Shown here one piece after another: positions 1-58,208 of a stretch of DNA of 58,208 bases. Numbering within the stretch: position 1 is the stretch's first letter; every line of letters begins with the position of its first letter. The translations under genes and the position numbers were made by a program. Origin of the DNA: a virus (taxonomy: Duplodnaviria > Caudoviricetes); IMG/VR virus record IMGVR_UViG_3300036945_000096, positions 1 to 58,208 of that record; one strand, written 5' to 3'. Under the pieces are notes generated by a model. The model was given only the letters and a program-made list of their open reading frames with translations, made no database searches and had not been told where the DNA came from.

Positions 1-127
1 TTGACCAAGCTAACTACTACGCTTTCAAGATTGATGACATCGAAGCAGCTCACTCACATGTGAACTTCATGCAGATGGCTTCTGATCGTGCAGCGTATCG
101 TTTGCGTGATCAGTATGACCAAGATGT
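1..127. repeat. Terminal direct repeat identical to 58082-58208 (circular assembly overlap)
   Basis: Exact 127-nt match; falls inside the capsid ORF, whose frame continues across the junction. Confidence 0.97.
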
Positions 128-809
128 ATTGGGTTATCTCTCTGGCTTCCAACAGTCTGCTAAGCATACAAATGCTGGCACAGCTCGTACAACAGCACCC
201 GGAACTAAAGCTTTGACTGAAGCTGGTTCTGATGAGTTGTTGGCTTCTATGAAGCTGAAGAAGGGTAACTTTGGTAACATCACTACAGGTTCTGCTGGTG
301 ATCACTCCATTCCTTTGGCTCCTCGTCTGCCCGGTGCAACTGCACTGCCTACAGATGTGGCATCACCTTTGATGGTTATTGCTCGTATGGGCCGTTTGCT
401 GGATACCCAGTTTGTTGATTCTGCTGGTCGCTGGTTGGTGGTCGATCCTGTGTTCATTGAACTGTTGAAAGATGAAGACAGCCGTTTGTTGAATGGTGAC
501 TTTGGTGGTTCTGGTTTGCAGAACGGCTTGGTCATTAACAACTTGCATGGCTTCCGCATCTATGTTTCTAACAACCTGCCAAAAATTGGTACTGGTCCCG
601 GCACTACAGGTACGGCTAACCAGAACACCAACTATGGTGTGATTGTTGGTGGTCATGACTCTGCTGTTGCAACTGCTCAGCAAATCACTAAGACTGAAAC
701 ATATCGTGATCCCGACAGCTTCGCTGACATCGTGCGTGGTATGCATCTTTATGGTCGCAAAATCTTGCGTCCTGAAGGCATTGTCACTGCTAAATACAAC
801 GCTGCTTAA
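1..809 (+). CDS. Major capsid protein, 3' part (full gene 57820-58081 + 1-809, 356 aa)
   Basis: Frame continuous with the 57820 ATG; ...DPDSFADIVRGMHLYGRKILRPE C-terminus resembles N4-gp56/HMO-2011-like capsids. Confidence 0.93.
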   Translation, partial: DQANYYAFKIDDIEAAHSHVNFMQMASDRAAYRLRDQYDQDVLGYLSGFQQSAKHTNAGTARTTAPGTKALTEAGSDELLASMKLKKGNFGNITTGSAGDHSIPLAPRLPGATALPTDVASPLMVIARMGRLLDTQFVDSAGRWLVVDPVFIELLKDEDSRLLNGDFGGSGLQNGLVINNLHGFRIYVSNNLPKIGTGPGTTGTANQNTNYGVIVGGHDSAVATAQQITKTETYRDPDSFADIVRGMHLYGRKILRPEGIVTAKYNAA

Positions 810-821
810 GGAGAAAACTAA

Positions 822-1316
822 ATGGCAACTATTACTACTCTCTCTAACGCTGTAGGCGCAGGTACACACCCTAGCCGTTCTGTGCGTCCCATGCCTTATG
901 TTGTTGAAAACACCATTAGCTTGGCTGCTGCTGTAACAGCTAAAGGTTCTGCCTTGGCTGCTGCTGACGTTATCGAAGCTCTCCAGATTCCCGCACAATC
1001 TATTGTGTTGGCTGCTGGCTATGAAGTTACTGGTACTGTCACAGGTAGCTGCACAGTAAGCTTGGGCGTTACTGGCGTAACAGCCGCAGCTTATGTGTCT
1101 GCTTTTGCTGTAACTGGCTCTACTGCTGTGGGTACTTATGCTACTCCTGCAACTGCTGGCTATCCAATCGTGTCACAATCTGCTGACACTTTGGACTTGC
1201 TGTTGGTTACTGAAACCACTACATTGAGTGCTGGTTCCATTCGTGTCTTTGCTGTCATTGTTGACGCACAAGACAAGACTGGTCCTGCTTCTGTAGATCG
1301 TGAGCAACTGGCCTAA
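822..1316 (+). CDS. Probable capsid decoration/minor head protein
   Basis: AGGAG RBS, directly after capsid gene and before a terminator; A/T/V-rich beta composition. Confidence 0.6.
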   Translation: MATITTLSNAVGAGTHPSRSVRPMPYVVENTISLAAAVTAKGSALAAADVIEALQIPAQSIVLAAGYEVTGTVTGSCTVSLGVTGVTAAAYVSAFAVTGSTAVGTYATPATAGYPIVSQSADTLDLLLVTETTTLSAGSIRVFAVIVDAQDKTGPASVDREQLA

Positions 1317-1330
1317 TAGCTAGTTGATAT

Positions 1331-1360
1331 AGGGAGGGGCTTAACCGCCTCTCCCTTTTA
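1331..1360 (+). terminator. Intrinsic terminator after head genes
   Basis: AGGGAGGGGC-TTAACC-GCCTCTCCCT stem followed by a T run. Confidence 0.75.
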
Positions 1361-1373
1361 TTGTTTAAAAAAT

Positions 1374-2084
1374 ATGTCTACATACATTTCTTTAACGAAT
1401 GAATTGCTACGAAGAATGGGTGAGGTCATTATGGACTCCACCGAATTCGACAATGCTAGAAACATCCAAGCTCTAGCAAAGAATGCTATCAATTCATCCA
1501 TTAGAGAATTGATGCACTCCGCACAAGAATGGCCTTTTGCTTTAGCTACCCAGACCCAGACATTAACTGTTGGTACAGGTACATATAGTTTTCCTTCTAA
1601 TACGTCCACTGTAGATTGGGATTCTTTCTATTTAAAGAAACTTACTGCAGCTAACAATCAGCCTTCTCGTCTTGCTGTTCTTACTTACACTGACTACCTG
1701 AACAATCATCGTCCTCAGGAAGATGTTAATGGTACTGGTGGGTATGGTCCTACCATTGCCGTATATCAAACACAAGAGTCTAAGTTTGGTGCTACTCCTA
1801 TTCCAGATCAAGCGTATGAGATTGAATATAAGTATTGGTCTTTTCCTGCTGACTTAGTTGAATCTACTGATGTAGCTATTATTCCAGACAGATTTACTAA
1901 TGTATTAATTGATGGTGCTATGTTCTACATGCTGATGTTCAGATCTAATGAACAAGGTGCAGCAGTGTATAAAGACAAGTTTGATACTGGTATTAGAGCG
2001 ATGCGAAGACTGTTGCTAGATGAGCCTCTGTATATGAGTTCTACAGCATCTATTAGCCCATCATTCCATCCTAGAGTGTTTTAA
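1374..2084 (+). CDS. Tail tubular/adaptor protein A-like
   Basis: Synteny; N-terminal Y..L.N..L.R.GE and WPF motifs of podoviral adaptors. Confidence 0.7.
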   Translation: MSTYISLTNELLRRMGEVIMDSTEFDNARNIQALAKNAINSSIRELMHSAQEWPFALATQTQTLTVGTGTYSFPSNTSTVDWDSFYLKKLTAANNQPSRLAVLTYTDYLNNHRPQEDVNGTGGYGPTIAVYQTQESKFGATPIPDQAYEIEYKYWSFPADLVESTDVAIIPDRFTNVLIDGAMFYMLMFRSNEQGAAVYKDKFDTGIRAMRRLLLDEPLYMSSTASISPSFHPRVF

Positions 2085-3640
2085 TGGCAGATAGAATTAA
2101 TGGCTTTAAAGTAACTTCTATTGGTGGCATGAACACCAACAGGGACGTATTGTCTCAAGGTGAAGAAAGCCCCGGTTCTGCTACACAGCTTATTAATTAT
2201 GAACCTTCTATCAATGGTGGTTACAGACGCATCAGTGGGTTTGCTAATAACTATGGAACAGTTACAGGCACTGGTGCTGTCTTAGGAGTGTTGGTAGCAG
2301 AAGGCTTAAACAATAGTATTTTTGCTTGTCGTAAACCTTCTGCTGGTACAAACTACTTTTATAGGTGGGTAGCAGCCTCGTCCACTTGGACTGCTATTTC
2401 TACTCCCGGTACAGTGACGATGGTAGGGGTAAAGAAGGTTAGGTTTACTAAGTATAATTGGAGTGCTCCTAAGTTTGTTTTAACTGATGGCATTAATCCA
2501 GCAGCCGTGTATGATGGAACAACATATACACAGATTACGCATTCCAATGCACCAAATAGTCCTAAGTATTCAGCAGCATTTAAGAATCATATATTCTTAG
2601 CTGGCGATCCTACAGATCCTTACAACTTATATGTTTCTTCCCCATTAGCTGAGACAGACTTTAATCCAGCTAATGGTGCTGCTGTTATTAATGTAGGCTT
2701 TGAAATTGTTCAGATTAAACAATTTAGAGATACGTTATACATCTTCGGTAAGAATGCTATTAAGAGTTTGGTAGGTACAAATATAGCTGACTTTGTTGTT
2801 GGCGAGGTGACAACAAACTTAGGTTGTGTTGTTCCAGATAGTGTGATAGAACTGGGTGGTAATCTATTGTTCTTAGGACCAGATGGTTTTAGACCTGTGT
2901 CAGGAACAAATAAGATTGGTGACGTTGAGCTTGAAACAATCTCTAAGCAGATTCAGTTTACGATTACATCAATCTTACAAGAATTAAATGCTGGCTCTAT
3001 TGATCCAGAATCGTTGAGTTCAGTGGTGTTGCGTAAGAAGTCTCAATTCAGAATGTTTATTCCTAGTGAAGGAACATTTGGATTGTTGGGTGGTTTGCGT
3101 GAAAGAGAAGGTGGTATTTCGTTTGAGTATAGTCAGTTGTTTGGCTTTCCAGCTACCTGCTCTTCTAGTGGTTATATTGGTATTGATGAAGTAATTATTC
3201 ATGGCGATGCTAGTGGTAAGGTACAGAAACAAGAAACAGGAACTTCTTTTGACACCCTTGAAATATTGAGTGTCTATCAAACTCCTTTTTATTATTTCCA
3301 AGATCCTACCATTAGAAAGAACTTCTATAACATTTCTACTTTCTTGAGAAGTGAAGGCTCTTCCAGTATTGTTATGGGTGCTTCCTATGACTTTGATGAT
3401 TCAGTTGGTGTGTTCAATCCTGCTAACTATAACCTTCCTGTTGTTGGAACTGCTGCTTATTACAATGAAGCCATCTATGATGCCACAGCCATTTATGATG
3501 GCAACCCATCACCAGTGAAGAAGACAAACATTGAAGGCTCTGGATTCTCCATTGCTTTCAAATATGTGACTAATGATACTAATGCTAGTCATACGATTCA
3601 AGGGCTTGTCTTGAATTATTCAACCAATGACAGACGCTAA
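2084..3640 (+). CDS. Tail nozzle/tubular protein B-like
   Basis: 518 aa, beta-propeller-like composition, GGMN N-terminus, follows adaptor. Confidence 0.7.
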   Translation: MADRINGFKVTSIGGMNTNRDVLSQGEESPGSATQLINYEPSINGGYRRISGFANNYGTVTGTGAVLGVLVAEGLNNSIFACRKPSAGTNYFYRWVAASSTWTAISTPGTVTMVGVKKVRFTKYNWSAPKFVLTDGINPAAVYDGTTYTQITHSNAPNSPKYSAAFKNHIFLAGDPTDPYNLYVSSPLAETDFNPANGAAVINVGFEIVQIKQFRDTLYIFGKNAIKSLVGTNIADFVVGEVTTNLGCVVPDSVIELGGNLLFLGPDGFRPVSGTNKIGDVELETISKQIQFTITSILQELNAGSIDPESLSSVVLRKKSQFRMFIPSEGTFGLLGGLREREGGISFEYSQLFGFPATCSSSGYIGIDEVIIHGDASGKVQKQETGTSFDTLEILSVYQTPFYYFQDPTIRKNFYNISTFLRSEGSSSIVMGASYDFDDSVGVFNPANYNLPVVGTAAYYNEAIYDATAIYDGNPSPVKKTNIEGSGFSIAFKYVTNDTNASHTIQGLVLNYSTNDRR

Positions 3641-3651
3641 GGAGAACTACC

Positions 3652-5925
3652 TTGACAGGTTATGTAAGACAATCTGCTGCTGACATCGTCCCAACGGGCG
3701 TAGTTCGTGCTGCACCAATTAATAATGAGTACAATGCTCTTCGTGATGCTTTCAGTGTTGCTGGTGGTCATAAGCACGATGGCACTACTGCTGAGGGTCA
3801 TCCTGTTCCTGTCATTGGTGACAGTGACTTATTGAATAAAATTGCTACTGATACAGCTAACAATCGTCATGGTGTGTTTGTTGAAGTGGCTGCTGCTGCT
3901 GTTGAACAGGTTCGCTTTCAAGATGGTGCTATTGTTCCAGTAACAGACAATGATGTTGACCTTGGTACAAGCTCTTTAGAATTCAAAGACTTACACATTG
4001 ATGGTACAGCTAACATTGACAGCTTAGTTGCTGACACTGCTGACATTAATGGTGGTACAGTGGACAATGCTGTTATTGGTGCAACAACTCCTGCTGCTGC
4101 AAACTTCACCACTGCTAGTGCTTCTGGTCAAATTACTTCTACAGTGTCTACAGGCACTGCTCCTCTTGTTGTAGCTTCTACAACCAAGGTAACCAATCTT
4201 AATGCTGATCAGCTTGATGGTGCTGACTGGGCTTCTCCTGCTGCTATTGGTACAACCACACCTGCTGCTGGTACTTTCACGAATGTAACAGTTAATTCAG
4301 CAGCAACAATTGCATCTGTTGATATCAATGCAGGTACTATTGATGGTGCTGTTATTGGTGGATCTTCTGCACAAGCAATCACAGGTACTACAGTTACAGC
4401 CACTACAGGATTTGTTGGTGGATTAACTGGAGCAGTGACAGGTAATGTTACAGGTGATCTTACTGGTGCAGTGACAGGCAATGTCACAGGTAATTTAACT
4501 GGTAATGTTACAGCCTCTACAGGTACATCTTCTTTCAATGATGTCACCATTAATGGTGGATTGAACATGAATGCTGGCACTGCTGCCACCATCACCAATC
4601 TTACCAGCCCTACAAATTCTGGTGATGCTGCTACTAAAGGATATGTTGATACATCTATCAGCAACTTAGTAGCTTCTGCTCCCGGTACATTAGACACACT
4701 TAATGAACTTGCTGCAGCTCTTGGTAATGATGCTTCATTCTCAACTACTGTAACTAACTCTATTGCAGCTAAACTTCCCTTGGCTGGTGGCACTATGAGT
4801 GGTGCTATTGCTATGGGTACATCTAAGATTACAGGTGTAGGTGATCCAACAGCAAACCAAGATGCAGCAACTAAAGCTTATGTAGATACTGCTGATGCAT
4901 TGAAGCTGTCCTTAACAGGCGGCACAATGTCTGGTGCTATTGCGATGGGCACAGCTAAGATTACAGGCTTAGGTACTCCAACAAATAATGCTGATGCCAC
5001 TACTAAATTGTATGTTGATGGTATCTTAGGTAGTGCTACTGCTGCTGCAACATCTGCTGCTGCTGCAGCAACCTCTGCTTCTAATGCTGCTACCAGTGAA
5101 GGCAATGCAGCCACATCAGCAAGCACAGCATCTACAGCAGCTACCAATGCTGCTAATAGTTATGATGCTTTTGATGATAGATATTTAGGTAGTAAAACCG
5201 CTGCTCCATCCGTGGACAATGATGGCAATGCTTTACTAACAGGTGCTCTGTATTGGAACTCTGTTGGTAATGTGATGTATGTATACACAGGTTCTTCTTG
5301 GGTTGCTGCTGGCTCTGCTGTCAATGGTACTTCAGAGAGATCTGTATATACAGCAACATCTGGACAGACAACATTCTCTGCAACATATGATGTTGGTTAT
5401 GTTGATGTTTACTTGAATGGTTCTAAGCTAGTAGCTACTTCAGACTTTACAGCTAATGATGGTGTCACTGTTGTATTAGCTACAGGAGCCACCACTGGTG
5501 ATGTTATTGATATTGTTGCTTATGCTGCTTTTGAATTGGCTAATGTTTATACACAAACACAATCAGATGCTAGATTCTTAAGAGTTTCTAATAACTTATC
5601 AGATGTTACAGCAGCGACAGCTAGAACAAACTTAGGCTTAACTATTGGTACTAATGTCCAAGCATATGATGCTGATTTAACTACACTTGGTGCTGGTGGT
5701 TCTGCTGCACGTTCATTCCTTGGCCTTGCTATTGGAACTGATGTACAAGCATATGATGCTGATTTAACAACTTGGGCCGGGAAGACTGCACCAACTGGTG
5801 ATGCTGTTGGTACATCAGATAGTCAAACGCTAACTAATAAAACAATTTCAGCCGCAAACAACACTTTGGTTGGTGTGGCATCAACTGGTAAAGCCATCGC
5901 AATGGCAATCGTATTTGGAGGATAA
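3652..5925 (+). CDS. Tail fibre protein
   Basis: GHKHDGT N-terminal anchor; TGNV, DAATKxYVD and VQAYDADL repeats; TTG start behind AGGAG. Confidence 0.85.
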   Translation: MTGYVRQSAADIVPTGVVRAAPINNEYNALRDAFSVAGGHKHDGTTAEGHPVPVIGDSDLLNKIATDTANNRHGVFVEVAAAAVEQVRFQDGAIVPVTDNDVDLGTSSLEFKDLHIDGTANIDSLVADTADINGGTVDNAVIGATTPAAANFTTASASGQITSTVSTGTAPLVVASTTKVTNLNADQLDGADWASPAAIGTTTPAAGTFTNVTVNSAATIASVDINAGTIDGAVIGGSSAQAITGTTVTATTGFVGGLTGAVTGNVTGDLTGAVTGNVTGNLTGNVTASTGTSSFNDVTINGGLNMNAGTAATITNLTSPTNSGDAATKGYVDTSISNLVASAPGTLDTLNELAAALGNDASFSTTVTNSIAAKLPLAGGTMSGAIAMGTSKITGVGDPTANQDAATKAYVDTADALKLSLTGGTMSGAIAMGTAKITGLGTPTNNADATTKLYVDGILGSATAAATSAAAAATSASNAATSEGNAATSASTASTAATNAANSYDAFDDRYLGSKTAAPSVDNDGNALLTGALYWNSVGNVMYVYTGSSWVAAGSAVNGTSERSVYTATSGQTTFSATYDVGYVDVYLNGSKLVATSDFTANDGVTVVLATGATTGDVIDIVAYAAFELANVYTQTQSDARFLRVSNNLSDVTAATARTNLGLTIGTNVQAYDADLTTLGAGGSAARSFLGLAIGTDVQAYDADLTTWAGKTAPTGDAVGTSDSQTLTNKTISAANNTLVGVASTGKAIAMAIVFGG

Positions 5926-5928
5926 ATC

Positions 5929-6282
5929 ATGGCAGCACCTAATATCGTAAACGTGGCAACTATCACTGGTAAAACAGCGGTTCAAGCTATTGGCACTTCA
6001 GCTACAGCAATTGTTACAAACTCTGCTGCTAGTGGTAAGGTTTTTAAAATCAATGCCCTTTACGTTTCTAACGTAGATGGAACTGCTAACGCAGATGTAA
6101 CAGTAGATTTATTCCGAAGTTCAACTGCTTACCGAATTGTTTCTACAGTGGTCGTTCCTGCAGATGCAGTCTTAGATGTAATAACTAAGGCATTCTATTT
6201 AGAAGAAGGTGACACCTTGCGTTTAACAGCAAGTGCTGCTAGTGACCTTGAGGCTGTTTGCTCATATGAGGAGATTTCCTAA
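5929..6282 (+). CDS. Small virion protein (fibre-associated); resembles 49911-50246
   Basis: RBS GGAGG; shared ..YLExGD.(L/I)R..AS motif. Confidence 0.6.
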   Translation: MAAPNIVNVATITGKTAVQAIGTSATAIVTNSAASGKVFKINALYVSNVDGTANADVTVDLFRSSTAYRIVSTVVVPADAVLDVITKAFYLEEGDTLRLTASAASDLEAVCSYEEIS

Positions 6283-7196
6283 TGGCTCAATTTCCAGCAA
6301 GTACAGGTGCAAGCGGAATATGGTCTGTTAAAGACCAGAGGGTTGCTCAACAAGGTTTAAACTGGCCTCGAACTACAGTAGCTTTGACTGCTGAGGTGTT
6401 AATCGTAGCTGGCGGTGGTGGTGGAGGAACTGAGCGTGGTGGTGCTGGCGGTGCTGGCGGTTATGTTTATAACGCTTCTTTATCTTTAGTAACTTCTGCT
6501 TTGTATGTTGTTACTGTGGGTGCGGGTGGCTCTGGGGCTATTGGTAATTCATCTACAGGCACTAGGGGAACTAGCGGTAGCAACACTACATTTTCTTCAA
6601 TGACTGCTGCTGTTGGTGGTGGTCGTGGTTCAGCTAGGGCTGGTGGTAACTATGCTGCGGCATCTGGCGGCTCTGGTGGTGGTGGTGGCCCTGATACTAC
6701 AACGGCTGGTGCTGGCACATCAGGACAAGGTTTTGCTGGCGGTGCTGGTCAGTATGGCGGTGGTGGCGGTGCGGGTGCTGTTGGTACAGCTGGAAGTTCA
6801 GGTGGTAATGGCGGTGTTGGTATTTCAACATACAGTACTTTGCTTGGAGTAGTTGGTGCTGGAGAAAACTCAGGAGGGACTCGTTATATTGGTGGCGGTG
6901 GTAGTGCTCCGGGTGATGATGGCACTGGCGCAAAAGCTGGCGGTCTTGGTGGTGGTGGTAGAGCTATGAGTAATAGCAACGCAATCGATGGATATGCAAA
7001 CGCAACTGCAAATACCGGAGGCGGTGGTGGTGGAACTTATGACCAAACTACTTTAGCTGCTGGTAATGGTGGTTCTGGTACTGTAATTATTAAAAGCGCA
7101 ACTCAAGCATATGCAACTACAGGAACAGTTACGGAAACAAATACTGGTGGTTTCTATTACTACTATTTTACGACTACTGGCTCTATTACATTCTAA
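6282..7196 (+). CDS. Glycine-rich tail/receptor-binding protein
   Basis: VAGGGGGG...GGAGG...NTGGGGGG...GGSG.VII glycine-rich domain. Confidence 0.75.
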   Translation: MAQFPASTGASGIWSVKDQRVAQQGLNWPRTTVALTAEVLIVAGGGGGGTERGGAGGAGGYVYNASLSLVTSALYVVTVGAGGSGAIGNSSTGTRGTSGSNTTFSSMTAAVGGGRGSARAGGNYAAASGGSGGGGGPDTTTAGAGTSGQGFAGGAGQYGGGGGAGAVGTAGSSGGNGGVGISTYSTLLGVVGAGENSGGTRYIGGGGSAPGDDGTGAKAGGLGGGGRAMSNSNAIDGYANATANTGGGGGGTYDQTTLAAGNGGSGTVIIKSATQAYATTGTVTETNTGGFYYYYFTTTGSITF

Positions 7197-7205
7197 GGAT
7201 TAAAT

Positions 7206-7565
7206 ATGGCACATTTTGCAGAAATAGGAATTGACAATACTGTTTTAAGAGTTCTTGTTATTTCTAACAAAGATACTTCTGATGAAAACGGAATTGAGCG
7301 TGAAGAGATTGGTGCAGCTTTCTGTAACAAATTGCTTGGAGGAACTTGGGTACAAACAAGTTTTAATCGAAAGATTAGGAAAAACTTTGCGGGTGTAGGT
7401 CATCTTTACAACAAATCGCTTGATGCTTTTATTAGCCCTCAGCCTTTTGCAAGTTGGGTTTTAAATGAAACTACTTGTCAATGGAGTTCGCCTACACCAA
7501 TGCCTACAGATGGTAAAGACTATCAATGGGATGAGACAACAACTGCATGGGTTGAGGTGACTTAA
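7206..7565 (+). CDS. Conserved tail-associated protein
   Basis: MAHFA..., W.QTS.N, RKNFAG, P.P.P.DG..Y.W.E pattern that commonly follows Gly-rich fibres. Confidence 0.65.
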   Translation: MAHFAEIGIDNTVLRVLVISNKDTSDENGIEREEIGAAFCNKLLGGTWVQTSFNRKIRKNFAGVGHLYNKSLDAFISPQPFASWVLNETTCQWSSPTPMPTDGKDYQWDETTTAWVEVT

Positions 7566-8345
7566 ATGACTAAAGCAAGAACACTAGGTAATTTTGTAAG
7601 TACAGGTAATCCATTAGCTGATGGAACTATTGCATACTCAGAAATATCAGGTACTCCAACACTTCCATCAGGAACTATTGTAGGCACGACAGATAGTCAA
7701 ACGCTTACAAATAAAACTCTGACTAGCCCTGTCGTTAACACACCAACAGGTATTGTTAAGGGTGATGTAGGTCTTGGTAATGTAGATAATACTTCTGATG
7801 CTACTAAGAATTCAGCTTCTGTAACCCTTACTAACAAGACAATTACCTTTGCTGACAACACTCTAACCAATGTTGCAAGCATTAACACAGCACAGACCTT
7901 TACAGGAACTAAGACCTTTACTGGCACTTCATCAGCTACTGCCATTGTTTTAAACGATGCAGCCGAAGTCGCTACTGTCTCAGCAACTGCAGCTACTGGA
8001 ACGATTGCTTACGACATTACAACTCAGTCTGTTTTGTATTACACAAGCAACGCAAGTGCTAACTGGACAGTTAACTTTCGTGGCTCTAGCGGCACATCAC
8101 TTGACACTTTGATGAGTACGGGTCAATCAATGACTGTGGCTTTCTTGGTCACTCAAGGTGCTACCGCTTACTACAACTCTGCTGTTCAAGTGGATGGCAC
8201 TACATCTGGTGTTACGACACGTTGGTTAGGTGGTGCGCCTACTGCGGGTAATGCTAGTGGTATTGATAGCTATCGTTATTTGATTATCAAGACAGGTAGT
8301 GCGACTTTCACAGTCTTGGCAAGCAACACACAATTTAAGGCTTAA
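7566..8345 (+). CDS. Tail fibre-related protein
   Basis: QTLTNKT repeats, Thr-rich beta C-terminal domain. Confidence 0.7.
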   Translation: MTKARTLGNFVSTGNPLADGTIAYSEISGTPTLPSGTIVGTTDSQTLTNKTLTSPVVNTPTGIVKGDVGLGNVDNTSDATKNSASVTLTNKTITFADNTLTNVASINTAQTFTGTKTFTGTSSATAIVLNDAAEVATVSATAATGTIAYDITTQSVLYYTSNASANWTVNFRGSSGTSLDTLMSTGQSMTVAFLVTQGATAYYNSAVQVDGTTSGVTTRWLGGAPTAGNASGIDSYRYLIIKTGSATFTVLASNTQFKA

Positions 8346-8348
8346 ACC

Positions 8349-10391
8349 ATGCCATTACAAGCAACTTCAGGTGCGGCTAGTTACGATGCCTTTGGTGGTG
8401 GTGTTCCTGCTGTCCCTCAGTATATTGAGGATGTGTTTAGCACTTGGCTTTACACAGGTAATAGCACAACTGGTGGCACTCAAACCATTACAAACAACAT
8501 TGATTTGTCCACAAAGGGTGGAATGGTATGGATTAAAGGTAGAAGTGCGGAATCAGACCATATTTTGACAGACACTTCTCGTGGTGCTGGCACTACTGCA
8601 TCAAACAATCAAGGATTAGCTAGTAATTTAAATGCGGCTGAAGACCTTGGTGCTTCTTATGATTTTTTGTCTGCTTTTAATACTAATGGTTTTACTGTAA
8701 AGCAAGGTGGTACAACAGCGACAACAAGGGGAACAAACTATAACGCTGTAACTTACGCCTCGTGGACATTCCGCAAGCAACCAAAGTTCTTTGATGTTGT
8801 GACTTATACAGGTGACGGAAATATAGGAAGAACTGTCTCTCACAACTTAAACGCTACTGTTGGGTTTATGCTAATTAAATGCACATCTCAGCCGGGTGGT
8901 TGGGTTGTTTATCACAGAAGCATTAGTCCTGCACAATATCTTTTTCTTCAAACCACAGATGCGGCAACTGCGGGTAGTGGTGTTAGCACTCCAGCCAAAT
9001 ACTGGAATAGCACAGCACCAACTAGCACAGTTTTTTCATTAGGAGATTCTGCTCTTACAAACGAAAGTGGGCAAACTTATGTAGCCTACCTATTCGCCCA
9101 CAACGCAGGAGGCTTTGGCCTAACTGGTACAGACAATGTGATTTCGTGTGGAACATACGCTGGTAATGACTCTGGTTCTGGAAGCAATACTATAAATCTT
9201 GGCTATGAGCCACAGTATTTAATGGTTAAAAGGTCTTCTGGTGGTGTTGGTAGTTGGTGGGTTATTGACAATATGCGTGGCGCAACCGCAGATGGAAACG
9301 ACAAACTTCTTGCCGCTAACACAACTGCCGCTGAAGTTGCAGACCAAAAAATAGCTTTTACCGCAACAGGCTTCACTCTTTACGACTCAAGTTCTGAATT
9401 TAATGCTTCAGGCTCAAATTACATCTACATAGCCATTCGTAGAGGCCCAATGAAAGTTCCTACAAGTGGGACTAGTGTGTTTAGTCCTATTAACGTAAAC
9501 AACTCTACTGGAACACAAAACACAACAAACTTCCCTGTGGATTTGCAAATTGCAAGAAACAAAGCTAATGGTGAAGACACCTTTTTCTATGACCGACTTC
9601 GTGGTGTTAACACAACCAATGTTACCGATGCCTCTCCCTTTCTAACTTCGGTTTCAACTGCGGCTGAGGCTAGTGCAACAAATAGAACAAGGCAATGGGG
9701 AAGCACAGGATATTTCACTCCCGCAAACTTCAATAATGTTAATGCAATCTATTGGAACTTTAGACGTGCGCCAGCATTCCACGATGTAGTTTGTTATACA
9801 GGTGACAGCACATTAGGTAGAGCAATTCCACATAATTTGGCGGCAGTTCCTGAGTTTATGATTGTTAAGAATAGAAATAATGCTGAAAATTGGGTTACAT
9901 ACTCTGCGCCAACTGGTAACACCACTCGCATGATTCTTAATTCACCGAACGCTTCTGGTACAAGGGCGATTTGGGCTAACACAACTCCAACTTCAACAAA
10001 CTTTTATGTTGGTGGTTCTGGTGTTTTGGGTGAGACAAACGCTTCTGGCTCAATATATGTAGCTTACTTATTTGCCACACTTGCGGGTGTTTCTAAAGTA
10101 GGCTCATACACAGGTACAGGAACAACACTTCAAATTGATTGTGGCTTTACAGCAGGGGCAAGGTTTGTTCTTATCAAGCGCACAAATTCAACTGGTGATT
10201 GGTATGTCTGGGATACTGCACGAGGCATTGTGAGTGGCAATGACCCATACTTACTATTGAACACAACAGACGCTGAAGTAACAACGACTGACTACATTGA
10301 CACATACAGCGCAGGGTTTGAGATAAGTTCAACTGCGCCAGCCGCCATCAATGCAAGTGGTGGAACATTCATCTTTTTAGCAATTGCTTGA
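8349..10391 (+). CDS. Tail fibre/adhesin with repeated beta domains
   Basis: About five repeats of Y(T/A)G....I/H.L...P..(V/L)..K...W. Confidence 0.75.
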   Translation: MPLQATSGAASYDAFGGGVPAVPQYIEDVFSTWLYTGNSTTGGTQTITNNIDLSTKGGMVWIKGRSAESDHILTDTSRGAGTTASNNQGLASNLNAAEDLGASYDFLSAFNTNGFTVKQGGTTATTRGTNYNAVTYASWTFRKQPKFFDVVTYTGDGNIGRTVSHNLNATVGFMLIKCTSQPGGWVVYHRSISPAQYLFLQTTDAATAGSGVSTPAKYWNSTAPTSTVFSLGDSALTNESGQTYVAYLFAHNAGGFGLTGTDNVISCGTYAGNDSGSGSNTINLGYEPQYLMVKRSSGGVGSWWVIDNMRGATADGNDKLLAANTTAAEVADQKIAFTATGFTLYDSSSEFNASGSNYIYIAIRRGPMKVPTSGTSVFSPINVNNSTGTQNTTNFPVDLQIARNKANGEDTFFYDRLRGVNTTNVTDASPFLTSVSTAAEASATNRTRQWGSTGYFTPANFNNVNAIYWNFRRAPAFHDVVCYTGDSTLGRAIPHNLAAVPEFMIVKNRNNAENWVTYSAPTGNTTRMILNSPNASGTRAIWANTTPTSTNFYVGGSGVLGETNASGSIYVAYLFATLAGVSKVGSYTGTGTTLQIDCGFTAGARFVLIKRTNSTGDWYVWDTARGIVSGNDPYLLLNTTDAEVTTTDYIDTYSAGFEISSTAPAAINASGGTFIFLAIA

Positions 10392-10401
10392 GGTAATTAA
10401 A

Positions 10402-10848
10402 ATGCAAGTACGAATTCAATCAACTGGACAAGTCATGTACGAAAGTGAATTTCGTGCACACACAAAAGCCAATGGTGGCCCATCATGGGACATAACAACA
10501 ACTGAAGTCTTAACTGCTTTGGGTGCTGATGTAGTCTTTGAAGGCCCACAAGCACAGCCAACACGCTATCAAGTTTCTTTCGCCAATGGTGTAGAACAAA
10601 TTGATGGAAAGTGGTACACAAAGTATTCTGTTTCTGACATGGATGCTGAATCTATTGCTTCTAAGGATGCCGAGCAAGCTAAGGCTATGCGTGAACAACG
10701 TAGCACTAAGTTGGCTGAATGTGATTGGACACAAGTAGCTGATGCTCCTGTTGACAAAGCAGTATGGGCTACCTATCGTCAAGCCTTGCGTGATGTCACT
10801 ACGCAGACAGGTTTTCCTTGGACAATCACTTGGCCTGACACACCATGA
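10402..10848 (+). CDS. Tail fibre assembly chaperone-like protein
   Basis: R...L..CDWTQ..D....W..YRQALRD......FP....WP motif. Confidence 0.8.
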   Translation: MQVRIQSTGQVMYESEFRAHTKANGGPSWDITTTEVLTALGADVVFEGPQAQPTRYQVSFANGVEQIDGKWYTKYSVSDMDAESIASKDAEQAKAMREQRSTKLAECDWTQVADAPVDKAVWATYRQALRDVTTQTGFPWTITWPDTP

Positions 10849-11090
10849 GCGAAGAAAAAATCATGACAGATGAAGTAACTCACACTCAAATCTATGAGCG
10901 TCTGTGTGCTGTTGAAGCTAAGGTAGACCAGTTAGATAAGAACACACAAGCTGTTGTCACTGCTTTCAATGCAGCCTCTGGTGCATTTGTTGTGCTTGAA
11001 TGGCTTGCTAGAGCAGTGAAGCCCATCTTAATTATTGGTGCTTTCTGTGGGGCTATATGGCTGGCTATAGAAAACAAGTTGCATCAGTAA
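10845..11090 (+). CDS. Small membrane protein (holin-like)
   Basis: Coiled coil followed by C-terminal TM helix, start of the lysis region. Confidence 0.5.
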   Translation: MSEEKIMTDEVTHTQIYERLCAVEAKVDQLDKNTQAVVTAFNAASGAFVVLEWLARAVKPILIIGAFCGAIWLAIENKLHQ

Positions 11091-11221
11091 TACTTTTATT
11101 ATTAATATCTTTCCCTATCGGGTCCAAAGAGGAGAAATATAAATGTGTCCGATGGACATGGACTGGAGATGTATATAACAGAAAAGTTGTATGCCTTGAA
11201 TGGAAAAAGGTTGAGCGATGA
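11057..11221 (+). CDS. 54-aa signal-anchored peptide (not in ORF track)
   Basis: MAGYRKQVASVILLLLISFP...CVRW...CLEW; ATGA-coupled to next gene. Confidence 0.55.
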   Translation: MAGYRKQVASVILLLLISFPIGSKEEKYKCVRWTWTGDVYNRKVVCLEWKKVER

Positions 11222-11718
11222 TTGATCCTATCACCGCACTGGCTGGCATACAAAGTGCCATCAGCATGGTCAAGAAGGCCAGCAAGGTAGCCAATGACTT
11301 AGGCTCCCTTGCCCCAATGATTGGCAAGATGTTTGATGCTAAGAGTGTAGCTACAAAGGCTATGCTTCAGGCTAAGCAATCTGGTAAAGGTTCCAACATG
11401 GGAACTGCTTTACAGATTGAGATGGCTCTAGAACAGGCTAGAGCATTTGAAGAAGAACTAAAGATGTTGTTCATGCAGACAGGAAAGATAGATGTCTGGA
11501 ACAAGATTAAGGCAAGACAAGCTGAGATGGACTTGGCAGATGCTAAAGAATTAAGTGCTTTAAAAGCAGCAGAGAAGAAGGCTAAACAAAAAGAACAAGA
11601 GATGAATGAACTAGCCATAGCAATTGGTGCTGTGTTTTTTGTTTTGTTCTTAGTGTTTGTTGGTGTAAATGAATTGATGAGTTTTTGTCAGACTACTAAT
11701 AGATGTGGTGGAAGATGA
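11218..11718 (+). CDS. Coiled-coil membrane protein
   Basis: MIDP(I)T.. N-terminus, coiled coil, C-terminal TM. Confidence 0.7.
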   Translation: MIDPITALAGIQSAISMVKKASKVANDLGSLAPMIGKMFDAKSVATKAMLQAKQSGKGSNMGTALQIEMALEQARAFEEELKMLFMQTGKIDVWNKIKARQAEMDLADAKELSALKAAEKKAKQKEQEMNELAIAIGAVFFVLFLVFVGVNELMSFCQTTNRCGGR

Positions 11719-11870
11719 ATGAATATCAAAAGACATTTGACTTGGCTCTGAAGATATTCATCTATGGTTGTGTGGCTTTGTATTTCTTGGGCTTCTTGAA
11801 GTTCTTGCCTGATGACTTGTCTGACAAGATTGTTAATCTTTTACTTGGAAAGATTGGACTTGGTAAATGA
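11715..11870 (+). CDS. 51-aa membrane peptide (not in ORF track)
   Basis: MNEYQKTFDLALKIFIYGCVALYFLGFLKF...; ATGA overlaps on both sides. Confidence 0.65.
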   Translation: MNEYQKTFDLALKIFIYGCVALYFLGFLKFLPDDLSDKIVNLLLGKIGLGK

Positions 11871-12028
11871 AAGTAACTCCTTATCAACACAATGCAAACA
11901 TGTTGCGTGAGTATCAAAGGGTGCTTCATCAGCAACATCTTAAAGATCTTGAGAAACTAAATCGTCAAGCTCAAGAGAAGATTAAAGCTCAGTGGGTTAG
12001 ACCAGATTCTGTGGATGTAATGGTATGA
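11867..12028 (+). CDS. 53-aa hypothetical (not in ORF track)
   Basis: MKVTPYQHN...VDVMV; ATGA overlaps on both sides. Confidence 0.6.
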   Translation: MKVTPYQHNANMLREYQRVLHQQHLKDLEKLNRQAQEKIKAQWVRPDSVDVMV

Positions 12029-12252
12029 AATATTTATTATTGTTATTGCTGCTCACTGGTTGTGAGGATAGGTACAGATACTTCTGTCAAAACCCTGAAA
12101 ACTTTCATGCTGAGCAGTGTCAGAAACCAAGATGTCAATTCACACAGACATGCCCTGAGTATTTAGTTGCACCTATATTGGAGAAACAAATTGATAGAAC
12201 TGCTAACAAAAATGATGACACCAAGCCAGCCCAAACCAAAGCTAACAACTGA
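12025..12252 (+). CDS. Cys-rich lipoprotein
   Basis: MKYLLLLLLLTG|C lipobox plus four further Cys. Confidence 0.75.
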   Translation: MKYLLLLLLLTGCEDRYRYFCQNPENFHAEQCQKPRCQFTQTCPEYLVAPILEKQIDRTANKNDDTKPAQTKANN

Positions 12253-12733
12253 AGAGTTTGAAGTTAGGGTGTGGGGATTTGTAGTGGTGGCTATTACAGT
12301 CATCCTGTTTGGTATTGTCTTTGCCCTGCTCTATTCTGTGACCTTTGTGACACAGCCTATTAAGAGTATGGCTCCTATTGACCAAGCCTATACTAAGATG
12401 CTTAATGATATAGTATTACTTATTGTAGGTGGTATTGGTGGCATTGTAGGTAAGAGGGCTGTTAACTCAGCACAGAATGCGTTTAGACCTCCTCAGCCTC
12501 CTATGCAGCCTTGTGGCGGTGGTTATGGGGGCGGTGGCTATGGGGGTAGCTATGCCCCACCACAGTCTGCCTACGGCCTTCCTAGCCAGCCCTTTGGTGC
12601 TATGCCTGTGTGGAAGAACCCAGAGCTGGATGAGAGTTGGACTCCCGGTCCACCACCAGACACGCCACCAGAACATTTAGAACCTGATGATGAGCGTGAG
12701 GAAATAGCAGCAGCTAGAAAAGAGGTGGATTGA
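12212..12733 (+). CDS. Two-TM membrane protein with Pro/Gly-rich tail (holin candidate)
   Basis: Two hydrophobic helices; start uncertain (frame open from 12167). Confidence 0.6.
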   Translation: MMTPSQPKPKLTTEEFEVRVWGFVVVAITVILFGIVFALLYSVTFVTQPIKSMAPIDQAYTKMLNDIVLLIVGGIGGIVGKRAVNSAQNAFRPPQPPMQPCGGGYGGGGYGGSYAPPQSAYGLPSQPFGAMPVWKNPELDESWTPGPPPDTPPEHLEPDDEREEIAAARKEVD

Positions 12734-13203
12734 TGTTACCTATTCCACTACCTTGGCTTATCATTAGTGCAACCATTGCACTGTTTGGCACATATCAAGT
12801 TGGTCATCACTATGGCTGGCTTGAGCGTGACGAAGAGATGCAGATAGAGATAGCTAAGAAGAATGAAGAAGCCCGTGAACTAGAAAAGAACATGACTTCT
12901 AAACTTGCTGATAAAGAAACAGCATTAAGAAAGGCAAAGAATGAAATATCTAACAAACAGTCTGCTATGCGTGAGCTTGCTAACACTGGCAGGTTGCGCC
13001 TCCCCACCGCCAGTTGTGTTCAAGCCAGCACAAGTACCTCCACTCCCACAGGAGATAGCGGAGATAGCGCAGCCGAACTTGAGCGACAGACTATTAACAC
13101 TCTTATCGACATCGTTGCCGAAGGAGACAAAGCCATCGTCAAGCACACAGCCTGTGTCGCAGCCTACAACGAAATGAGGGAGTTGGTTAATGGTAAACGC
13201 TGA
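12733..13203 (+). CDS. i-spanin (Rz-like)
   Basis: N-terminal TM, coiled coil, embedded lipoprotein gene, precedes endolysin. Confidence 0.8.
   Translation: MLPIPLPWLIISATIALFGTYQVGHHYGWLERDEEMQIEIAKKNEEARELEKNMTSKLADKETALRKAKNEISNKQSAMRELANTGRLRLPTASCVQASTSTSTPTGDSGDSAAELERQTINTLIDIVAEGDKAIVKHTACVAAYNEMRELVNGKR
12941..13177 (+). CDS. o-spanin (Rz1-like), embedded in +1 frame
   Basis: LLTLAG|C lipobox, Pro-rich, fully nested in the i-spanin. Confidence 0.8.
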   Translation: MKYLTNSLLCVSLLTLAGCASPPPVVFKPAQVPPLPQEIAEIAQPNLSDRLLTLLSTSLPKETKPSSSTQPVSQPTTK

Positions 13204-13804
13204 ACAACTAAGACAACTTAAGATTGATACTGCTTTAGTAGATCCTTTTAATGAAACCTTTGAGAGGTTTGGTATCACTACACCAGCACAACAGGCTTCA
13301 TGGATTGGTCAATGTGGTCATGAGTGTGGGAACTTCCGCATCATGGAAGAGAACCTGAACTATCGTGCTCCCACCTTGCTTAAGCTGTTCCCTCAGAATC
13401 CCAAGCGGGTCTGGGGATTTACACCAGAAAGTGCAGCAGCTTATGAGAAGCAGCCACAGAAGATAGCCAATAGAATCTATGGCAATCGTATGGGCAACAG
13501 GGATGAGGCTAGTGGGGATGGGTTCAGGTTCCGTGGCTCCGGATTTTTACAGCTAACTGGCATGAATAATTTCTACCATGCTGGACAAGCCTTGGGTGTT
13601 GATTTCATTATGCAGCCTGAGTTGGTGCGTACACCTATGTATGCTGCCCAGACTGCCGGATGGTTCTGGCAGACTCACAGGCTCAATCAGTATGCCGATA
13701 GTGGTGACATTCTCACTATGACAAAGCGTATCAATGGTGGTACTATCGGACTTGAAGATCGTAAGAAGCATATCGAACATGCCTTACATGTATTAGGTGG
13801 TTGA
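13190..13804 (+). CDS. Endolysin, glycoside hydrolase family 19
   Basis: Q..HEC, ENLNY, FRG.G..QLTG..N, TKRINGG..GL.DR motifs. Confidence 0.93.
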   Translation: MVNAEQLRQLKIDTALVDPFNETFERFGITTPAQQASWIGQCGHECGNFRIMEENLNYRAPTLLKLFPQNPKRVWGFTPESAAAYEKQPQKIANRIYGNRMGNRDEASGDGFRFRGSGFLQLTGMNNFYHAGQALGVDFIMQPELVRTPMYAAQTAGWFWQTHRLNQYADSGDILTMTKRINGGTIGLEDRKKHIEHALHVLGG

Positions 13805-13829
13805 CTAGACCAGCTATTTGTGGTATGAC
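13801..13829 (+). promoter_or_regulatory. Possible sigma70-type promoter
   Basis: TTGACT-17 nt-TATGAC upstream of 13848. Confidence 0.4.
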
Positions 13830-13847
13830 AAGGCATAAAGGTATATA

Positions 13848-14156
13848 ATGTTACCAGCTTCTCTAAGTATTATTGGCAGAGAAGTGCCGATTAGAGTTGT
13901 AGATGTATTCCCAGAACAACTGGGAGAGTACAGCTATGACGATTATGCAATTAAAATAAAGTCTGGTCAGCACCCCTTAGCGGAGGCAGATACATTGTTA
14001 CATGAATGTATACACGCTATAGACGACTGCTTCCAATTAAAACTGTCAGAGAGACAGGTGTATTGTTTAGCTGTTGGAGTGTTAGCACTCTTAAGAGATA
14101 ACAGAGATATGCTTGCCTATTTAACTGAAGCAATAGAGAAACCAAGAAACATATGA
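13848..14156 (+). CDS. Small HExxH zinc metallopeptidase-like protein
   Basis: TLLHECIHA and downstream E (LSERQV). Confidence 0.7.
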   Translation: MLPASLSIIGREVPIRVVDVFPEQLGEYSYDDYAIKIKSGQHPLAEADTLLHECIHAIDDCFQLKLSERQVYCLAVGVLALLRDNRDMLAYLTEAIEKPRNI

Positions 14157-16579
14157 AAGATTTTACAGCACAACAAAAGGAAGTCGTAGCTAGGAAGCTA
14201 GGATACGATGGTCCTATGCAAGGCTTTGATGAGTTTATCTCATCTTCTCCTGCATTGGAGGCTAAGTATGCTGCCATCTCTGGTAAGTTCGTTGAGCGTA
14301 TGGCTAAGGGCGGGGCTGTTACTGGTATGAAGTTTGTAGCTGGTGGCACAACACCAGACTACGAACAGATTGTTAGAGATAACTATGCTGCTATTGGTAA
14401 GACTGGTATTGGTCAGGGATCTAACAACATTGATCCTGAAGGATTTAAAGGTTGGGTTAATGATTTAAAAACAGGAGTAGTTACTCCTGAGAAATTCGAG
14501 CAAAGATTTACAAATGCTGTATCAGATTACATAGCAGAAAAACCTACTGATAGGCACACAGAATATGTTCTAGATTATCTGGCTAATAAAAATAAAGTAG
14601 TTACAGGAGGTGTTACAAAAGCTGGTAGTGTCACTCTTGGTGCAGATGGTAAACCTACAGTAGGAGATGCTGCTCAAGTGACAGCAGCACAGGTTACTAC
14701 CAATGAAAATCAAAACGTAGATACTGCTAACAGAGCAGATGATAATGCTAACACAGCACAGGGTGCTACTGCTATTAAAGCAGAAACTGCTGCTGCTCCC
14801 ACTGCTGCTAAAGCTTCTACATATCAAGCACAGCAAACTGCTGAAGATGTAGCCCTTCTATTAAAGGGTGTTTCTCCAGCAGTTGGTACTGTGGGTGAGT
14901 CTAGCAAAGTGGCTGCACAGACAGTGGAGCCAACAAAGACAGCACTAGCTGACCTTGCTCCTGCAGCCCTTGCTAAAGCTCAGACTGTTGAGGGTGCTCC
15001 TACTAGAGCACTACAAGAAGGCGAACAAGTATCTGCTGCTGTTGATGCTGCTAGGGCTGAAGCAACTGCTAAGGCTACAGAAGCTGCTGCTGCTCAAGGC
15101 ACAGTGACAGAAGACATGACTGTTCAAGGACAGCTTGCTAAGCTCACTGCCAACTTCGATGCTAAGAACCCACCTTCATGGGCTGCTGGTGCTCTTAGAG
15201 AAGCTACTGCTGTAATGGCAGCTAGAGGTCTTGGTGCTTCTAGCTTGGCTGGTCAAGCCATAATTCAAGCTACCCTTGAGAAAGCTCTGCCTATTGCCAC
15301 TGCTGATGCAGCCATCTTCCAGCAGATGGGATTACAGAACCTATCTAATAAACAACAAACTGCTGTGCTTGCTGCTCAGCAACGGGCTGCTTTCTTGGGA
15401 CAAGAGTTTGATCAAACCTTCCAAGCAAGAGTTACTAATGCTGCTAAGATTTCTGACATTGCCAACCTCAACTTTACAGCAACACAGCAAATTGCTTTAG
15501 AGAATTCTAGGATGGCACAGACAGTTGATCTGGCTAACTTGAGTAATCAACAAGCTGCTATCATGGCTTATGCTGCACAGGTAGCAAACCTTGAGGTTAC
15601 TAATCTAACCAACAAACAACAAGCTGCTGTTGTTAATGCTCAAGCCTTCTTACAGATGGACTTAGCTAACTTGACTAATCAGCAACAAACAGTGCTGTTC
15701 AAGACACAACAGATGACAACTTCATTGTTATCTGATTCTGCTTCTATGAATGCTTCTCTGCAGTTTAATGCTGCAAGTACAACACAAGTGGATCAGTTTA
15801 ACAGTACATTGTCTACGCAGGTTACACAATTCAATGCCACTCAGAAGAATGCCATTGCTCAGTTTAACACTGACCAAGAGAATGCACTGTCTAAGTTTAA
15901 TGCTGAAGTGCAGAACCAACGTGATACTTTCAATGCTACACAACGATTGGTTATTGATCAGTCTAATGCTCAGTGGCAAAGAGAAGTTGCTACAGCTAAT
16001 ACAGCAGCAACAAATGCAGCTAACAATTTAAATGCTCAGTTGTCACAGAACATGACACTGGCTGAGTACAACAATGAGACACAGCTCTATAGAGACAATG
16101 TTTCATTTGCTTGGCAAGCGGGGCAGAATGATTTAGATAGAGCTAATAAGTTAGCGGTGTCTGAGATAAGTGCTTCTGCGGGAGTAAAAACAGCAAATGC
16201 TACAGCAAAGAATAATTTAATAACTACAGGTGCTAAAGCAGCAGCTATGTTCTTACTTGGATCTGATGAACGAATGAAAAATATACAAGGTCCTATTACC
16301 AATGCTCTAGATAAGATTAAACAAATTGGGGGATACTCTTACACTTACAAAGTAGAGGTAGAGCCTTTTGGTTATGATAGTACAACTACTACAATGGGTG
16401 TATTAGCTGGAGAAGTTAAGAAAATATTACCACATGCTGTTGTGCCAACATCATTTAATCCTAACTTGGATATGGTGGACTATGCAGCAGTTAACGGATT
16501 GTTAGTGGCTGCAGTTAATGAACTCATCACTAAGGTTGATTTACTTTCTACACGATTGAATGATCTGGAGAAGAAATAA
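14153..16579 (+). CDS. Internal virion/ejection protein with C-terminal peptidase S74-like domain
   Basis: A/Q/N-rich helical body; SDERMK...GVLAGEV..ILP.AV...VDY C-terminus. Confidence 0.7.
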   Translation: MKDFTAQQKEVVARKLGYDGPMQGFDEFISSSPALEAKYAAISGKFVERMAKGGAVTGMKFVAGGTTPDYEQIVRDNYAAIGKTGIGQGSNNIDPEGFKGWVNDLKTGVVTPEKFEQRFTNAVSDYIAEKPTDRHTEYVLDYLANKNKVVTGGVTKAGSVTLGADGKPTVGDAAQVTAAQVTTNENQNVDTANRADDNANTAQGATAIKAETAAAPTAAKASTYQAQQTAEDVALLLKGVSPAVGTVGESSKVAAQTVEPTKTALADLAPAALAKAQTVEGAPTRALQEGEQVSAAVDAARAEATAKATEAAAAQGTVTEDMTVQGQLAKLTANFDAKNPPSWAAGALREATAVMAARGLGASSLAGQAIIQATLEKALPIATADAAIFQQMGLQNLSNKQQTAVLAAQQRAAFLGQEFDQTFQARVTNAAKISDIANLNFTATQQIALENSRMAQTVDLANLSNQQAAIMAYAAQVANLEVTNLTNKQQAAVVNAQAFLQMDLANLTNQQQTVLFKTQQMTTSLLSDSASMNASLQFNAASTTQVDQFNSTLSTQVTQFNATQKNAIAQFNTDQENALSKFNAEVQNQRDTFNATQRLVIDQSNAQWQREVATANTAATNAANNLNAQLSQNMTLAEYNNETQLYRDNVSFAWQAGQNDLDRANKLAVSEISASAGVKTANATAKNNLITTGAKAAAMFLLGSDERMKNIQGPITNALDKIKQIGGYSYTYKVEVEPFGYDSTTTTMGVLAGEVKKILPHAVVPTSFNPNLDMVDYAAVNGLLVAAVNELITKVDLLSTRLNDLEKK

Positions 16580-16581
16580 TT

Positions 16582-16797
16582 ATGAAGAACTTTAAAAAGT
16601 ATTACAGCAAGATCAATAGCATTGTTGATAAGACTATGTCAACACCTAAAGTTGATCCAGTATCCAAAGGCATTGTGCAGCGTCCAGCAAAGAAGGAAGC
16701 AGCACCTGCAGGTAAGATGACTGCTGAGCAACAAGTAGCTAGATATGTTGAAATTATTCGCAAGCAAAAGAAGGAACTTCTAAATGATAAAGCCTGA
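16582..16797 (+). CDS. Small basic protein
   Basis: ORF packed in the virion operon. Confidence 0.65.
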   Translation: MKNFKKYYSKINSIVDKTMSTPKVDPVSKGIVQRPAKKEAAPAGKMTAEQQVARYVEIIRKQKKELLNDKA

Positions 16798-17263
16798 AGA
16801 TTTTTTAGAAGCTCCCATTCCCGGCATGTCTTTGACAACAGAACCGGGTAGTGTGCCTTGGGAACAACCACCACAACTTGTAACAATTCAAGAGGTAGCG
16901 GATTTCTATATTAATAAACTAACAGAAGATCAAGAAGCCATTGATAAAACTCTTGATGCTATTGAACTAGGTGTGCCTCTGCAATCATTAGCTAATGGAG
17001 CCATCATGTTTAATATGATGAAAGGCATACATACTATTGATGTAGGTTTCTTAGTAATGCCTATTCTTGTTGAACTGTTTATTACCCTAGCTGAATTAAA
17101 TGATATTAAATACTCTATGACTCCTGAAGATAGAATTAAAGGTAAGGTTCTTGACAGAAGTCTTGTGGAAAAGATTGTTAATAGTTCAGAAGAAACAACT
17201 GAAGAAGCTATTCAATCTCTTGCTCCTGTTAGTAAAGGCTTGATGTCTAAAGGAAATATGTAA
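16784..17263 (+). CDS. Conserved virion-module protein
   Basis: APIPGMSLT.EP...PWE.PP N-terminal motif. Confidence 0.7.
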   Translation: MIKPEDFLEAPIPGMSLTTEPGSVPWEQPPQLVTIQEVADFYINKLTEDQEAIDKTLDAIELGVPLQSLANGAIMFNMMKGIHTIDVGFLVMPILVELFITLAELNDIKYSMTPEDRIKGKVLDRSLVEKIVNSSEETTEEAIQSLAPVSKGLMSKGNM

Positions 17264-18714
17264 TGTCTTTTTTAATTCCATTTTTAACAGGTGCTCTTGA
17301 GGGGTTTACTGAAGTAACCAAGAAAGAAGATGAAGTTAATGCTGCTACTATTCAAGAGAAACTTAAAGCTTCTTATACCACTAGACTCGAAAAGAAAAAA
17401 GAACTAGAAACCGAAAGAGCAGCAGCAACTAAGGTTGTTAATTCTCTTAGGGGTATTGAGTTTGCTGATGGTCCTTTGGACAATAGTCAGCTAATCAATA
17501 TTGCCACTAAGCCAAAGCTTGCTGAAAGTATTCTTAAGAAACTGGATGATGATCCAGAATGGTTTAAGAAAACAAATAGAGGTTTCATTAGGGCAGTCGA
17601 AGGTGTTGATCCAACTATCGATATCAATAAACACTTTGACAGTGTCTATCGCTTACAGAAAGAAGCAGCAGCTAATGCTGAGACTTTCTTTGCTGCTCCT
17701 GAAGGTGCTTCGTTCTTAGAAAAGAGAACAGCAAGAAATAATTTAATCACTGCTAAACAGACAGCAGCTAAGCTTGGTGTGTCATTAGAAGATTTACTGT
17801 CTACATATAAACCATCGTCTTCCTTTGTTTCTAACATGGGTAGAGTAGATCCTTCTGCTTTAACTAAGCCTGAAGACTTTGATAAGATGGAGAAGAGACT
17901 TAAGTCTGAATTTGTTAAAGCTCAACAGTCTGGTGATCCAGAAGCAATTTCTAAAGCTGATGCCAACATTGGTAGGCTTGTCATCTTGAATGAGAAGATG
18001 AGACTTGAGAAGAAGTCTGAAGCTGAAATTCAAAGTGACATGGTTACAGACATTCAGAAAGCTAAGTCTGAAGGTACTCCGGCTAGTCAATCTAAGGCTA
18101 AGAACTTAGAAGCTTTGTTACAACAACGTAAAGTATTGTTACAAGCTCTGCCTACAGTTACAGCAGAGAAGACATCACAAAGCAATTGGATTACTATTGC
18201 TAATAGAGCAGTGTCTTCTAGAATGGAAGAGCTTATTCCCGGTAAGTTTATTTCCACTGTGGCCTTGGATGGCACAATCACTATGACACCTAAGTCAATT
18301 GGTAGCACAGAATTTCAAGCTGCTATGACTAAAGCTAAGAGTGAGGTTGTTAATGACTTCACTAGTAATGGTGCTCCTAAGTCTGAGTTTCATAAGAATG
18401 CTTTGATATCTATTGGTGTTGGCTTTAGAGATGGTAGACCTGTGGTTGGTGGTAATGTCTTAACTACTGCAGATGTTGAAGCTCAGAAGGCTGCTGCTGC
18501 AGCTTCGGCTACAGCACCTGTACCTGCCCCTGCTCCAACTGCACCTGTAGTGCCAGCATCTACAGCAAGCGGTAGGGCAACACCTACACCTGCGTTACCC
18601 TTACCATACACACCAGAAGGTCAGCCAGACACTTCTAAATTAATTGCAGGAAAAACATATAGATCTTCAACTGGTGGCACTAGAAAATGGAACGGCACAA
18701 GCTGGGAACAATAA
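17263..18714 (+). CDS. Internal virion protein (putative)
   Basis: 483-aa helical protein between internal-protein genes. Confidence 0.55.
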   Translation: MSFLIPFLTGALEGFTEVTKKEDEVNAATIQEKLKASYTTRLEKKKELETERAAATKVVNSLRGIEFADGPLDNSQLINIATKPKLAESILKKLDDDPEWFKKTNRGFIRAVEGVDPTIDINKHFDSVYRLQKEAAANAETFFAAPEGASFLEKRTARNNLITAKQTAAKLGVSLEDLLSTYKPSSSFVSNMGRVDPSALTKPEDFDKMEKRLKSEFVKAQQSGDPEAISKADANIGRLVILNEKMRLEKKSEAEIQSDMVTDIQKAKSEGTPASQSKAKNLEALLQQRKVLLQALPTVTAEKTSQSNWITIANRAVSSRMEELIPGKFISTVALDGTITMTPKSIGSTEFQAAMTKAKSEVVNDFTSNGAPKSEFHKNALISIGVGFRDGRPVVGGNVLTTADVEAQKAAAAASATAPVPAPAPTAPVVPASTASGRATPTPALPLPYTPEGQPDTSKLIAGKTYRSSTGGTRKWNGTSWEQ

Positions 18715-21700
18715 ATGGCTAACGAATTTGATCTGTTTACTTCAGCCCCTACGGGGGCTTCTGTTTCACCTGTACAGGATGAGTTCTCTTCCTTTGTTAC
18801 TCCGACAACACCACCCCCTAAAAAAGATGAGTTCTCTTCTTTTGCTGCAACAGCCTCTGCTCCAGTGTCTGAGAAGCCAGCAGAAGATTTAACTAACCCT
18901 GCTTTCATTGCTCCTCGACAGAGAGCTACGAAGTTGGTGGAGAGGGCAGCAACTATTAAAGAAGAAGAAGCAAAGAAGATTCCTTTCGATGATTTGTGGA
19001 AAGATAATAACAACTACAAAGTCATTCAAGAATATGCTCTTGCTAGATTTGGACAACAAGAAGGCACTCCCAGAAAAGGAGAAACAAAGCAAGACTTTGT
19101 TAATCGCTTTGCTACGCACATGCGTATGCTAGATACTGGCAATGAGTTTAATAGTGTTGGTGAGTTGCAGTATTTAAACAATGCTAAGAGAGAAGACATT
19201 CTTAAAGCAGGTGCTGCCTATGATTTGTTTAAGAACACTGCTGGTGTGTTCGATGAACAGAACAGAGGACAAAAAGGATTCCGTCCTGTAATGGATGTGT
19301 TGTCTAGCATTATCAGTAGTCCATCTACTGCATTGACACTTGGTGTAGGTAAAGTTGCTACTAGTGGTTTAACAAAACTGATAGCAGAGAAAGGCACTAA
19401 AGCTGCTCTTACTTCTGCTAAGGGTGTCGGTATGGCAACAGCTACACCAGCCGTTAGTGCTGCTACAACAGCAGCACAAGATGCTGTAGCACAGAAGATT
19501 GAGTTAAATGTAACACAGGCTGAGTTTGATCAAGCAAAGAAGATTGATCCAAAGACACTCACTGAAGAAGGACAGAAACAACTTCAAGCTTACATTGATG
19601 ATAGACAAAAGAAACTAGAAGAAGGTGTCAGTGGTAAGCGTCTAGCTTTAGCTGGTGCTATTGGTGCTGTAACAGAGACAGCAGAAGTGTTACCTTTTCT
19701 TCGTGGTGTAGGTAGGAAAGCAGGTACTAGCCAACTAGATGAAATCCTTAAAACTAGAAGAGCACCAGCTACAGGGGAAACACCAGCACCTAAGGTTGAA
19801 GTAACAGCTAAAGACCCAACAGAAAAAGCATTAGAAGATTCTTACGATATCTTTGAAGGACGTAGGCTTCTTGATGAGCAGGGCCAACCAACATCTGTAG
19901 CACAGATGGAAGTTAGAAACGATCTTAATAAGAGAGCTACATTAATTGCTCAAGACATATGGAAACAGATTCCTGAGTTTGCTCCTCAAGCTACAGAGAA
20001 AGTGTCTGATGCTATTAAGCGTACACTTGAATCTGTAGATACCTTTGATGATGTTGTGTTTGAAAGAGCATTGGCATCTGCTGATGTAACACCTGATGAG
20101 TTTGCTAAGATGTTTAGAACATCTGTTGGTGATGCTGCTCGTTCTTTACAGAGCTTGTCTGTTGTTGCTCGTCTGCAAAACAAACTGAAGAACATTGATC
20201 CTGCTGCTGCTGCAGAATTGAACAAGATGTATGGTGATAGAAGTGCTATCACTTCAGCCTTCACTGGAGTCAGAGACTTTGGTATGCGTCTTGATAGAGA
20301 ACTGAAAGCCTTGATGGTGTCTCAGATTGCTACCACCATTCGCAATGCTTTCTCTGGTGTTTCTGTTATTACATTTGGAACAGCAGCAGAGGCTATTGAA
20401 TCTACTTTATATCGAGTGGGTAAGACAGTAGGTGAACTTACTACAGGTAAACCTGTCACTGGTAGTTTCACTGGTGGTATCAAAGGCATCTATGCTGATT
20501 CTGTTCGCTCTGCTTTCTACTTAGGACAAAGAGAGTTGTCTGCTGATGTAACAGATGCTTTACTCAGTGGTACTCCAGCCTTGTATAGAAAGATGGTTAA
20601 GACAACAGGTGAAGCTGGTCCTAATGATTTGTCTAAGGCAGCACAAATTGCTAATACATTTAACGTAGCTCAAGATGCTTTCTTCCGTAAAGCTATGTTT
20701 ACTTCCTCGGTAGAGAAGCAACTTAGCCGTGTTGGTATTGACATGTATGATGTTATTGCACAAGGTAAGCAAGTACCTTTTGATGTGTTACAGAATGCTG
20801 TTAATGAAGCACTCACTGGTACATTCAGTAAGATGCCTACCAAAGGTCCCATGTTCCATGCTGTAAAGTTTATTGAAGAGCTTGGTCCTATTGGCTCTAC
20901 ATTTATACCTTTCCCACGCTTCATGGCTAACGCTATGGAATGGACATATAAGCACATGCCTACTGGTGCGTTATCTGGCAGCGTAGACATAGCTGCTGGC
21001 TTAACTAAGATGGCTAAGGGCGAAGCTGACATGGGAACTAAGCAAGTTACTATGGGGCTTGAGAATTTATCTAAAGGTGCTGTAGGCACTGCTGCTTTGT
21101 ATGCTGCCTTTAAATATAGACAAGAAAATCAAGACACTGAGTGGTACAACATAAAGAATCCTGATGGCTCAACTGTAGATGCTAGAGCGTTGTTCCCTGC
21201 TGCTCCTTTCCTTGCTTTGGGTGATTATATTGTTAAGTTTCAGAATCAAAGAACAGATGAATTCAAGACAAAAGAATTCTTAGAAGCTATGATTGGTTTC
21301 AAAGCACCAGCAGGTACATACTCATGGCTTGGTGATAAGTTTGCTGAGGCCCAATCAAATGCAGCAACAGGCGAAGACACAGCAGATAACAAAGTTAAGA
21401 CATTCTTTGGTGAGTGGGTGGGTGAATACTTAGGTAGAGCACTTGTTCCTTTCCAACAGATCAGCGATATTGTTGGTGCTATTGATCGCAATGAAACACT
21501 GCCTAGAGATGCTTATCAGATTCCAGCGGGTGAAGAAGGATTTACTTCTTCAGCTAAACAGCAATTGATAAAGCGTACTCCTATATTGAAACAAGAGTTG
21601 CCTGTATATCAACCACCACTCAGAGAGACAGCAGCATTTAATGACAATGGTCCATTGAAGATGTTGTCTGGTATTGCTATTAAAGGTGTTCCTTCTGTAT

Positions 21701-31073: not shown

Positions 31074-32789
31074 TTAGTGGCACTCACGCCAGTTGTTGCC
31101 AACCTTACCTTCGGCATCTACTGGACAACGGAAACCTAAAGCTTCTCCTGCTTTGGTGGCTGCTTGCTCGATGAGCCTAGCTGCTTCCTCTGCCTGATCT
31201 TCTCTAACTTCCCACTGTGTTTCATCATGAACAAACGCTAATAGTTTAGCATCTATTCCCCTTTCTTGCAACAACTTCGTTGCTTCAATAAGCCATTGCT
31301 TAGCTACGATAGCACCTGCACTTTGCAACAAAGTGTTTAATGCTGCATGTTCAGACCTAACCCACACTCGCCTACCATCTAGTGCAGGTAAGTGACCCTT
31401 AACCATCAGCTTAGATATCTTCTTCTTCAATTCAGAAAGGCCGGGTGTGTTATTGATAAAGCTATCAATAAGTTTCTTACCTCTGCTACTGTTACCGCCA
31501 ACAATTGATCCTGCCTTGGCAGCACCTGCACCATACAGCACACCATATGTCAGAGTCTTGGTAGTATTCCTAGCCTTCTTATGCTCTGGGTTGTTATCAT
31601 CCTTAACAGTACCTTTGTCAACTAAGCCAAAACTCTGTGCATTAAACCAGTGGATGTCACCCTTAAGCAACTCATCAATCCATTCCTGATCCCTCAGGTA
31701 GTGGCCTAAGCAACGCAGTTCAATGCCTGATAGGTCTACACCTACCTGCTTATATCCCACTGGCACACGCCACATCTCCCTGCATTCAGCACCGAATGGA
31801 CTACCCACTGCAGGAACCTGTGCCATGTTAGGGCTACTGTGTGTAGCTCTGCCTGTCACTGCACCATTGGTAGTAACTCTACCATGCACCCTGCCATCCT
31901 CGCCTACCAACTCCAACCAACTGCTAACCTGAGCCACACGTTTCTGTATCATTAAGTATTCAGATACAAGCTTAGCTTCAGGTAGGTCAATCTTCTCAAG
32001 CACAGCTTCGTCAACAATGACATTGCCTTTGTCTGTCTTCTTTGTGAATACAACACCAAGCCCTGCCAATCGCTCAGCAATCTGCTGTCTGCTTCCGGGA
32101 TTGAAGATGGTTACTTTGTCCTTAAGCTGCTTGCCTGTCTTCTCAGAGACTCGCTGCTCTACGATGGGAGGAAACACCTGCTGCATGCTCTCTTCAATGT
32201 CAGACATGCGTCCACTCAGTGTGGCGTTCAACACCATAGCTTTCTCCATGTCTAGCATGAAGCCATTGTCTTCCATGCCACGGCAGATTAGTGCCACCGC
32301 ATGCTCAAGCTTAATGCTTTGTAAGGAAAACTCTTCCTTAATCAACACTGTTGATAGATGGCTGTATAGTTTCTCAAGCAGCAATACATCCTGCTCACAG
32401 TAGGTAGCCATCTCTTGTGTCCATCCACCATCAAAGTCAGTGAAGCCTATCTTGTGGCTGCCTAAGCGATAGCCCCATGCCTCAAGACTATGTGGACTAG
32501 GGGCTTTGCCCTGCTCAGGAATAACAATATCAATGTCGGGCTTGTACAGCCGTGACATCACCAGTGTATCCATCAGAGTGTTGTCAGGAATGCCAACACC
32601 CCACACCTTCTTAAGGACAGGTGCGTCAAAGCCAATGATGTTGTGGCCCACCACTTGCTCACCTTCTAAGTATTCTTGCAAGCTGTCGGCTTCCCGCCAG
32701 TGCCTCACCTCACCAGTGGTGCTGTGCTTAGTAACACACAACCATATGGTGTCATGTTTGAGGTTTGTCTCTATGTCTAAGAAGATCAT
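31074..32789 (-). CDS. polA: DNA polymerase family A with 3'-5' exonuclease
   Basis: DIET, HN..GFD, DLSGIELR, KTLTYG.LYG, HDE. Confidence 0.97.
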   Translation of the reverse strand: MIFLDIETNLKHDTIWLCVTKHSTTGEVRHWREADSLQEYLEGEQVVGHNIIGFDAPVLKKVWGVGIPDNTLMDTLVMSRLYKPDIDIVIPEQGKAPSPHSLEAWGYRLGSHKIGFTDFDGGWTQEMATYCEQDVLLLEKLYSHLSTVLIKEEFSLQSIKLEHAVALICRGMEDNGFMLDMEKAMVLNATLSGRMSDIEESMQQVFPPIVEQRVSEKTGKQLKDKVTIFNPGSRQQIAERLAGLGVVFTKKTDKGNVIVDEAVLEKIDLPEAKLVSEYLMIQKRVAQVSSWLELVGEDGRVHGRVTTNGAVTGRATHSSPNMAQVPAVGSPFGAECREMWRVPVGYKQVGVDLSGIELRCLGHYLRDQEWIDELLKGDIHWFNAQSFGLVDKGTVKDDNNPEHKKARNTTKTLTYGVLYGAGAAKAGSIVGGNSSRGKKLIDSFINNTPGLSELKKKISKLMVKGHLPALDGRRVWVRSEHAALNTLLQSAGAIVAKQWLIEATKLLQERGIDAKLLAFVHDETQWEVREDQAEEAARLIEQAATKAGEALGFRCPVDAEGKVGNNWRECH

Positions 32790-32949
32790 CGTCCTTGTCC
32801 TTATCATTTTGTTGGAGATTGTTAACTTTCTCCGACTGTTTGTAATCTTCTAATGAGTCTTTACCAAAGATGGCATTCCATCTTGATGCCCACTCTTCAT
32901 CAGCTATTGACTTGGGACGCTGAGCATGTCCCTTTCCTCCATCACTCAT
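32752..32949 (-). CDS. Hypothetical protein
   Basis: GKG...RP...W..IF motif. Confidence 0.55.
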   Translation of the reverse strand: MSDGGKGHAQRPKSIADEEWASRWNAIFGKDSLEDYKQSEKVNNLQQNDKDKDDDLLRHRDKPQT

Positions 32950-33169
32950 ACCTTTGCCACACCAATACAGGTGTGTCCTCTCCTATGTAAGCACCCTCAA
33001 TGTTGAAGAGAATATATTCATGCGCTTCATCTTCAGACATACCATCTCTGTCCACAAATACTTTAATAATCTTATCAGCATCGTAGACCAAGACCTCCAC
33101 TCTCTTATTATCATTCCATATGGAAGCTTGTCCAATGATGGCATCATCAAGATCATCCCACTGTTTCAT
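32942..33169 (-). CDS. Conserved phage hypothetical protein
   Basis: D.AIIG...YD...M..DEA.EY..FN..GAY.GE.TP. Confidence 0.7.
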   Translation of the reverse strand: MKQWDDLDDAIIGQASIWNDNKRVEVLVYDADKIIKVFVDRDGMSEDEAHEYILFNIEGAYIGEDTPVLVWQRYE

Positions 33170-34779
33170 AGCATCATCCCTTCCATAGCATCATCAATCT
33201 CAAACATTCTGCCAGTGTCTTTGTTATAAAGCAAGCTGCAAGCAGGACCAGTTTGTCCACTGTATCTGTTCTTCAACACCCTCACCTTGGTGGTGTTACG
33301 CTCAATAGGATCATCAGCCTGACCATTCCTCTCAAGCGATACCACCATGTCACTTAGCTGTGCAATGGCTGCACTACCCCTTAGCTGAGCTAAGCTAGTG
33401 GCTGCACCTTCTTCATGTCCCTTGTCTGATGGACGCTTGAGGTGGCTAACAATAACTAAAGCAATGTTAGTTTCCTGCACAAGCATGCGAAGCTTGGTCA
33501 TGATTTCATCAATGGCCTTACGCTCATCACCATTGTCCTGACTGGATACGATGATGGACAAGTGGTCTAGGAATACATACTTACATCCCAGTCCTTTAGC
33601 CATATACTTTACACGATTGACAATGTTCTCAATGGCTGTGCTACCAAAGTGATCAAAGAAGTACAAGCGTCCAGTGCCTAGTGTCTTCTCGAATGCGTCC
33701 TTGCGTACAGCATCAGACACCATAGTTGTAGGTAGATGCATAGGCAAGTCAGCAGCAAGGCTCATCATGGACAGGCTAGTCTTTCTCACACTCTCTTCCA
33801 AGAACATCAAGCCAATGTTGTCACTGCTGTTCTGTAGCAGATGCCAAACAATTTCCCTTAGGGTTTGACTCTTACCTAGTCCACTACCTGCTGTGAATGT
33901 GACTAGCTCACCTGCTCTGATGCCATAGGTGATGTCGTTCAGTCCCTTCCAAGGATAGAAACAGTCTGCTGCTTCCATTGGTTTAGACACTAGCTCCCAC
34001 AACCCAGTGCCACTAACAATACCATCAGGTATGAATGGCTCTGCTGCCCACCAACGGGCTACGAATGCAGCTTCCTTGCTTTCAGCAAGCCACTCACATG
34101 CATCCTTGTATGATGGATCAGGTTTAAATATCTTGCACTTGCTACCAAACAATTCAGCAACTTCCTTTGCTGCCTTCTGCCCTGCCTCATCACCATCAAA
34201 GCAAAGCACTACAGTTTCAAAGCTGTTGATGTATTCATAGTTGGCCTTGGCATCCTTCAATGCACTACCTGCACCTGTGCGTATAGACACCACAGGATAT
34301 TTACTACCTGTCAATTGGTATGCAGCCAGTGCATCAAACTCACCCTCAGTGATGGTGAGATACTTACCATTGGATGGGTATAGGTTCTGTCCAAACAGAG
34401 TACCCTTGCTCCACCCACCCACTGTCGTAAACTTCTTATCCTTCACCTCTCTGCGCTTAGCTGCCACCAGTTGGGTATTGCTATCGTAATAAGGGAAGTA
34501 GTAATAGCCACCACTGCGAACAACACCATAGCGTTCCATTGTGGCTTTGTTAATGCGTCTGTCTGAAACAGACACACTAACACCTTCGTTGTAGTCTTTA
34601 AAGAAAGAGCTTGTGTCTTTCGTTTCTGTATCAACATCAATCACTTCAAGTCTTTCTTTGTTCATTGAGGGAATGTATGTATTACATACAAAACATTTGG
34701 TGGACATGTCATCGTTGATGGACAAGCCATCACTACTGCCACATGTCTCACAGGGTAGGTGTGTTTTTAGGAATGCCAT
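33166..34779 (-). CDS. Primase-helicase (T7 gp4-like)
   Basis: Zn finger C..C..SD...C..C, TOPRIM EGE.D/FD.D, Walker A GSGLGKS, DHL, HLKR, LRGS. Confidence 0.96.
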   Translation of the reverse strand: MAFLKTHLPCETCGSSDGLSINDDMSTKCFVCNTYIPSMNKERLEVIDVDTETKDTSSFFKDYNEGVSVSVSDRRINKATMERYGVVRSGGYYYFPYYDSNTQLVAAKRREVKDKKFTTVGGWSKGTLFGQNLYPSNGKYLTITEGEFDALAAYQLTGSKYPVVSIRTGAGSALKDAKANYEYINSFETVVLCFDGDEAGQKAAKEVAELFGSKCKIFKPDPSYKDACEWLAESKEAAFVARWWAAEPFIPDGIVSGTGLWELVSKPMEAADCFYPWKGLNDITYGIRAGELVTFTAGSGLGKSQTLREIVWHLLQNSSDNIGLMFLEESVRKTSLSMMSLAADLPMHLPTTMVSDAVRKDAFEKTLGTGRLYFFDHFGSTAIENIVNRVKYMAKGLGCKYVFLDHLSIIVSSQDNGDERKAIDEIMTKLRMLVQETNIALVIVSHLKRPSDKGHEEGAATSLAQLRGSAAIAQLSDMVVSLERNGQADDPIERNTTKVRVLKNRYSGQTGPACSLLYNKDTGRMFEIDDAMEGMML

Positions 34780-35002
34780 AGCCTTTGTAGGTAACTTTGT
34801 TGGTCTTTAATACTTGTTCGTATCCGTTAAACAGCTTAGTCATTCTAGCATCGTGTAGGCTGTGTAGTCCAATTAATAAATTGGCAAGCTCGTCTTCATC
34901 AGGTTGCTTCTCTCTGTCCATTAACACCCACAAGATGGAGTCAATGTCCTCCTTAGTTATCCAAGCTGCCATGATGAGGTCTTCTAGTTCATGTAGTTTC
35001 AT
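34748..35002 (-). CDS. Hypothetical protein
   Basis: ORF in operon. Confidence 0.65.
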   Translation of the reverse strand: MKLHELEDLIMAAWITKEDIDSILWVLMDREKQPDEDELANLLIGLHSLHDARMTKLFNGYEQVLKTNKVTYKGYGIPKNTPTL

Positions 35003-35145
35003 TTTGCTGCCTCCATGTACAGACCAACATTACCCAGTGCATAACCAACAAAGGCTATGCCTAGACCAGTGTTGCCTTTGAGTAGCAGATCCACTGCCAC
35101 CACTGTATACACCACACCAACAATTGCAATAAGCCATGCACTCAT
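34999..35145 (-). CDS. 48-aa two-TM peptide (not in ORF track)
   Basis: MSAWLIAIVGVVYTVVAV...GYALGNVGLY; ATGA-coupled. Confidence 0.65.
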   Translation of the reverse strand: MSAWLIAIVGVVYTVVAVDLLLKGNTGLGIAFVGYALGNVGLYMEAAK

Positions 35146-35297
35146 TTGATCACCTTGAATTCTTGAAGCACTCTCATAGCTGCTTTAATAAGTTCAGTGT
35201 CTTGAGTTGGCTCAGGCAAACTACTTTCCCACCGCAATAAAAACTCAAGTTCTTCTGCAACCACAGCTTCAATTTGTTCTCTGTTTAATTCAGTCAT
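35142..35297 (-). CDS. Hypothetical protein
   Basis: ORF in operon. Confidence 0.55.
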   Translation of the reverse strand: MTELNREQIEAVVAEELEFLLRWESSLPEPTQDTELIKAAMRVLQEFKVIK

Positions 35298-35298
35298 A

Positions 35299-35895
35299 TC
35301 AGTCCCATAGTCCTCTGTAATATTTACCAAACAACATGAAAGCTTTCTTCATCCTAGCTTCATGCACCTCTAAACCTGCATAGTCAATCTTAATCTTACC
35401 TATCTGTTCTTCTAGTCCTGCCTTCTTATCCACAGCAGAATGATCATAAAACTTATCAGTTGAATTTTCATCCACCATTTCACCGAATGCCCATATCATT
35501 TCATCCATCACCCAGTCCCACCGCTTGAAGTGATTGTCATCAATGTCCCAACTGTTTTCCTTGGGTAGGCATGAGTTGCTTTGCAATGCCTTCGGCACAT
35601 CTGCATCATCCACATTAGGACTACCATGCTGTGTTGCCTTAAGTTGCTTAAGCATTGGCAAGATGATGAGGGACAGTGTGTGATCCATAGCCCATGTGTC
35701 ATACCTATCAAGCTTCACAATGACAGTGCGCTTCTTCTTCGTATGCATCCACTGCAACACATCACCCACCCATGTTTCACTGAGCCACTCACCCCATTGC
35801 TGTGCCTTAGCTTTGCTAACACCTAGCTTTGTTGTTAGCTCAGCAAGCTGATATGGTCCAAGCCAATTGGGATAGCTTCCTATATACACTTTCAT
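35299..35895 (-). CDS. Conserved phage hypothetical protein
   Basis: 198 aa, Trp-rich, coupled to the recombinase stop. Confidence 0.75.
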   Translation of the reverse strand: MKVYIGSYPNWLGPYQLAELTTKLGVSKAKAQQWGEWLSETWVGDVLQWMHTKKKRTVIVKLDRYDTWAMDHTLSLIILPMLKQLKATQHGSPNVDDADVPKALQSNSCLPKENSWDIDDNHFKRWDWVMDEMIWAFGEMVDENSTDKFYDHSAVDKKAGLEEQIGKIKIDYAGLEVHEARMKKAFMLFGKYYRGLWD

Positions 35896-36992
35896 ACTAG
35901 TCCTCGCATTTCCTGTGTCACTGTTGCACTACGCAAAGTGTTCTTGATGTATGGTGTTAGGCTCTGCGGGGTAGCATGTCCTGACACCGACATGATGTTG
36001 GTGATGGGTACACCCACCTCAATCATCTCTGTGATAGCTGTCCTTCGCAAGTCCTGTAACACAAGATCACTAGGCAGATTTGCATCAGCTAAGATTTGTT
36101 TAGCCACTCTAGACAAGTTAAACAAACTGTAAGGTAGCAAGCCACCTTTCCTATCAGGCACATTGGATGGTGCAATGTATTGCTGCCAACCAAACTCAGC
36201 ATGCTGTTGTCTCAGCATAGTTAGTAGCCCCTGACTTGTGGGGATAGTCACCCTAGACCTACGCTTGCTTTGTTCCAAGTGCAACACACCCTTCTCTAGG
36301 TCTACCTGATCCCATCGTAGCTTACGCATGTCACCCATACGCTGTCCATATTCATAGCCCATCTGCACAATGAGTCCCACATTACGCCACTTGAATGTGG
36401 AATAGGCAGTGTTCATGAATGCTCTCACATCTTCCCTGCTCCATACAGTTCTGCGAGGCTTGTCTGCCCTTCGTAGCACCTTGCTGAATGGGTTGTGCTT
36501 AATGTAGCCATGACGGATAGCGAAGTTGAATAGCAATCGGTACACTGCCAAGGTGTGGTTAGCTAAGCTAACACTATGTTCAGCATGCTGTTCATATATC
36601 TTCTGACAATGCGGTGTGACTAAGTCACCTAGCTTGCATTGATACAGACTAACACCATTAGCTCTACTGTCCTGCCATCCCTGTAGGTAGTAGATGTAGT
36701 CACGCTGTGCTTTAGCACTGAGCTTTGTGTAAGTGATGTTGTTCCTGTATGCCTTGACTAAGTCAGCCACCTTCGTCTTCTCAGAGATATCTTTAAGATA
36801 TCTAAGCTCTTTACGCCAGTTGTCTAGCTGAGCATTTAGTTCTGCAGCCAAAGCAAATGCTTTGTCTTTGTCTTCACCAAGCACACGCCTAGCCACCACC
36901 CCTGCATCCACTGCGTCCTGTGGTGGGTTGTAGCGATACTTGGTTACACCTTCGGTGGCCTTAGCCAAGGTTACATAGCGAGGGAGAGTCAT
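35892..36992 (-). CDS. Tyrosine recombinase/integrase-family protein
   Basis: GQR..D, K, QDLRRT, SGH and C-terminal Tyr. Confidence 0.88.
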   Translation of the reverse strand: MTLPRYVTLAKATEGVTKYRYNPPQDAVDAGVVARRVLGEDKDKAFALAAELNAQLDNWRKELRYLKDISEKTKVADLVKAYRNNITYTKLSAKAQRDYIYYLQGWQDSRANGVSLYQCKLGDLVTPHCQKIYEQHAEHSVSLANHTLAVYRLLFNFAIRHGYIKHNPFSKVLRRADKPRRTVWSREDVRAFMNTAYSTFKWRNVGLIVQMGYEYGQRMGDMRKLRWDQVDLEKGVLHLEQSKRRSRVTIPTSQGLLTMLRQQHAEFGWQQYIAPSNVPDRKGGLLPYSLFNLSRVAKQILADANLPSDLVLQDLRRTAITEMIEVGVPITNIMSVSGHATPQSLTPYIKNTLRSATVTQEMRGLV

Positions 36993-37837
36993 TGATCGTC
37001 ACCTCCCAGTGCATATAAATTTTCAGCCATAGCTAACAGTTCATCATGCTTAACCAACTTGTTAAGCCATCTCTTGGGGATGTTGCTATACCCATAGATA
37101 CGCCCTGCTAACATACCAGTGACAGCACCTACAGTGTCAGCGTCATAGCCTAAGTTGACAGCATGCACCACTGCATCCTCGAAGCTATGGCTTAGGTCAA
37201 CACTGTTCCATGCTTGAGCATAAGCATGCATGATGGTGTTCACAGTACGCTCACCATTCCTTGTGTTGTAGTTACGAATGCGGTTGTAGTTTAGGAACTT
37301 AGTTCCTGCCATACATTCTGAAACAAACCCTGCTGTACATTGAACAATGTTGTGAGTGCCATGTGTCATCAACGACACAGCCACACTCTCAGCTATAGCT
37401 AAGCCCACATCATTGTGATTGGCTAACATGATGGGAGCTAGTCGCATGATAGTTCCATTGCCACTGGCATAGAAGTCTGTGCTTCCCATGTAAGGACGAT
37501 CTGTAGTCATAGCATCAATGGATGTTGAGCAAGTACGCCCTATGTCAAAGACATAATTTCTAGTGCCAAAGTGTCCTGTCTTCTTCCACATTTTAAAGTT
37601 GGCAGCAATCTCGCTTGGAGCAAAGCCACCCTTACTAATGTAAGCATCAGCAATAGCAACAGCCATAGCACCATCATCTGTCCATTCACCAATGGCAGTG
37701 TCATGCACACCACCACCCACCATCTCTGATGTTACCTCTGTCATATGTTCGGGACGAATGAATTCCAATGGAGCACCCAGTGCATCTCCAATGAACAGAC
37801 CCATGAACATACCTATCGCATTATCTTTATGCATCAA
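36989..37837 (-). CDS. ADP-ribosylglycohydrolase (DraG/ARH family)
   Basis: GDALGAP.EF, WTDD, GNG..MR..P, TH, DADT.GA..G..AG..YG. Confidence 0.93.
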   Translation of the reverse strand: MMHKDNAIGMFMGLFIGDALGAPLEFIRPEHMTEVTSEMVGGGVHDTAIGEWTDDGAMAVAIADAYISKGGFAPSEIAANFKMWKKTGHFGTRNYVFDIGRTCSTSIDAMTTDRPYMGSTDFYASGNGTIMRLAPIMLANHNDVGLAIAESVAVSLMTHGTHNIVQCTAGFVSECMAGTKFLNYNRIRNYNTRNGERTVNTIMHAYAQAWNSVDLSHSFEDAVVHAVNLGYDADTVGAVTGMLAGRIYGYSNIPKRWLNKLVKHDELLAMAENLYALGGDDQ

Positions 37838-38019
37838 ATATCTTCCATAGTAATTGTGACTGTTAGATCAAGGGCTTCGCCTAAGTTGTTAGCTTCCCCC
37901 TTTAATATGTCACAGATTTTAAACACTGCCTCATTAGAGCAGAGCATTCCAATGTTCACAGTGACCACCTCATGTCCACCAGTGAATGTGCCTACTATCT
38001 TTGTCGTGTCTACTATCAT
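37834..38019 (-). CDS. Hypothetical protein
   Basis: AAGGA RBS, coupled to the ARH gene. Confidence 0.55.
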   Translation of the reverse strand: MIVDTTKIVGTFTGGHEVVTVNIGMLCSNEAVFKICDILKGEANNLGEALDLTVTITMEDI

Positions 38020-38061
38020 ATGTGTTCCTTATGCAGGGGATTAAGCCCCTGCCTTGGTTGA

Positions 38062-38901
38062 TTAAGCGAAGGCAATGTCTTCGGCAATGTCCCACAACTC
38101 TGAGTTGATGCGGATGTTTTCTTTCACACTGCTAACAGGCCGAGCCTTACGAGTCACACCATTGGGGTGCTTGTCAGACAGGCTCTTAACGAATGCATTG
38201 CCACGGATAACACCTTCCTGAATGCGGTTGAACACAGTGAATGCATCCATGTAGTTGTCTTGATAGCGAGAGATCTTCAACACATCAGCAATGGTTTGAG
38301 GTGTGGCATACACACCATTGGTCTGCTGTTCAAGCATGTCCCATCGTGTCTCAATGCCACGCTTAGCCATGATCACTGACTGATGTGGATCAAGTGTCAC
38401 ACCACGCAGTCTCTCAAGACGCTCCATCATGGTGGGCAATGTAGCCACAGTGTTACGAAGCATGTCTTCAAAACCACTCAGTGCCTTGCTGTGATAGATG
38501 CGAGACTGGAATCCATCACCTGCAATGAGGCCATTGGCACAGATGAATCGGTAGCAACCTGCAAACAACTTCACTGAGCCAGTGCCATCATGAGAGTTGT
38601 ACAAAATAATCTCAGGACGAATGTCCTCAGTGCCAAAGTCAATGTCCCATGTCTTAGCGAAGGCTAACATGTGGGCTGAGTGAGCAGGGTTGTTCTTACG
38701 GCTACGCTTCTGTGCTGCTTGCACTGGTGCATATCCATAGTCTTGCATCACTGTGATGATGTCGCTTGTGTTCAATGACACATAACGATCTGTAAGGCGG
38801 TCAGCCTTGGTGGTGCTGAAAGCAGCAGGGGCAAGTTGTTGGATACGCTCTGTTGTGAGAGCAGAATTGTTAACATTGCGAGAGAAGATTACATGAGCCA
38901 T
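38062..38901 (-). CDS. DUF932/DUF945-family protein
   Basis: NSHDG.GS....G..RF.C.NG, FN..QE...RG. Confidence 0.85.
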   Translation of the reverse strand: MAHVIFSRNVNNSALTTERIQQLAPAAFSTTKADRLTDRYVSLNTSDIITVMQDYGYAPVQAAQKRSRKNNPAHSAHMLAFAKTWDIDFGTEDIRPEIILYNSHDGTGSVKLFAGCYRFICANGLIAGDGFQSRIYHSKALSGFEDMLRNTVATLPTMMERLERLRGVTLDPHQSVIMAKRGIETRWDMLEQQTNGVYATPQTIADVLKISRYQDNYMDAFTVFNRIQEGVIRGNAFVKSLSDKHPNGVTRKARPVSSVKENIRINSELWDIAEDIAFA

Positions 38902-38947
38902 GATGTTTCCTTAAGAAAAGTGAATGAGTGTCAGCAACTGACGCTTA

Positions 38948-38977
38948 ATTATAACCACAAAATTAGGGGCAGTGCAA
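38948..38977 (-). promoter_or_regulatory. sigma70-type promoter for the DUF932-ARH-recombinase unit
   Basis: TTGCAC-18 nt-TATAAT on minus strand. Confidence 0.6.
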
Positions 38978-38992
38978 TACCCCTACAGAACC

Positions 38993-39208
38993 TCAGGGCT
39001 TTTTAGCCAAAGGTATCACATCCATCCATGCAACTAGATGGATAGTGTCACCGAACATATCTAGGCAGTAGCTATACATGCCATCGATGTGATCGAAGTA
39101 GTAGACAGCCTCAGTGCGAGGGCATTGTACATAGCTCTTAGGCTTCACTGAGTACAGTGGTGTCACTGGTTGCTTGTCGAAGTCCCTGATGTCCACTTCG
39201 CTTAACAT
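38993..39208 (-). CDS. Hypothetical early protein
   Basis: GGAGG RBS; F.HIDGMYS.C motif. Confidence 0.7.
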   Translation of the reverse strand: MLSEVDIRDFDKQPVTPLYSVKPKSYVQCPRTEAVYYFDHIDGMYSYCLDMFGDTIHLVAWMDVIPLAKKP

Positions 39209-39483
39209 AATTTTCCTCCTGTGATAGGTGTAGTCGTTTCATCTCAGTGCCTTTAGCATAGCCCTTGATGTAGTCCCTGCTCATCCACTGGTAGCTGATA
39301 CCTAAGCTACGCAGTCCATGTACAAAGCCTAGCTGATAGCTAAGGTCTACATCCATATAGCCACCATTGCTATGCACCAACATGCAAAGAACCAAGTATA
39401 CATCTCCATGTCACTCATGTCTAGGCTCAGGTGGTTGAGAGGGTGGTAGTGGGTTGGCGGGGAAAGGCCAAGTCGGATTGTCT

Positions 39484-39651
39484 TTACGCATTTACATCTT
39501 CCTTCCGTTGTACTGGTGTAGCTAACAACCACTTGTCACCGAGGTAACGAATGCTCCGCACCCACTGCCGTTGGTTGTGTCTATTGATACGCCTCTCAAC
39601 ACCTTCGGTGTTGAACAGAGTGCGAACATGCTTTAACATCTTTGTATTCAT
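39484..39651 (-). CDS. 55-aa basic early protein (not in ORF track)
   Basis: MNTKMLKHVRTLF...RQWVRSIRYLGDKWLLA; AAGGA RBS. Confidence 0.65.
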   Translation of the reverse strand: MNTKMLKHVRTLFNTEGVERRINRHNQRQWVRSIRYLGDKWLLATPVQRKEDVNA

Positions 39652-39652
39652 T

Positions 39653-39856
39653 TCATTCCTTAACTATACGAAAGTTTCCTAAGTCTACCTGTTCCCTGTT
39701 GGCAAAGAACAAGCCATCGAGGTAGCGTTCCAGTGCATTTGATGCATCAGGTAGTGTGGCATAACGCCTTGGCTTGTAGTTGCCACTGTCTGACACATCA
39801 AACTCTAGGCAGTACCACTTGTCACGCAGTCTGGTTTGTATCTTGTACATATGCAT
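39653..39856 (-). CDS. Hypothetical early protein
   Basis: 3' part of ORF 39653-39982 with AAGG RBS. Confidence 0.5.
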   Translation of the reverse strand: MHMYKIQTRLRDKWYCLEFDVSDSGNYKPRRYATLPDASNALERYLDGLFFANREQVDLGNFRIVKE

Positions 39857-40118
39857 ACCTTTCATAAGATCTGATTTTGCTATCACCATCGGTGTGTTTG
39901 GTGACCCACTTAACTGACACATTATCTGAGTGCAATCGTTGTAACAACAACGACAAGTCACAGTCTTCCTCAAGGTACACATTGTCCTTATACTGGTAAC
40001 TGTAGCTGCTTACATCAGGGGCAATGCCTAAGTTGTTTAACACCTTACGCTTCACCTTGCCCCATCCATGCCCTGCATCAGTGTATACAGTGATGGTGAA
40101 TGTCTTTTGTTCTGTCAT
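39822..40118 (-). CDS. Conserved early protein
   Basis: D.GHGW..V...S.YSY....YLEEDCD motif. Confidence 0.75.
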   Translation of the reverse strand: MTEQKTFTITVYTDAGHGWGKVKRKVLNNLGIAPDVSSYSYQYKDNVYLEEDCDLSLLLQRLHSDNVSVKWVTKHTDGDSKIRSYERYAYVQDTNQTA

Positions 40119-40567
40119 AGGTTGTGTTCCATAATATATTTAGCATCGGCAATGTCTTTAGACAGTGCCACTATCCACTTACCATCTTCAATGTACTTGT
40201 CAGCAGACTCAGTTAGTCGCTTAAGCACACCTCGAATGTCAGCCGGAGCACCCTTGTCAATGACAGGGAATTTTTCATGTCGTTCCATGCCTCGGATGAA
40301 TGCATACCAAGACTTAGACTTCGGAGTGTAGAAGGTGGTTGCAATTTCCTTACGCTCCCAGTGCTTAGTGTAGCTAGGGTGGACATAAGCATAGTGTTGC
40401 CCAAAGATTCGGGCAGTCTCTTCCTGCTTGGTGACTGTCAATGTGCAAAGAACTTCCCTTGCTTCATTGAATGTGTTCCATGTGTTGTCACCCTGTGCGT
40501 CACAGGCATAGTCTTCGTTAGCCATCAGCACCATGTAGCCATCGGCTGTCTTAATAACTTGATTCAT
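40115..40567 (-). CDS. Hypothetical early protein
   Basis: RBS; shares a module with 40564-40761. Confidence 0.7.
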   Translation of the reverse strand: MNQVIKTADGYMVLMANEDYACDAQGDNTWNTFNEAREVLCTLTVTKQEETARIFGQHYAYVHPSYTKHWERKEIATTFYTPKSKSWYAFIRGMERHEKFPVIDKGAPADIRGVLKRLTESADKYIEDGKWIVALSKDIADAKYIMEHNL

Positions 40568-40761
40568 TTTGTTTCCTTAAAGGTTGTTGGGTTTGCTAGT
40601 TCTTTTTCCATGCCCTTGATGAAGGCATAGTAGCCCTTCGTCTTCGGGGTATAGAAGGTGGATGCTACATCCTTAGGCTCCATAGCCTTGGAGAAGTTGG
40701 GCAGGGTGGCTACATAACACCTACCAAAAAAGTCTGCAGTGAATTCTATCTTGCTCATCAT
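40564..40761 (-). CDS. Hypothetical early protein
   Basis: GGAGG RBS; TFYTPK module. Confidence 0.65.
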   Translation of the reverse strand: MMSKIEFTADFFGRCYVATLPNFSKAMEPKDVASTFYTPKTKGYYAFIKGMEKELANPTTFKETK

Positions 40762-40949
40762 GCCTCCTGTATTACATCCACAATTTCCCAATCACCCTCA
40801 GCCACAATGCCCTGATTGAGAGGGATAAATTCACCACCATCCATTTCCTTAGCTATATACATAGCTTCGGCATTGCTACTGGCATCAACATAAACATACA
40901 AGTATGTTGACATCTTAGCAATCACTTTGTATTTATTCGTAGTCATCAC
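40758..40949 (-). CDS. Hypothetical early protein
   Basis: AAGGAG RBS; V.A....EA...A motif. Confidence 0.6.
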   Translation of the reverse strand: MMTTNKYKVIAKMSTYLYVYVDASSNAEAMYIAKEMDGGEFIPLNQGIVAEGDWEIVDVIQEA

Positions 40950-41448
40950 ATGCTCCTTCCATCACACTGTGCAGTGCCACACCATACAGTAGGTCATCGG
41001 CACTGCTCTCGAAAGCTTTGCGAGTGTCATCAATCATTTCAATGATGTTCTCACTAGGATAGTTTTCAATCACCTCCCATAGGATGATGCCGAAATCACC
41101 TGAGCAAAAAGAATCAAGACCTATCACCTGAAGAACAGAATCATAGGACATGGTGTCAGGATGTGCAGACAACCATTGGTTGAGAGCAAACCTCTCACTC
41201 ACCTTCATCTTCACAGGGAAGTCGAGGTCAGCACTGATCATGTAGAAGCATCGTCCATCACGAAGCTTCACATAGCAGTAGGGATGATCGTCAGGATCGG
41301 CAGGGTCATTGCCCTGCACTGCATCCTCCAAGTCATCAGCCGACAAGTAGATAACATCTACCAATGTGTCGTAGCTCTCAAAGCTTTTCCCTGCAGGGAC
41401 GGACATGCCTTCCTCTGCTAGGTCTGTTCTCATTCGTACTCTGTTCAT
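40933..41448 (-). CDS. Acidic hypothetical early protein
   Basis: AGGAG RBS, 171 aa. Confidence 0.7.
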   Translation of the reverse strand: MNRVRMRTDLAEEGMSVPAGKSFESYDTLVDVIYLSADDLEDAVQGNDPADPDDHPYCYVKLRDGRCFYMISADLDFPVKMKVSERFALNQWLSAHPDTMSYDSVLQVIGLDSFCSGDFGIILWEVIENYPSENIIEMIDDTRKAFESSADDLLYGVALHSVMEGACDDYE

Positions 41449-41636
41449 ACCTGTTCTCCTTTGTATTCCAGTGCCAGTTTCACAATGCTATTCGCTACCT
41501 CTTCCATACTGGTAGCGAAGTATGGGTTGAGTCGGTAGTCCCTCAAGGTACGCTTGTCGTTCAAGTTACCTATCCAAATGAGATGGTTATCCAATAGGAT
41601 CATCACCTCTTTATGCAGTAGTGCCGTTCTGTTCAT
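41445..41636 (-). CDS. Hypothetical early protein
   Basis: Preceded by the conserved RBS hairpin. Confidence 0.65.
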   Translation of the reverse strand: MNRTALLHKEVMILLDNHLIWIGNLNDKRTLRDYRLNPYFATSMEEVANSIVKLALEYKGEQV

Positions 41637-41829
41637 GTATGTTTCCTTTCAGGATAAGTTCTCGCTTGATGAAGGGCAGGTAAACTTTGTTACCAAAGAA
41701 TTGATGCTCAAACAATTGATCTTCAACGATCTTGTCTGAGTGTGCTCTCGCTGCTTTCAATGTCTTGAAAGTAGCAACAGGGCTAGTGTTATTGGGATAA
41801 CACACAATGAATTTGTATCTGTATCTCAT
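41611..41829 (-). CDS. Hypothetical early protein
   Basis: GGTG RBS before MRYRYKF. Confidence 0.55.
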   Translation of the reverse strand: MRYRYKFIVCYPNNTSPVATFKTLKAARAHSDKIVEDQLFEHQFFGNKVYLPFIKRELILKGNIHEQNGTTA

Positions 41830-41830
41830 A

Positions 41831-42214
41831 TCACCACCATGAATCGTAGAACACTGCCTTGCCATCAGCAAGGGCTTGCCTTGCCACCTTGATGAAGGTT
41901 GCCACACTCTCAAGATCTTCGGAGTCTATCTCTTGAGCACCGAAGAAGAACCCATTGACAGGCACTAGCTTGTTGTTGCCAGTGTCCATCTCCAAACGAT
42001 CAAGATCGTTAGCAGTGAGCCTCACTGTAGTGCAGTTGAAGTCATGTCGAAGACCACGCTTTTGGCGGTACAAATCCTCCATCCAACCATGCAAAGCATT
42101 GAACTTTCGCCAGTAGAAAATCTCGGTAGCAGTGTCAGCATCTAGTGCCACATCAACGACACCACCCCTTGCTACCTCAACATCCACACTGAATGCATAC
42201 ATATCAAGTCCCAT
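41831..42214 (-). CDS. Conserved early protein
   Basis: MGLDMYA...YWRK.N.LHGW...GFFFG...Y.SWW. Confidence 0.8.
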   Translation of the reverse strand: MGLDMYAFSVDVEVARGGVVDVALDADTATEIFYWRKFNALHGWMEDLYRQKRGLRHDFNCTTVRLTANDLDRLEMDTGNNKLVPVNGFFFGAQEIDSEDLESVATFIKVARQALADGKAVFYDSWW

Positions 42215-42365
42215 AATCATTCCTCGGAAAGTTAATTGTTGAATAATAGAAGTCGAGGATTTCATCCTCAGTTAGCTCGAAGTCTACATCACCCAGTGCC
42301 TTAGCAATGCCGATGTCATAGTTGTACCTTGCCCATCCTGTCTCCAGTATCAGGAAGGTAGTCAT
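42204..42365 (-). CDS. Hypothetical early protein
   Basis: AGGTG RBS. Confidence 0.5.
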   Translation of the reverse strand: MTTFLILETGWARYNYDIGIAKALGDVDFELTEDEILDFYYSTINFPRNDYGT

Positions 42366-42366
42366 G

Positions 42367-42510
42367 TCACCTACAGCAAACATGTACCACCATCCTGTCC
42401 TCATCCACTGTCAGCCATGCCTTCCGAGTGAATGAATCGTAAACAATAATGTCACCGACATTAATGATTGCCCCTGTCTTGCAACAGATACCTTTGTATC
42501 TAGCCTTCAT
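42367..42510 (-). CDS. 47-aa early protein (not in ORF track)
   Basis: MKARYKGICCKTGAII..GD.I; ATGA-coupled. Confidence 0.55.
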   Translation of the reverse strand: MKARYKGICCKTGAIINVGDIIVYDSFTRKAWLTVDEDRMVVHVCCR

Positions 42511-42701
42511 GATCCGTTCCATGTTGCCTCCGAATGTTGTTCTTCAATATGCCAAGTGCCTATCTTGGTAGCCTCTGCTATGGTTTCTGCGAAACCAATG
42601 TAACCCACTGCATCTGAATCTGAGAATAGTTCAAACACCTCAGCTTCGCTATCCCACTTAGCCCACACTTCGTAGCCAAGCTTCGCAAGTATCTTTCTCA
42701 T
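42507..42701 (-). CDS. Hypothetical early protein
   Basis: ATGA-coupled ORF. Confidence 0.65.
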   Translation of the reverse strand: MRKILAKLGYEVWAKWDSEAEVFELFSDSDAVGYIGFAETIAEATKIGTWHIEEQHSEATWNGS

Positions 42702-43102
42702 GTGAAATCCCTCATGTAAATTGCACCACGCTTAGTGCCTTCGGCATCAGCAAACACTTTCATACCAACAACATCAGCCTTATCCACTGATTGCTCAGTG
42801 GCTTTGATGATGAAGCTCGAATACTTATAAGGGTTATAAGTAACTTGTCTGCCTACCATGCTAAGGAATTCATAGTGGCTCTCGACTCTGTCGCCATTGA
42901 TCCAAGTGCCACTAACACCAGCATGGACATTCTTACGCTTCTCTCGAAGCACCCTCTGTCGCCCTGCCTCAGACACCAGTAGCTTGCATCCCTCAAGCAC
43001 CACAGTATCACTGTGAGCAACAACTCTACCCTTTCGGTCACCTTCCAGTGCCTTAATGCTGAAGCATTTCTTGTGCAGATTGAAGTATACGAACACTCTC
43101 AT
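42698..43102 (-). CDS. Conserved early protein
   Basis: VY.NLHK..FS...GR.RV..E..KNVHA...YNPY. Confidence 0.8.
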   Translation of the reverse strand: MRVFVYFNLHKKCFSIKALEGDRKGRVVAHSDTVVLEGCKLLVSEAGRQRVLREKRKNVHAGVSGTWINGDRVESHYEFLSMVGRQVTYNPYKYSSFIIKATEQSVDKADVVGMKVFADAEGTKRGAIYMRDFT

Positions 43103-43335
43103 TTTGGAAATCCTAAGTAAACAGGTTCAAGATCAACCCAAGTATCAGTGTTATCAACACCATCAATGGTGTCGTATACATTGATGTTGTACCAACCATC
43201 ATCATTCGGTGTATGGATGTTGAACGAATGTTCATCAGTGCCATACCACCAGTCGCCTTCATCAATGATCTCATGCTTGTATGCTTTGATGAGTACATCA
43301 GCCATCTCTTGCATCTGCTTTTTAGTCAGAGCCAT
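43099..43335 (-). CDS. Acidic hypothetical early protein
   Basis: Conserved RBS hairpin upstream. Confidence 0.7.
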   Translation of the reverse strand: MALTKKQMQEMADVLIKAYKHEIIDEGDWWYGTDEHSFNIHTPNDDGWYNINVYDTIDGVDNTDTWVDLEPVYLGFPK

Positions 43336-43354
43336 GTTGTTTCCTTTCAGGAAG

Positions 43355-43576
43355 TTAATCAATCACAACCACTGTACGAATCCCCGAATCATCGATATCA
43401 TCTTCGATGAGTTTGTCCATACGATGGTAATCACTCTGTGTCACAGAGCCTTCATACACTCGGCTCACAGTGGGACACAACTGTGTCCTCCAGTAGTCCC
43501 CTGCTCCATAAGCATAATGCACATCGGCATCTCCATCTTGCTGTTGCAAGAGGGCAATCAATTCAGATACTTTCAT
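43355..43576 (-). CDS. Hypothetical early protein
   Basis: M.V.ELI..L...D.D..V motif; RBS hairpin. Confidence 0.75.
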   Translation of the reverse strand: MKVSELIALLQQQDGDADVHYAYGAGDYWRTQLCPTVSRVYEGSVTQSDYHRMDKLIEDDIDDSGIRTVVVID

Positions 43577-43666
43577 TGTGTTTCCTTTCAGGAAAGCTTA
43601 GTTAATAACCAAAACTTTACAGCTACAAATGCTGCAAAGCAGAGCACACCTATTACATATTCCATG

Positions 43667-43915
43667 TCATTCACCTTCCTTCGGAAGGAATGTCAGTTTC
43701 CCTGTATAGGTCATATCAAACATCAGAGCCTTAGCTCTGTTCAGATACTTTCTCGCTGTCTCAGTGTCACCCATTGCCATCAGTTCCTGTGCATCGGACA
43801 ACAGTCCGGCAAGCACCATCACACCACCTGACAATTTGTAGGTGACAGAATCCTTCACGCTTTCCTTGAAAGCTTGAAAGTCACAGCCATACATTTGCAT
43901 TTGTTTGTCAATCAT
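43667..43915 (-). CDS. Hypothetical early protein
   Basis: GAGGAG RBS. Confidence 0.7.
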   Translation of the reverse strand: MIDKQMQMYGCDFQAFKESVKDSVTYKLSGGVMVLAGLLSDAQELMAMGDTETARKYLNRAKALMFDMTYTGKLTFLPKEGE

Positions 43916-44076
43916 CGTGTCTCCTCTAGGAGGTTAAGTACATAAAGTTGGTTCTCTGTATCATCGATACAGAGCTGAAGTTGATCCACACTATCCCAAT
44001 CACCTTCGGAGAAGGCTTCTTCTCGTGCTTCACGAAGAGCATTAAGATGCTCTTGAACATTAAACCTTGTCACCAT
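43912..44076 (-). CDS. 54-aa acidic early protein (not in ORF track)
   Basis: MVTRFNVQEH...EETR; RBS hairpin; coupled to next gene. Confidence 0.6.
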   Translation of the reverse strand: MVTRFNVQEHLNALREAREEAFSEGDWDSVDQLQLCIDDTENQLYVLNLLEETR

Positions 44077-44087
44077 GTTGTTTCCTT

Positions 44088-44303
44088 TCAGGAATTGATT
44101 GCTTCAGCCAGTGCATTTTCACTGTCAATAGTGATTGCATCAAACACCTGTTGCTTCGTGCCTTTGTAACCCATCCCTTTAAGAATTGCATAGCAAGTCT
44201 TACCTTTAGAGGTGAGTCGCATACCTTTCATCTCCAGTTTAAGACCTTGTCTTAATGAACGGAGACGGAAAGCTTCGATTTGTTGCGGAGTAGTTAATAC
44301 CAT
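44088..44303 (-). CDS. Hypothetical early protein
   Basis: RBS hairpin; L.LE..GM motif. Confidence 0.7.
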   Translation of the reverse strand: MVLTTPQQIEAFRLRSLRQGLKLEMKGMRLTSKGKTCYAILKGMGYKGTKQQVFDAITIDSENALAEAINS

Positions 44304-44652
44304 TTTGTTTCCTTTAGGAAGAGTTGCTTGAGAAGTTGCTCAAAAATTAAGCAACTTCAGAAACCCATTGTCTAGCACCGACCCCAGTGCCACAATGGAA
44401 TTGTCCCTCACATACATTATCAGCATGATGTATCAGCATGCCCTATACATTCACCTTGTATAGGCTAGGCTAGTCCATAGTGATGACGCTTACCTTGCTA
44501 ATAGCAAGCACCCTCACCGACACTAGTATCAATTTTTAAAGATCAGAACGACTGAAGCTTTGCTTCACAGCAGGGCTTCACCCTATAGAGAACGCTAGAT
44601 AACATTCTGCAAAGCCCTAAGGCTTTACGCAAGGCTATCAAATAAGCTCTGC

Positions 44653-45369
44653 TTATACAACAAATCCTGTCTGATCAAGCTTCGCTTTACCTTTAGCATA
44701 CAGTCCGACAATGACTTTGTCATCAAGGTGACGAACATCAGAGTTGTCTCCAGAGACAACAGGGATTCCCATGAATGTCATTGGAATATCCTTTTCCTTA
44801 CGGAAAACAACTGCCATTCTCATGTTGTTAAGCAAAGCTTTCTGAACGAAGGGTTGAAAACCCTCAACACCGGAATAACTGAAAGTTAAATCATAATTAG
44901 CAGGTAAATCTTTACGATTTACATCCTTGGTGTAATCGTAGAATGTCACATCAGGGAAAGCAGCAAATATGTTTACATATTCAATGCCGTCAGTATCAGT
45001 AAAACCTATGGTTTCCCACCGAATGTCGCTAGTACCATTCAATCTAATCAAAGGCTGTAAGCCTTTCTTCTTTGCTTTCTTAATAATTTTGGCAATATCA
45101 ACAACAAGTTGTTGCATGAAGCTATTTCGTTCAGTAAAAAACCATATGGTTTTGTTGATTCGAGCCGTTTGAACGGAGTTCATAGCACCTCGCCCTGCTT
45201 TGTATAAGCAAGCTACATCACATTTCGCTGTCTTTGCCATAGAACAAGTGTTCCACTTGGTAGTTGTTGCCGGAGCTAGATAGAGAATGCCAGTTAAGAA
45301 ACCTAAGGTTTCTCCCTTGACAGTTTTGGCATCTGACGATACAGAAAGCAGAGCTTTAGACTTGAACAT
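44653..45369 (-). CDS. GP88-like protein
   Basis: LYLAP...C..A...C...CL..AGRG, RLNGTSD, FYDYTK, NY.LTFS; start at MFKSK behind the RBS hairpin. Confidence 0.75.
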   Translation of the reverse strand: MFKSKALLSVSSDAKTVKGETLGFLTGILYLAPATTTKWNTCSMAKTAKCDVACLYKAGRGAMNSVQTARINKTIWFFTERNSFMQQLVVDIAKIIKKAKKKGLQPLIRLNGTSDIRWETIGFTDTDGIEYVNIFAAFPDVTFYDYTKDVNRKDLPANYDLTFSYSGVEGFQPFVQKALLNNMRMAVVFRKEKDIPMTFMGIPVVSGDNSDVRHLDDKVIVGLYAKGKAKLDQTGFVV

Positions 45370-45416
45370 TGTGTTTCCTTTAGGAAAGTTGTGGCAACAT
45401 TGCCGTTGAGGTTTCA

Positions 45417-45445
45417 ATTGTAGCGGTATCAAATAACCCTGTCAA
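45417..45445 (-). promoter_or_regulatory. Strong sigma70-type early promoter
   Basis: TTGACA-17 nt-TACAAT on minus strand. Confidence 0.8.
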
Positions 45446-45700
45446 TCACAGGGCTTTTCTGCTACCAACAAGGGTTTTACCCTTGAATAACAGTGCCTCG
45501 TCATAACAACCCATCCACTGCATTGCCTCAGCTTTGCTGAGAGTGTAGTGGGATTTCTTGAATCCGACACCAGTTACTTTGTAACCGAAAGCTTTGCAAA
45601 GCATCAATTTAATCTGATCCTCCCAAAGGAGGGCTAAACTAATAGTGCTAAGCACTACAGAGATTTCAATGAGAATTTGAACAGCATCGTAATTTGTCAT
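45446..45700 (-). CDS. First early-arm gene, N-terminal TM
   Basis: AAGGA RBS; hydrophobic N-terminus. Confidence 0.6.
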   Translation of the reverse strand: MTNYDAVQILIEISVVLSTISLALLWEDQIKLMLCKAFGYKVTGVGFKKSHYTLSKAEAMQWMGCYDEALLFKGKTLVGSRKAL

Positions 45701-45711
45701 TTTGCTTCCTT

Positions 45712-45890
45712 CATGTCTTTCATTTAACTAAGAAAAGAAACTATTTCCTTTTCTCACTAAAGTGAAAAGGATAGTTTCTTTGTTAAATGAAAGACATGGT
45801 GTCGGGCGTATGTACGCAGATCTTCCTATATTTAAGCATTTTTTAATGCCAACATAGTTGTCATAAAAATGCGATTATAAATATAGGAAG
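45712..45890. repeat. Two long inverted repeats
   Basis: 17-bp arms 45712-45728/45782-45798; 13-bp arms 45822-45834/45878-45890; both with nested inner stems. Confidence 0.9.
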
Positions 45891-45901
45891 TTAAGAGGGA
45901 G

Positions 45902-46015
45902 TTGTCCACAGTTTGTTAGTATCGCATTTTGAGATGTTGTGGATAAGACTAGATTGTGCTGTGGATAACTTTGGAAATTGAAGGTTGTTGATAACTTCGA
46001 TTTTGCTGTGGATAA
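45902..46015. promoter_or_regulatory. Cluster of five DnaA boxes
   Basis: TGTGGATAA at 45938, 45960, 46007; one-mismatch boxes at 45902 (TTGTCCACA) and 45986 (TGTTGATAA). Confidence 0.8.
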
Positions 46016-46541
46016 CTTTGCTGATCGGGGTATCTCTAAAGGGGTGGTAGATATACCACCCTTTCTGTCAAGGGGTTATGCCAAAAAAGCATAACATTTT
46101 CCACTGGTTTTTGATATGGTGAACCGATTTTGAATCAGTATTCAAGATCTTCTAAGTCTTTGAATTCATTGAAGAATCTTTTCTTTGAGTTGAATGCATT
46201 CTTGATCTTTGATTCACTTAAGATCCGCAACGCTATGCAACGCAGTGCGCTGGCGCAACGCTGCTGCAAGGCGGGGGTGGCGGGGGCACAGGGGGGGTGT
46301 ACGCTATCTGTATATGGCCTCGTCCAAAAATCAGGAAAAATAGGTCTGTTAACCAAACTCCATCTTTGGCAGCTCCCACACCGCAATAGAAATAATATTT
46401 CATAACAAAGACGCAAATGAAACAATCAATCTGCACCATCAACTACCCAGAAACTGTTAAGTATATTGAACAAAAGCCATCTTACAAAGATGCACATAAA
46501 GCTGCACAAACCGCTACCTTCTGTACACTCATATGTTAACA

Positions 46542-46560
46542 AATGAGAACAATTCTCATT
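46542..46560. promoter_or_regulatory. Fur-box-like palindrome
   Basis: AATGAGAA-CAA-TTCTCATT. Confidence 0.45.
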
Positions 46561-47157
46561 GAAGTTTCATGCAACTTTATACTCATAGGTATCAACTTAA
46601 CATCTAAACATCAACCTATAGCTATACCCCCTATGGACCATTTTGTTATTTATGCAATGTTTCTGATGTGCCCTACAAAAAAAGCTTGACATTAGTTTCA
46701 ATGTGTGTAAAACTACCCGTACCTGCACCATGTATGCTTTATGCATACAGGCGATACGAAACAAAGTATGAGCTACCTTCCGGCTACAGGTAAAGAAATG
46801 AGCTTGCAATCGGCTGCTGAAGAGAAAAGACTCAGAGAGAACAGCATTGATGCATCGGTGTTGTTCTACTTTGGACACTGGCAGTGGTACACCTTACACT
46901 GACCAGACTAGACTTGATGTGGGTACTTGTTAAAAGCTGTTGCTAAAAGGGTGGGCTAACAACAGCTATAGATGAACACATCCCTTATGGGCTTTCTAGG
47001 TGTATGTTCTAGATATTAGGGGTAGTTGGTTGTATTTCACTATGTGATATAAACAGTCAACAACACTTATAGACATACATTGGGATAGGTTGTTATGTGT
47101 AGCAATAAATGCTACCATACCACCTTAGCTAGGCTATGTGTGTTAGCATGAAGCATT

Positions 47158-47439
47158 ATGAACTATTACACCCGACAAGAGCTAGATGACAGAGGACTAA
47201 CAAACACATATCCCTACAGTGTGGCTACACAAGCTTCACTAGCGTTACACAGAGGTTATGTAGACAAGATGCACCTATTCCACAGTGATGTCTATTACGT
47301 CAGAGCAGCTATGGAAAAACATACAGGATATGTATTTCCCTTAGACAAAGTAGAAGATGCTATGAGAGCTGAGGGATGGAAAGAACACAGACACTTACCA
47401 AAGAAGAAACAACATGGCAACAAAGAAAAGCACAGTTAA
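47158..47439 (+). CDS. Hypothetical protein, first gene of + arm
   Basis: 93-aa ORF; HSDV.YVRAA motif. Confidence 0.65.
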   Translation: MNYYTRQELDDRGLTNTYPYSVATQASLALHRGYVDKMHLFHSDVYYVRAAMEKHTGYVFPLDKVEDAMRAEGWKEHRHLPKKKQHGNKEKHS

Positions 47440-47593
47440 TGCTGCTGGCAACTACACCAAGCCTACAATGCGTAAGGCGTTGGTAGCTAAGGTGAAGGCT
47501 GGTTCTGCTGGTGGAGATCCGGGTGAATGGTCTGCTAGGAAAGCACAGCTTGTAGCAAAGAAATACAAAGCTGCTGGTGGTGGTTACAAATGA
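47414..47593 (+). CDS. 59-aa basic protein (not in ORF track)
   Basis: NYTKP..R......GG.PG.WSARKAQ.....YK..GGGY. Confidence 0.8.
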   Translation: MATKKSTVNAAGNYTKPTMRKALVAKVKAGSAGGDPGEWSARKAQLVAKKYKAAGGGYK

Positions 47594-47823
47594 AAGCTTC
47601 TCAGAAATCTTTAAAGGATTGGACAGCCCAGAAGTGGACAACAAAGTCTGGTAAGCCTTCTGCTAAAACAGGAGAGCGTTATCTTCCTGAAGCTGCCATT
47701 AAGTCTTTAAGCTCTGCTGAGTATGCAGCCACCACTAAAGCTAAGCGTGAAGGCACAAAAGCTGGTAAGCAGTTTGTTAAACAGCCTAAGGCCATTGCCA
47801 AGAAAGTGAGCAAGTTCCGATGA
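47590..47823 (+). CDS. Small basic protein
   Basis: Q.SL..WT.Q.W.TKSGK.S...GERYLP. Confidence 0.8.
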   Translation: MKASQKSLKDWTAQKWTTKSGKPSAKTGERYLPEAAIKSLSSAEYAATTKAKREGTKAGKQFVKQPKAIAKKVSKFR

Positions 47824-48089
47824 TTAAAAAAGGTAGTGAAGAGTTTTCAGGGTATAACAAGCCCAAAGCCACACCTAAGCATCCTACGAAGAGTCATGCT
47901 GTGTTAGCTAAAGAGGGTGACACAGTGAAGCTTATTAGGTTTGGACAACAGGGTGTTAGTGGTGCTGGCTCTAGTCCAGACACTCCTAAGGACAAGGCTA
48001 GGCAGAAGAGCTTCAAAGCTCGTCATGCTGAGAATATTAACAAGGGTAAGATGTCTGCTGCTTATTGGGCAGATAAGGTTAAGTGGTAA
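47820..48089 (+). CDS. Small basic protein
   Basis: KLIRFGQQG...SF.ARH...SA.YW..K..W. Confidence 0.8.
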   Translation: MIKKGSEEFSGYNKPKATPKHPTKSHAVLAKEGDTVKLIRFGQQGVSGAGSSPDTPKDKARQKSFKARHAENINKGKMSAAYWADKVKW

Positions 48090-48104
48090 CTAAAAGGAGA
48101 AACT

Positions 48105-48497
48105 ATGGCTACCGATGCAGAGAAAGTAAAGATGTACCGAGAGAAGGCTAAGGATGAGTCTATCCCTCAAGAGGTGCGTAACACCTACTTGGATAGGGCT
48201 AATGAGCTAGAGCGTAAAGCTTATGAAGCCACTAAGGGTACTCCTCCAGCTAAGCTGGCTAAAGGTGGTATGCCTGTAAGAGGTAGCCGTACAGCCACTA
48301 ACAAAGAGAAGAAGATGATGGGTGGTGGTTATGCTATGCCAACAAAGAAACCATTGATGGCTAAAGGAGGAGCTGTTAAAGCTGCTGCTGCTAAGAAGCC
48401 TGTGGTTGCCATTATGATTGGTATGGCTAAGCCAACTAAAGCTCCTATGAAGAAGGCCATGAACACAGGTGGTATGGCTAAAAAAGGTAAGTGCTGA
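48105..48497 (+). CDS. Lys-rich protein with repeated GG motifs
   Basis: AAGGAG RBS; LAKGG, MMGGG, MAKGG, MNTGG. Confidence 0.75.
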   Translation: MATDAEKVKMYREKAKDESIPQEVRNTYLDRANELERKAYEATKGTPPAKLAKGGMPVRGSRTATNKEKKMMGGGYAMPTKKPLMAKGGAVKAAAAKKPVVAIMIGMAKPTKAPMKKAMNTGGMAKKGKC

Positions 48498-48676
48498 TGG
48501 CTACTAAAAAGCAAACAGCTAAAGTGGCTAAGGTGATGGGTGAGTTTAAAGACAAAGGCTTGCACAGTGGCAAAGGTGGTAAGGTTGTTACAAACCCCAA
48601 GCAAGCCATTGCCATTGCTTTGTCTGAAGCTAAAGTAGCACCTAAAGCTGCTTCTAAATCGCCTAAGAAGAAATGA
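48497..48676 (+). CDS. Small basic protein (DUF6496-like)
   Basis: KV..VM.EFK...LHSG...V....QAIAIALSEA. Confidence 0.7.
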   Translation: MATKKQTAKVAKVMGEFKDKGLHSGKGGKVVTNPKQAIAIALSEAKVAPKAASKSPKKK

Positions 48677-49914
48677 CAATTACCAGCTATCCAGAACTAG
48701 TACGCATTGCTGGCAGTGGAAACACTGTTAGCATTGGTGGCACTAACACAGATGCATTTGGAAGACTTCGTGTAAGTACTCCATATACATTGTTTGATAG
48801 TCAAAACAGATATGGTATTGATAGTCAATTCAGTACCTCCACTGCTGGTTCTGGAGCTGCTACTCATCTCTCTAATGAGTCTTCTGTAAATATGGCTGTG
48901 TCTACAACTTCAGGTGATGAAGTGGTGAGACAGACATTTAGAGTGTTTCCTTATCAGCCGGGTAAGAGCTTGTTGTTATTGGCTACGTTCAAGATGGACA
49001 CAGCCAAGACCAATCTTAGACAAAGGGTTGGTTACTTTGGTACAGCCAATGGTGTGTTCTTAGAACAAGGTGCTAATGGTATTACCTTTGTTTTAAGAAC
49101 ATCTACCAGTGGTAGTGTGAGTGATGCACGATATGTAGCTAAGGCTAGTTGGAATGGGGATAAGCTGGATGGTACAGGTTCTAGTGGCATTACACTAGAT
49201 TTGACTAAGACACAAATCTTGTTCATGGATTTTGAATGGCTTGGTGTTGGTAGTGTTAGATGCGGGTTTGTTATCAATGGACAATTTATTGTTGCCCATA
49301 CTTTCCACAACTCAAATATAGAAACTGCTGTGTATATGACTACAGCCATTCTTCCTGTTCGTTATGAAATAACTAACACAGGAACTGTAGCTTCTTCCTC
49401 AGCAATGAAACAGATCTGTTCTTCTGTTATGTCTGAGGGTGGATATGAAGCAGTGTCGCAAGAACACTCAGCCAGAATGGTGTCTGCTACATCGGGTTCA
49501 TATATAACAACAACATTTAAACCGCTGGTGTCTATCAGACTAGCATCAGCCTCGTTAGATGCTGTAATACTTCCTTACAATTTAAATTTCTTACCTACCA
49601 CCTCAGACAATTATGAGTTGGCTTTGTTTAAAAATACTACACTAACAACACCAACATGGACAGCAGTTTCTTCTACTAGTAATGTAGAACAAGATTTAGC
49701 TTCTACATCTATGACTGGTGGAACAATTGTATATAGTGAGTACACTACAGGTAAATCTGGAAGAGTCCCATTAGCTACAGGGTCTGGTTACAATTGGGAT
49801 TTACAACTTGGTAGAACTTTAGCAAGTGTTAGTGACATTTATACATTAGCTGCTAGAACAGTATCAGCAACTGGTGGTGGTATTGGTTCTCTTTCTTTCT
49901 ATGATTTAACATGA
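48673..49914 (+). CDS. Virion structural protein (putative)
   Basis: DAFGRLRVS.P.TLFD, YQPGKS, EWLGVG.VR.G. Confidence 0.65.
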   Translation: MTITSYPELVRIAGSGNTVSIGGTNTDAFGRLRVSTPYTLFDSQNRYGIDSQFSTSTAGSGAATHLSNESSVNMAVSTTSGDEVVRQTFRVFPYQPGKSLLLLATFKMDTAKTNLRQRVGYFGTANGVFLEQGANGITFVLRTSTSGSVSDARYVAKASWNGDKLDGTGSSGITLDLTKTQILFMDFEWLGVGSVRCGFVINGQFIVAHTFHNSNIETAVYMTTAILPVRYEITNTGTVASSSAMKQICSSVMSEGGYEAVSQEHSARMVSATSGSYITTTFKPLVSIRLASASLDAVILPYNLNFLPTTSDNYELALFKNTTLTTPTWTAVSSTSNVEQDLASTSMTGGTIVYSEYTTGKSGRVPLATGSGYNWDLQLGRTLASVSDIYTLAARTVSATGGGIGSLSFYDLT

Positions 49915-50246
49915 CCACTAAAAATAGAACATTAGGTTTGACGCTAACAACCAGTAACGCAGATGTATATTCTGTGCCTACTAGTTTTAAGAGCACCATC
50001 GATTCCATCCTCATCAGTAATATTACATCTTCGGCAATTACTTTTAACTTAGACTGGTATAAATTGTCTAATACAACTTACTACCCGATTGCTACCACTG
50101 TGAGGATGGAACCTAACAGTGTGTTACAAATTACAAATGTGTTATATCTGGAAGCTGGTGACAAGATAAGAGGACTAGCAAGTGCTAATAGTTCTATTGT
50201 TGTTTCTATTCGAGTGAATGAACAATATTCTATATCAAATTTATAA
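49911..50246 (+). CDS. Small virion protein; resembles 5929-6282
   Basis: YLEAGDKIRGLAS motif. Confidence 0.6.
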   Translation: MTTKNRTLGLTLTTSNADVYSVPTSFKSTIDSILISNITSSAITFNLDWYKLSNTTYYPIATTVRMEPNSVLQITNVLYLEAGDKIRGLASANSSIVVSIRVNEQYSISNL

Positions 50247-50255
50247 GAGATTATT

Positions 50256-50624
50256 ATGGCTAAAAGAGAACTAAGCGAACAACAGAAAAAATTCATTGAG
50301 GTGTTATTTACCGAGGCTGGGGGCAATCCTCACAAGGCTAGACAGCTTGCTGGCTACAGCGAAGGCTACAATACCAAAGTCCTTATGGAAGTTCTTAAGG
50401 AAGAAGTGATTGAGGCTACACAGCTTTACATCGCTATGAATGCTCCTAGAGCAGCTATGGCTGTTGTCAGTGGCATTTCCGATCCTACAGAGCTAGGCTT
50501 GAAAGAGAAGCTTAACGCTGCTAAGGATTTGTTAGACAGGGCTGGTTTGGTGAAGACAGAGAAAGTTCAGGTGACAGCACCTAACGGCATTATGATTTTG
50601 CCAGCCAAAGACAGCGGTGAGTGA
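50256..50624 (+). CDS. Terminase small subunit
   Basis: L.E.Q.KF...A..AGYS HTH, AA..LLDRAG; upstream of TerL. Confidence 0.8.
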   Translation: MAKRELSEQQKKFIEVLFTEAGGNPHKARQLAGYSEGYNTKVLMEVLKEEVIEATQLYIAMNAPRAAMAVVSGISDPTELGLKEKLNAAKDLLDRAGLVKTEKVQVTAPNGIMILPAKDSGE

Positions 50625-51099
50625 TAGAGACTTAGGGGCTTGGATACTTCCCCAACCGAAAGCAAAGGAAACATATGTACCTATCCCAAAAATTAGAAAA
50701 ACTATACCATTTGGTTACAGACAAGATGAAGAAGACCCTAACCTTTTGCAGCCAATACCTACAGAGCTTGAAGCGTTAGAACTAGCTAAGAAACATTTAA
50801 AACAATATAGCTCTAGGCAGGTAGCAGCTTGGCTTACCACCACAACAGGTAGAACTATAAGCCATGTGGGATTGTTAAAGAGAATAAAGACTGAAAGAAC
50901 TCATGGACGAAAATCCGCTACTTACCGCAACCTTGCCACAAGGCTCAAAAAAGCCCTTGAGCAAGCGGAAAGGTACGAAGAAAAATCCAAGAGGCTCGGC
51001 AGGGAAGACCAAACAGGATACTTCGAGTCAGAACAGTACAGCAAGCTCTCCGAATATATCGATAGTAAACTCGCCAGAGATTCCTCTAGCGACACCTGA
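50617..51099 (+). CDS. DNA-binding protein with recombinase-like PFGY/HTH domain
   Basis: IPFGY...E...L...S.R.VA.WL...GR.ISH.GL. Confidence 0.6.
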   Translation: MSDRDLGAWILPQPKAKETYVPIPKIRKTIPFGYRQDEEDPNLLQPIPTELEALELAKKHLKQYSSRQVAAWLTTTTGRTISHVGLLKRIKTERTHGRKSATYRNLATRLKKALEQAERYEEKSKRLGREDQTGYFESEQYSKLSEYIDSKLARDSSSDT

Positions 51100-52498
51100 T
51101 GATAGGGAAGTATTGTTTAAGCCCAATCCGGGGCCACAAACATTCTTCTTAGCTTCTTCAGAGAGAGAAGTTTTATATGGTGGTGCTGCTGGAGGTGGTA
51201 AAAGTTATGCCATGCTTGCAGATCCGCTTAGGTATATGGTACATCCACAGTTTTCTGGGCTTCTGTTACGACACACTACAGAAGAACTTCGAGAACTTAT
51301 TTGGAAGAGTCAAGAGCTTTATCCAAAGATTTATCCCGGCATCAAGTGGAGTGAGAGAAAGATGCAATGGGAAGCTCCGTCAGGTGCTAGACTGTGGATG
51401 TCCTACCTTGATAGAGATGAAGACGTACTGAGATATCAGGGTTTGGCGTTTAGCTGGATTGGTTTTGATGAGTTGACGCAGTGGCATACGCCATTTCCGT
51501 GGAATTATATGCGTTCTCGACTGCGTACAGCAGCGTCAGACCTACCAATCTTCATGAGAGCTACTACCAATCCGGGTGGTCCGGGTCATGCTTGGGTGAA
51601 GAAGATGTTTATTGACCCTTCTCAAGCGGGTAAAGCCTTTGATGCCACTGATATTGAGAGTGGAACCACCTTAGTGTATCCCAAAGGACACAGTAAGGAG
51701 GGGCAAGCACTGTTTAAGCGTAGGTTTATCCCTGCTATGTTGACAGATAACCCCTATTTGATGCAAACTGGTGACTATGAGACTATGTTGTTGTCTCTTC
51801 CTGAGCACCAAAGGAAGCAACTACTAGAGGGTAACTGGGATATTGCTGAAGGTGCAGCATTCCCTGAGTTTAATAGGCAGATACATGTGGTAGAACCATT
51901 CCACATACCGAGTAATTGGACTAAATTTAGGGCTTGCGACTATGGATACGGAAGTTATAGTGCTGTGGTGTGGTTTGCTGTGTCTCCAAGTGAGCAATTG
52001 GTGGTCTATCGTGAGCTATATGTTAGCAAAGTGCTTGCCAAAGACCTCGCTCACATGGTGATGAGGGCTGAGGAGAACGATGGCCCTATGAGATATGGGG
52101 TGTTGGACAGTAGTTGCTGGCATAAGCGTGGTGATACAGGTCCATCACTGGCAGAACAGATGATTGCAGAGGGCTGTAGGTGGAGGCCGTCTGATAGAAG
52201 TGCTGGAAGTAGGGTGGCGGGTAAGAATGAGCTGCACAGAAGGCTACAACTTGACCCCTTTACAGAACAGCCAAGACTAGTTATAACAAGCAACTGTGTA
52301 AACACGATTGCTCAGCTACCCATCATACCTTTGGACAAGAGAAACCCAGAGGATATTGATACTAAGGCTGAAGATCACTTATATGATGCTATTCGGTATG
52401 GAGTGATGAGCAGACCTAGAAGTAGTTTGTTCGATTACAATCCATTACATTCTGCTGGAGCTGGTATGAAGACAGCAGACCCAGTATTTGGGTATTAA
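50903..52498 (+). CDS. Terminase large subunit (start uncertain)
   Basis: GPQ..F, YGGAAGGGKS, FDE, TNPGG, DYG, DH.YDA.RY. Confidence 0.95.
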   Translation: MDENPLLTATLPQGSKKPLSKRKGTKKNPRGSAGKTKQDTSSQNSTASSPNISIVNSPEIPLATPDDREVLFKPNPGPQTFFLASSEREVLYGGAAGGGKSYAMLADPLRYMVHPQFSGLLLRHTTEELRELIWKSQELYPKIYPGIKWSERKMQWEAPSGARLWMSYLDRDEDVLRYQGLAFSWIGFDELTQWHTPFPWNYMRSRLRTAASDLPIFMRATTNPGGPGHAWVKKMFIDPSQAGKAFDATDIESGTTLVYPKGHSKEGQALFKRRFIPAMLTDNPYLMQTGDYETMLLSLPEHQRKQLLEGNWDIAEGAAFPEFNRQIHVVEPFHIPSNWTKFRACDYGYGSYSAVVWFAVSPSEQLVVYRELYVSKVLAKDLAHMVMRAEENDGPMRYGVLDSSCWHKRGDTGPSLAEQMIAEGCRWRPSDRSAGSRVAGKNELHRRLQLDPFTEQPRLVITSNCVNTIAQLPIIPLDKRNPEDIDTKAEDHLYDAIRYGVMSRPRSSLFDYNPLHSAGAGMKTADPVFGY

Positions 52499-52507
52499 AG
52501 GGTATTT

Positions 52508-54607
52508 ATGGCGACAAACAATTTTATGGATGACAAGTCCATTGGTTTAGGGGATAAGAAGGAAGGCGAGGCTGCACCATTTACTGGTGATAGCCTCTTA
52601 GCTTTTCTAAACGATAGATACACCAAGTCTGAAGAGAGTCGCAGACAAGATGAACAGCGTTGGCTGAAGGCTTACAGAAACTATCGTGGTCTATATGGAC
52701 CAGATGTTAAATTCACTGAGACAGAAAAGAGCAGAGTGTTTGTTAAAGTGACAAAGACCAAGGTGCTTGCAGCATATGGTCAAATCACTGATGTGTTATT
52801 TGCTAATAATAGATTTCCCTTAAGTGTTGATCCAACTGTATTGCCAGAAGGTGTAGTTGATTCAGTACATATGGATCCTAAGGCTCCAGAAGATGCTGAG
52901 CCTGAAGTTGTTTCTCCCTTTGGATATAAAGGAGATGGTAAAGATTTACCTCCCGGTGCAACCTATGCCAGTTTGATGGATAGACTTGGACCACTGAAGG
53001 ACCAACTTAAAGATGCTAAGAATTTAAAAGAAGGTCCGGGTGTTACACCTACCTCTCTTACATTCCATCCTGCTATGGTGGCAGCTAAGAAGATGGAGAA
53101 GAAGATACATGACCAGTTGGATGAGAGTGGTGCTAACAAGCATCTCCGTTCCACTGCCTTTGAGATGGCTCTGTTTGGTACAGGCATCATGAAGGGTCCA
53201 TTTGCTAAGACCAAAGAATATCCTAGCTGGGATGATGAAGGTACTTACAAGCCTGAGATGAAGACAGTACCAGAGACATCACATGTTTCTATCTGGAACT
53301 TCTATCCTGATCCTGATGCTTCCAACATGGAAGAGGCTCAATATATTATTGAGAGACACAAGCTGAGTGCTACACAACTTAGGGCTTTGAAGAATCGTCC
53401 TTTGTTTAGAAACAATGTTATTGAAGATGTCATTGCTGAAGGTGCTTCTTACACTAAGAAGTATTGGGAAGATGACTTGAGAGACTATGCTCCCAACTTG
53501 GGAGTAGATAGATTTGAAGTGTTGGAGTATTGGGGCAATGTTGATATTGACATGCTCAAAGAAAACGACATTGATATTCCTGAAGCTTTGTTGGAAGTTA
53601 AGGAGTTGCAAGCCAACGTATGGTTCTGCAACAACAGAGTGATTCGCTTAGTATTGAATCCGTTTAAGCCAGCCAACATTCCGTATTACGCTGCTCCTTG
53701 CGAACTAAACCCCTACTCTCTATTTGGCATTGGTGTTGCCGAAAACATGGACGACACCCAGACCCTCATGAATGGTTTTATGCGTATGGCTGTAGATAAT
53801 GCAGTGTTGTCTGGCAACCTTGTATTCGAGGTTGATGAAACCAATCTCGTTCCCGGTCAAGACATGACAGTGTTTCCGGGTAAAGTGTTTAGGAGACAGG
53901 GTGGTGCTCCCGGTCAGTCTTTGTTTGGAACACAGTTTCCGAATGTGGCTGCACAGAACTTGCAACTGTTTGATAAGGCTAGACAATTGTCAGATGAATC
54001 AACAGGTATGCCTTCCTTCTCACATGGTCAAACAGGTGTTAGTGGTGTAGGCAGAACAGCCTCTGGTATTTCTATGTTGATGAATGCTGCTTCTGGTAGT
54101 GTTAAAACCATCATCAAGAATGTGGATGATTACTTGTTGGCCCCACTTGGTAAAGCTTTCTTTAGCTTTAACATGCAGTTTGATTTTGATAGATCTATCA
54201 AAGGTGATTTGGAAGTTACAGCCAGAGGAACAGAGAGCTTGATGGCTAATGAGGTGAGGAGCCAACGCTTGATGCAATTCTTGCAGATTGCTAGTTCTCC
54301 AGCATTGATGCCGTTTGCTAAGTTCCCTTACATCATTCGTGAGATAGCAAAGAGTATGGACTTAGATCCAGACAAGGTGACTAACAATATGGATGAGGCT
54401 TTGCGTCAAGCTTTACTGATGCAGCAAGCTACAGCTCCTGCTGCTCCGGCAGAGGGTGCTCCTCCAGTTGGTGGCCCAGAAGGTGGTCCTCCTCCAGTAT
54501 CTGATATGACTGGTGGTGGTGGTGGAAATATCGGTGTTGGTGCTGCACCAGTACCGGGTGAACAAGGATTTGCTGGTAATGTCCAAGCTGTACCTCCCCA
54601 AGCTTAA
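52508..54607 (+). CDS. Portal protein
   Basis: 699 aa after TerL; FGTG..KG, NFYPDP, RTASG.SML motifs. Confidence 0.92.
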   Translation: MATNNFMDDKSIGLGDKKEGEAAPFTGDSLLAFLNDRYTKSEESRRQDEQRWLKAYRNYRGLYGPDVKFTETEKSRVFVKVTKTKVLAAYGQITDVLFANNRFPLSVDPTVLPEGVVDSVHMDPKAPEDAEPEVVSPFGYKGDGKDLPPGATYASLMDRLGPLKDQLKDAKNLKEGPGVTPTSLTFHPAMVAAKKMEKKIHDQLDESGANKHLRSTAFEMALFGTGIMKGPFAKTKEYPSWDDEGTYKPEMKTVPETSHVSIWNFYPDPDASNMEEAQYIIERHKLSATQLRALKNRPLFRNNVIEDVIAEGASYTKKYWEDDLRDYAPNLGVDRFEVLEYWGNVDIDMLKENDIDIPEALLEVKELQANVWFCNNRVIRLVLNPFKPANIPYYAAPCELNPYSLFGIGVAENMDDTQTLMNGFMRMAVDNAVLSGNLVFEVDETNLVPGQDMTVFPGKVFRRQGGAPGQSLFGTQFPNVAAQNLQLFDKARQLSDESTGMPSFSHGQTGVSGVGRTASGISMLMNAASGSVKTIIKNVDDYLLAPLGKAFFSFNMQFDFDRSIKGDLEVTARGTESLMANEVRSQRLMQFLQIASSPALMPFAKFPYIIREIAKSMDLDPDKVTNNMDEALRQALLMQQATAPAAPAEGAPPVGGPEGGPPPVSDMTGGGGGNIGVGAAPVPGEQGFAGNVQAVPPQA

Positions 54608-54788
54608 AGGCTTTGTAAACACTCATGTAACATGGGATGCGTTCTTAGATTTGCTTGATGCAGAAATTGCAAACAAGCAGAAAGACTTAGAACAAGCTTC
54701 AGAGATGCGTGAGATTGGAAAGGCTCAAGGAGCCATTGCTGCTTTACGCAGATTGAAATATCTTAAGGATGAAGTAAATGTACACTAG
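54579..54788 (+). CDS. Small post-portal protein
   Basis: W..F...L...QG.I..LR.L..L motif. Confidence 0.7.
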   Translation: MSKLYLPKLKGFVNTHVTWDAFLDLLDAEIANKQKDLEQASEMREIGKAQGAIAALRRLKYLKDEVNVH

Positions 54789-54812
54789 TGATGTGTTTAT
54801 TCAAGGGAGTAC

Positions 54813-56567
54813 ATGATGGGGTTGGCAACACAGTTAGCAAAAGCTGGAGTAAAGAAAGCAGCTAAATCATCTTCTTCATTAACAGACTTAGTAAAAAATA
54901 ACTCTGTTGCTAAGTCTAAAGAGATAACTCCACAAGAAATTACTGAGTATATTAAGACAACACTTATACCAAAAAAAGAAAGCGATAAAAATTTTAAGTC
55001 TAAGTTCAAAGACACTACAGTTGTAGATGAGAAGAATAAACCCCGTGTGATGTATCACGGAAGAAATAAAGATTTTGAAAGTTTTGATACTGGTAATGTT
55101 AAAACAGATACACAAGAAATTGGGACACACATAGGCACTGCAGATCAAGCTAATGAGTTTGCTACTAGAGAAGGTGGTAATGTTGTGCCAACATATTTAG
55201 ATGTAAAGAACCCATTGAGATTAAATGATTATGGTAGTTTTGGTAGTGGTGAAGTATTAGAGCAGTTGAGATCAACAGGAAAGTTTAATGAAGACCTTCT
55301 TGATGAAATAGAAAATATACCTTCTATTGTTGAACGGAATAAAGCTGTTGTTGATTTAATTAAGAGTGATGGCTATGACGGAATTGTTTATCTTAATAAG
55401 AGAGAAGGTCTAAATCTAAAAGGAACAGAGAAACAGAAATCTGAAAAGATTGATGAACTTCAAGACTATGATGATGGAACACTAATAAAAAAGTATGGAG
55501 CAAAAGACTCCTACATAATTTTTGATCCCTCCCAAGCAAAATCTATTTTTAATAAAGGATCGTGGAGTGGATCGGATGATAGACTTAACTACAATAAAGG
55601 TGGCACTGTGAATGATATGAATAGACTGTTCGCTGAAGGCGGCATGAATGAAGAAGGTGGTACAGTAGATCCTGTATCTGGTAACGAAGTACCTGCTGGT
55701 TCTTTACAAAAAGAAGTTAGAGATGATATTCCTGCTCAGCTTAGCGAGGGTGAGTTTGTTCTTCCTGCTGATGTTGTTAGGTATATTGGCTTAGATAGGC
55801 TAATGAAGATTAGAGACAAGGCTAAAGAAGGCTTGGCTCGTATGGAAGAGATTGGTCAAATGGGCAATGCTGAACAAGCAGAAAGCCCAGAAGAACCACA
55901 TGGTGATGAGTTTGCTTCTGAGATTGATAGCATCATGAGTGAGCTGGATAGTGAAGGTGGAGAGAACAACTTAGCTGTTGGTGGTATGCCTACACCTAGT
56001 ACTGGCTTTCAAGTAAAACAGTTTAAGAAGCCTGATGGTAGCTCTATGTTTGTTACTTTCATTAATGGTGAACCAGCTACTACTATTCCAGAAGGTGCTC
56101 AAGAAGTAAACATTGCCAATCAAGCACAGAAAAATCAAGCATCTTTAACACCAACTGAAAAAGCAGTGAGCAATAAAACAAATATTGTTGATACGTTATT
56201 TTCTACTCCTGAAGAGGACAATAAGCGTATGGATAAAATGTTGTTTGATAAGATTGCTGAGAAGATGATAGAGAGGCAAAACAAAAAAACAATTAATGAG
56301 AATATTGAGTTTGATCCAAATGCTTTCAAATCAACAGACTCAGAACTTTTTAATTTCTCAGAAGCTGCTGACTATCGATTGACAGATGGTATGGAAGACA
56401 CTATGTTATCTGGGGCTATGAATGAAGCCGCTGCTCCTGTAATTCCTGAGATGCCCGTTGGCTCGGACACTATGCCAGATATGTCTTCTACAATGCCTGA
56501 TGTTTCTGCGATTGGTCCTGAGCTTGCTATGGCTAAAGGTGGCCTACTTACAAGACGTAAGAAATAA
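54813..56567 (+). CDS. Multidomain head-module protein: ART-PolyVal-like domain + DDIPAxLSEGEFV domain + acidic tail
   Basis: YHG...F..F...YL..KNPL...GYDG....Y..F.P.Q.KS; DPVSGN...DDIPAQLSEGEFV; four GG motifs. Confidence 0.7.
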   Translation: MMGLATQLAKAGVKKAAKSSSSLTDLVKNNSVAKSKEITPQEITEYIKTTLIPKKESDKNFKSKFKDTTVVDEKNKPRVMYHGRNKDFESFDTGNVKTDTQEIGTHIGTADQANEFATREGGNVVPTYLDVKNPLRLNDYGSFGSGEVLEQLRSTGKFNEDLLDEIENIPSIVERNKAVVDLIKSDGYDGIVYLNKREGLNLKGTEKQKSEKIDELQDYDDGTLIKKYGAKDSYIIFDPSQAKSIFNKGSWSGSDDRLNYNKGGTVNDMNRLFAEGGMNEEGGTVDPVSGNEVPAGSLQKEVRDDIPAQLSEGEFVLPADVVRYIGLDRLMKIRDKAKEGLARMEEIGQMGNAEQAESPEEPHGDEFASEIDSIMSELDSEGGENNLAVGGMPTPSTGFQVKQFKKPDGSSMFVTFINGEPATTIPEGAQEVNIANQAQKNQASLTPTEKAVSNKTNIVDTLFSTPEEDNKRMDKMLFDKIAEKMIERQNKKTINENIEFDPNAFKSTDSELFNFSEAADYRLTDGMEDTMLSGAMNEAAAPVIPEMPVGSDTMPDMSSTMPDVSAIGPELAMAKGGLLTRRKK

Positions 56568-56687
56568 TATATAATCTGAATACCTAAGTCTGAGGTGGGC
56601 AGACAGGTACTTAATAACCCCCACCATCCTTGGCTACCTATCTCCCTGTATTGACAGCTACAGTTAGCCCCAACTTAAAAGGTAAGT

Positions 56688-57551
56688 ATGACAGAAGCGG
56701 TAATTAATCAGAATCAACAAGCTCAGGCTTTTTCTCCCTTTGGTAAGCGTAATGCTAACAAGGATAAGATTGAACAAGAAGAAGCAGAGTTGAAACAAAT
56801 GGCTGAAGATAAGAACAAAGAACCACAGGAAGCACAAGAACCTGAGGACAGTTCTTTAAACGCAGAAGAAAAAAGCTTTAAGAAGCGTTATGGAGATCTG
56901 CGTAGACATTCTCAGCAACAGCAAACTACTTTGCAGAAGCAGATTGATGAGCTACGCTCACAGCTTCAGCAGAGTACAGAGAAACAAATTAGTCTTCCTA
57001 AGAGTGAGGAAGAACTAGCTGAGTGGGCAAAGACCTATCCTGATGTTGCAAAGATTGTTGAAACAATTGCAATTAAGAAGGCTAAGGAACAAACCCAAGC
57101 ATTGGATGAGAGATTCAAACAGCTAGATGAGAGGGAGAATAAGACATCTAAAGATAAGGCAGAGGCTGAATTGATGCGTTTGCATCCAGACTTTGATGTT
57201 ATCCGTGATGATGATGACTTCCACAACTGGGTTGAAGAACAACCTAAATGGATTCAAGATGCTTTGTATGACAATGAGAGCGATGCTAAGGCTGCTGCCC
57301 GTGCCATCGATCTTTACAAAGCTGATAAAGGTATTAAGGTTAAGAAATCTACTGCAGATAAAGGTGCTGCTGAAAGCGTAAACACCCGTAGTAGTCGTTC
57401 TGCACCTACAGGCGAGAGCACAGATGGTGTCTTTTATGAGTCACAGGTAAGCAAAATGTCTACCTTTGAGTATGAAAAGAACCAAGAAGCTATTGCTAAA
57501 GCATTACAATCAGGTAAATTTGTATACGATATTAGCGGAAGTGCTCGTTAA
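56688..57551 (+). CDS. Capsid scaffolding protein
   Basis: Acidic coiled coil, KKRYGDLR, HPDF; directly upstream of the capsid gene. Confidence 0.8.
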   Translation: MTEAVINQNQQAQAFSPFGKRNANKDKIEQEEAELKQMAEDKNKEPQEAQEPEDSSLNAEEKSFKKRYGDLRRHSQQQQTTLQKQIDELRSQLQQSTEKQISLPKSEEELAEWAKTYPDVAKIVETIAIKKAKEQTQALDERFKQLDERENKTSKDKAEAELMRLHPDFDVIRDDDDFHNWVEEQPKWIQDALYDNESDAKAAARAIDLYKADKGIKVKKSTADKGAAESVNTRSSRSAPTGESTDGVFYESQVSKMSTFEYEKNQEAIAKALQSGKFVYDISGSAR

Positions 57552-57554
57552 GTA

Positions 57555-57582
57555 TTGACAAACCTGAAACAACTGGTATAAC
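57555..57582 (+). promoter_or_regulatory. sigma70-like promoter for the capsid gene
   Basis: TTGACA-16 nt-TATAAC. Confidence 0.6.
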
Positions 57583-57819
57583 TTTAAGCAGGACTAGGTA
57601 TCTAGTCTTGCTCCTATGGGCCGTATCATACTAGTTACACTACCCCGTAGAGTTATCTGTCACGCAAAACAATAAACTGTCAGAACAACCTGAAGTTTGT
57701 TGGCCTGTATAAACAAGTGGAGGCATCCCTGTTTTATACACACCCATCAAATACAGCCTCTGTGGTGATGTTGAGCGTATTTAATTATATGCCTAACACA
57801 TATCTAGGAGGATATTAAA

Positions 57820-58208: not shown

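Follow-up and report, generated by a model that had tools for sequence, protein, structure and literature searches.

A recurrent Gly-Gly pentapeptide in late proteins of an HMO-2011-type podophage, read as the core of a portable recognition tag

The window (the whole 58,208-nucleotide stretch of DNA analyzed here) is a complete 58-kb genome of a marine-type, HMO-2011-type podophage, in which the pentapeptide [FYML]-[AN]-x-G-G lies at module borders or C-termini of a specific set of late proteins. We consider it likely that the motif acts as a specific signal in this protein set, and we read it as the core of a portable tag by which virion-internal or ejected proteins are recognized. A preliminary description had proposed a phage-encoded system that tags head-internal proteins and cuts them into cargo units; this was partly supported, as the motif, the protein set and the placement proved real, but a phage-encoded GG-specific protease found no support.

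Distribution and conservation of the motif

All 12 strict copies listed in the preliminary description were recovered at their nucleotide positions in four open reading frames (ORFs) on the + strand (proteins A, B, C and D), as were the variants FVAGG (14333) and MMGGG (48315). Greedy calling yielded 87 ORFs (18,366 aa) with 13 strict copies: 12 in the 39 ORFs of the + strand (11,301 aa) and one in the 48 ORFs of the - strand (7,065 aa), the latter a YALGG at aa 275 of 282 of an ADP-ribosylglycohydrolase ORF (36989-37837, - strand) and the only strict copy outside A, B, C and D. The four bearers are otherwise unrelated, as had been suggested: none of the pairwise BLASTP similarities among them was significant. 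The closest pair, A-B, aligned over 40 aa at E = 0.012, and what C and D aligned best was the motif itself. When each protein was shuffled 5,000 times, the four proteins yielded a mean of 0.46 copies (maximum 4) against the 12 observed, and the whole proteome a mean of 3.0 (maximum 10) against 13. The residues [FYML][AN]x preceded 12 of 23 GG pairs in the four proteins and 1 of 125 elsewhere.

Since the pattern was defined post hoc, from inspection of the window itself, recurrence in relatives serves as the independent test. Orthologues from cultured relatives and from about 170 metagenomic loci carry the motif at equivalent positions. Genome-wide strict totals in HMO-2011 (4; shuffled mean 2.4) and CRP-1 (3; shuffled mean 2.7) fell inside the shuffle range, and in these two genomes the signal is confined to orthologous positions. 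Across 80 portal loci, 93 strict copies were counted in the 31.7 kaa of D orthologues and 9 in the 0.7 kaa of C orthologues, compared with 1 in 56 kaa of portal, 6 in 37.6 kaa of TerL, none in 11.7 kaa of scaffold-like protein and none in 7.1 kaa of coat protein. Hardly any copies occur in the portal, terminase, scaffold or coat proteins. Among 219 unique instances, the two positions after GG, neither of which had been selected for, carried 1.13 bits (+1; M/L/V/A in 68%) and 1.26 bits (+2; V/A in 66%), with only 0.2-0.5 bits in the upstream flank. The core spans seven residues, [F/Y/M/L]-[A/N]-x-G-G-[M/L/V/A]-[V/A], mostly followed by Lys/Arg. Copies are biased toward the C-terminus (27 of the 219 lie within 12 aa of the stop; 2.1% expected), tandem copies follow one another at intervals of 3-12 aa, and three are present in minimal D proteins (~180 aa). 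The motif is selected at the peptide level.

The motif-bearing proteins

Protein D (584 aa; 54813-56567), encoded between the portal and scaffold-like genes, begins with an ART-PolyVal domain (PF18760 at aa 72-250, E = 4.4e-15) in its N-terminal part, continues with a ~100-aa conserved module and a small beta domain, and ends in a tagged tail. YNKGG (aa 260-264; 55590-55604) joins the ART cargo to the conserved module, and the junctions of N-extended D orthologues hold a strict copy in 49 of 56 cases and a relaxed copy in 55. FAEGG (aa 273-277) and the conserved module, GGTVDPVSGNEVP...SEGEFVLPADVVRYIGL..LM (together 55629-55868), show 32 invariant columns in 43 sequences (alignment A1); the region of aa 255-430 has 6,679 homologues at E ≤ 0.001, and the module gave weak matches to tape-measure PHROGs (5.4e-5, 0.0081 and 0.0086). 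LAVGG (aa 387-391; 55971-55985; pLDDT <50) follows an acidic run, and MAKGG (aa 573-577; 56529-56543) is followed by LLTRRKK and the stop, a tail conserved in orthologues as GGLASKK-stop. Every copy lies in coil in the AF2 model of D (pLDDT ~45-65), and the motif is predicted to occupy disordered linkers.

Protein B (1,835 aa; 18715-24222) is a giant at the gp16 position, encoded after ORFs of 159 aa and 483 aa and devoid of Pfam or PHROG matches. A core of ~1,137 aa is followed by motif-flanked linkers and a 600-aa C-terminal extension of no known family. YAVGG (aa 1138-1142; 22126-22140) marks the joint where the conserved core ends; YALGG (aa 1203-1207; 22321-22335) and MNPGG (aa 1211-1215; 22345-22359) are further strict copies, and FNKGG (aa 1826-1830; 24190-24204) is a C-terminal tag with LASRK and the stop behind it, conserved as GGLASR(R/K)-stop. 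Short B orthologues (about 1,100-1,250 aa) stop at the equivalent of B aa 1122-1160, and the C-terminal tag LNKGGFVKRRT of one of them (locus L171) aligns with the YAVGG joint. That the C-terminal tag of this short B lines up with the first internal joint of long B is counted in favor of a docking tag. The 159-aa neighbor (16784-17263, + strand) ends in a related single-Gly basic tail, G-L-M-S-K-G-N-M (17237-17260), in which G152, L153 and M154 are invariant (alignment A4); of 48 distinct tails, 47 fit G-[LIF]-[ML]-x-[KR], a conservation also summarized as G-L-M-[SA]-[KR].

Protein C (130 aa; 48105-48497), tiny and basic (30 K/R vs 11 D/E), is encoded among five small basic ORFs upstream of terS and carries LAKGG (aa 51-55; 48255-48269), the non-strict MMGGG (aa 71-75; 48315-48329), MAKGG (aa 85-89; 48357-48371) and MNTGG (aa 119-123; 48459-48473), the last followed by MAKKGKC and the stop. 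The distance from GG to the stop is 5 residues in B and 7 in both C and D. In locus L011, C is split into two ORFs, the first of which ends 12 aa past its M-S-K-G-G copy. The portal-adjacent ART-PolyVal polyvalent protein, the giant gp16-position protein and the tiny basic proteins form the expected internal or ejected cast and are probably carried in the particle.

Protein A (808 aa; 14153-16579) combines a conserved 49-aa N-terminal module, MAKGG (aa 50-54; 14300-14314) with FVAGG as a second tandem copy (aa 61-65; 14333-14347), a shaft that is variable and rich in Q/N/A and, at the C-terminus, a Peptidase_S74 autochaperone (PF13884, E = 7.7e-13, aa 704-763). Of 19 A orthologues, 18 have MAKGG at the equivalent site and the remaining one is N-terminally cut; the N-module and both tandem motifs are conserved across 45 aligned orthologues, with G53 and G54 invariant and M50, A51 and V56 at least 90% conserved. 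Because A looks like a fibre, given PF13884 and its matches to PHROG tail-fibre families, its placement inside the head is doubtful, and a fibre-like, apparently external protein fits a capsid-interior address poorly, which counts against docking.

Cleavage and other alternatives

In a modified form of the earlier proposal, the motif would be a maturation or processing site, cut at or beside GG to free modules and trim tails; this is a real possibility, which we rate only slightly below docking. The protease would be neither dedicated nor universal: a host enzyme, a mini-zincin where present, or autocatalysis. The position of the motif at joints of independently fused modules (N-extended D and the end of the B core) fits such a site, as does the order of protein A, in which a conserved 49-aa module followed by two copies is propeptide-like. 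Cuts at every copy, however, would shred proteins of 130-180 aa into peptides of 7-45 aa. Glycine-centered signals of this kind are known from adenain sites in core and cement precursors and from the GG-X sites of ASFV pS273R; as here, a short GG signal with an upstream hydrophobic residue recurs, often near termini, in several virion-internal proteins that are unrelated to one another, some of them small, basic and DNA-associated. The adenain consensus has its hydrophobic residue at P4, whereas the present motif would place it at P5 if cut after GG; two post-GG residues are conserved here, and any cut at the motif is putative. A Pfam scan of the 87 ORFs contained, among the matches listed (25 of the 27 minus-strand families), no peptidase family other than the Peptidase_S74 autochaperone of A, and no adenain-like, prohead, C5, C63 or any cysteine protease family; Prok-JAB and MPTase-PolyVal were looked for in the genome and not found. 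The scan thus did not bear out a phage-encoded GG-specific protease.

The sole candidate protease is a clade-restricted, 102-aa HExxH mini-zincin (13848-14156, + strand), the stop of which overlaps the start of gene A. Among 53 sequences, H52, H56, D59 and E68 never vary, and E53 reaches at least 90% conservation; the protein matches phrog_1233, its AF2 pLDDT is 89, and its best PDB fold matches are zincins (PprI/IrrE, jannalysin, selecase and Spartan), all weak (E 0.04-0.4). Tagged B was found in 19 of 20 zincin-positive loci and 8 of 26 zincin-negative loci (19/1/8/18; Fisher P = 1e-5, phylogeny ignored), so that one zincin-positive locus is without the tag and eight tagged loci are without the zincin. 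HMO-2011, CRP-1 and CRP-207 keep the motif and do not have the mini-zincin, and no one protease is common to all motif-bearing genomes. That the motif is kept in three zincin-less genomes, and that no protease family other than S74 was found among the matches listed, are counted for docking.

Two ejected tape measure proteins carry the peptide in the region where they are cut, although the present phage has no tail tube. T5 pb2 is processed to pb2* and pb2C by a cut after R1127, FVPR/AEGGMM (PMC10038345), R1127 being the residue before A-E-G-G-M-M in the pb2 sequence; because this cut falls before Ala and not after GG, the register is uncertain. Lambda gpH is processed to gpH* and gpHC, shedding ~14 kDa from a Gly-rich C-terminal region (PMC12617516) that holds FATGG (733) and YATGG (778), two of the three strict copies in lambda. 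Cleavage at the first of these would yield 12.2-12.5 kDa. The two copies flank GEFV, much as in D (FAEGG ... SEGEFV ... LAVGG). D had no match to TIGR01541, and the D-module profile, run against a set of 2,001 sequences, matched neither gpH nor pb2 at E ≤ 10; the link to tape measure proteins is therefore one of resemblance. P22 gp7, a podovirus ejection protein, loses 20 N-terminal residues to the host zinc peptidase OpdA (record NC_002371), after which KGGKGG follows; this cut, however, lies in the N-terminal part and does not coincide with a hydrophobic-[A/N]-x-G-G site, and no strict copy was found in P22 proteins (10,297 aa). A study of polyvalent proteins of phages and plasmids predicted that zincin-like MPTase domains carry out processing (Iyer et al. 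2017; PMC5512222). Protein D is similar in that variable cargo (ART-PolyVal) is fused to a packaging-type module beside the portal, but MPTase-PolyVal is missing here. The main text of PMC5512222 contains neither "glycine" nor "linker", so the joint motif does not appear to be described there.

Alternatively, the peptide may need no reader: an aromatic/Met-Gly-Gly-hydrophobic sequence could self-associate or kink within disordered linkers, so that unrelated cargo proteins come together in an internal body, or so that modules can bend back on themselves and pass through the portal channel, with neither a dedicated receptor nor a dedicated protease. The multivalent copies in disordered segments and the symmetric pattern (hydrophobic-small-x-G-G-hydrophobic-small) are consistent with this, and no conserved reader was found in the Pfam scan of the 87 ORFs (among the matches listed) or by gene comparison with relatives. 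A plain flexible hinge, however, requires neither conserved A/N and V/A flanks nor C-terminal placement, and the AF2 model contains no ordered hairpin; we consider this explanation unlikely. We rejected as very improbable that the motif arises by chance or from composition, or that it reflects a nucleotide-level signal (Shine-Dalgarno-like AAGGAGG, internal starts) translating to K-G-G, since despite the after-the-fact pattern, the modest totals in HMO-2011 and CRP-1 and the ribosome-binding-site look of K-G-G codons, shuffles never reach the observed count, diverged relatives have the motif at orthologous sites, each of the four Gly codons is used (GGA at the first Gly in 6% vs 20% background, a depletion) and only 18 of 200 nucleotide contexts hold a Shine-Dalgarno-like word.

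A proposed portable tag for internal or ejected proteins

That docking is the primary action of the motif is our tentative preference, somewhat short of probable. The conserved post-GG residues and C-terminal tails, together with the tandem copies, fit docking at least as well as cleavage, and tandem copies, with three in a minimal D, suit added binding strength. Against docking are counted the association of the zincin with tagged B and the cuts in T5 pb2 and lambda gpH; a joint at every fusion is equally expected of a polyprotein cleavage signal, and no binding partner of the motif was found. Also against docking, B and D of HMO-2011 and CRP-1 are without the C-terminal tag, so these proteins do not need it to function.

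Encapsulin cargo-loading peptides, which are transferable and sometimes repeated, dock unrelated cargo inside an HK97-fold shell without cleavage. Like the motif, they are short, sit mostly at the C-terminus, consist of Gly/Leu/Ser/basic residues and are borne on disordered linkers, but the consensus differs, and the shell here is a DNA-filled phage capsid whose coat protein is a putative binding site. The T4 capsid targeting sequence on IPI-III and Alt, removed by the prohead protease gp21, is likewise a portable short peptide, there combined with a cleavage site, that sends unrelated proteins, including an ADP-ribosyltransferase, to the capsid interior. It is, however, N-terminal and of other sequence, and it needs both the scaffold core and a prohead protease of the phage, whereas the motif here is C-terminal or internal and multi-copy, and no prohead protease family was found among the matches listed.

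In HMO-2011-type podophages, the motif marks the C-terminal end of modules, forming the C-terminal tail of stand-alone proteins and staying as the joint where an extra module is fused. Its bearers occupy genome positions of internal or ejected virion proteins and may be packaged. As an address or hook, the peptide would be recognized non-covalently, either during assembly of the particle or in the retention of its contents, by a partner that could be the coat interior, scaffold, portal, DNA or the motif itself. Multiple copies would add binding strength, and cutting at or beside some of them would be compatible with the tag. Its action would resemble that of an encapsulin cargo-loading peptide or a T4 internal-protein targeting sequence.

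Genome organization and the motif-bearing proteins

The window, 58,208 bases long, is a complete virus record and carries direct terminal repeats (127 bp, leaving 58,081 unique bases). Because the 356-aa coat gene spans the record ends (57820 to 58208 joined to 128 to 809), a linear reading shows the coat as two open-ended ORFs. Homology searches (tblastn of protein D; megablast) placed the virus among HMO-2011-type podophages, with Puniceispirillum phage HMO-2011 and the Roseobacter CRP phages, and its gene order is the same as in HMO-2011: small basic proteins, a DUF7483 “virion structural protein,” terS and terL are followed by the portal (SU10_portal), D, a scaffold-like protein and the coat, then by the adaptor, tail and fibre genes and the lysis genes, then by a 102-aa HExxH ORF, A, and ORFs of 71, 159 and 483 aa, and finally by the giant protein B. 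Replication genes lie on the opposite strand (Pfam scans of ORFs). Five very small lysine-rich ORFs (59, 77, 89, 130 and 61 aa) at 47414 to 48676 (+) precede the DUF7483 structural gene; one of them (47820 to 48089) matches part of PHROG 220 (“minor head protein and DNA pilot”), from which it follows that such microproteins are elsewhere also parts of larger proteins.

Copies of the strict motif [FYML]-[AN]-x-G-G are concentrated in four plus-strand proteins, A (14153 to 16579, 808 aa), B (18715 to 24222, 1,835 aa), C (48105 to 48497, 130 aa) and D (54813 to 56567, 584 aa). D is a multimodule protein whose gene stands between the portal and scaffold-like genes, and its residues 72 to 250 are an ART-PolyVal domain (PF18760; 57.1 bits against a cutoff of 31.2), a domain of polyvalent proteins. 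In A, residues 704 to 763 match the C-terminal intramolecular chaperone Peptidase_S74 (PF13884; 49 bits against a cutoff of 22). Nothing useful was found in Pfam at E ≤ 5 for the C-terminal extension of B, the B core or the N-terminal module of A; phmmer searches of D and B against the PDB gave nothing meaningful, and the portal had only distant portal matches there. An ADP-ribosyltransferase (ART-PolyVal) is thus encoded in D (54813 to 56567, +), which is probably packaged, and an ADP-ribosylglycohydrolase (PF03747, E = 1.7e-50) is found among the early genes (36989 to 37837, −); the two possibly form a writer/eraser pair for ADP-ribosylation of host or phage proteins.

Recurrence and consensus of the motif

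All 12 strict copies listed in the preliminary description, together with the variants FVAGG (14333, in A) and MMGGG (48315, in C), were recovered at their positions. The 87 called ORFs hold 13 strict copies, 12 of them in A to D; the 13th (YALGG) lies near the C-terminus of the early ADP-ribosylglycohydrolase. Enrichment over shuffled controls was evident, with 12 copies observed in A to D against 0.46 expected and a maximum of 4 in 5,000 composition-matched shuffles, and the [FYML][AN]x prefix precedes 12 of 23 GG pairs in these proteins versus 1 of 125 elsewhere. The four proteins had been described as otherwise unrelated, and BLASTP bore this out. A 304-aa glycine-rich protein (6282 to 7196, +; Gly_rich_2, PF21722) among the tail and fibre genes contains 39 GG pairs and no strict copy, yet raises the proteome-wide shuffle expectation.

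Because the pattern was defined on the window itself, recurrence in relatives is the real test. In four complete relatives the motif sits in the orthologues of A, B, C and D, with strict totals per complete genome of 4 (HMO-2011), 8 (ctYwJ313), 3 (CRP-1) and 7 (CRP-207); shuffle means are 2.0 to 2.8, so that the totals of HMO-2011 and CRP-1, taken alone, do not exceed chance. Per-protein counts were taken from 80 metagenomic loci sampled around the portal gene. There, 93 copies were counted in D orthologues (31.7 kaa) and 9 in C orthologues (0.7 kaa), against 1 in portal (56 kaa), 6 in TerL (37.6 kaa), and none in scaffold-like protein (11.7 kaa) or coat (7.1 kaa). A copy at about residue 50 was present in 18 of 19 A orthologues (the remaining one is N-terminally truncated), and 13 of 16 B orthologues contained at least one copy; no copy occurs in B of HMO-2011, CRP-1 or CRP-207.

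Across 219 unique strict instances, the two positions following GG, which were not part of the selection pattern, are nonetheless informative: position +1 is M/L/V/A in 68% (1.13 bits) and +2 is V/A in 66% (1.26 bits), and the upstream flank is nearly uninformative (0.2 to 0.5 bits). The conserved unit is therefore hydrophobic-[A/N]-x-G-G-[M/L/V/A]-[V/A], often followed by Lys or Arg, with the [A/N] position looser at some sites (F-E-D-G-G before the conserved module of D, M-K-D-G-G in the CRP-207 tail). Taken together, the motif is likely to be a specific recognition signal of a set of proteins that are probably packaged or ejected.

Placement at C-termini and module joints

The proposed placement at domain borders and near C-termini held in A to D and in their orthologues, where copies are found at C-termini and at module joints. 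Within 12 residues of the stop codon lie 27 of 219 instances, against 2.1% expected. The tails themselves are conserved, ending in [F/L]-[N/A]-K-G-G-L-A-S-R-(R/K)-stop in B and in G-G-L-A-S-K-K-stop in D, and a related one-glycine tail, G-L-M-[S/A]-[K/R], was seen in 47 of the 48 distinct C-terminal sequences of the 159-aa protein at the gp14 position.

The joints are clearest in D. A minimal D protein has about 180 aa and contains, in order, one motif, the conserved module (about 100 aa), an acidic run, a second motif, some 40 aa, a third motif and a basic tail. Where D orthologues are extended at the N-terminus by more than 70 aa, a strict copy marks 49 of 56 unique junctions and a relaxed copy 55 of 56 (counted 7 to 45 residues upstream of the module, with the module's own copy left out); many of these junctions come from close relatives and represent about two dozen distinct cargo contexts, counted by eye. 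The junction copy sits a few residues ahead of the point at which 54 unextended D forms start. In an AlphaFold2 monomer model of D residues 255 to 584, which is poor overall (pLDDT 61) and useful solely for coil placement of the motifs, every copy falls in low-confidence coil between better-predicted elements.

Comparable arrangements occur in the other bearers. Short B orthologues stop at the equivalent of window B residues 1122 to 1160, where the first window copy lies at 1138, and the C-terminal tag of one short form (relative L171, ...LNKGGFVKRRT-stop) aligns with that internal copy. C of the window corresponds to two ORFs in relative L011, the first of which stops 12 residues past its M-S-K-G-G copy. 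In A, the first 49 aa form a module that remains conserved at identities as low as about 22%; two tandem copies follow it, and beyond them the sequences diverge. In relative L165 this module and its tandem copies are found as a unit within a larger protein, 518 residues from its start.

The 600-aa C-terminal extension of B (residues 1240 to 1835; 22432 to 24219, +) is present only in the clade with long B and has no Pfam or PHROG match. As it is bounded by copies on both sides and matches neither collection, it may be an uncharacterized cargo domain. Small basic proteins encoded upstream of terS in seven relatives (L088, L022, L023, L024, L029, L048 and L077) carry the motif, often followed by a second conserved peptide, GG-[Y/M]-[A/V]-N-C-G-A-S-[V/M]-P-[P/A], that includes a conserved Cys; C of the window ends in ...GGMAKKGKC in place of this Cys-containing peptide.

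Possible readers and modes of action

Docking, in which motif-bearing proteins would be held through recognition of the tag, is the reading toward which we tentatively lean. Counted in its favor are the conservation of residues on both sides of GG and of the basic C-terminal tails, the presence of 3 to 4 copies in proteins of only 130 to 180 aa with tandem copies 3 to 12 aa apart, and the persistence of the motif without any conserved phage protease. A likeness to encapsulin cargo-loading peptides is also apparent, in that these are short C-terminal peptides on a disordered linker, as found here; the encapsulin peptides bind the inner face of the HK97-fold shell protein.

Cleavage at the motif is a nearly equal possibility, and likewise a tentative one. 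It would account for a motif at every fusion joint and for the propeptide-like N-terminal module of A, and it has precedents in T5, lambda and P22 as well as a candidate enzyme, the 102-aa HExxH protein, associated with tagged forms. The joint pattern fits docking and cleavage alike, because fusion of a downstream module turns a C-terminal tag into a joint, a change exemplified by the short and long forms of B. By analogy with phage T4, the two readings need not be mutually exclusive: the T4 capsid targeting sequence, an N-terminal peptide removed by the phage prohead protease (S77), is both address and cleavage substrate. It differs from the present motif, which is internal or C-terminal. Adenain, the adenovirus protease (MEROPS C5, a papain-like cysteine protease), recognizes (M/I/L)-X-G-G|X or (M/I/L)-X-G-X|G; in the motif described here the hydrophobic residue stands three before the first Gly, one position further out.

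The preliminary description had proposed a phage-encoded system that tags proteins and cuts them into cargo units; a phage-encoded protease specific for GG is not supported. Peptidase_S74, the autochaperone of A, was the only peptidase among the Pfam matches listed for the 87 ORFs (25 of 27 families on the minus strand), which included neither C5 or another cysteine peptidase family nor a prohead protease family, in contrast to the adenain and T4 systems. A targeted family search of the genome did not find Prok-JAB, and a search of the complete genome at E ≤ 1 gave no match to MPTase-PolyVal (PF18818), the processing zincin of polyvalent-protein systems; for other peptidase families the coverage is that of the Pfam scans.

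The candidate enzyme is encoded by the 102-aa ORF at 13848 to 14156 (+), between the endolysin and A, with its stop codon overlapping the start of A. Among 53 sequences, H52, H56, D59 and E68 are invariant and E53 is conserved in at least 90%, giving an HExxH motif with a third acidic ligand. The AlphaFold2 model is confident (pLDDT 89) and its best PDB fold matches by Foldseek are all zincins (PprI/IrrE, jannalysin, selecase and Spartan), at weak scores (E 0.04 to 0.4, TM 0.32 to 0.44, none at E ≤ 0.001). The protein has no Pfam match and belongs to a small uncharacterized family (64 clusters, phrog_1233). This putative mini-zincin may be a new minimal phage metallopeptidase. In 46 nonredundant loci with complete A and B, zincin and C-terminal B tag were both present in 19 and both absent in 18, with zincin alone in 1 and tag alone in 8 (Fisher p = 1e-5, kinship ignored). 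Neither an HMM match to the mini-zincin nor an HExxH ORF was found in HMO-2011, CRP-1 or CRP-207; all three retain the motif in A, C-like or D proteins. Its absence from these motif-bearing relatives, and the 8 tag-positive loci without it, mean that the mini-zincin is not a general reader; it may process tagged proteins in one clade. A complex prediction of the mini-zincin with the N-terminal 130 aa of A scored 0.00 in a run without controls and counts neither way for binding.

Action as a sticker or hinge without any reader appears improbable. An artefact or nucleotide-level origin (K-G-G codons resembling Shine-Dalgarno words, internal starts) is barely credible, as all four Gly codons are in use, GGA is underused for the first Gly (6% versus 20% background) and a Shine-Dalgarno-like word occurs in just 18 of 200 nucleotide contexts: the motif is a peptide signal rather than a nucleotide signal.

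Similar peptides stand beside processing sites, or in regions that are processed, in proteins of other phages. Lambda gpH has FATGG (733) and YATGG (778) around a GEFV segment, an arrangement resembling FAEGG ... SEGEFV ... LAVGG in D, and of the three strict copies among the lambda proteins (13,487 aa), two lie in its residues 733 to 782, within the region in which gpH is cut; the P22 proteins (10,297 aa) contain no strict copy. A 2025 paper (PMC12617516) reports that the precise gpH cut site and its catalyst are unknown, and cleavage at the first copy would give 12.2 to 12.5 kDa, which is compatible with that paper and not proof. T5 pb2 is cut after R1127 according to PMC10038345, and the record sequence there reads FVPR|AEGGMM (pb2 residues 1124 to 1134), so that an A-x-G-G-hydrophobic unit begins one residue beyond the cut. 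According to the P22 record, host OpdA removes 20 residues from the ejection protein gp7, and KGGKGG follows them. Homology of the D module to gpH or pb2 found no support: TIGR01541, the lambda tape measure C-terminal domain, which gpH matches at 1.1e-134, did not match D, B, A or C at E ≤ 10, and four jackhmmer rounds with the module (2,001-sequence set) reached neither gpH nor pb2. D does match tape-measure PHROGs weakly. The gpH, pb2 and gp7 parallels are treated as resemblances, not as homology. With the gpH site and enzyme unknown according to PMC12617516, the likeness to the regions where gpH and pb2 are cut makes an old question a testable prediction.

Literature searches with the motif strings listed no phage paper, and those on ejection proteins and Gly-Gly listed no such motif; no paper on HMO-2011 virions was found in a search for virion mass spectrometry. 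In the main text of the polyvalent-protein paper (PMC5512222) neither “glycine” nor “linker” occurs, and an ejection-protein review (PMC8954989) contains neither “glycine” nor “incorporat” and no shared incorporation signal. The motif is thus undescribed in the literature searched; virion cargo tags and maturation signals are a known type of system, and the function here is putative.

A broader, rather unlikely reading is that the heptapeptide is the local dialect of a pan-Caudoviricetes “GG joint code” with a common host, autocatalytic or self-association reader, which would be found where modules end, both in cargo proteins of podoviruses and crAss-like phages and in the C-terminal parts of siphovirus tape measures (lambda gpH, T5 pb2). 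Were it true, ejected proteins would be loaded and cut without a dedicated protease, and the lambda gpH cleavage site would be predicted at or beside F733-G737.

The D module has 6,679 homologues among metagenomic proteins. To our knowledge, how short-tailed phages choose the proteins that they pack and inject is largely unknown. If it is a portable seven-residue tag, present in thousands of metagenomic proteins, the motif could serve to load foreign proteins into phage capsids and would allow virion cargo to be predicted from sequence, injected enzymes like the ADP-ribosyltransferase found here among it.

What the first reader, a model, noticed from the sequence alone, without database searches (positions are those of the whole stretch)
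55629..55985. DDIPAQLSEGEFV domain in the prohead-protease gene slot, itself flanked by GG motifs
Seen: a roughly 110-aa segment (DPVSGNEVPAG...DDIPAQLSEGEFVLPADVVRYIG) bounded by FAEGG and LAVGG, in a gene between portal and scaffold. I recognise no classical prohead protease elsewhere. From memory, a similar FAxGG...D.IPA.LS.GE.V string occurs at tape-measure C-termini. Inference: this is the GG-recognising (auto)protease or binding module.
Basis: inference. Interest (0 to 1): 0.75.

Follow-up and report, generated by a model that had tools for sequence, protein, structure and literature searches.

The report
Tape-measure-like carrier module, not a protease
The flagged segment is a very conserved, mostly unfolded module that sits in a phage head gene behind a swappable effector enzyme and also occurs near the ends of tail tape-measure proteins, so it looks like a carrier or anchor for proteins shot into the host, not a protease.

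Summary
Residues 273-391 of a 584-aa protein (54813-56567, +) run exactly from FAEGG to LAVGG and contain DDIPAQLSEGEFV. The gene lies between portal and scaffold-like genes of a complete HMO-2011-type podophage.

The protease reading is not supported. The AlphaFold2 model shows loose helices, coil and one hairpin (pLDDT 63, pTM 0.22). There were 0 fold matches and 0 PDB sequence matches. No candidate catalytic residue is kept in the wider family.

What is there is a modular protein:
- an N-terminal ART-PolyVal ADP-ribosyltransferase;
- a junction ΦAKGG motif;
- the core, with about 34 invariant columns;
- a hairpin;
- a C-terminal MAKGG plus basic tail.

The core family is huge (3001 cluster representatives). 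Its gene slot is fixed: portal upstream in 65 of 66 loci, scaffold or capsid downstream in 40 of 40. In 97 of 268 members a variable N-terminal cargo precedes it.

The central 36 residues match GG-flanked modules of tape-measure proteins (hhalign 97.5%). By eye, a like module lies in lambda gpH, within the part that a paper assigns to the C-terminal fragment cut off by an unknown mechanism.

Best reading: an anchoring and ejection module that carries effectors. Whether the GG motifs are docking motifs or cleavage sites stays open. None of the eight peptidase families searched matched the genome.

The parts
54813..56567 (+). Whole gene, 584 aa: modular virion-cargo protein in the portal-to-scaffold slot
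   Evidence: ORF list and translation. Among the 80 best IMG/VR loci, a portal homologue lies upstream in 65 of 66 with enough sequence, and a scaffold or capsid homologue lies downstream in 40 of 40.
55026..55562 (+). N-terminal cargo, aa 72-250: ART-PolyVal ADP-ribosyltransferase domain
   Evidence: Pfam PF18760, E 4.4e-15, 57.1 bits against a cut-off of 31.2. Separate tblastn hits of this part occur in Caulobacter, Tenacibaculum, Tunturiibacter and F116 phages.
55590..55604 (+). Junction motif YNKGG (aa 260-264) between cargo and core
   Evidence: The corresponding GG is at least 90% conserved in 55 cargo-bearing representatives. The commonest start of cargo-less homologues falls at this point.
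55629..55643 (+). FAEGG (aa 273-277), the upstream flank named in the finding
   Evidence: G22 is invariant and G23 at least 90% conserved in alignment A1. Φ-x-x-G-G is present upstream in 265 of 268 members.
55638..55868 (+). Conserved core, aa 276-352, holding the 34 invariant columns (GNEVP.G..EV.DD..A.LS.GEFV.PADV.R..GL..M..R..AK.GL..M..GQM.N)
   Evidence: Alignment of 40 sequences. 6679 relatives and 3001 representatives of 50% clusters.
55716..55823 (+). Tape-measure-like motif, aa 302-337 (VRDDIPAQLSEGEFVLPADVVRYIGLDRLMKIRDKA)
   Evidence: hhalign of A1 against the tape-measure module alignment A3: probability 97.5%, E 5.2e-12, 36 columns. 43 of the 46 listed non-HMO-2011-type tblastn rows lie in tape-measure genes.
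55908..55952 (+). Acidic helix, aa 366-380 (FASEIDSIMSEL...)
   Evidence: Helix 112-126 of the model. F113 and D118 are at least 90% conserved.
55971..55985 (+). LAVGG (aa 387-391), the downstream flank named in the finding
   Evidence: G137 is at least 90% conserved. Φ-x-x-G-G is present downstream in 249 of 251 members.
56007..56063 (+). Small beta hairpin, aa 399-417, the best-predicted part of the model
   Evidence: Strands 145-151 and 157-163. Block pLDDT of 75-88 over model residues 141-176. Conserved in most full-length homologues.
56529..56567 (+). C-terminal MAKGG followed by the basic tail LLTRRKK, then the stop codon
   Evidence: A C-terminal Φ-x-x-GG-Φ plus a basic tail occurs in 174 of 268 family members. 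The 1835-aa protein ends alike, in KFNKGGLASRK.
14153..16579 (+). 808-aa virion protein with N-terminal MAKGGAV...FVAGGT and a C-terminal Peptidase_S74 chaperone domain
   Evidence: The same N-terminal tandem motif is present in HMO-2011 gp25 and the ctYwJ313 863-aa protein.
18715..24222 (+). 1835-aa giant protein with internal YAVGG and YALGG motifs and a C-terminal FNKGGLASRK
   Evidence: No Pfam or PHROG family matched. The ctYwJ313 counterpart has NFNKGGLATQMQ at residue 1203 of a 1219-residue ORF.
48105..48497 (+). 130-aa Lys/Ala/Pro-rich protein with 3-4 ΦAKGG-type motifs
   Evidence: An orthologue with two MAKGG motifs is present in ctYwJ313.
52508..54607 (+). Portal protein (SU10-type), the upstream neighbour
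   Evidence: PF23899, 4.5e-25; phrog_332, 6e-79.
56688..57551 (+). Scaffold-like protein, the downstream neighbour. The name rests on its position only.
   Evidence: phrog_13678 (unknown function), 1.6e-59. It is 57-63% identical to the gene in the same position of HMO-2011, CRP-1 and ctYwJ313.

Best explanation
The segment is the conserved carrier module of a virion-packaged cargo protein.

The protein is built as a string of parts:
- a swappable N-terminal effector, here an ART-PolyVal ADP-ribosyltransferase;
- a ΦAKGG junction;
- a roughly 75-residue core that is hardly folded on its own;
- an acidic helix;
- a second ΦAxGG;
- a small hairpin;
- a C-terminal ΦAKGG plus a basic tail.

I infer that the core folds only on a partner. 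It would anchor the protein in the procapsid at or near the portal channel during head assembly, and let it leave through that channel ahead of or with the DNA, carrying the effector into the host. This is the same job that the homologous GG-flanked module would do near the distal end of tape-measure proteins.

On this reading the ΦAxGG motifs are integral parts of the module, acting as docking strands or hinges. Cleavage at them is possible but not required.

Shown: the anatomy, the conservation, the synteny, the variable cargo, the tape-measure homology and the lack of a protease fold. Inferred: packaging, the partner, and ejection.
For: (1) No enzyme-like fold. The AlphaFold2 model has pLDDT 63 and pTM 0.22, and the conserved DDIPAQLSEGEFV stretch is coil. 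Foldseek against PDB gave 0 matches at E<=0.001. PDB sequences gave 0 at E<=10.

(2) The segment is nevertheless extremely conserved: 34 invariant columns in 40 sequences, 29 in 55 cargo-bearing representatives, and 3001 cluster representatives at E<=0.001.

(3) It belongs to the head module.
- A portal homologue lies upstream in 65 of 66 loci, and a scaffold or capsid homologue downstream in 40 of 40.
- The core is 65-71% identical to HMO-2011, CRP-1 and ctYwJ313. This is like TerL (71-74%), portal (67-72%) and capsid (72-88%).
- The tail-side and giant proteins reach only 21-78%.

(4) The N-terminal cargo varies.
- The core starts within 40 residues of the N-terminus in 157 of 268 members and after residue 100 in 97 of 268.
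- Among 55 cargo-bearing representatives, Pfam names only Phage_L5_gp82 (2), ART-PolyVal (1), LPD23 (1), methyltransferase (1-2) and HNH (1).
- The window's cargo is ART-PolyVal. A paper predicts this class to be packaged and injected (PMC5512222, passages read).

(5) The module is shared with other proteins that leave the virion.
- hhalign against tape-measure modules gives 97.5%, E 5e-12.
- With a nominal database of 1e6, the core HMM gives GMA4 tape measure 1.2e-4, phiE125 tape measure 5e-3 and F116 p58 0.02, among 1996 ORFs.
- F116 p58 lies just upstream of the two large genes p59 and p60, which that paper treats as the F116 counterpart of the internal-virion-protein-D homologue H66 gp60 (PMC4819975, passages).
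- Tape-measure C-termini sit in the tail-tip hub and are needed to start tail assembly (PMC5099701 and PMC12617516, passages).

(6) The upstream FAEGG is kept even in members with no cargo. This fits a function of its own better than a mere cargo-release site.
Against: - No partner was identified.
- No proteomic or structural data for any HMO-2011-type virion were found. Two searches were made, and passages of two papers from those listings were read.
- Pfam Phage_Mu_F, the known occupant of this kind of slot, does not match, so the MuF/gp7 analogy rests on position only.
- Podophages have no tail-tip hub, so the partner cannot be the same as for tape-measure proteins.
- The alignment of tape-measure modules was built partly from sequences found by searching with the core, which inflates the hhalign figure. 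Lambda gpH was added by eye and was not reported by the HMM.
- Several features hint at processing, which this reading does not need: the tidy placement of ΦAxGG at every module border, the match between cargo-less N-termini and the junction GG, and the position of the lambda module beside an unexplained cleavage.
Confidence: 0.55

Rival explanations
1. The ΦAxGG motifs are maturation cleavage sites cut by a protease that is not this domain. The protease would be an unrecognised phage enzyme or a host one. The core would be the retained fragment, and the cargo and the basic C-terminal tail would be released after GG.
For: - The motifs sit at every module border of the protein.
- In 70 of the 72 cargo-bearing members that could be measured, 8-9 residues separate the junction GG from LFAEGG. 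In 75 of 143 cargo-less members the first Met lies 9 residues before it. A cut after the junction GG would therefore give the cargo-less form.
- The motif is concentrated in four virion-side proteins: 12 of the 14 hits, against 2.9 expected genome-wide.
[quoted passage not shown] By eye, the lambda module at residues 731-785 falls within that span.
- From recall only, not from any call: adenovirus protease sites have the form (M/L/I)xGG|x, and some lie in basic core proteins.
Against: - None of the 8 peptidase families searched gave a match in the complete genome: Prok-JAB, S78, ClpP, C39, C48, C5, S77 and S49. None appeared in the 31 window proteins scanned against Pfam.
- Cargo-less members keep FAEGG at their very N-terminus.
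- A cut after the N-terminal MAKGG of the 808-aa protein would detach its first 57 residues, for no evident reason.
- The one tape-measure cleavage mapped to a residue, in T5 pb2, is after R1127 and not after GG (PMC10038345, passages).
- HMO-2011 and CRP-1 carry the core without proteome-wide enrichment of the motif: 5 hits against 2.4 expected, and 2 against 2.6.
Confidence: 0.22
2. One reading: the core is itself the GG-specific protease or a self-cleaving element, and in tape-measure proteins it would account for gpH-type processing.
For: - The core and its two GG flanks travel together in podophage proteins and in tape-measure proteins.
- A paper says it is unknown how lambda gpH is cleaved (PMC12617516, passages). 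By eye, the lambda module lies within the C-terminal fragment described there.
- The core has invariant Asp, Ser, Glu, Arg and Lys within the podophage family.
Against: - There is no globular fold or cleft and no fold or sequence match to any solved protease.
- Across the six tape-measure and F116 modules only glycines are invariant. The Ser of LS is present in 3 of the 6, and Asp and Glu are not universal.
- The residue after GG is M, T, L, A, V, F or Y in the copies seen, never a Ser, Thr or Cys nucleophile as in known self-cleaving motifs. The rule about nucleophiles is from general knowledge.
- A segment of about 75 residues is small for a protease.
Confidence: 0.06
3. The module acts on the host side after ejection. 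It would bind a component common to diverse hosts, such as the cell wall or membrane, or help build the channel across the envelope. It would not anchor the protein inside the virion.
For: - The module occurs in phages of Actinobacteria and Proteobacteria and in all three tail types, so no single virion partner is shared.
- Tape-measure proteins with the module also carry or adjoin wall-degrading functions: GMA4 has an SLT domain, and Brent's tape-measure gene is followed by LysM and hydrolase genes.
- Lambda gpH* forms at least a major part of the periplasmic channel (PMC12617516, passages).
Against: - Its conservation tracks the head module and its gene position is fixed next to the portal. 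This points to a role in assembly.
- It resembles no known wall- or membrane-binding domain.
Confidence: 0.12

Closest known systems
C-terminal GG-flanked module of tail tape-measure proteins (phiE125 gp15, Arthrobacter phage Brent gp17, Gordonia phage GMA4 Orf16; by eye also lambda gpH residues 731-785)
   Same: The layout is the same: ΦAxGGΦ, then D.IPA.LS.GEFV.....V..G plus a short helix, then ΦAxGGΦV. The profile-profile match is 97.5%. Both kinds of protein are expected to leave the virion at infection.
   Different: In tape-measure proteins the module lies at the end of a long coiled protein in a tail gene cluster. Here it lies in a head-module gene of a podophage, behind an effector domain. 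The podophage core is longer, with an extra GNEVPAG half-repeat, a long helix ending in GQMGN, and an acidic helix. No curated family covers either version.
MuF / SPP1 gp7 minor head proteins with fused effector or toxin domains
   Same: The gene position is comparable, next to the portal gene in the head module. Both join a conserved head-associated part to variable effector domains predicted to be injected (PMC5512222, passages).
   Different: There is no sequence relation: Phage_Mu_F does not match. The statement that MuF proteins carry their effector at the C-terminus is from recall. Here the cargo is N-terminal.
Polyvalent proteins of phages and conjugative elements (Iyer et al. 2017), including ART-PolyVal carriers
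   Same: The N-terminal domain is ART-PolyVal. One relative carries LPD23, a polyvalent-protein domain. The gene lies among virion genes.
   Different: Polyvalent proteins are described there as having 2 to 15 domains in one polypeptide (PMC5512222, abstract start in the listing). This protein has one recognisable effector plus a carrier.
Phage T4 Alt (packaged, injected ADP-ribosyltransferase)
   Same: Both would be an ADP-ribosyltransferase delivered from the head with the DNA (PMC5512222, passages).
   Different: Alt belongs to the R-S-E clade, whereas ART-PolyVal has an H-Y-D active site (same paper). That T4 targets Alt by a short N-terminal sequence removed by the prohead protease is recalled, not checked here. 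None of the prohead protease families searched (S78, S77, S49, ClpP) matched this genome.
Adenovirus-type maturation at (M/L/I)xGG|x by a packaged cysteine protease (recalled, not from a call)
   Same: The motif has a similar shape, and one carrier is a small basic protein, the 130-aa protein at 48105-48497.
   Different: Neither Peptidase_C5 nor C48 matches the genome. No cleavage has been shown.

Membership tests
Pfam PF18760 ART-PolyVal (N-terminal domain of the same protein) | Profile match above the curated cut-off | tested here: met
   57.1 bits against a cut-off of 31.2, E 4.4e-15, residues 72-250 covering profile positions 1-138 of 140.
Pfam PF18760 ART-PolyVal | Active-site His (strand 1), Tyr (strand 2) and Asp (strand 5), as described in PMC5512222 | not tested
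   The residues were not mapped onto the window protein.
Prohead and maturation proteases (S78 HK97-type, S77 T4-type, S49, ClpP) | Profile match of the segment, or of any gene in the genome | tested here: not met
   0 matches at E<=1 in the complete genome for PF04586, PF03420, PF01343 and PF00574. The target protein has no peptidase hit at E<=0.1.
GG-specific peptidases (Prok-JAB, C39 double-glycine, C48 Ulp1, C5 adenain) | Profile match anywhere in the genome | tested here: not met
   0 matches at E<=1 for PF14464, PF03412, PF02902 and PF00770.
Any protease (as a fold) | Compact fold with a catalytic cleft, and a structural neighbour among solved proteases | tested here: not met
   pTM 0.22, with helices and coil. 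Foldseek against PDB gave 0 matches at E<=0.001, with a best TM of about 0.1. The model is of low confidence, so this is weak negative evidence.
MuF / SPP1 gp7 (Pfam Phage_Mu_F) | Profile match | tested here: not met
   No hit in the protein or in the genome.
MuF / SPP1 gp7 | Binds the portal and is packaged in the head | not testable with these tools
   No portal complex was folded. Only the position of the gene is analogous.
Tape-measure GG-flanked module (no curated family) | Motif D.IPA.LS.GEFV.....V..G flanked on both sides by ΦAxGG | tested here: met
   hhalign 97.5%, E 5.2e-12, 36 columns. The flanks are seen in phiE125, both GMA4 copies and lambda. Caveat: part of the comparison set was chosen by similarity to the query.
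Tape-measure protein (as a whole) | Long helical protein encoded between tail chaperone and tail-tip genes; TMP Pfam domains | tested here: not met
   The gene lies in the head module of a podophage. No TMP_2, TMP_3, TMP_4 or Tape_meas_lam_C hit. phrog_3547 matched only over the module (8e-05).
Polyvalent proteins (Iyer et al. 2017) | 2 to 15 domains in one polypeptide, encoded among virion or transfer genes | tested here: inconclusive
   One effector domain is recognised. It lies in a virion gene context. One relative carries LPD23.

The most novel reading that the evidence does not exclude
The ΦAxGG - D.IPA.LS.GEFV - ΦAxGG unit is an ancient processing cassette shared by podophage head-cargo proteins and by tape-measure proteins of sipho- and myophages. 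Cutting would occur at the GG motifs, either by the cassette itself once assembled or by an unrecognised GG-specific enzyme. This would release effectors and basic tails in HMO-2011-type phages. It would also explain the long-unexplained cleavage of lambda gpH into gpH* and its C-terminal fragment.
Probability: 0.12. Interest if true: 0.85.

Novelty: new variant of a known kind. Interest (0 to 1): 0.55.

Why it matters
A paper on the first HMO-2011-type isolate is titled as showing the prevalence of this phage type in the oceans (recalled, not read). Here the core has 3001 cluster representatives, yet this head gene is annotated 'hypothetical protein' in all 23 phage records that the first search hit.

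Reading it as a carrier with exchangeable N-terminal cargo gives a handle on which effectors these phages inject. Most of that cargo is unknown: Pfam named a family in only a handful of 55 representatives.

The link to the C-terminal region of tape-measure proteins, by eye including lambda gpH, also gives a concrete, mutable motif. With it one can test how tape-measure C-terminal fragments are anchored or cut. A 2025 paper on lambda states that this is unresolved (PMC12617516).

Tried and rejected
- Homo-oligomer fold: three copies of aa 255-430 with alignment A1 gave 'no answer' (score 0.00 in both runs, controls not folded). It says nothing either way.
- No complex with the portal, or with a MAKGG-bearing protein, was folded.
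- Earlier findings of this scan: nothing by place or by sequence.
- ESM Atlas: the nearest clusters are unnamed viral proteins. The nearest named cluster is the crAss cargo protein 1 domain at 0.84, which is under the level that counts. By structure, two tape-measure-related clusters appear at TM 0.32-0.37. These are leads only.
- Further copies of the core in the window: the HMM found none besides the target (next best E 0.28 with Z=1000). 'ISGKFV' and 'ISGEF' strings that I saw by eye next to GG motifs in the 808-aa and 1835-aa proteins are therefore not claimed.
- A lambda gpK JAB-type peptidase as the GG cutter, an idea from recall, was rejected for this phage because there is no Prok-JAB match.
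- Literature:
  - No paper found by the two HMO-2011 searches and read in passages (PMC4819975, PMC6918029) discusses this gene.
  - The search on tape-measure processing and the passages of PMC13243795 gave nothing on the motif.
  - The phi24B preprint has nothing on GG motifs.
  - Supplementary files of these papers were not opened. Virion proteomics tables there could bear on packaging.
- I make no claim that the module is absent from print beyond these searches.
Full report
**What is in the sequence.** The window is a complete virus record of 58,208 bases with direct terminal repeats. Its head genes run as follows:
- small terminase, 50256-50624;
- large terminase, 50903-52498;
- a SU10-type portal, 52508-54607;
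- the target gene, 54813-56567;
- a scaffold-like gene, 56688-57551;
- the major capsid gene, from 57820.

The head genes are 57-88% identical to those of Puniceispirillum phage HMO-2011, Roseobacter phage CRP-1 and the uncultured freshwater podophage ctYwJ313. This is therefore an HMO-2011-type podophage.

The target protein has 584 residues. The finding's coordinates are exact: nt 55629 is the first base of F273 in FAEGG, and nt 55985 is the last base of G391 in LAVGG. DDIPAQLSEGEFVLPADVVRYIG lies between them.

**Anatomy of the protein.**
- Residues 72-250 are an ART-PolyVal ADP-ribosyltransferase domain (PF18760, 57 bits against a cut-off of 31).
- The junction YNKGG follows at 260-264, then FAEGG at 273-277.
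- The conserved core reaches to about residue 352.
- After it come an acidic helix (366-380), LAVGG (387-391) and a small hairpin (399-417).
- A poorly conserved stretch follows.
- The protein ends in AMAKGGLLTRRKK.

**The family.** The core has 6679 relatives among proteins of similar length. It has 3001 representatives of 50%-identity clusters at E<=0.001, of which 763 reach 1e-30.

An alignment of 40 members has 34 invariant columns between G276 and N352, in the pattern G..VP.G..EV.DD..A.LS.GEFV.PADV.R..GL..M..R..AK.GL..M..GQM.N. An alignment of 55 cargo-bearing representatives has 29.

- the core starts within 40 residues of the N-terminus in 157, between 41 and 100 in 14, and after residue 100 in 97;
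- Φ-x-x-G-G precedes the core in 265 of 268;
- Φ-x-x-G-G follows it in 249 of the 251 whose match reaches the end of the model;
- 174 of 268 end in Φ-x-x-GG-Φ plus a basic tail.

Many of the remaining members are contig-end fragments or, like HMO-2011 gp49 and CRP-1 gp49, end in a different Cys-containing domain.

The N-terminal cargo is diverse and mostly unknown. Of 55 cargo-bearing representatives, Pfam names Phage_L5_gp82 in 2. It names ART-PolyVal, LPD23 and HNH in 1 each, and two methyltransferase families in 1 each.

**Gene position.** In HMO-2011, CRP-1 and ctYwJ313 the gene with the core lies between the portal gene and the scaffold-position gene.

I also examined the 80 best IMG/VR loci, which is a set biased towards closer relatives. 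A portal homologue lies upstream on the same strand in 65 of the 66 loci with at least 2.5 kb upstream. A scaffold or capsid homologue lies downstream in 40 of the 40 with at least 4 kb downstream.

The core is 65-71% identical across the four phages. This matches the terminase, portal and capsid proteins. The tail-side and giant proteins reach only 21-78%.

**Is it a protease?** The evidence says no.
- AlphaFold2 on residues 255-430 with the 40-row alignment gave mean pLDDT 63 and pTM 0.22. It showed helices at model residues 13-21, 45-50, 65-93 and 112-126, and one hairpin at 145-163. The most conserved stretch was coil.
- Foldseek against PDB gave no match at E<=0.001, with TM about 0.1.
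- A profile search of PDB sequences gave none at E<=10.
- When the tape-measure relatives are included, only glycines are invariant, so no catalytic set survives.
- The residue after GG is hydrophobic or Thr-like in the copies seen, with no Ser or Cys nucleophile pattern.

The model is of low confidence. The structural argument alone is therefore weak, but all lines agree.

**Is there another protease?** No match was found in the genome for Prok-JAB, S78, ClpP, C39, C48, C5, S77 or S49. None appeared among the 31 window proteins scanned against Pfam. About 20 further ORFs, mainly the early genes on the minus strand, were not scanned against the whole library.

**The GG motifs.** The pattern [FLMIVYW][AN]xGG[FLMIVYTAD] was counted in ORFs of at least 80 codons and compared with 100 residue shuffles.

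| Genome | Hits | Shuffle mean |
|---|---|---|
| Window | 14 | 2.9 +/- 1.7 (max 7) |
| ctYwJ313 | 15 | 3.0 |
| HMO-2011 | 5 | 2.4 |
| CRP-1 | 2 | 2.6 |
| T7 | 3 | 1.6 |
| P22 | 1 | 1.8 |
| F116 | 6 | 6.9 |

Some ctYwJ313 hits are an unrelated ANGGT fibre repeat.

Twelve of the window's 14 hits lie in four proteins:
- the target;
- an 808-aa protein with an N-terminal MAKGGAV...FVAGGT;
- the 1835-aa giant, which ends in FNKGGLASRK;
- a 130-aa Lys/Ala/Pro-rich protein.

The N-terminal tandem motif of the 808-aa protein is also present in HMO-2011 gp25 and in the ctYwJ313 863-aa protein, but not at that place in CRP-1 gp35.

Proteome-wide GG enrichment thus accompanies the core only in the window's own lineage. 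The GG flanks of the core itself are near-universal.

**A detail that bears on processing.** In cargo-bearing members a further ΦAKGG lies 8-9 residues before LFAEGG, in 70 of the 72 that could be measured. Thirty-two others were mis-anchored by my pattern, and 6 had no earlier GG. In cargo-less members the commonest start places Met1 9 residues before it (75 of 143; the others are spread from 1 to 24).

The border between cargo and carrier is therefore the junction GG. This fits a cut after GG, and it fits equally a recombination joint between modules.

**The tape-measure link.** A tblastn search with residues 280-372 at E<=1 found 78 phage records. Of the 60 rows listed, 14 are HMO-2011-type phages. 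Of the other 46 rows, 43 lie in tape-measure genes. Three of those 43 are labelled only gp14 or gp15 in the GenBank twin of a RefSeq record that names the tape measure. The remaining 3 rows are hypothetical proteins, two of them in pelagiphages. Eighteen further records were not listed.

The positions in the proteins I located are as follows:
- phiE125 gp15: residues 1236-1277 of 1354;
- Arthrobacter myophage Brent gp17: 771-808 of 876;
- Gordonia phage GMA4: 979-1046 of 1760, with a second copy near 1290.

These modules are themselves flanked by ΦAxGG. Examples are HLATGGAV...FAAGGLV, YLASGGPV...FASGGAV and RFATGGYV...LAAGGVV.

With a nominal database size of 1e6 and 1996 ORFs searched, the core HMM gave these values:
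- GMA4 tape measure, 1.2e-4;
- phiE125 tape measure, 5e-3;
- F116 p58, 0.02;
- Brent tape measure, 0.39.

F116 p58 has two tandem copies at its N-terminus, followed by FFADGGVV.

Profile-profile comparison of the core alignment with a six-row alignment of these modules gave 97.5% probability and E 5.2e-12 over 36 columns. Part of that set was picked by similarity to the query, which flatters the figure.

Pfam has no family over the module. Tape_meas_lam_C ends at lambda gpH residue 701 and phiE125 residue 1185.

**Lambda.** By eye, gpH residues 731-785 have the same layout: FHFATGGF...GEFVFTKEATSRIGVGNLYRLMRGYATGGYV. The sequence aligns with the other modules, but the HMM did not report it.

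A 2025 paper (PMC12617516, passages read) states the following:
- gpH is cut in the glycine-rich region near its C-terminus into gpH* and a fragment of about 14 kDa, about residues 690-853;
- how the cut is catalysed and where exactly it falls are unknown;
- residues about 690-817 of the fragment are unresolved;
- residues 818-849 bind gpI.

By these coordinates the module lies in the unresolved part of that fragment. In T5 the tape measure is cut after R1127 (PMC10038345, passages), so GG is not a general tape-measure cleavage rule.

**Interpretation.** The best-supported reading (0.55) is a carrier or anchor module. It is highly conserved and disordered on its own, it is tied to the head module, and it is fused to exchangeable effectors. 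It is related to a module of other proteins that sit in the DNA exit path and leave the virion at infection.

Its position recalls the MuF/SPP1 gp7 class of portal-adjacent head proteins that carry effector domains (PMC5512222, passages), but Phage_Mu_F does not match. Packaging, the partner and ejection are all inferred.

The rivals are:
- GG motifs as cleavage sites of an unidentified protease (0.22);
- a host-side role after ejection (0.12);

**Novelty.** Virion-packaged effector carriers are a known kind. This carrier module has no curated family in Pfam, and none of the papers whose passages I read describes it. Its kinship with tape-measure C-terminal modules is a new connection as far as those searches go. 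I rate it a new variant of a known kind, with interest 0.55.

Noticed in passing
window 57820-58208 and 3-809: The major capsid gene runs across the ends of the record. Mapped on HMO-2011, the two pieces overlap by about 120 nt, so the record's terminal repeat lies inside this gene. The record is probably a circularly permuted assembly and does not show true genome ends.
   Followed up: partly
window 48105-48497: A 130-aa Lys/Ala/Pro-rich protein carries LAKGGM, MAKGGA and MNTGGM (plus MMGGG). An orthologue with two MAKGG motifs is present in ctYwJ313. It looks like a basic internal or DNA-associated protein. No family matched.
   Followed up: partly
window 14153-16579; L004 22504-24624; L006 15863-18454: The 808-aa protein family keeps an N-terminal helical stretch of about 50 residues followed by tandem MAKGGxV...ΦxxGGxV in the window, HMO-2011 gp25 and ctYwJ313. 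Only the window's copy ends in a Peptidase_S74 chaperone domain.
   Followed up: partly
L003 5022-7166 (CRP-1 gp49); L001 4995-7280 (HMO-2011 gp49): Marine versions of the core protein carry LDDDIPFG or PDGIPFG just after the GQMGN helix. By eye this resembles the acidic C-terminal tail of bacterial SSB. It was not tested.
   Followed up: no
L009 30674-32701 (F116 p58): The podophage F116 protein just upstream of the two large genes p59 and p60 has two tandem copies of the motif at its N-terminus, followed by FFADGGVV. A paper reports no identifiable internal virion protein A or B candidates for the F116 group (PMC4819975).
   Followed up: partly
L012 1067-6349 (GMA4 tape measure): This tape-measure protein holds two GG-flanked copies of the module, near residues 979-1046 and about 1290-1324, upstream of an SLT transglycosylase domain.
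   Followed up: partly
window 6282-7196: A 304-aa protein is very rich in glycine runs (Pfam Gly_rich_2, 4e-21). It accounts for 28 of the 117 GG dipeptides counted in the window's proteins and is unrelated to the ΦAxGG motif.
   Followed up: no
window 1374-2084 and 52508-54607: The adaptor and portal match the SU10 (elongated-head coliphage) families PF24175 and PF23899. The neck of HMO-2011-type phages is therefore SU10-like.
   Followed up: no
L002 7955-8524 (ctYwJ313): In ctYwJ313 a gene annotated with an HNH-type endonuclease motif sits between the scaffold-position gene and the capsid gene. It has no counterpart at that place in the window.
   Followed up: no
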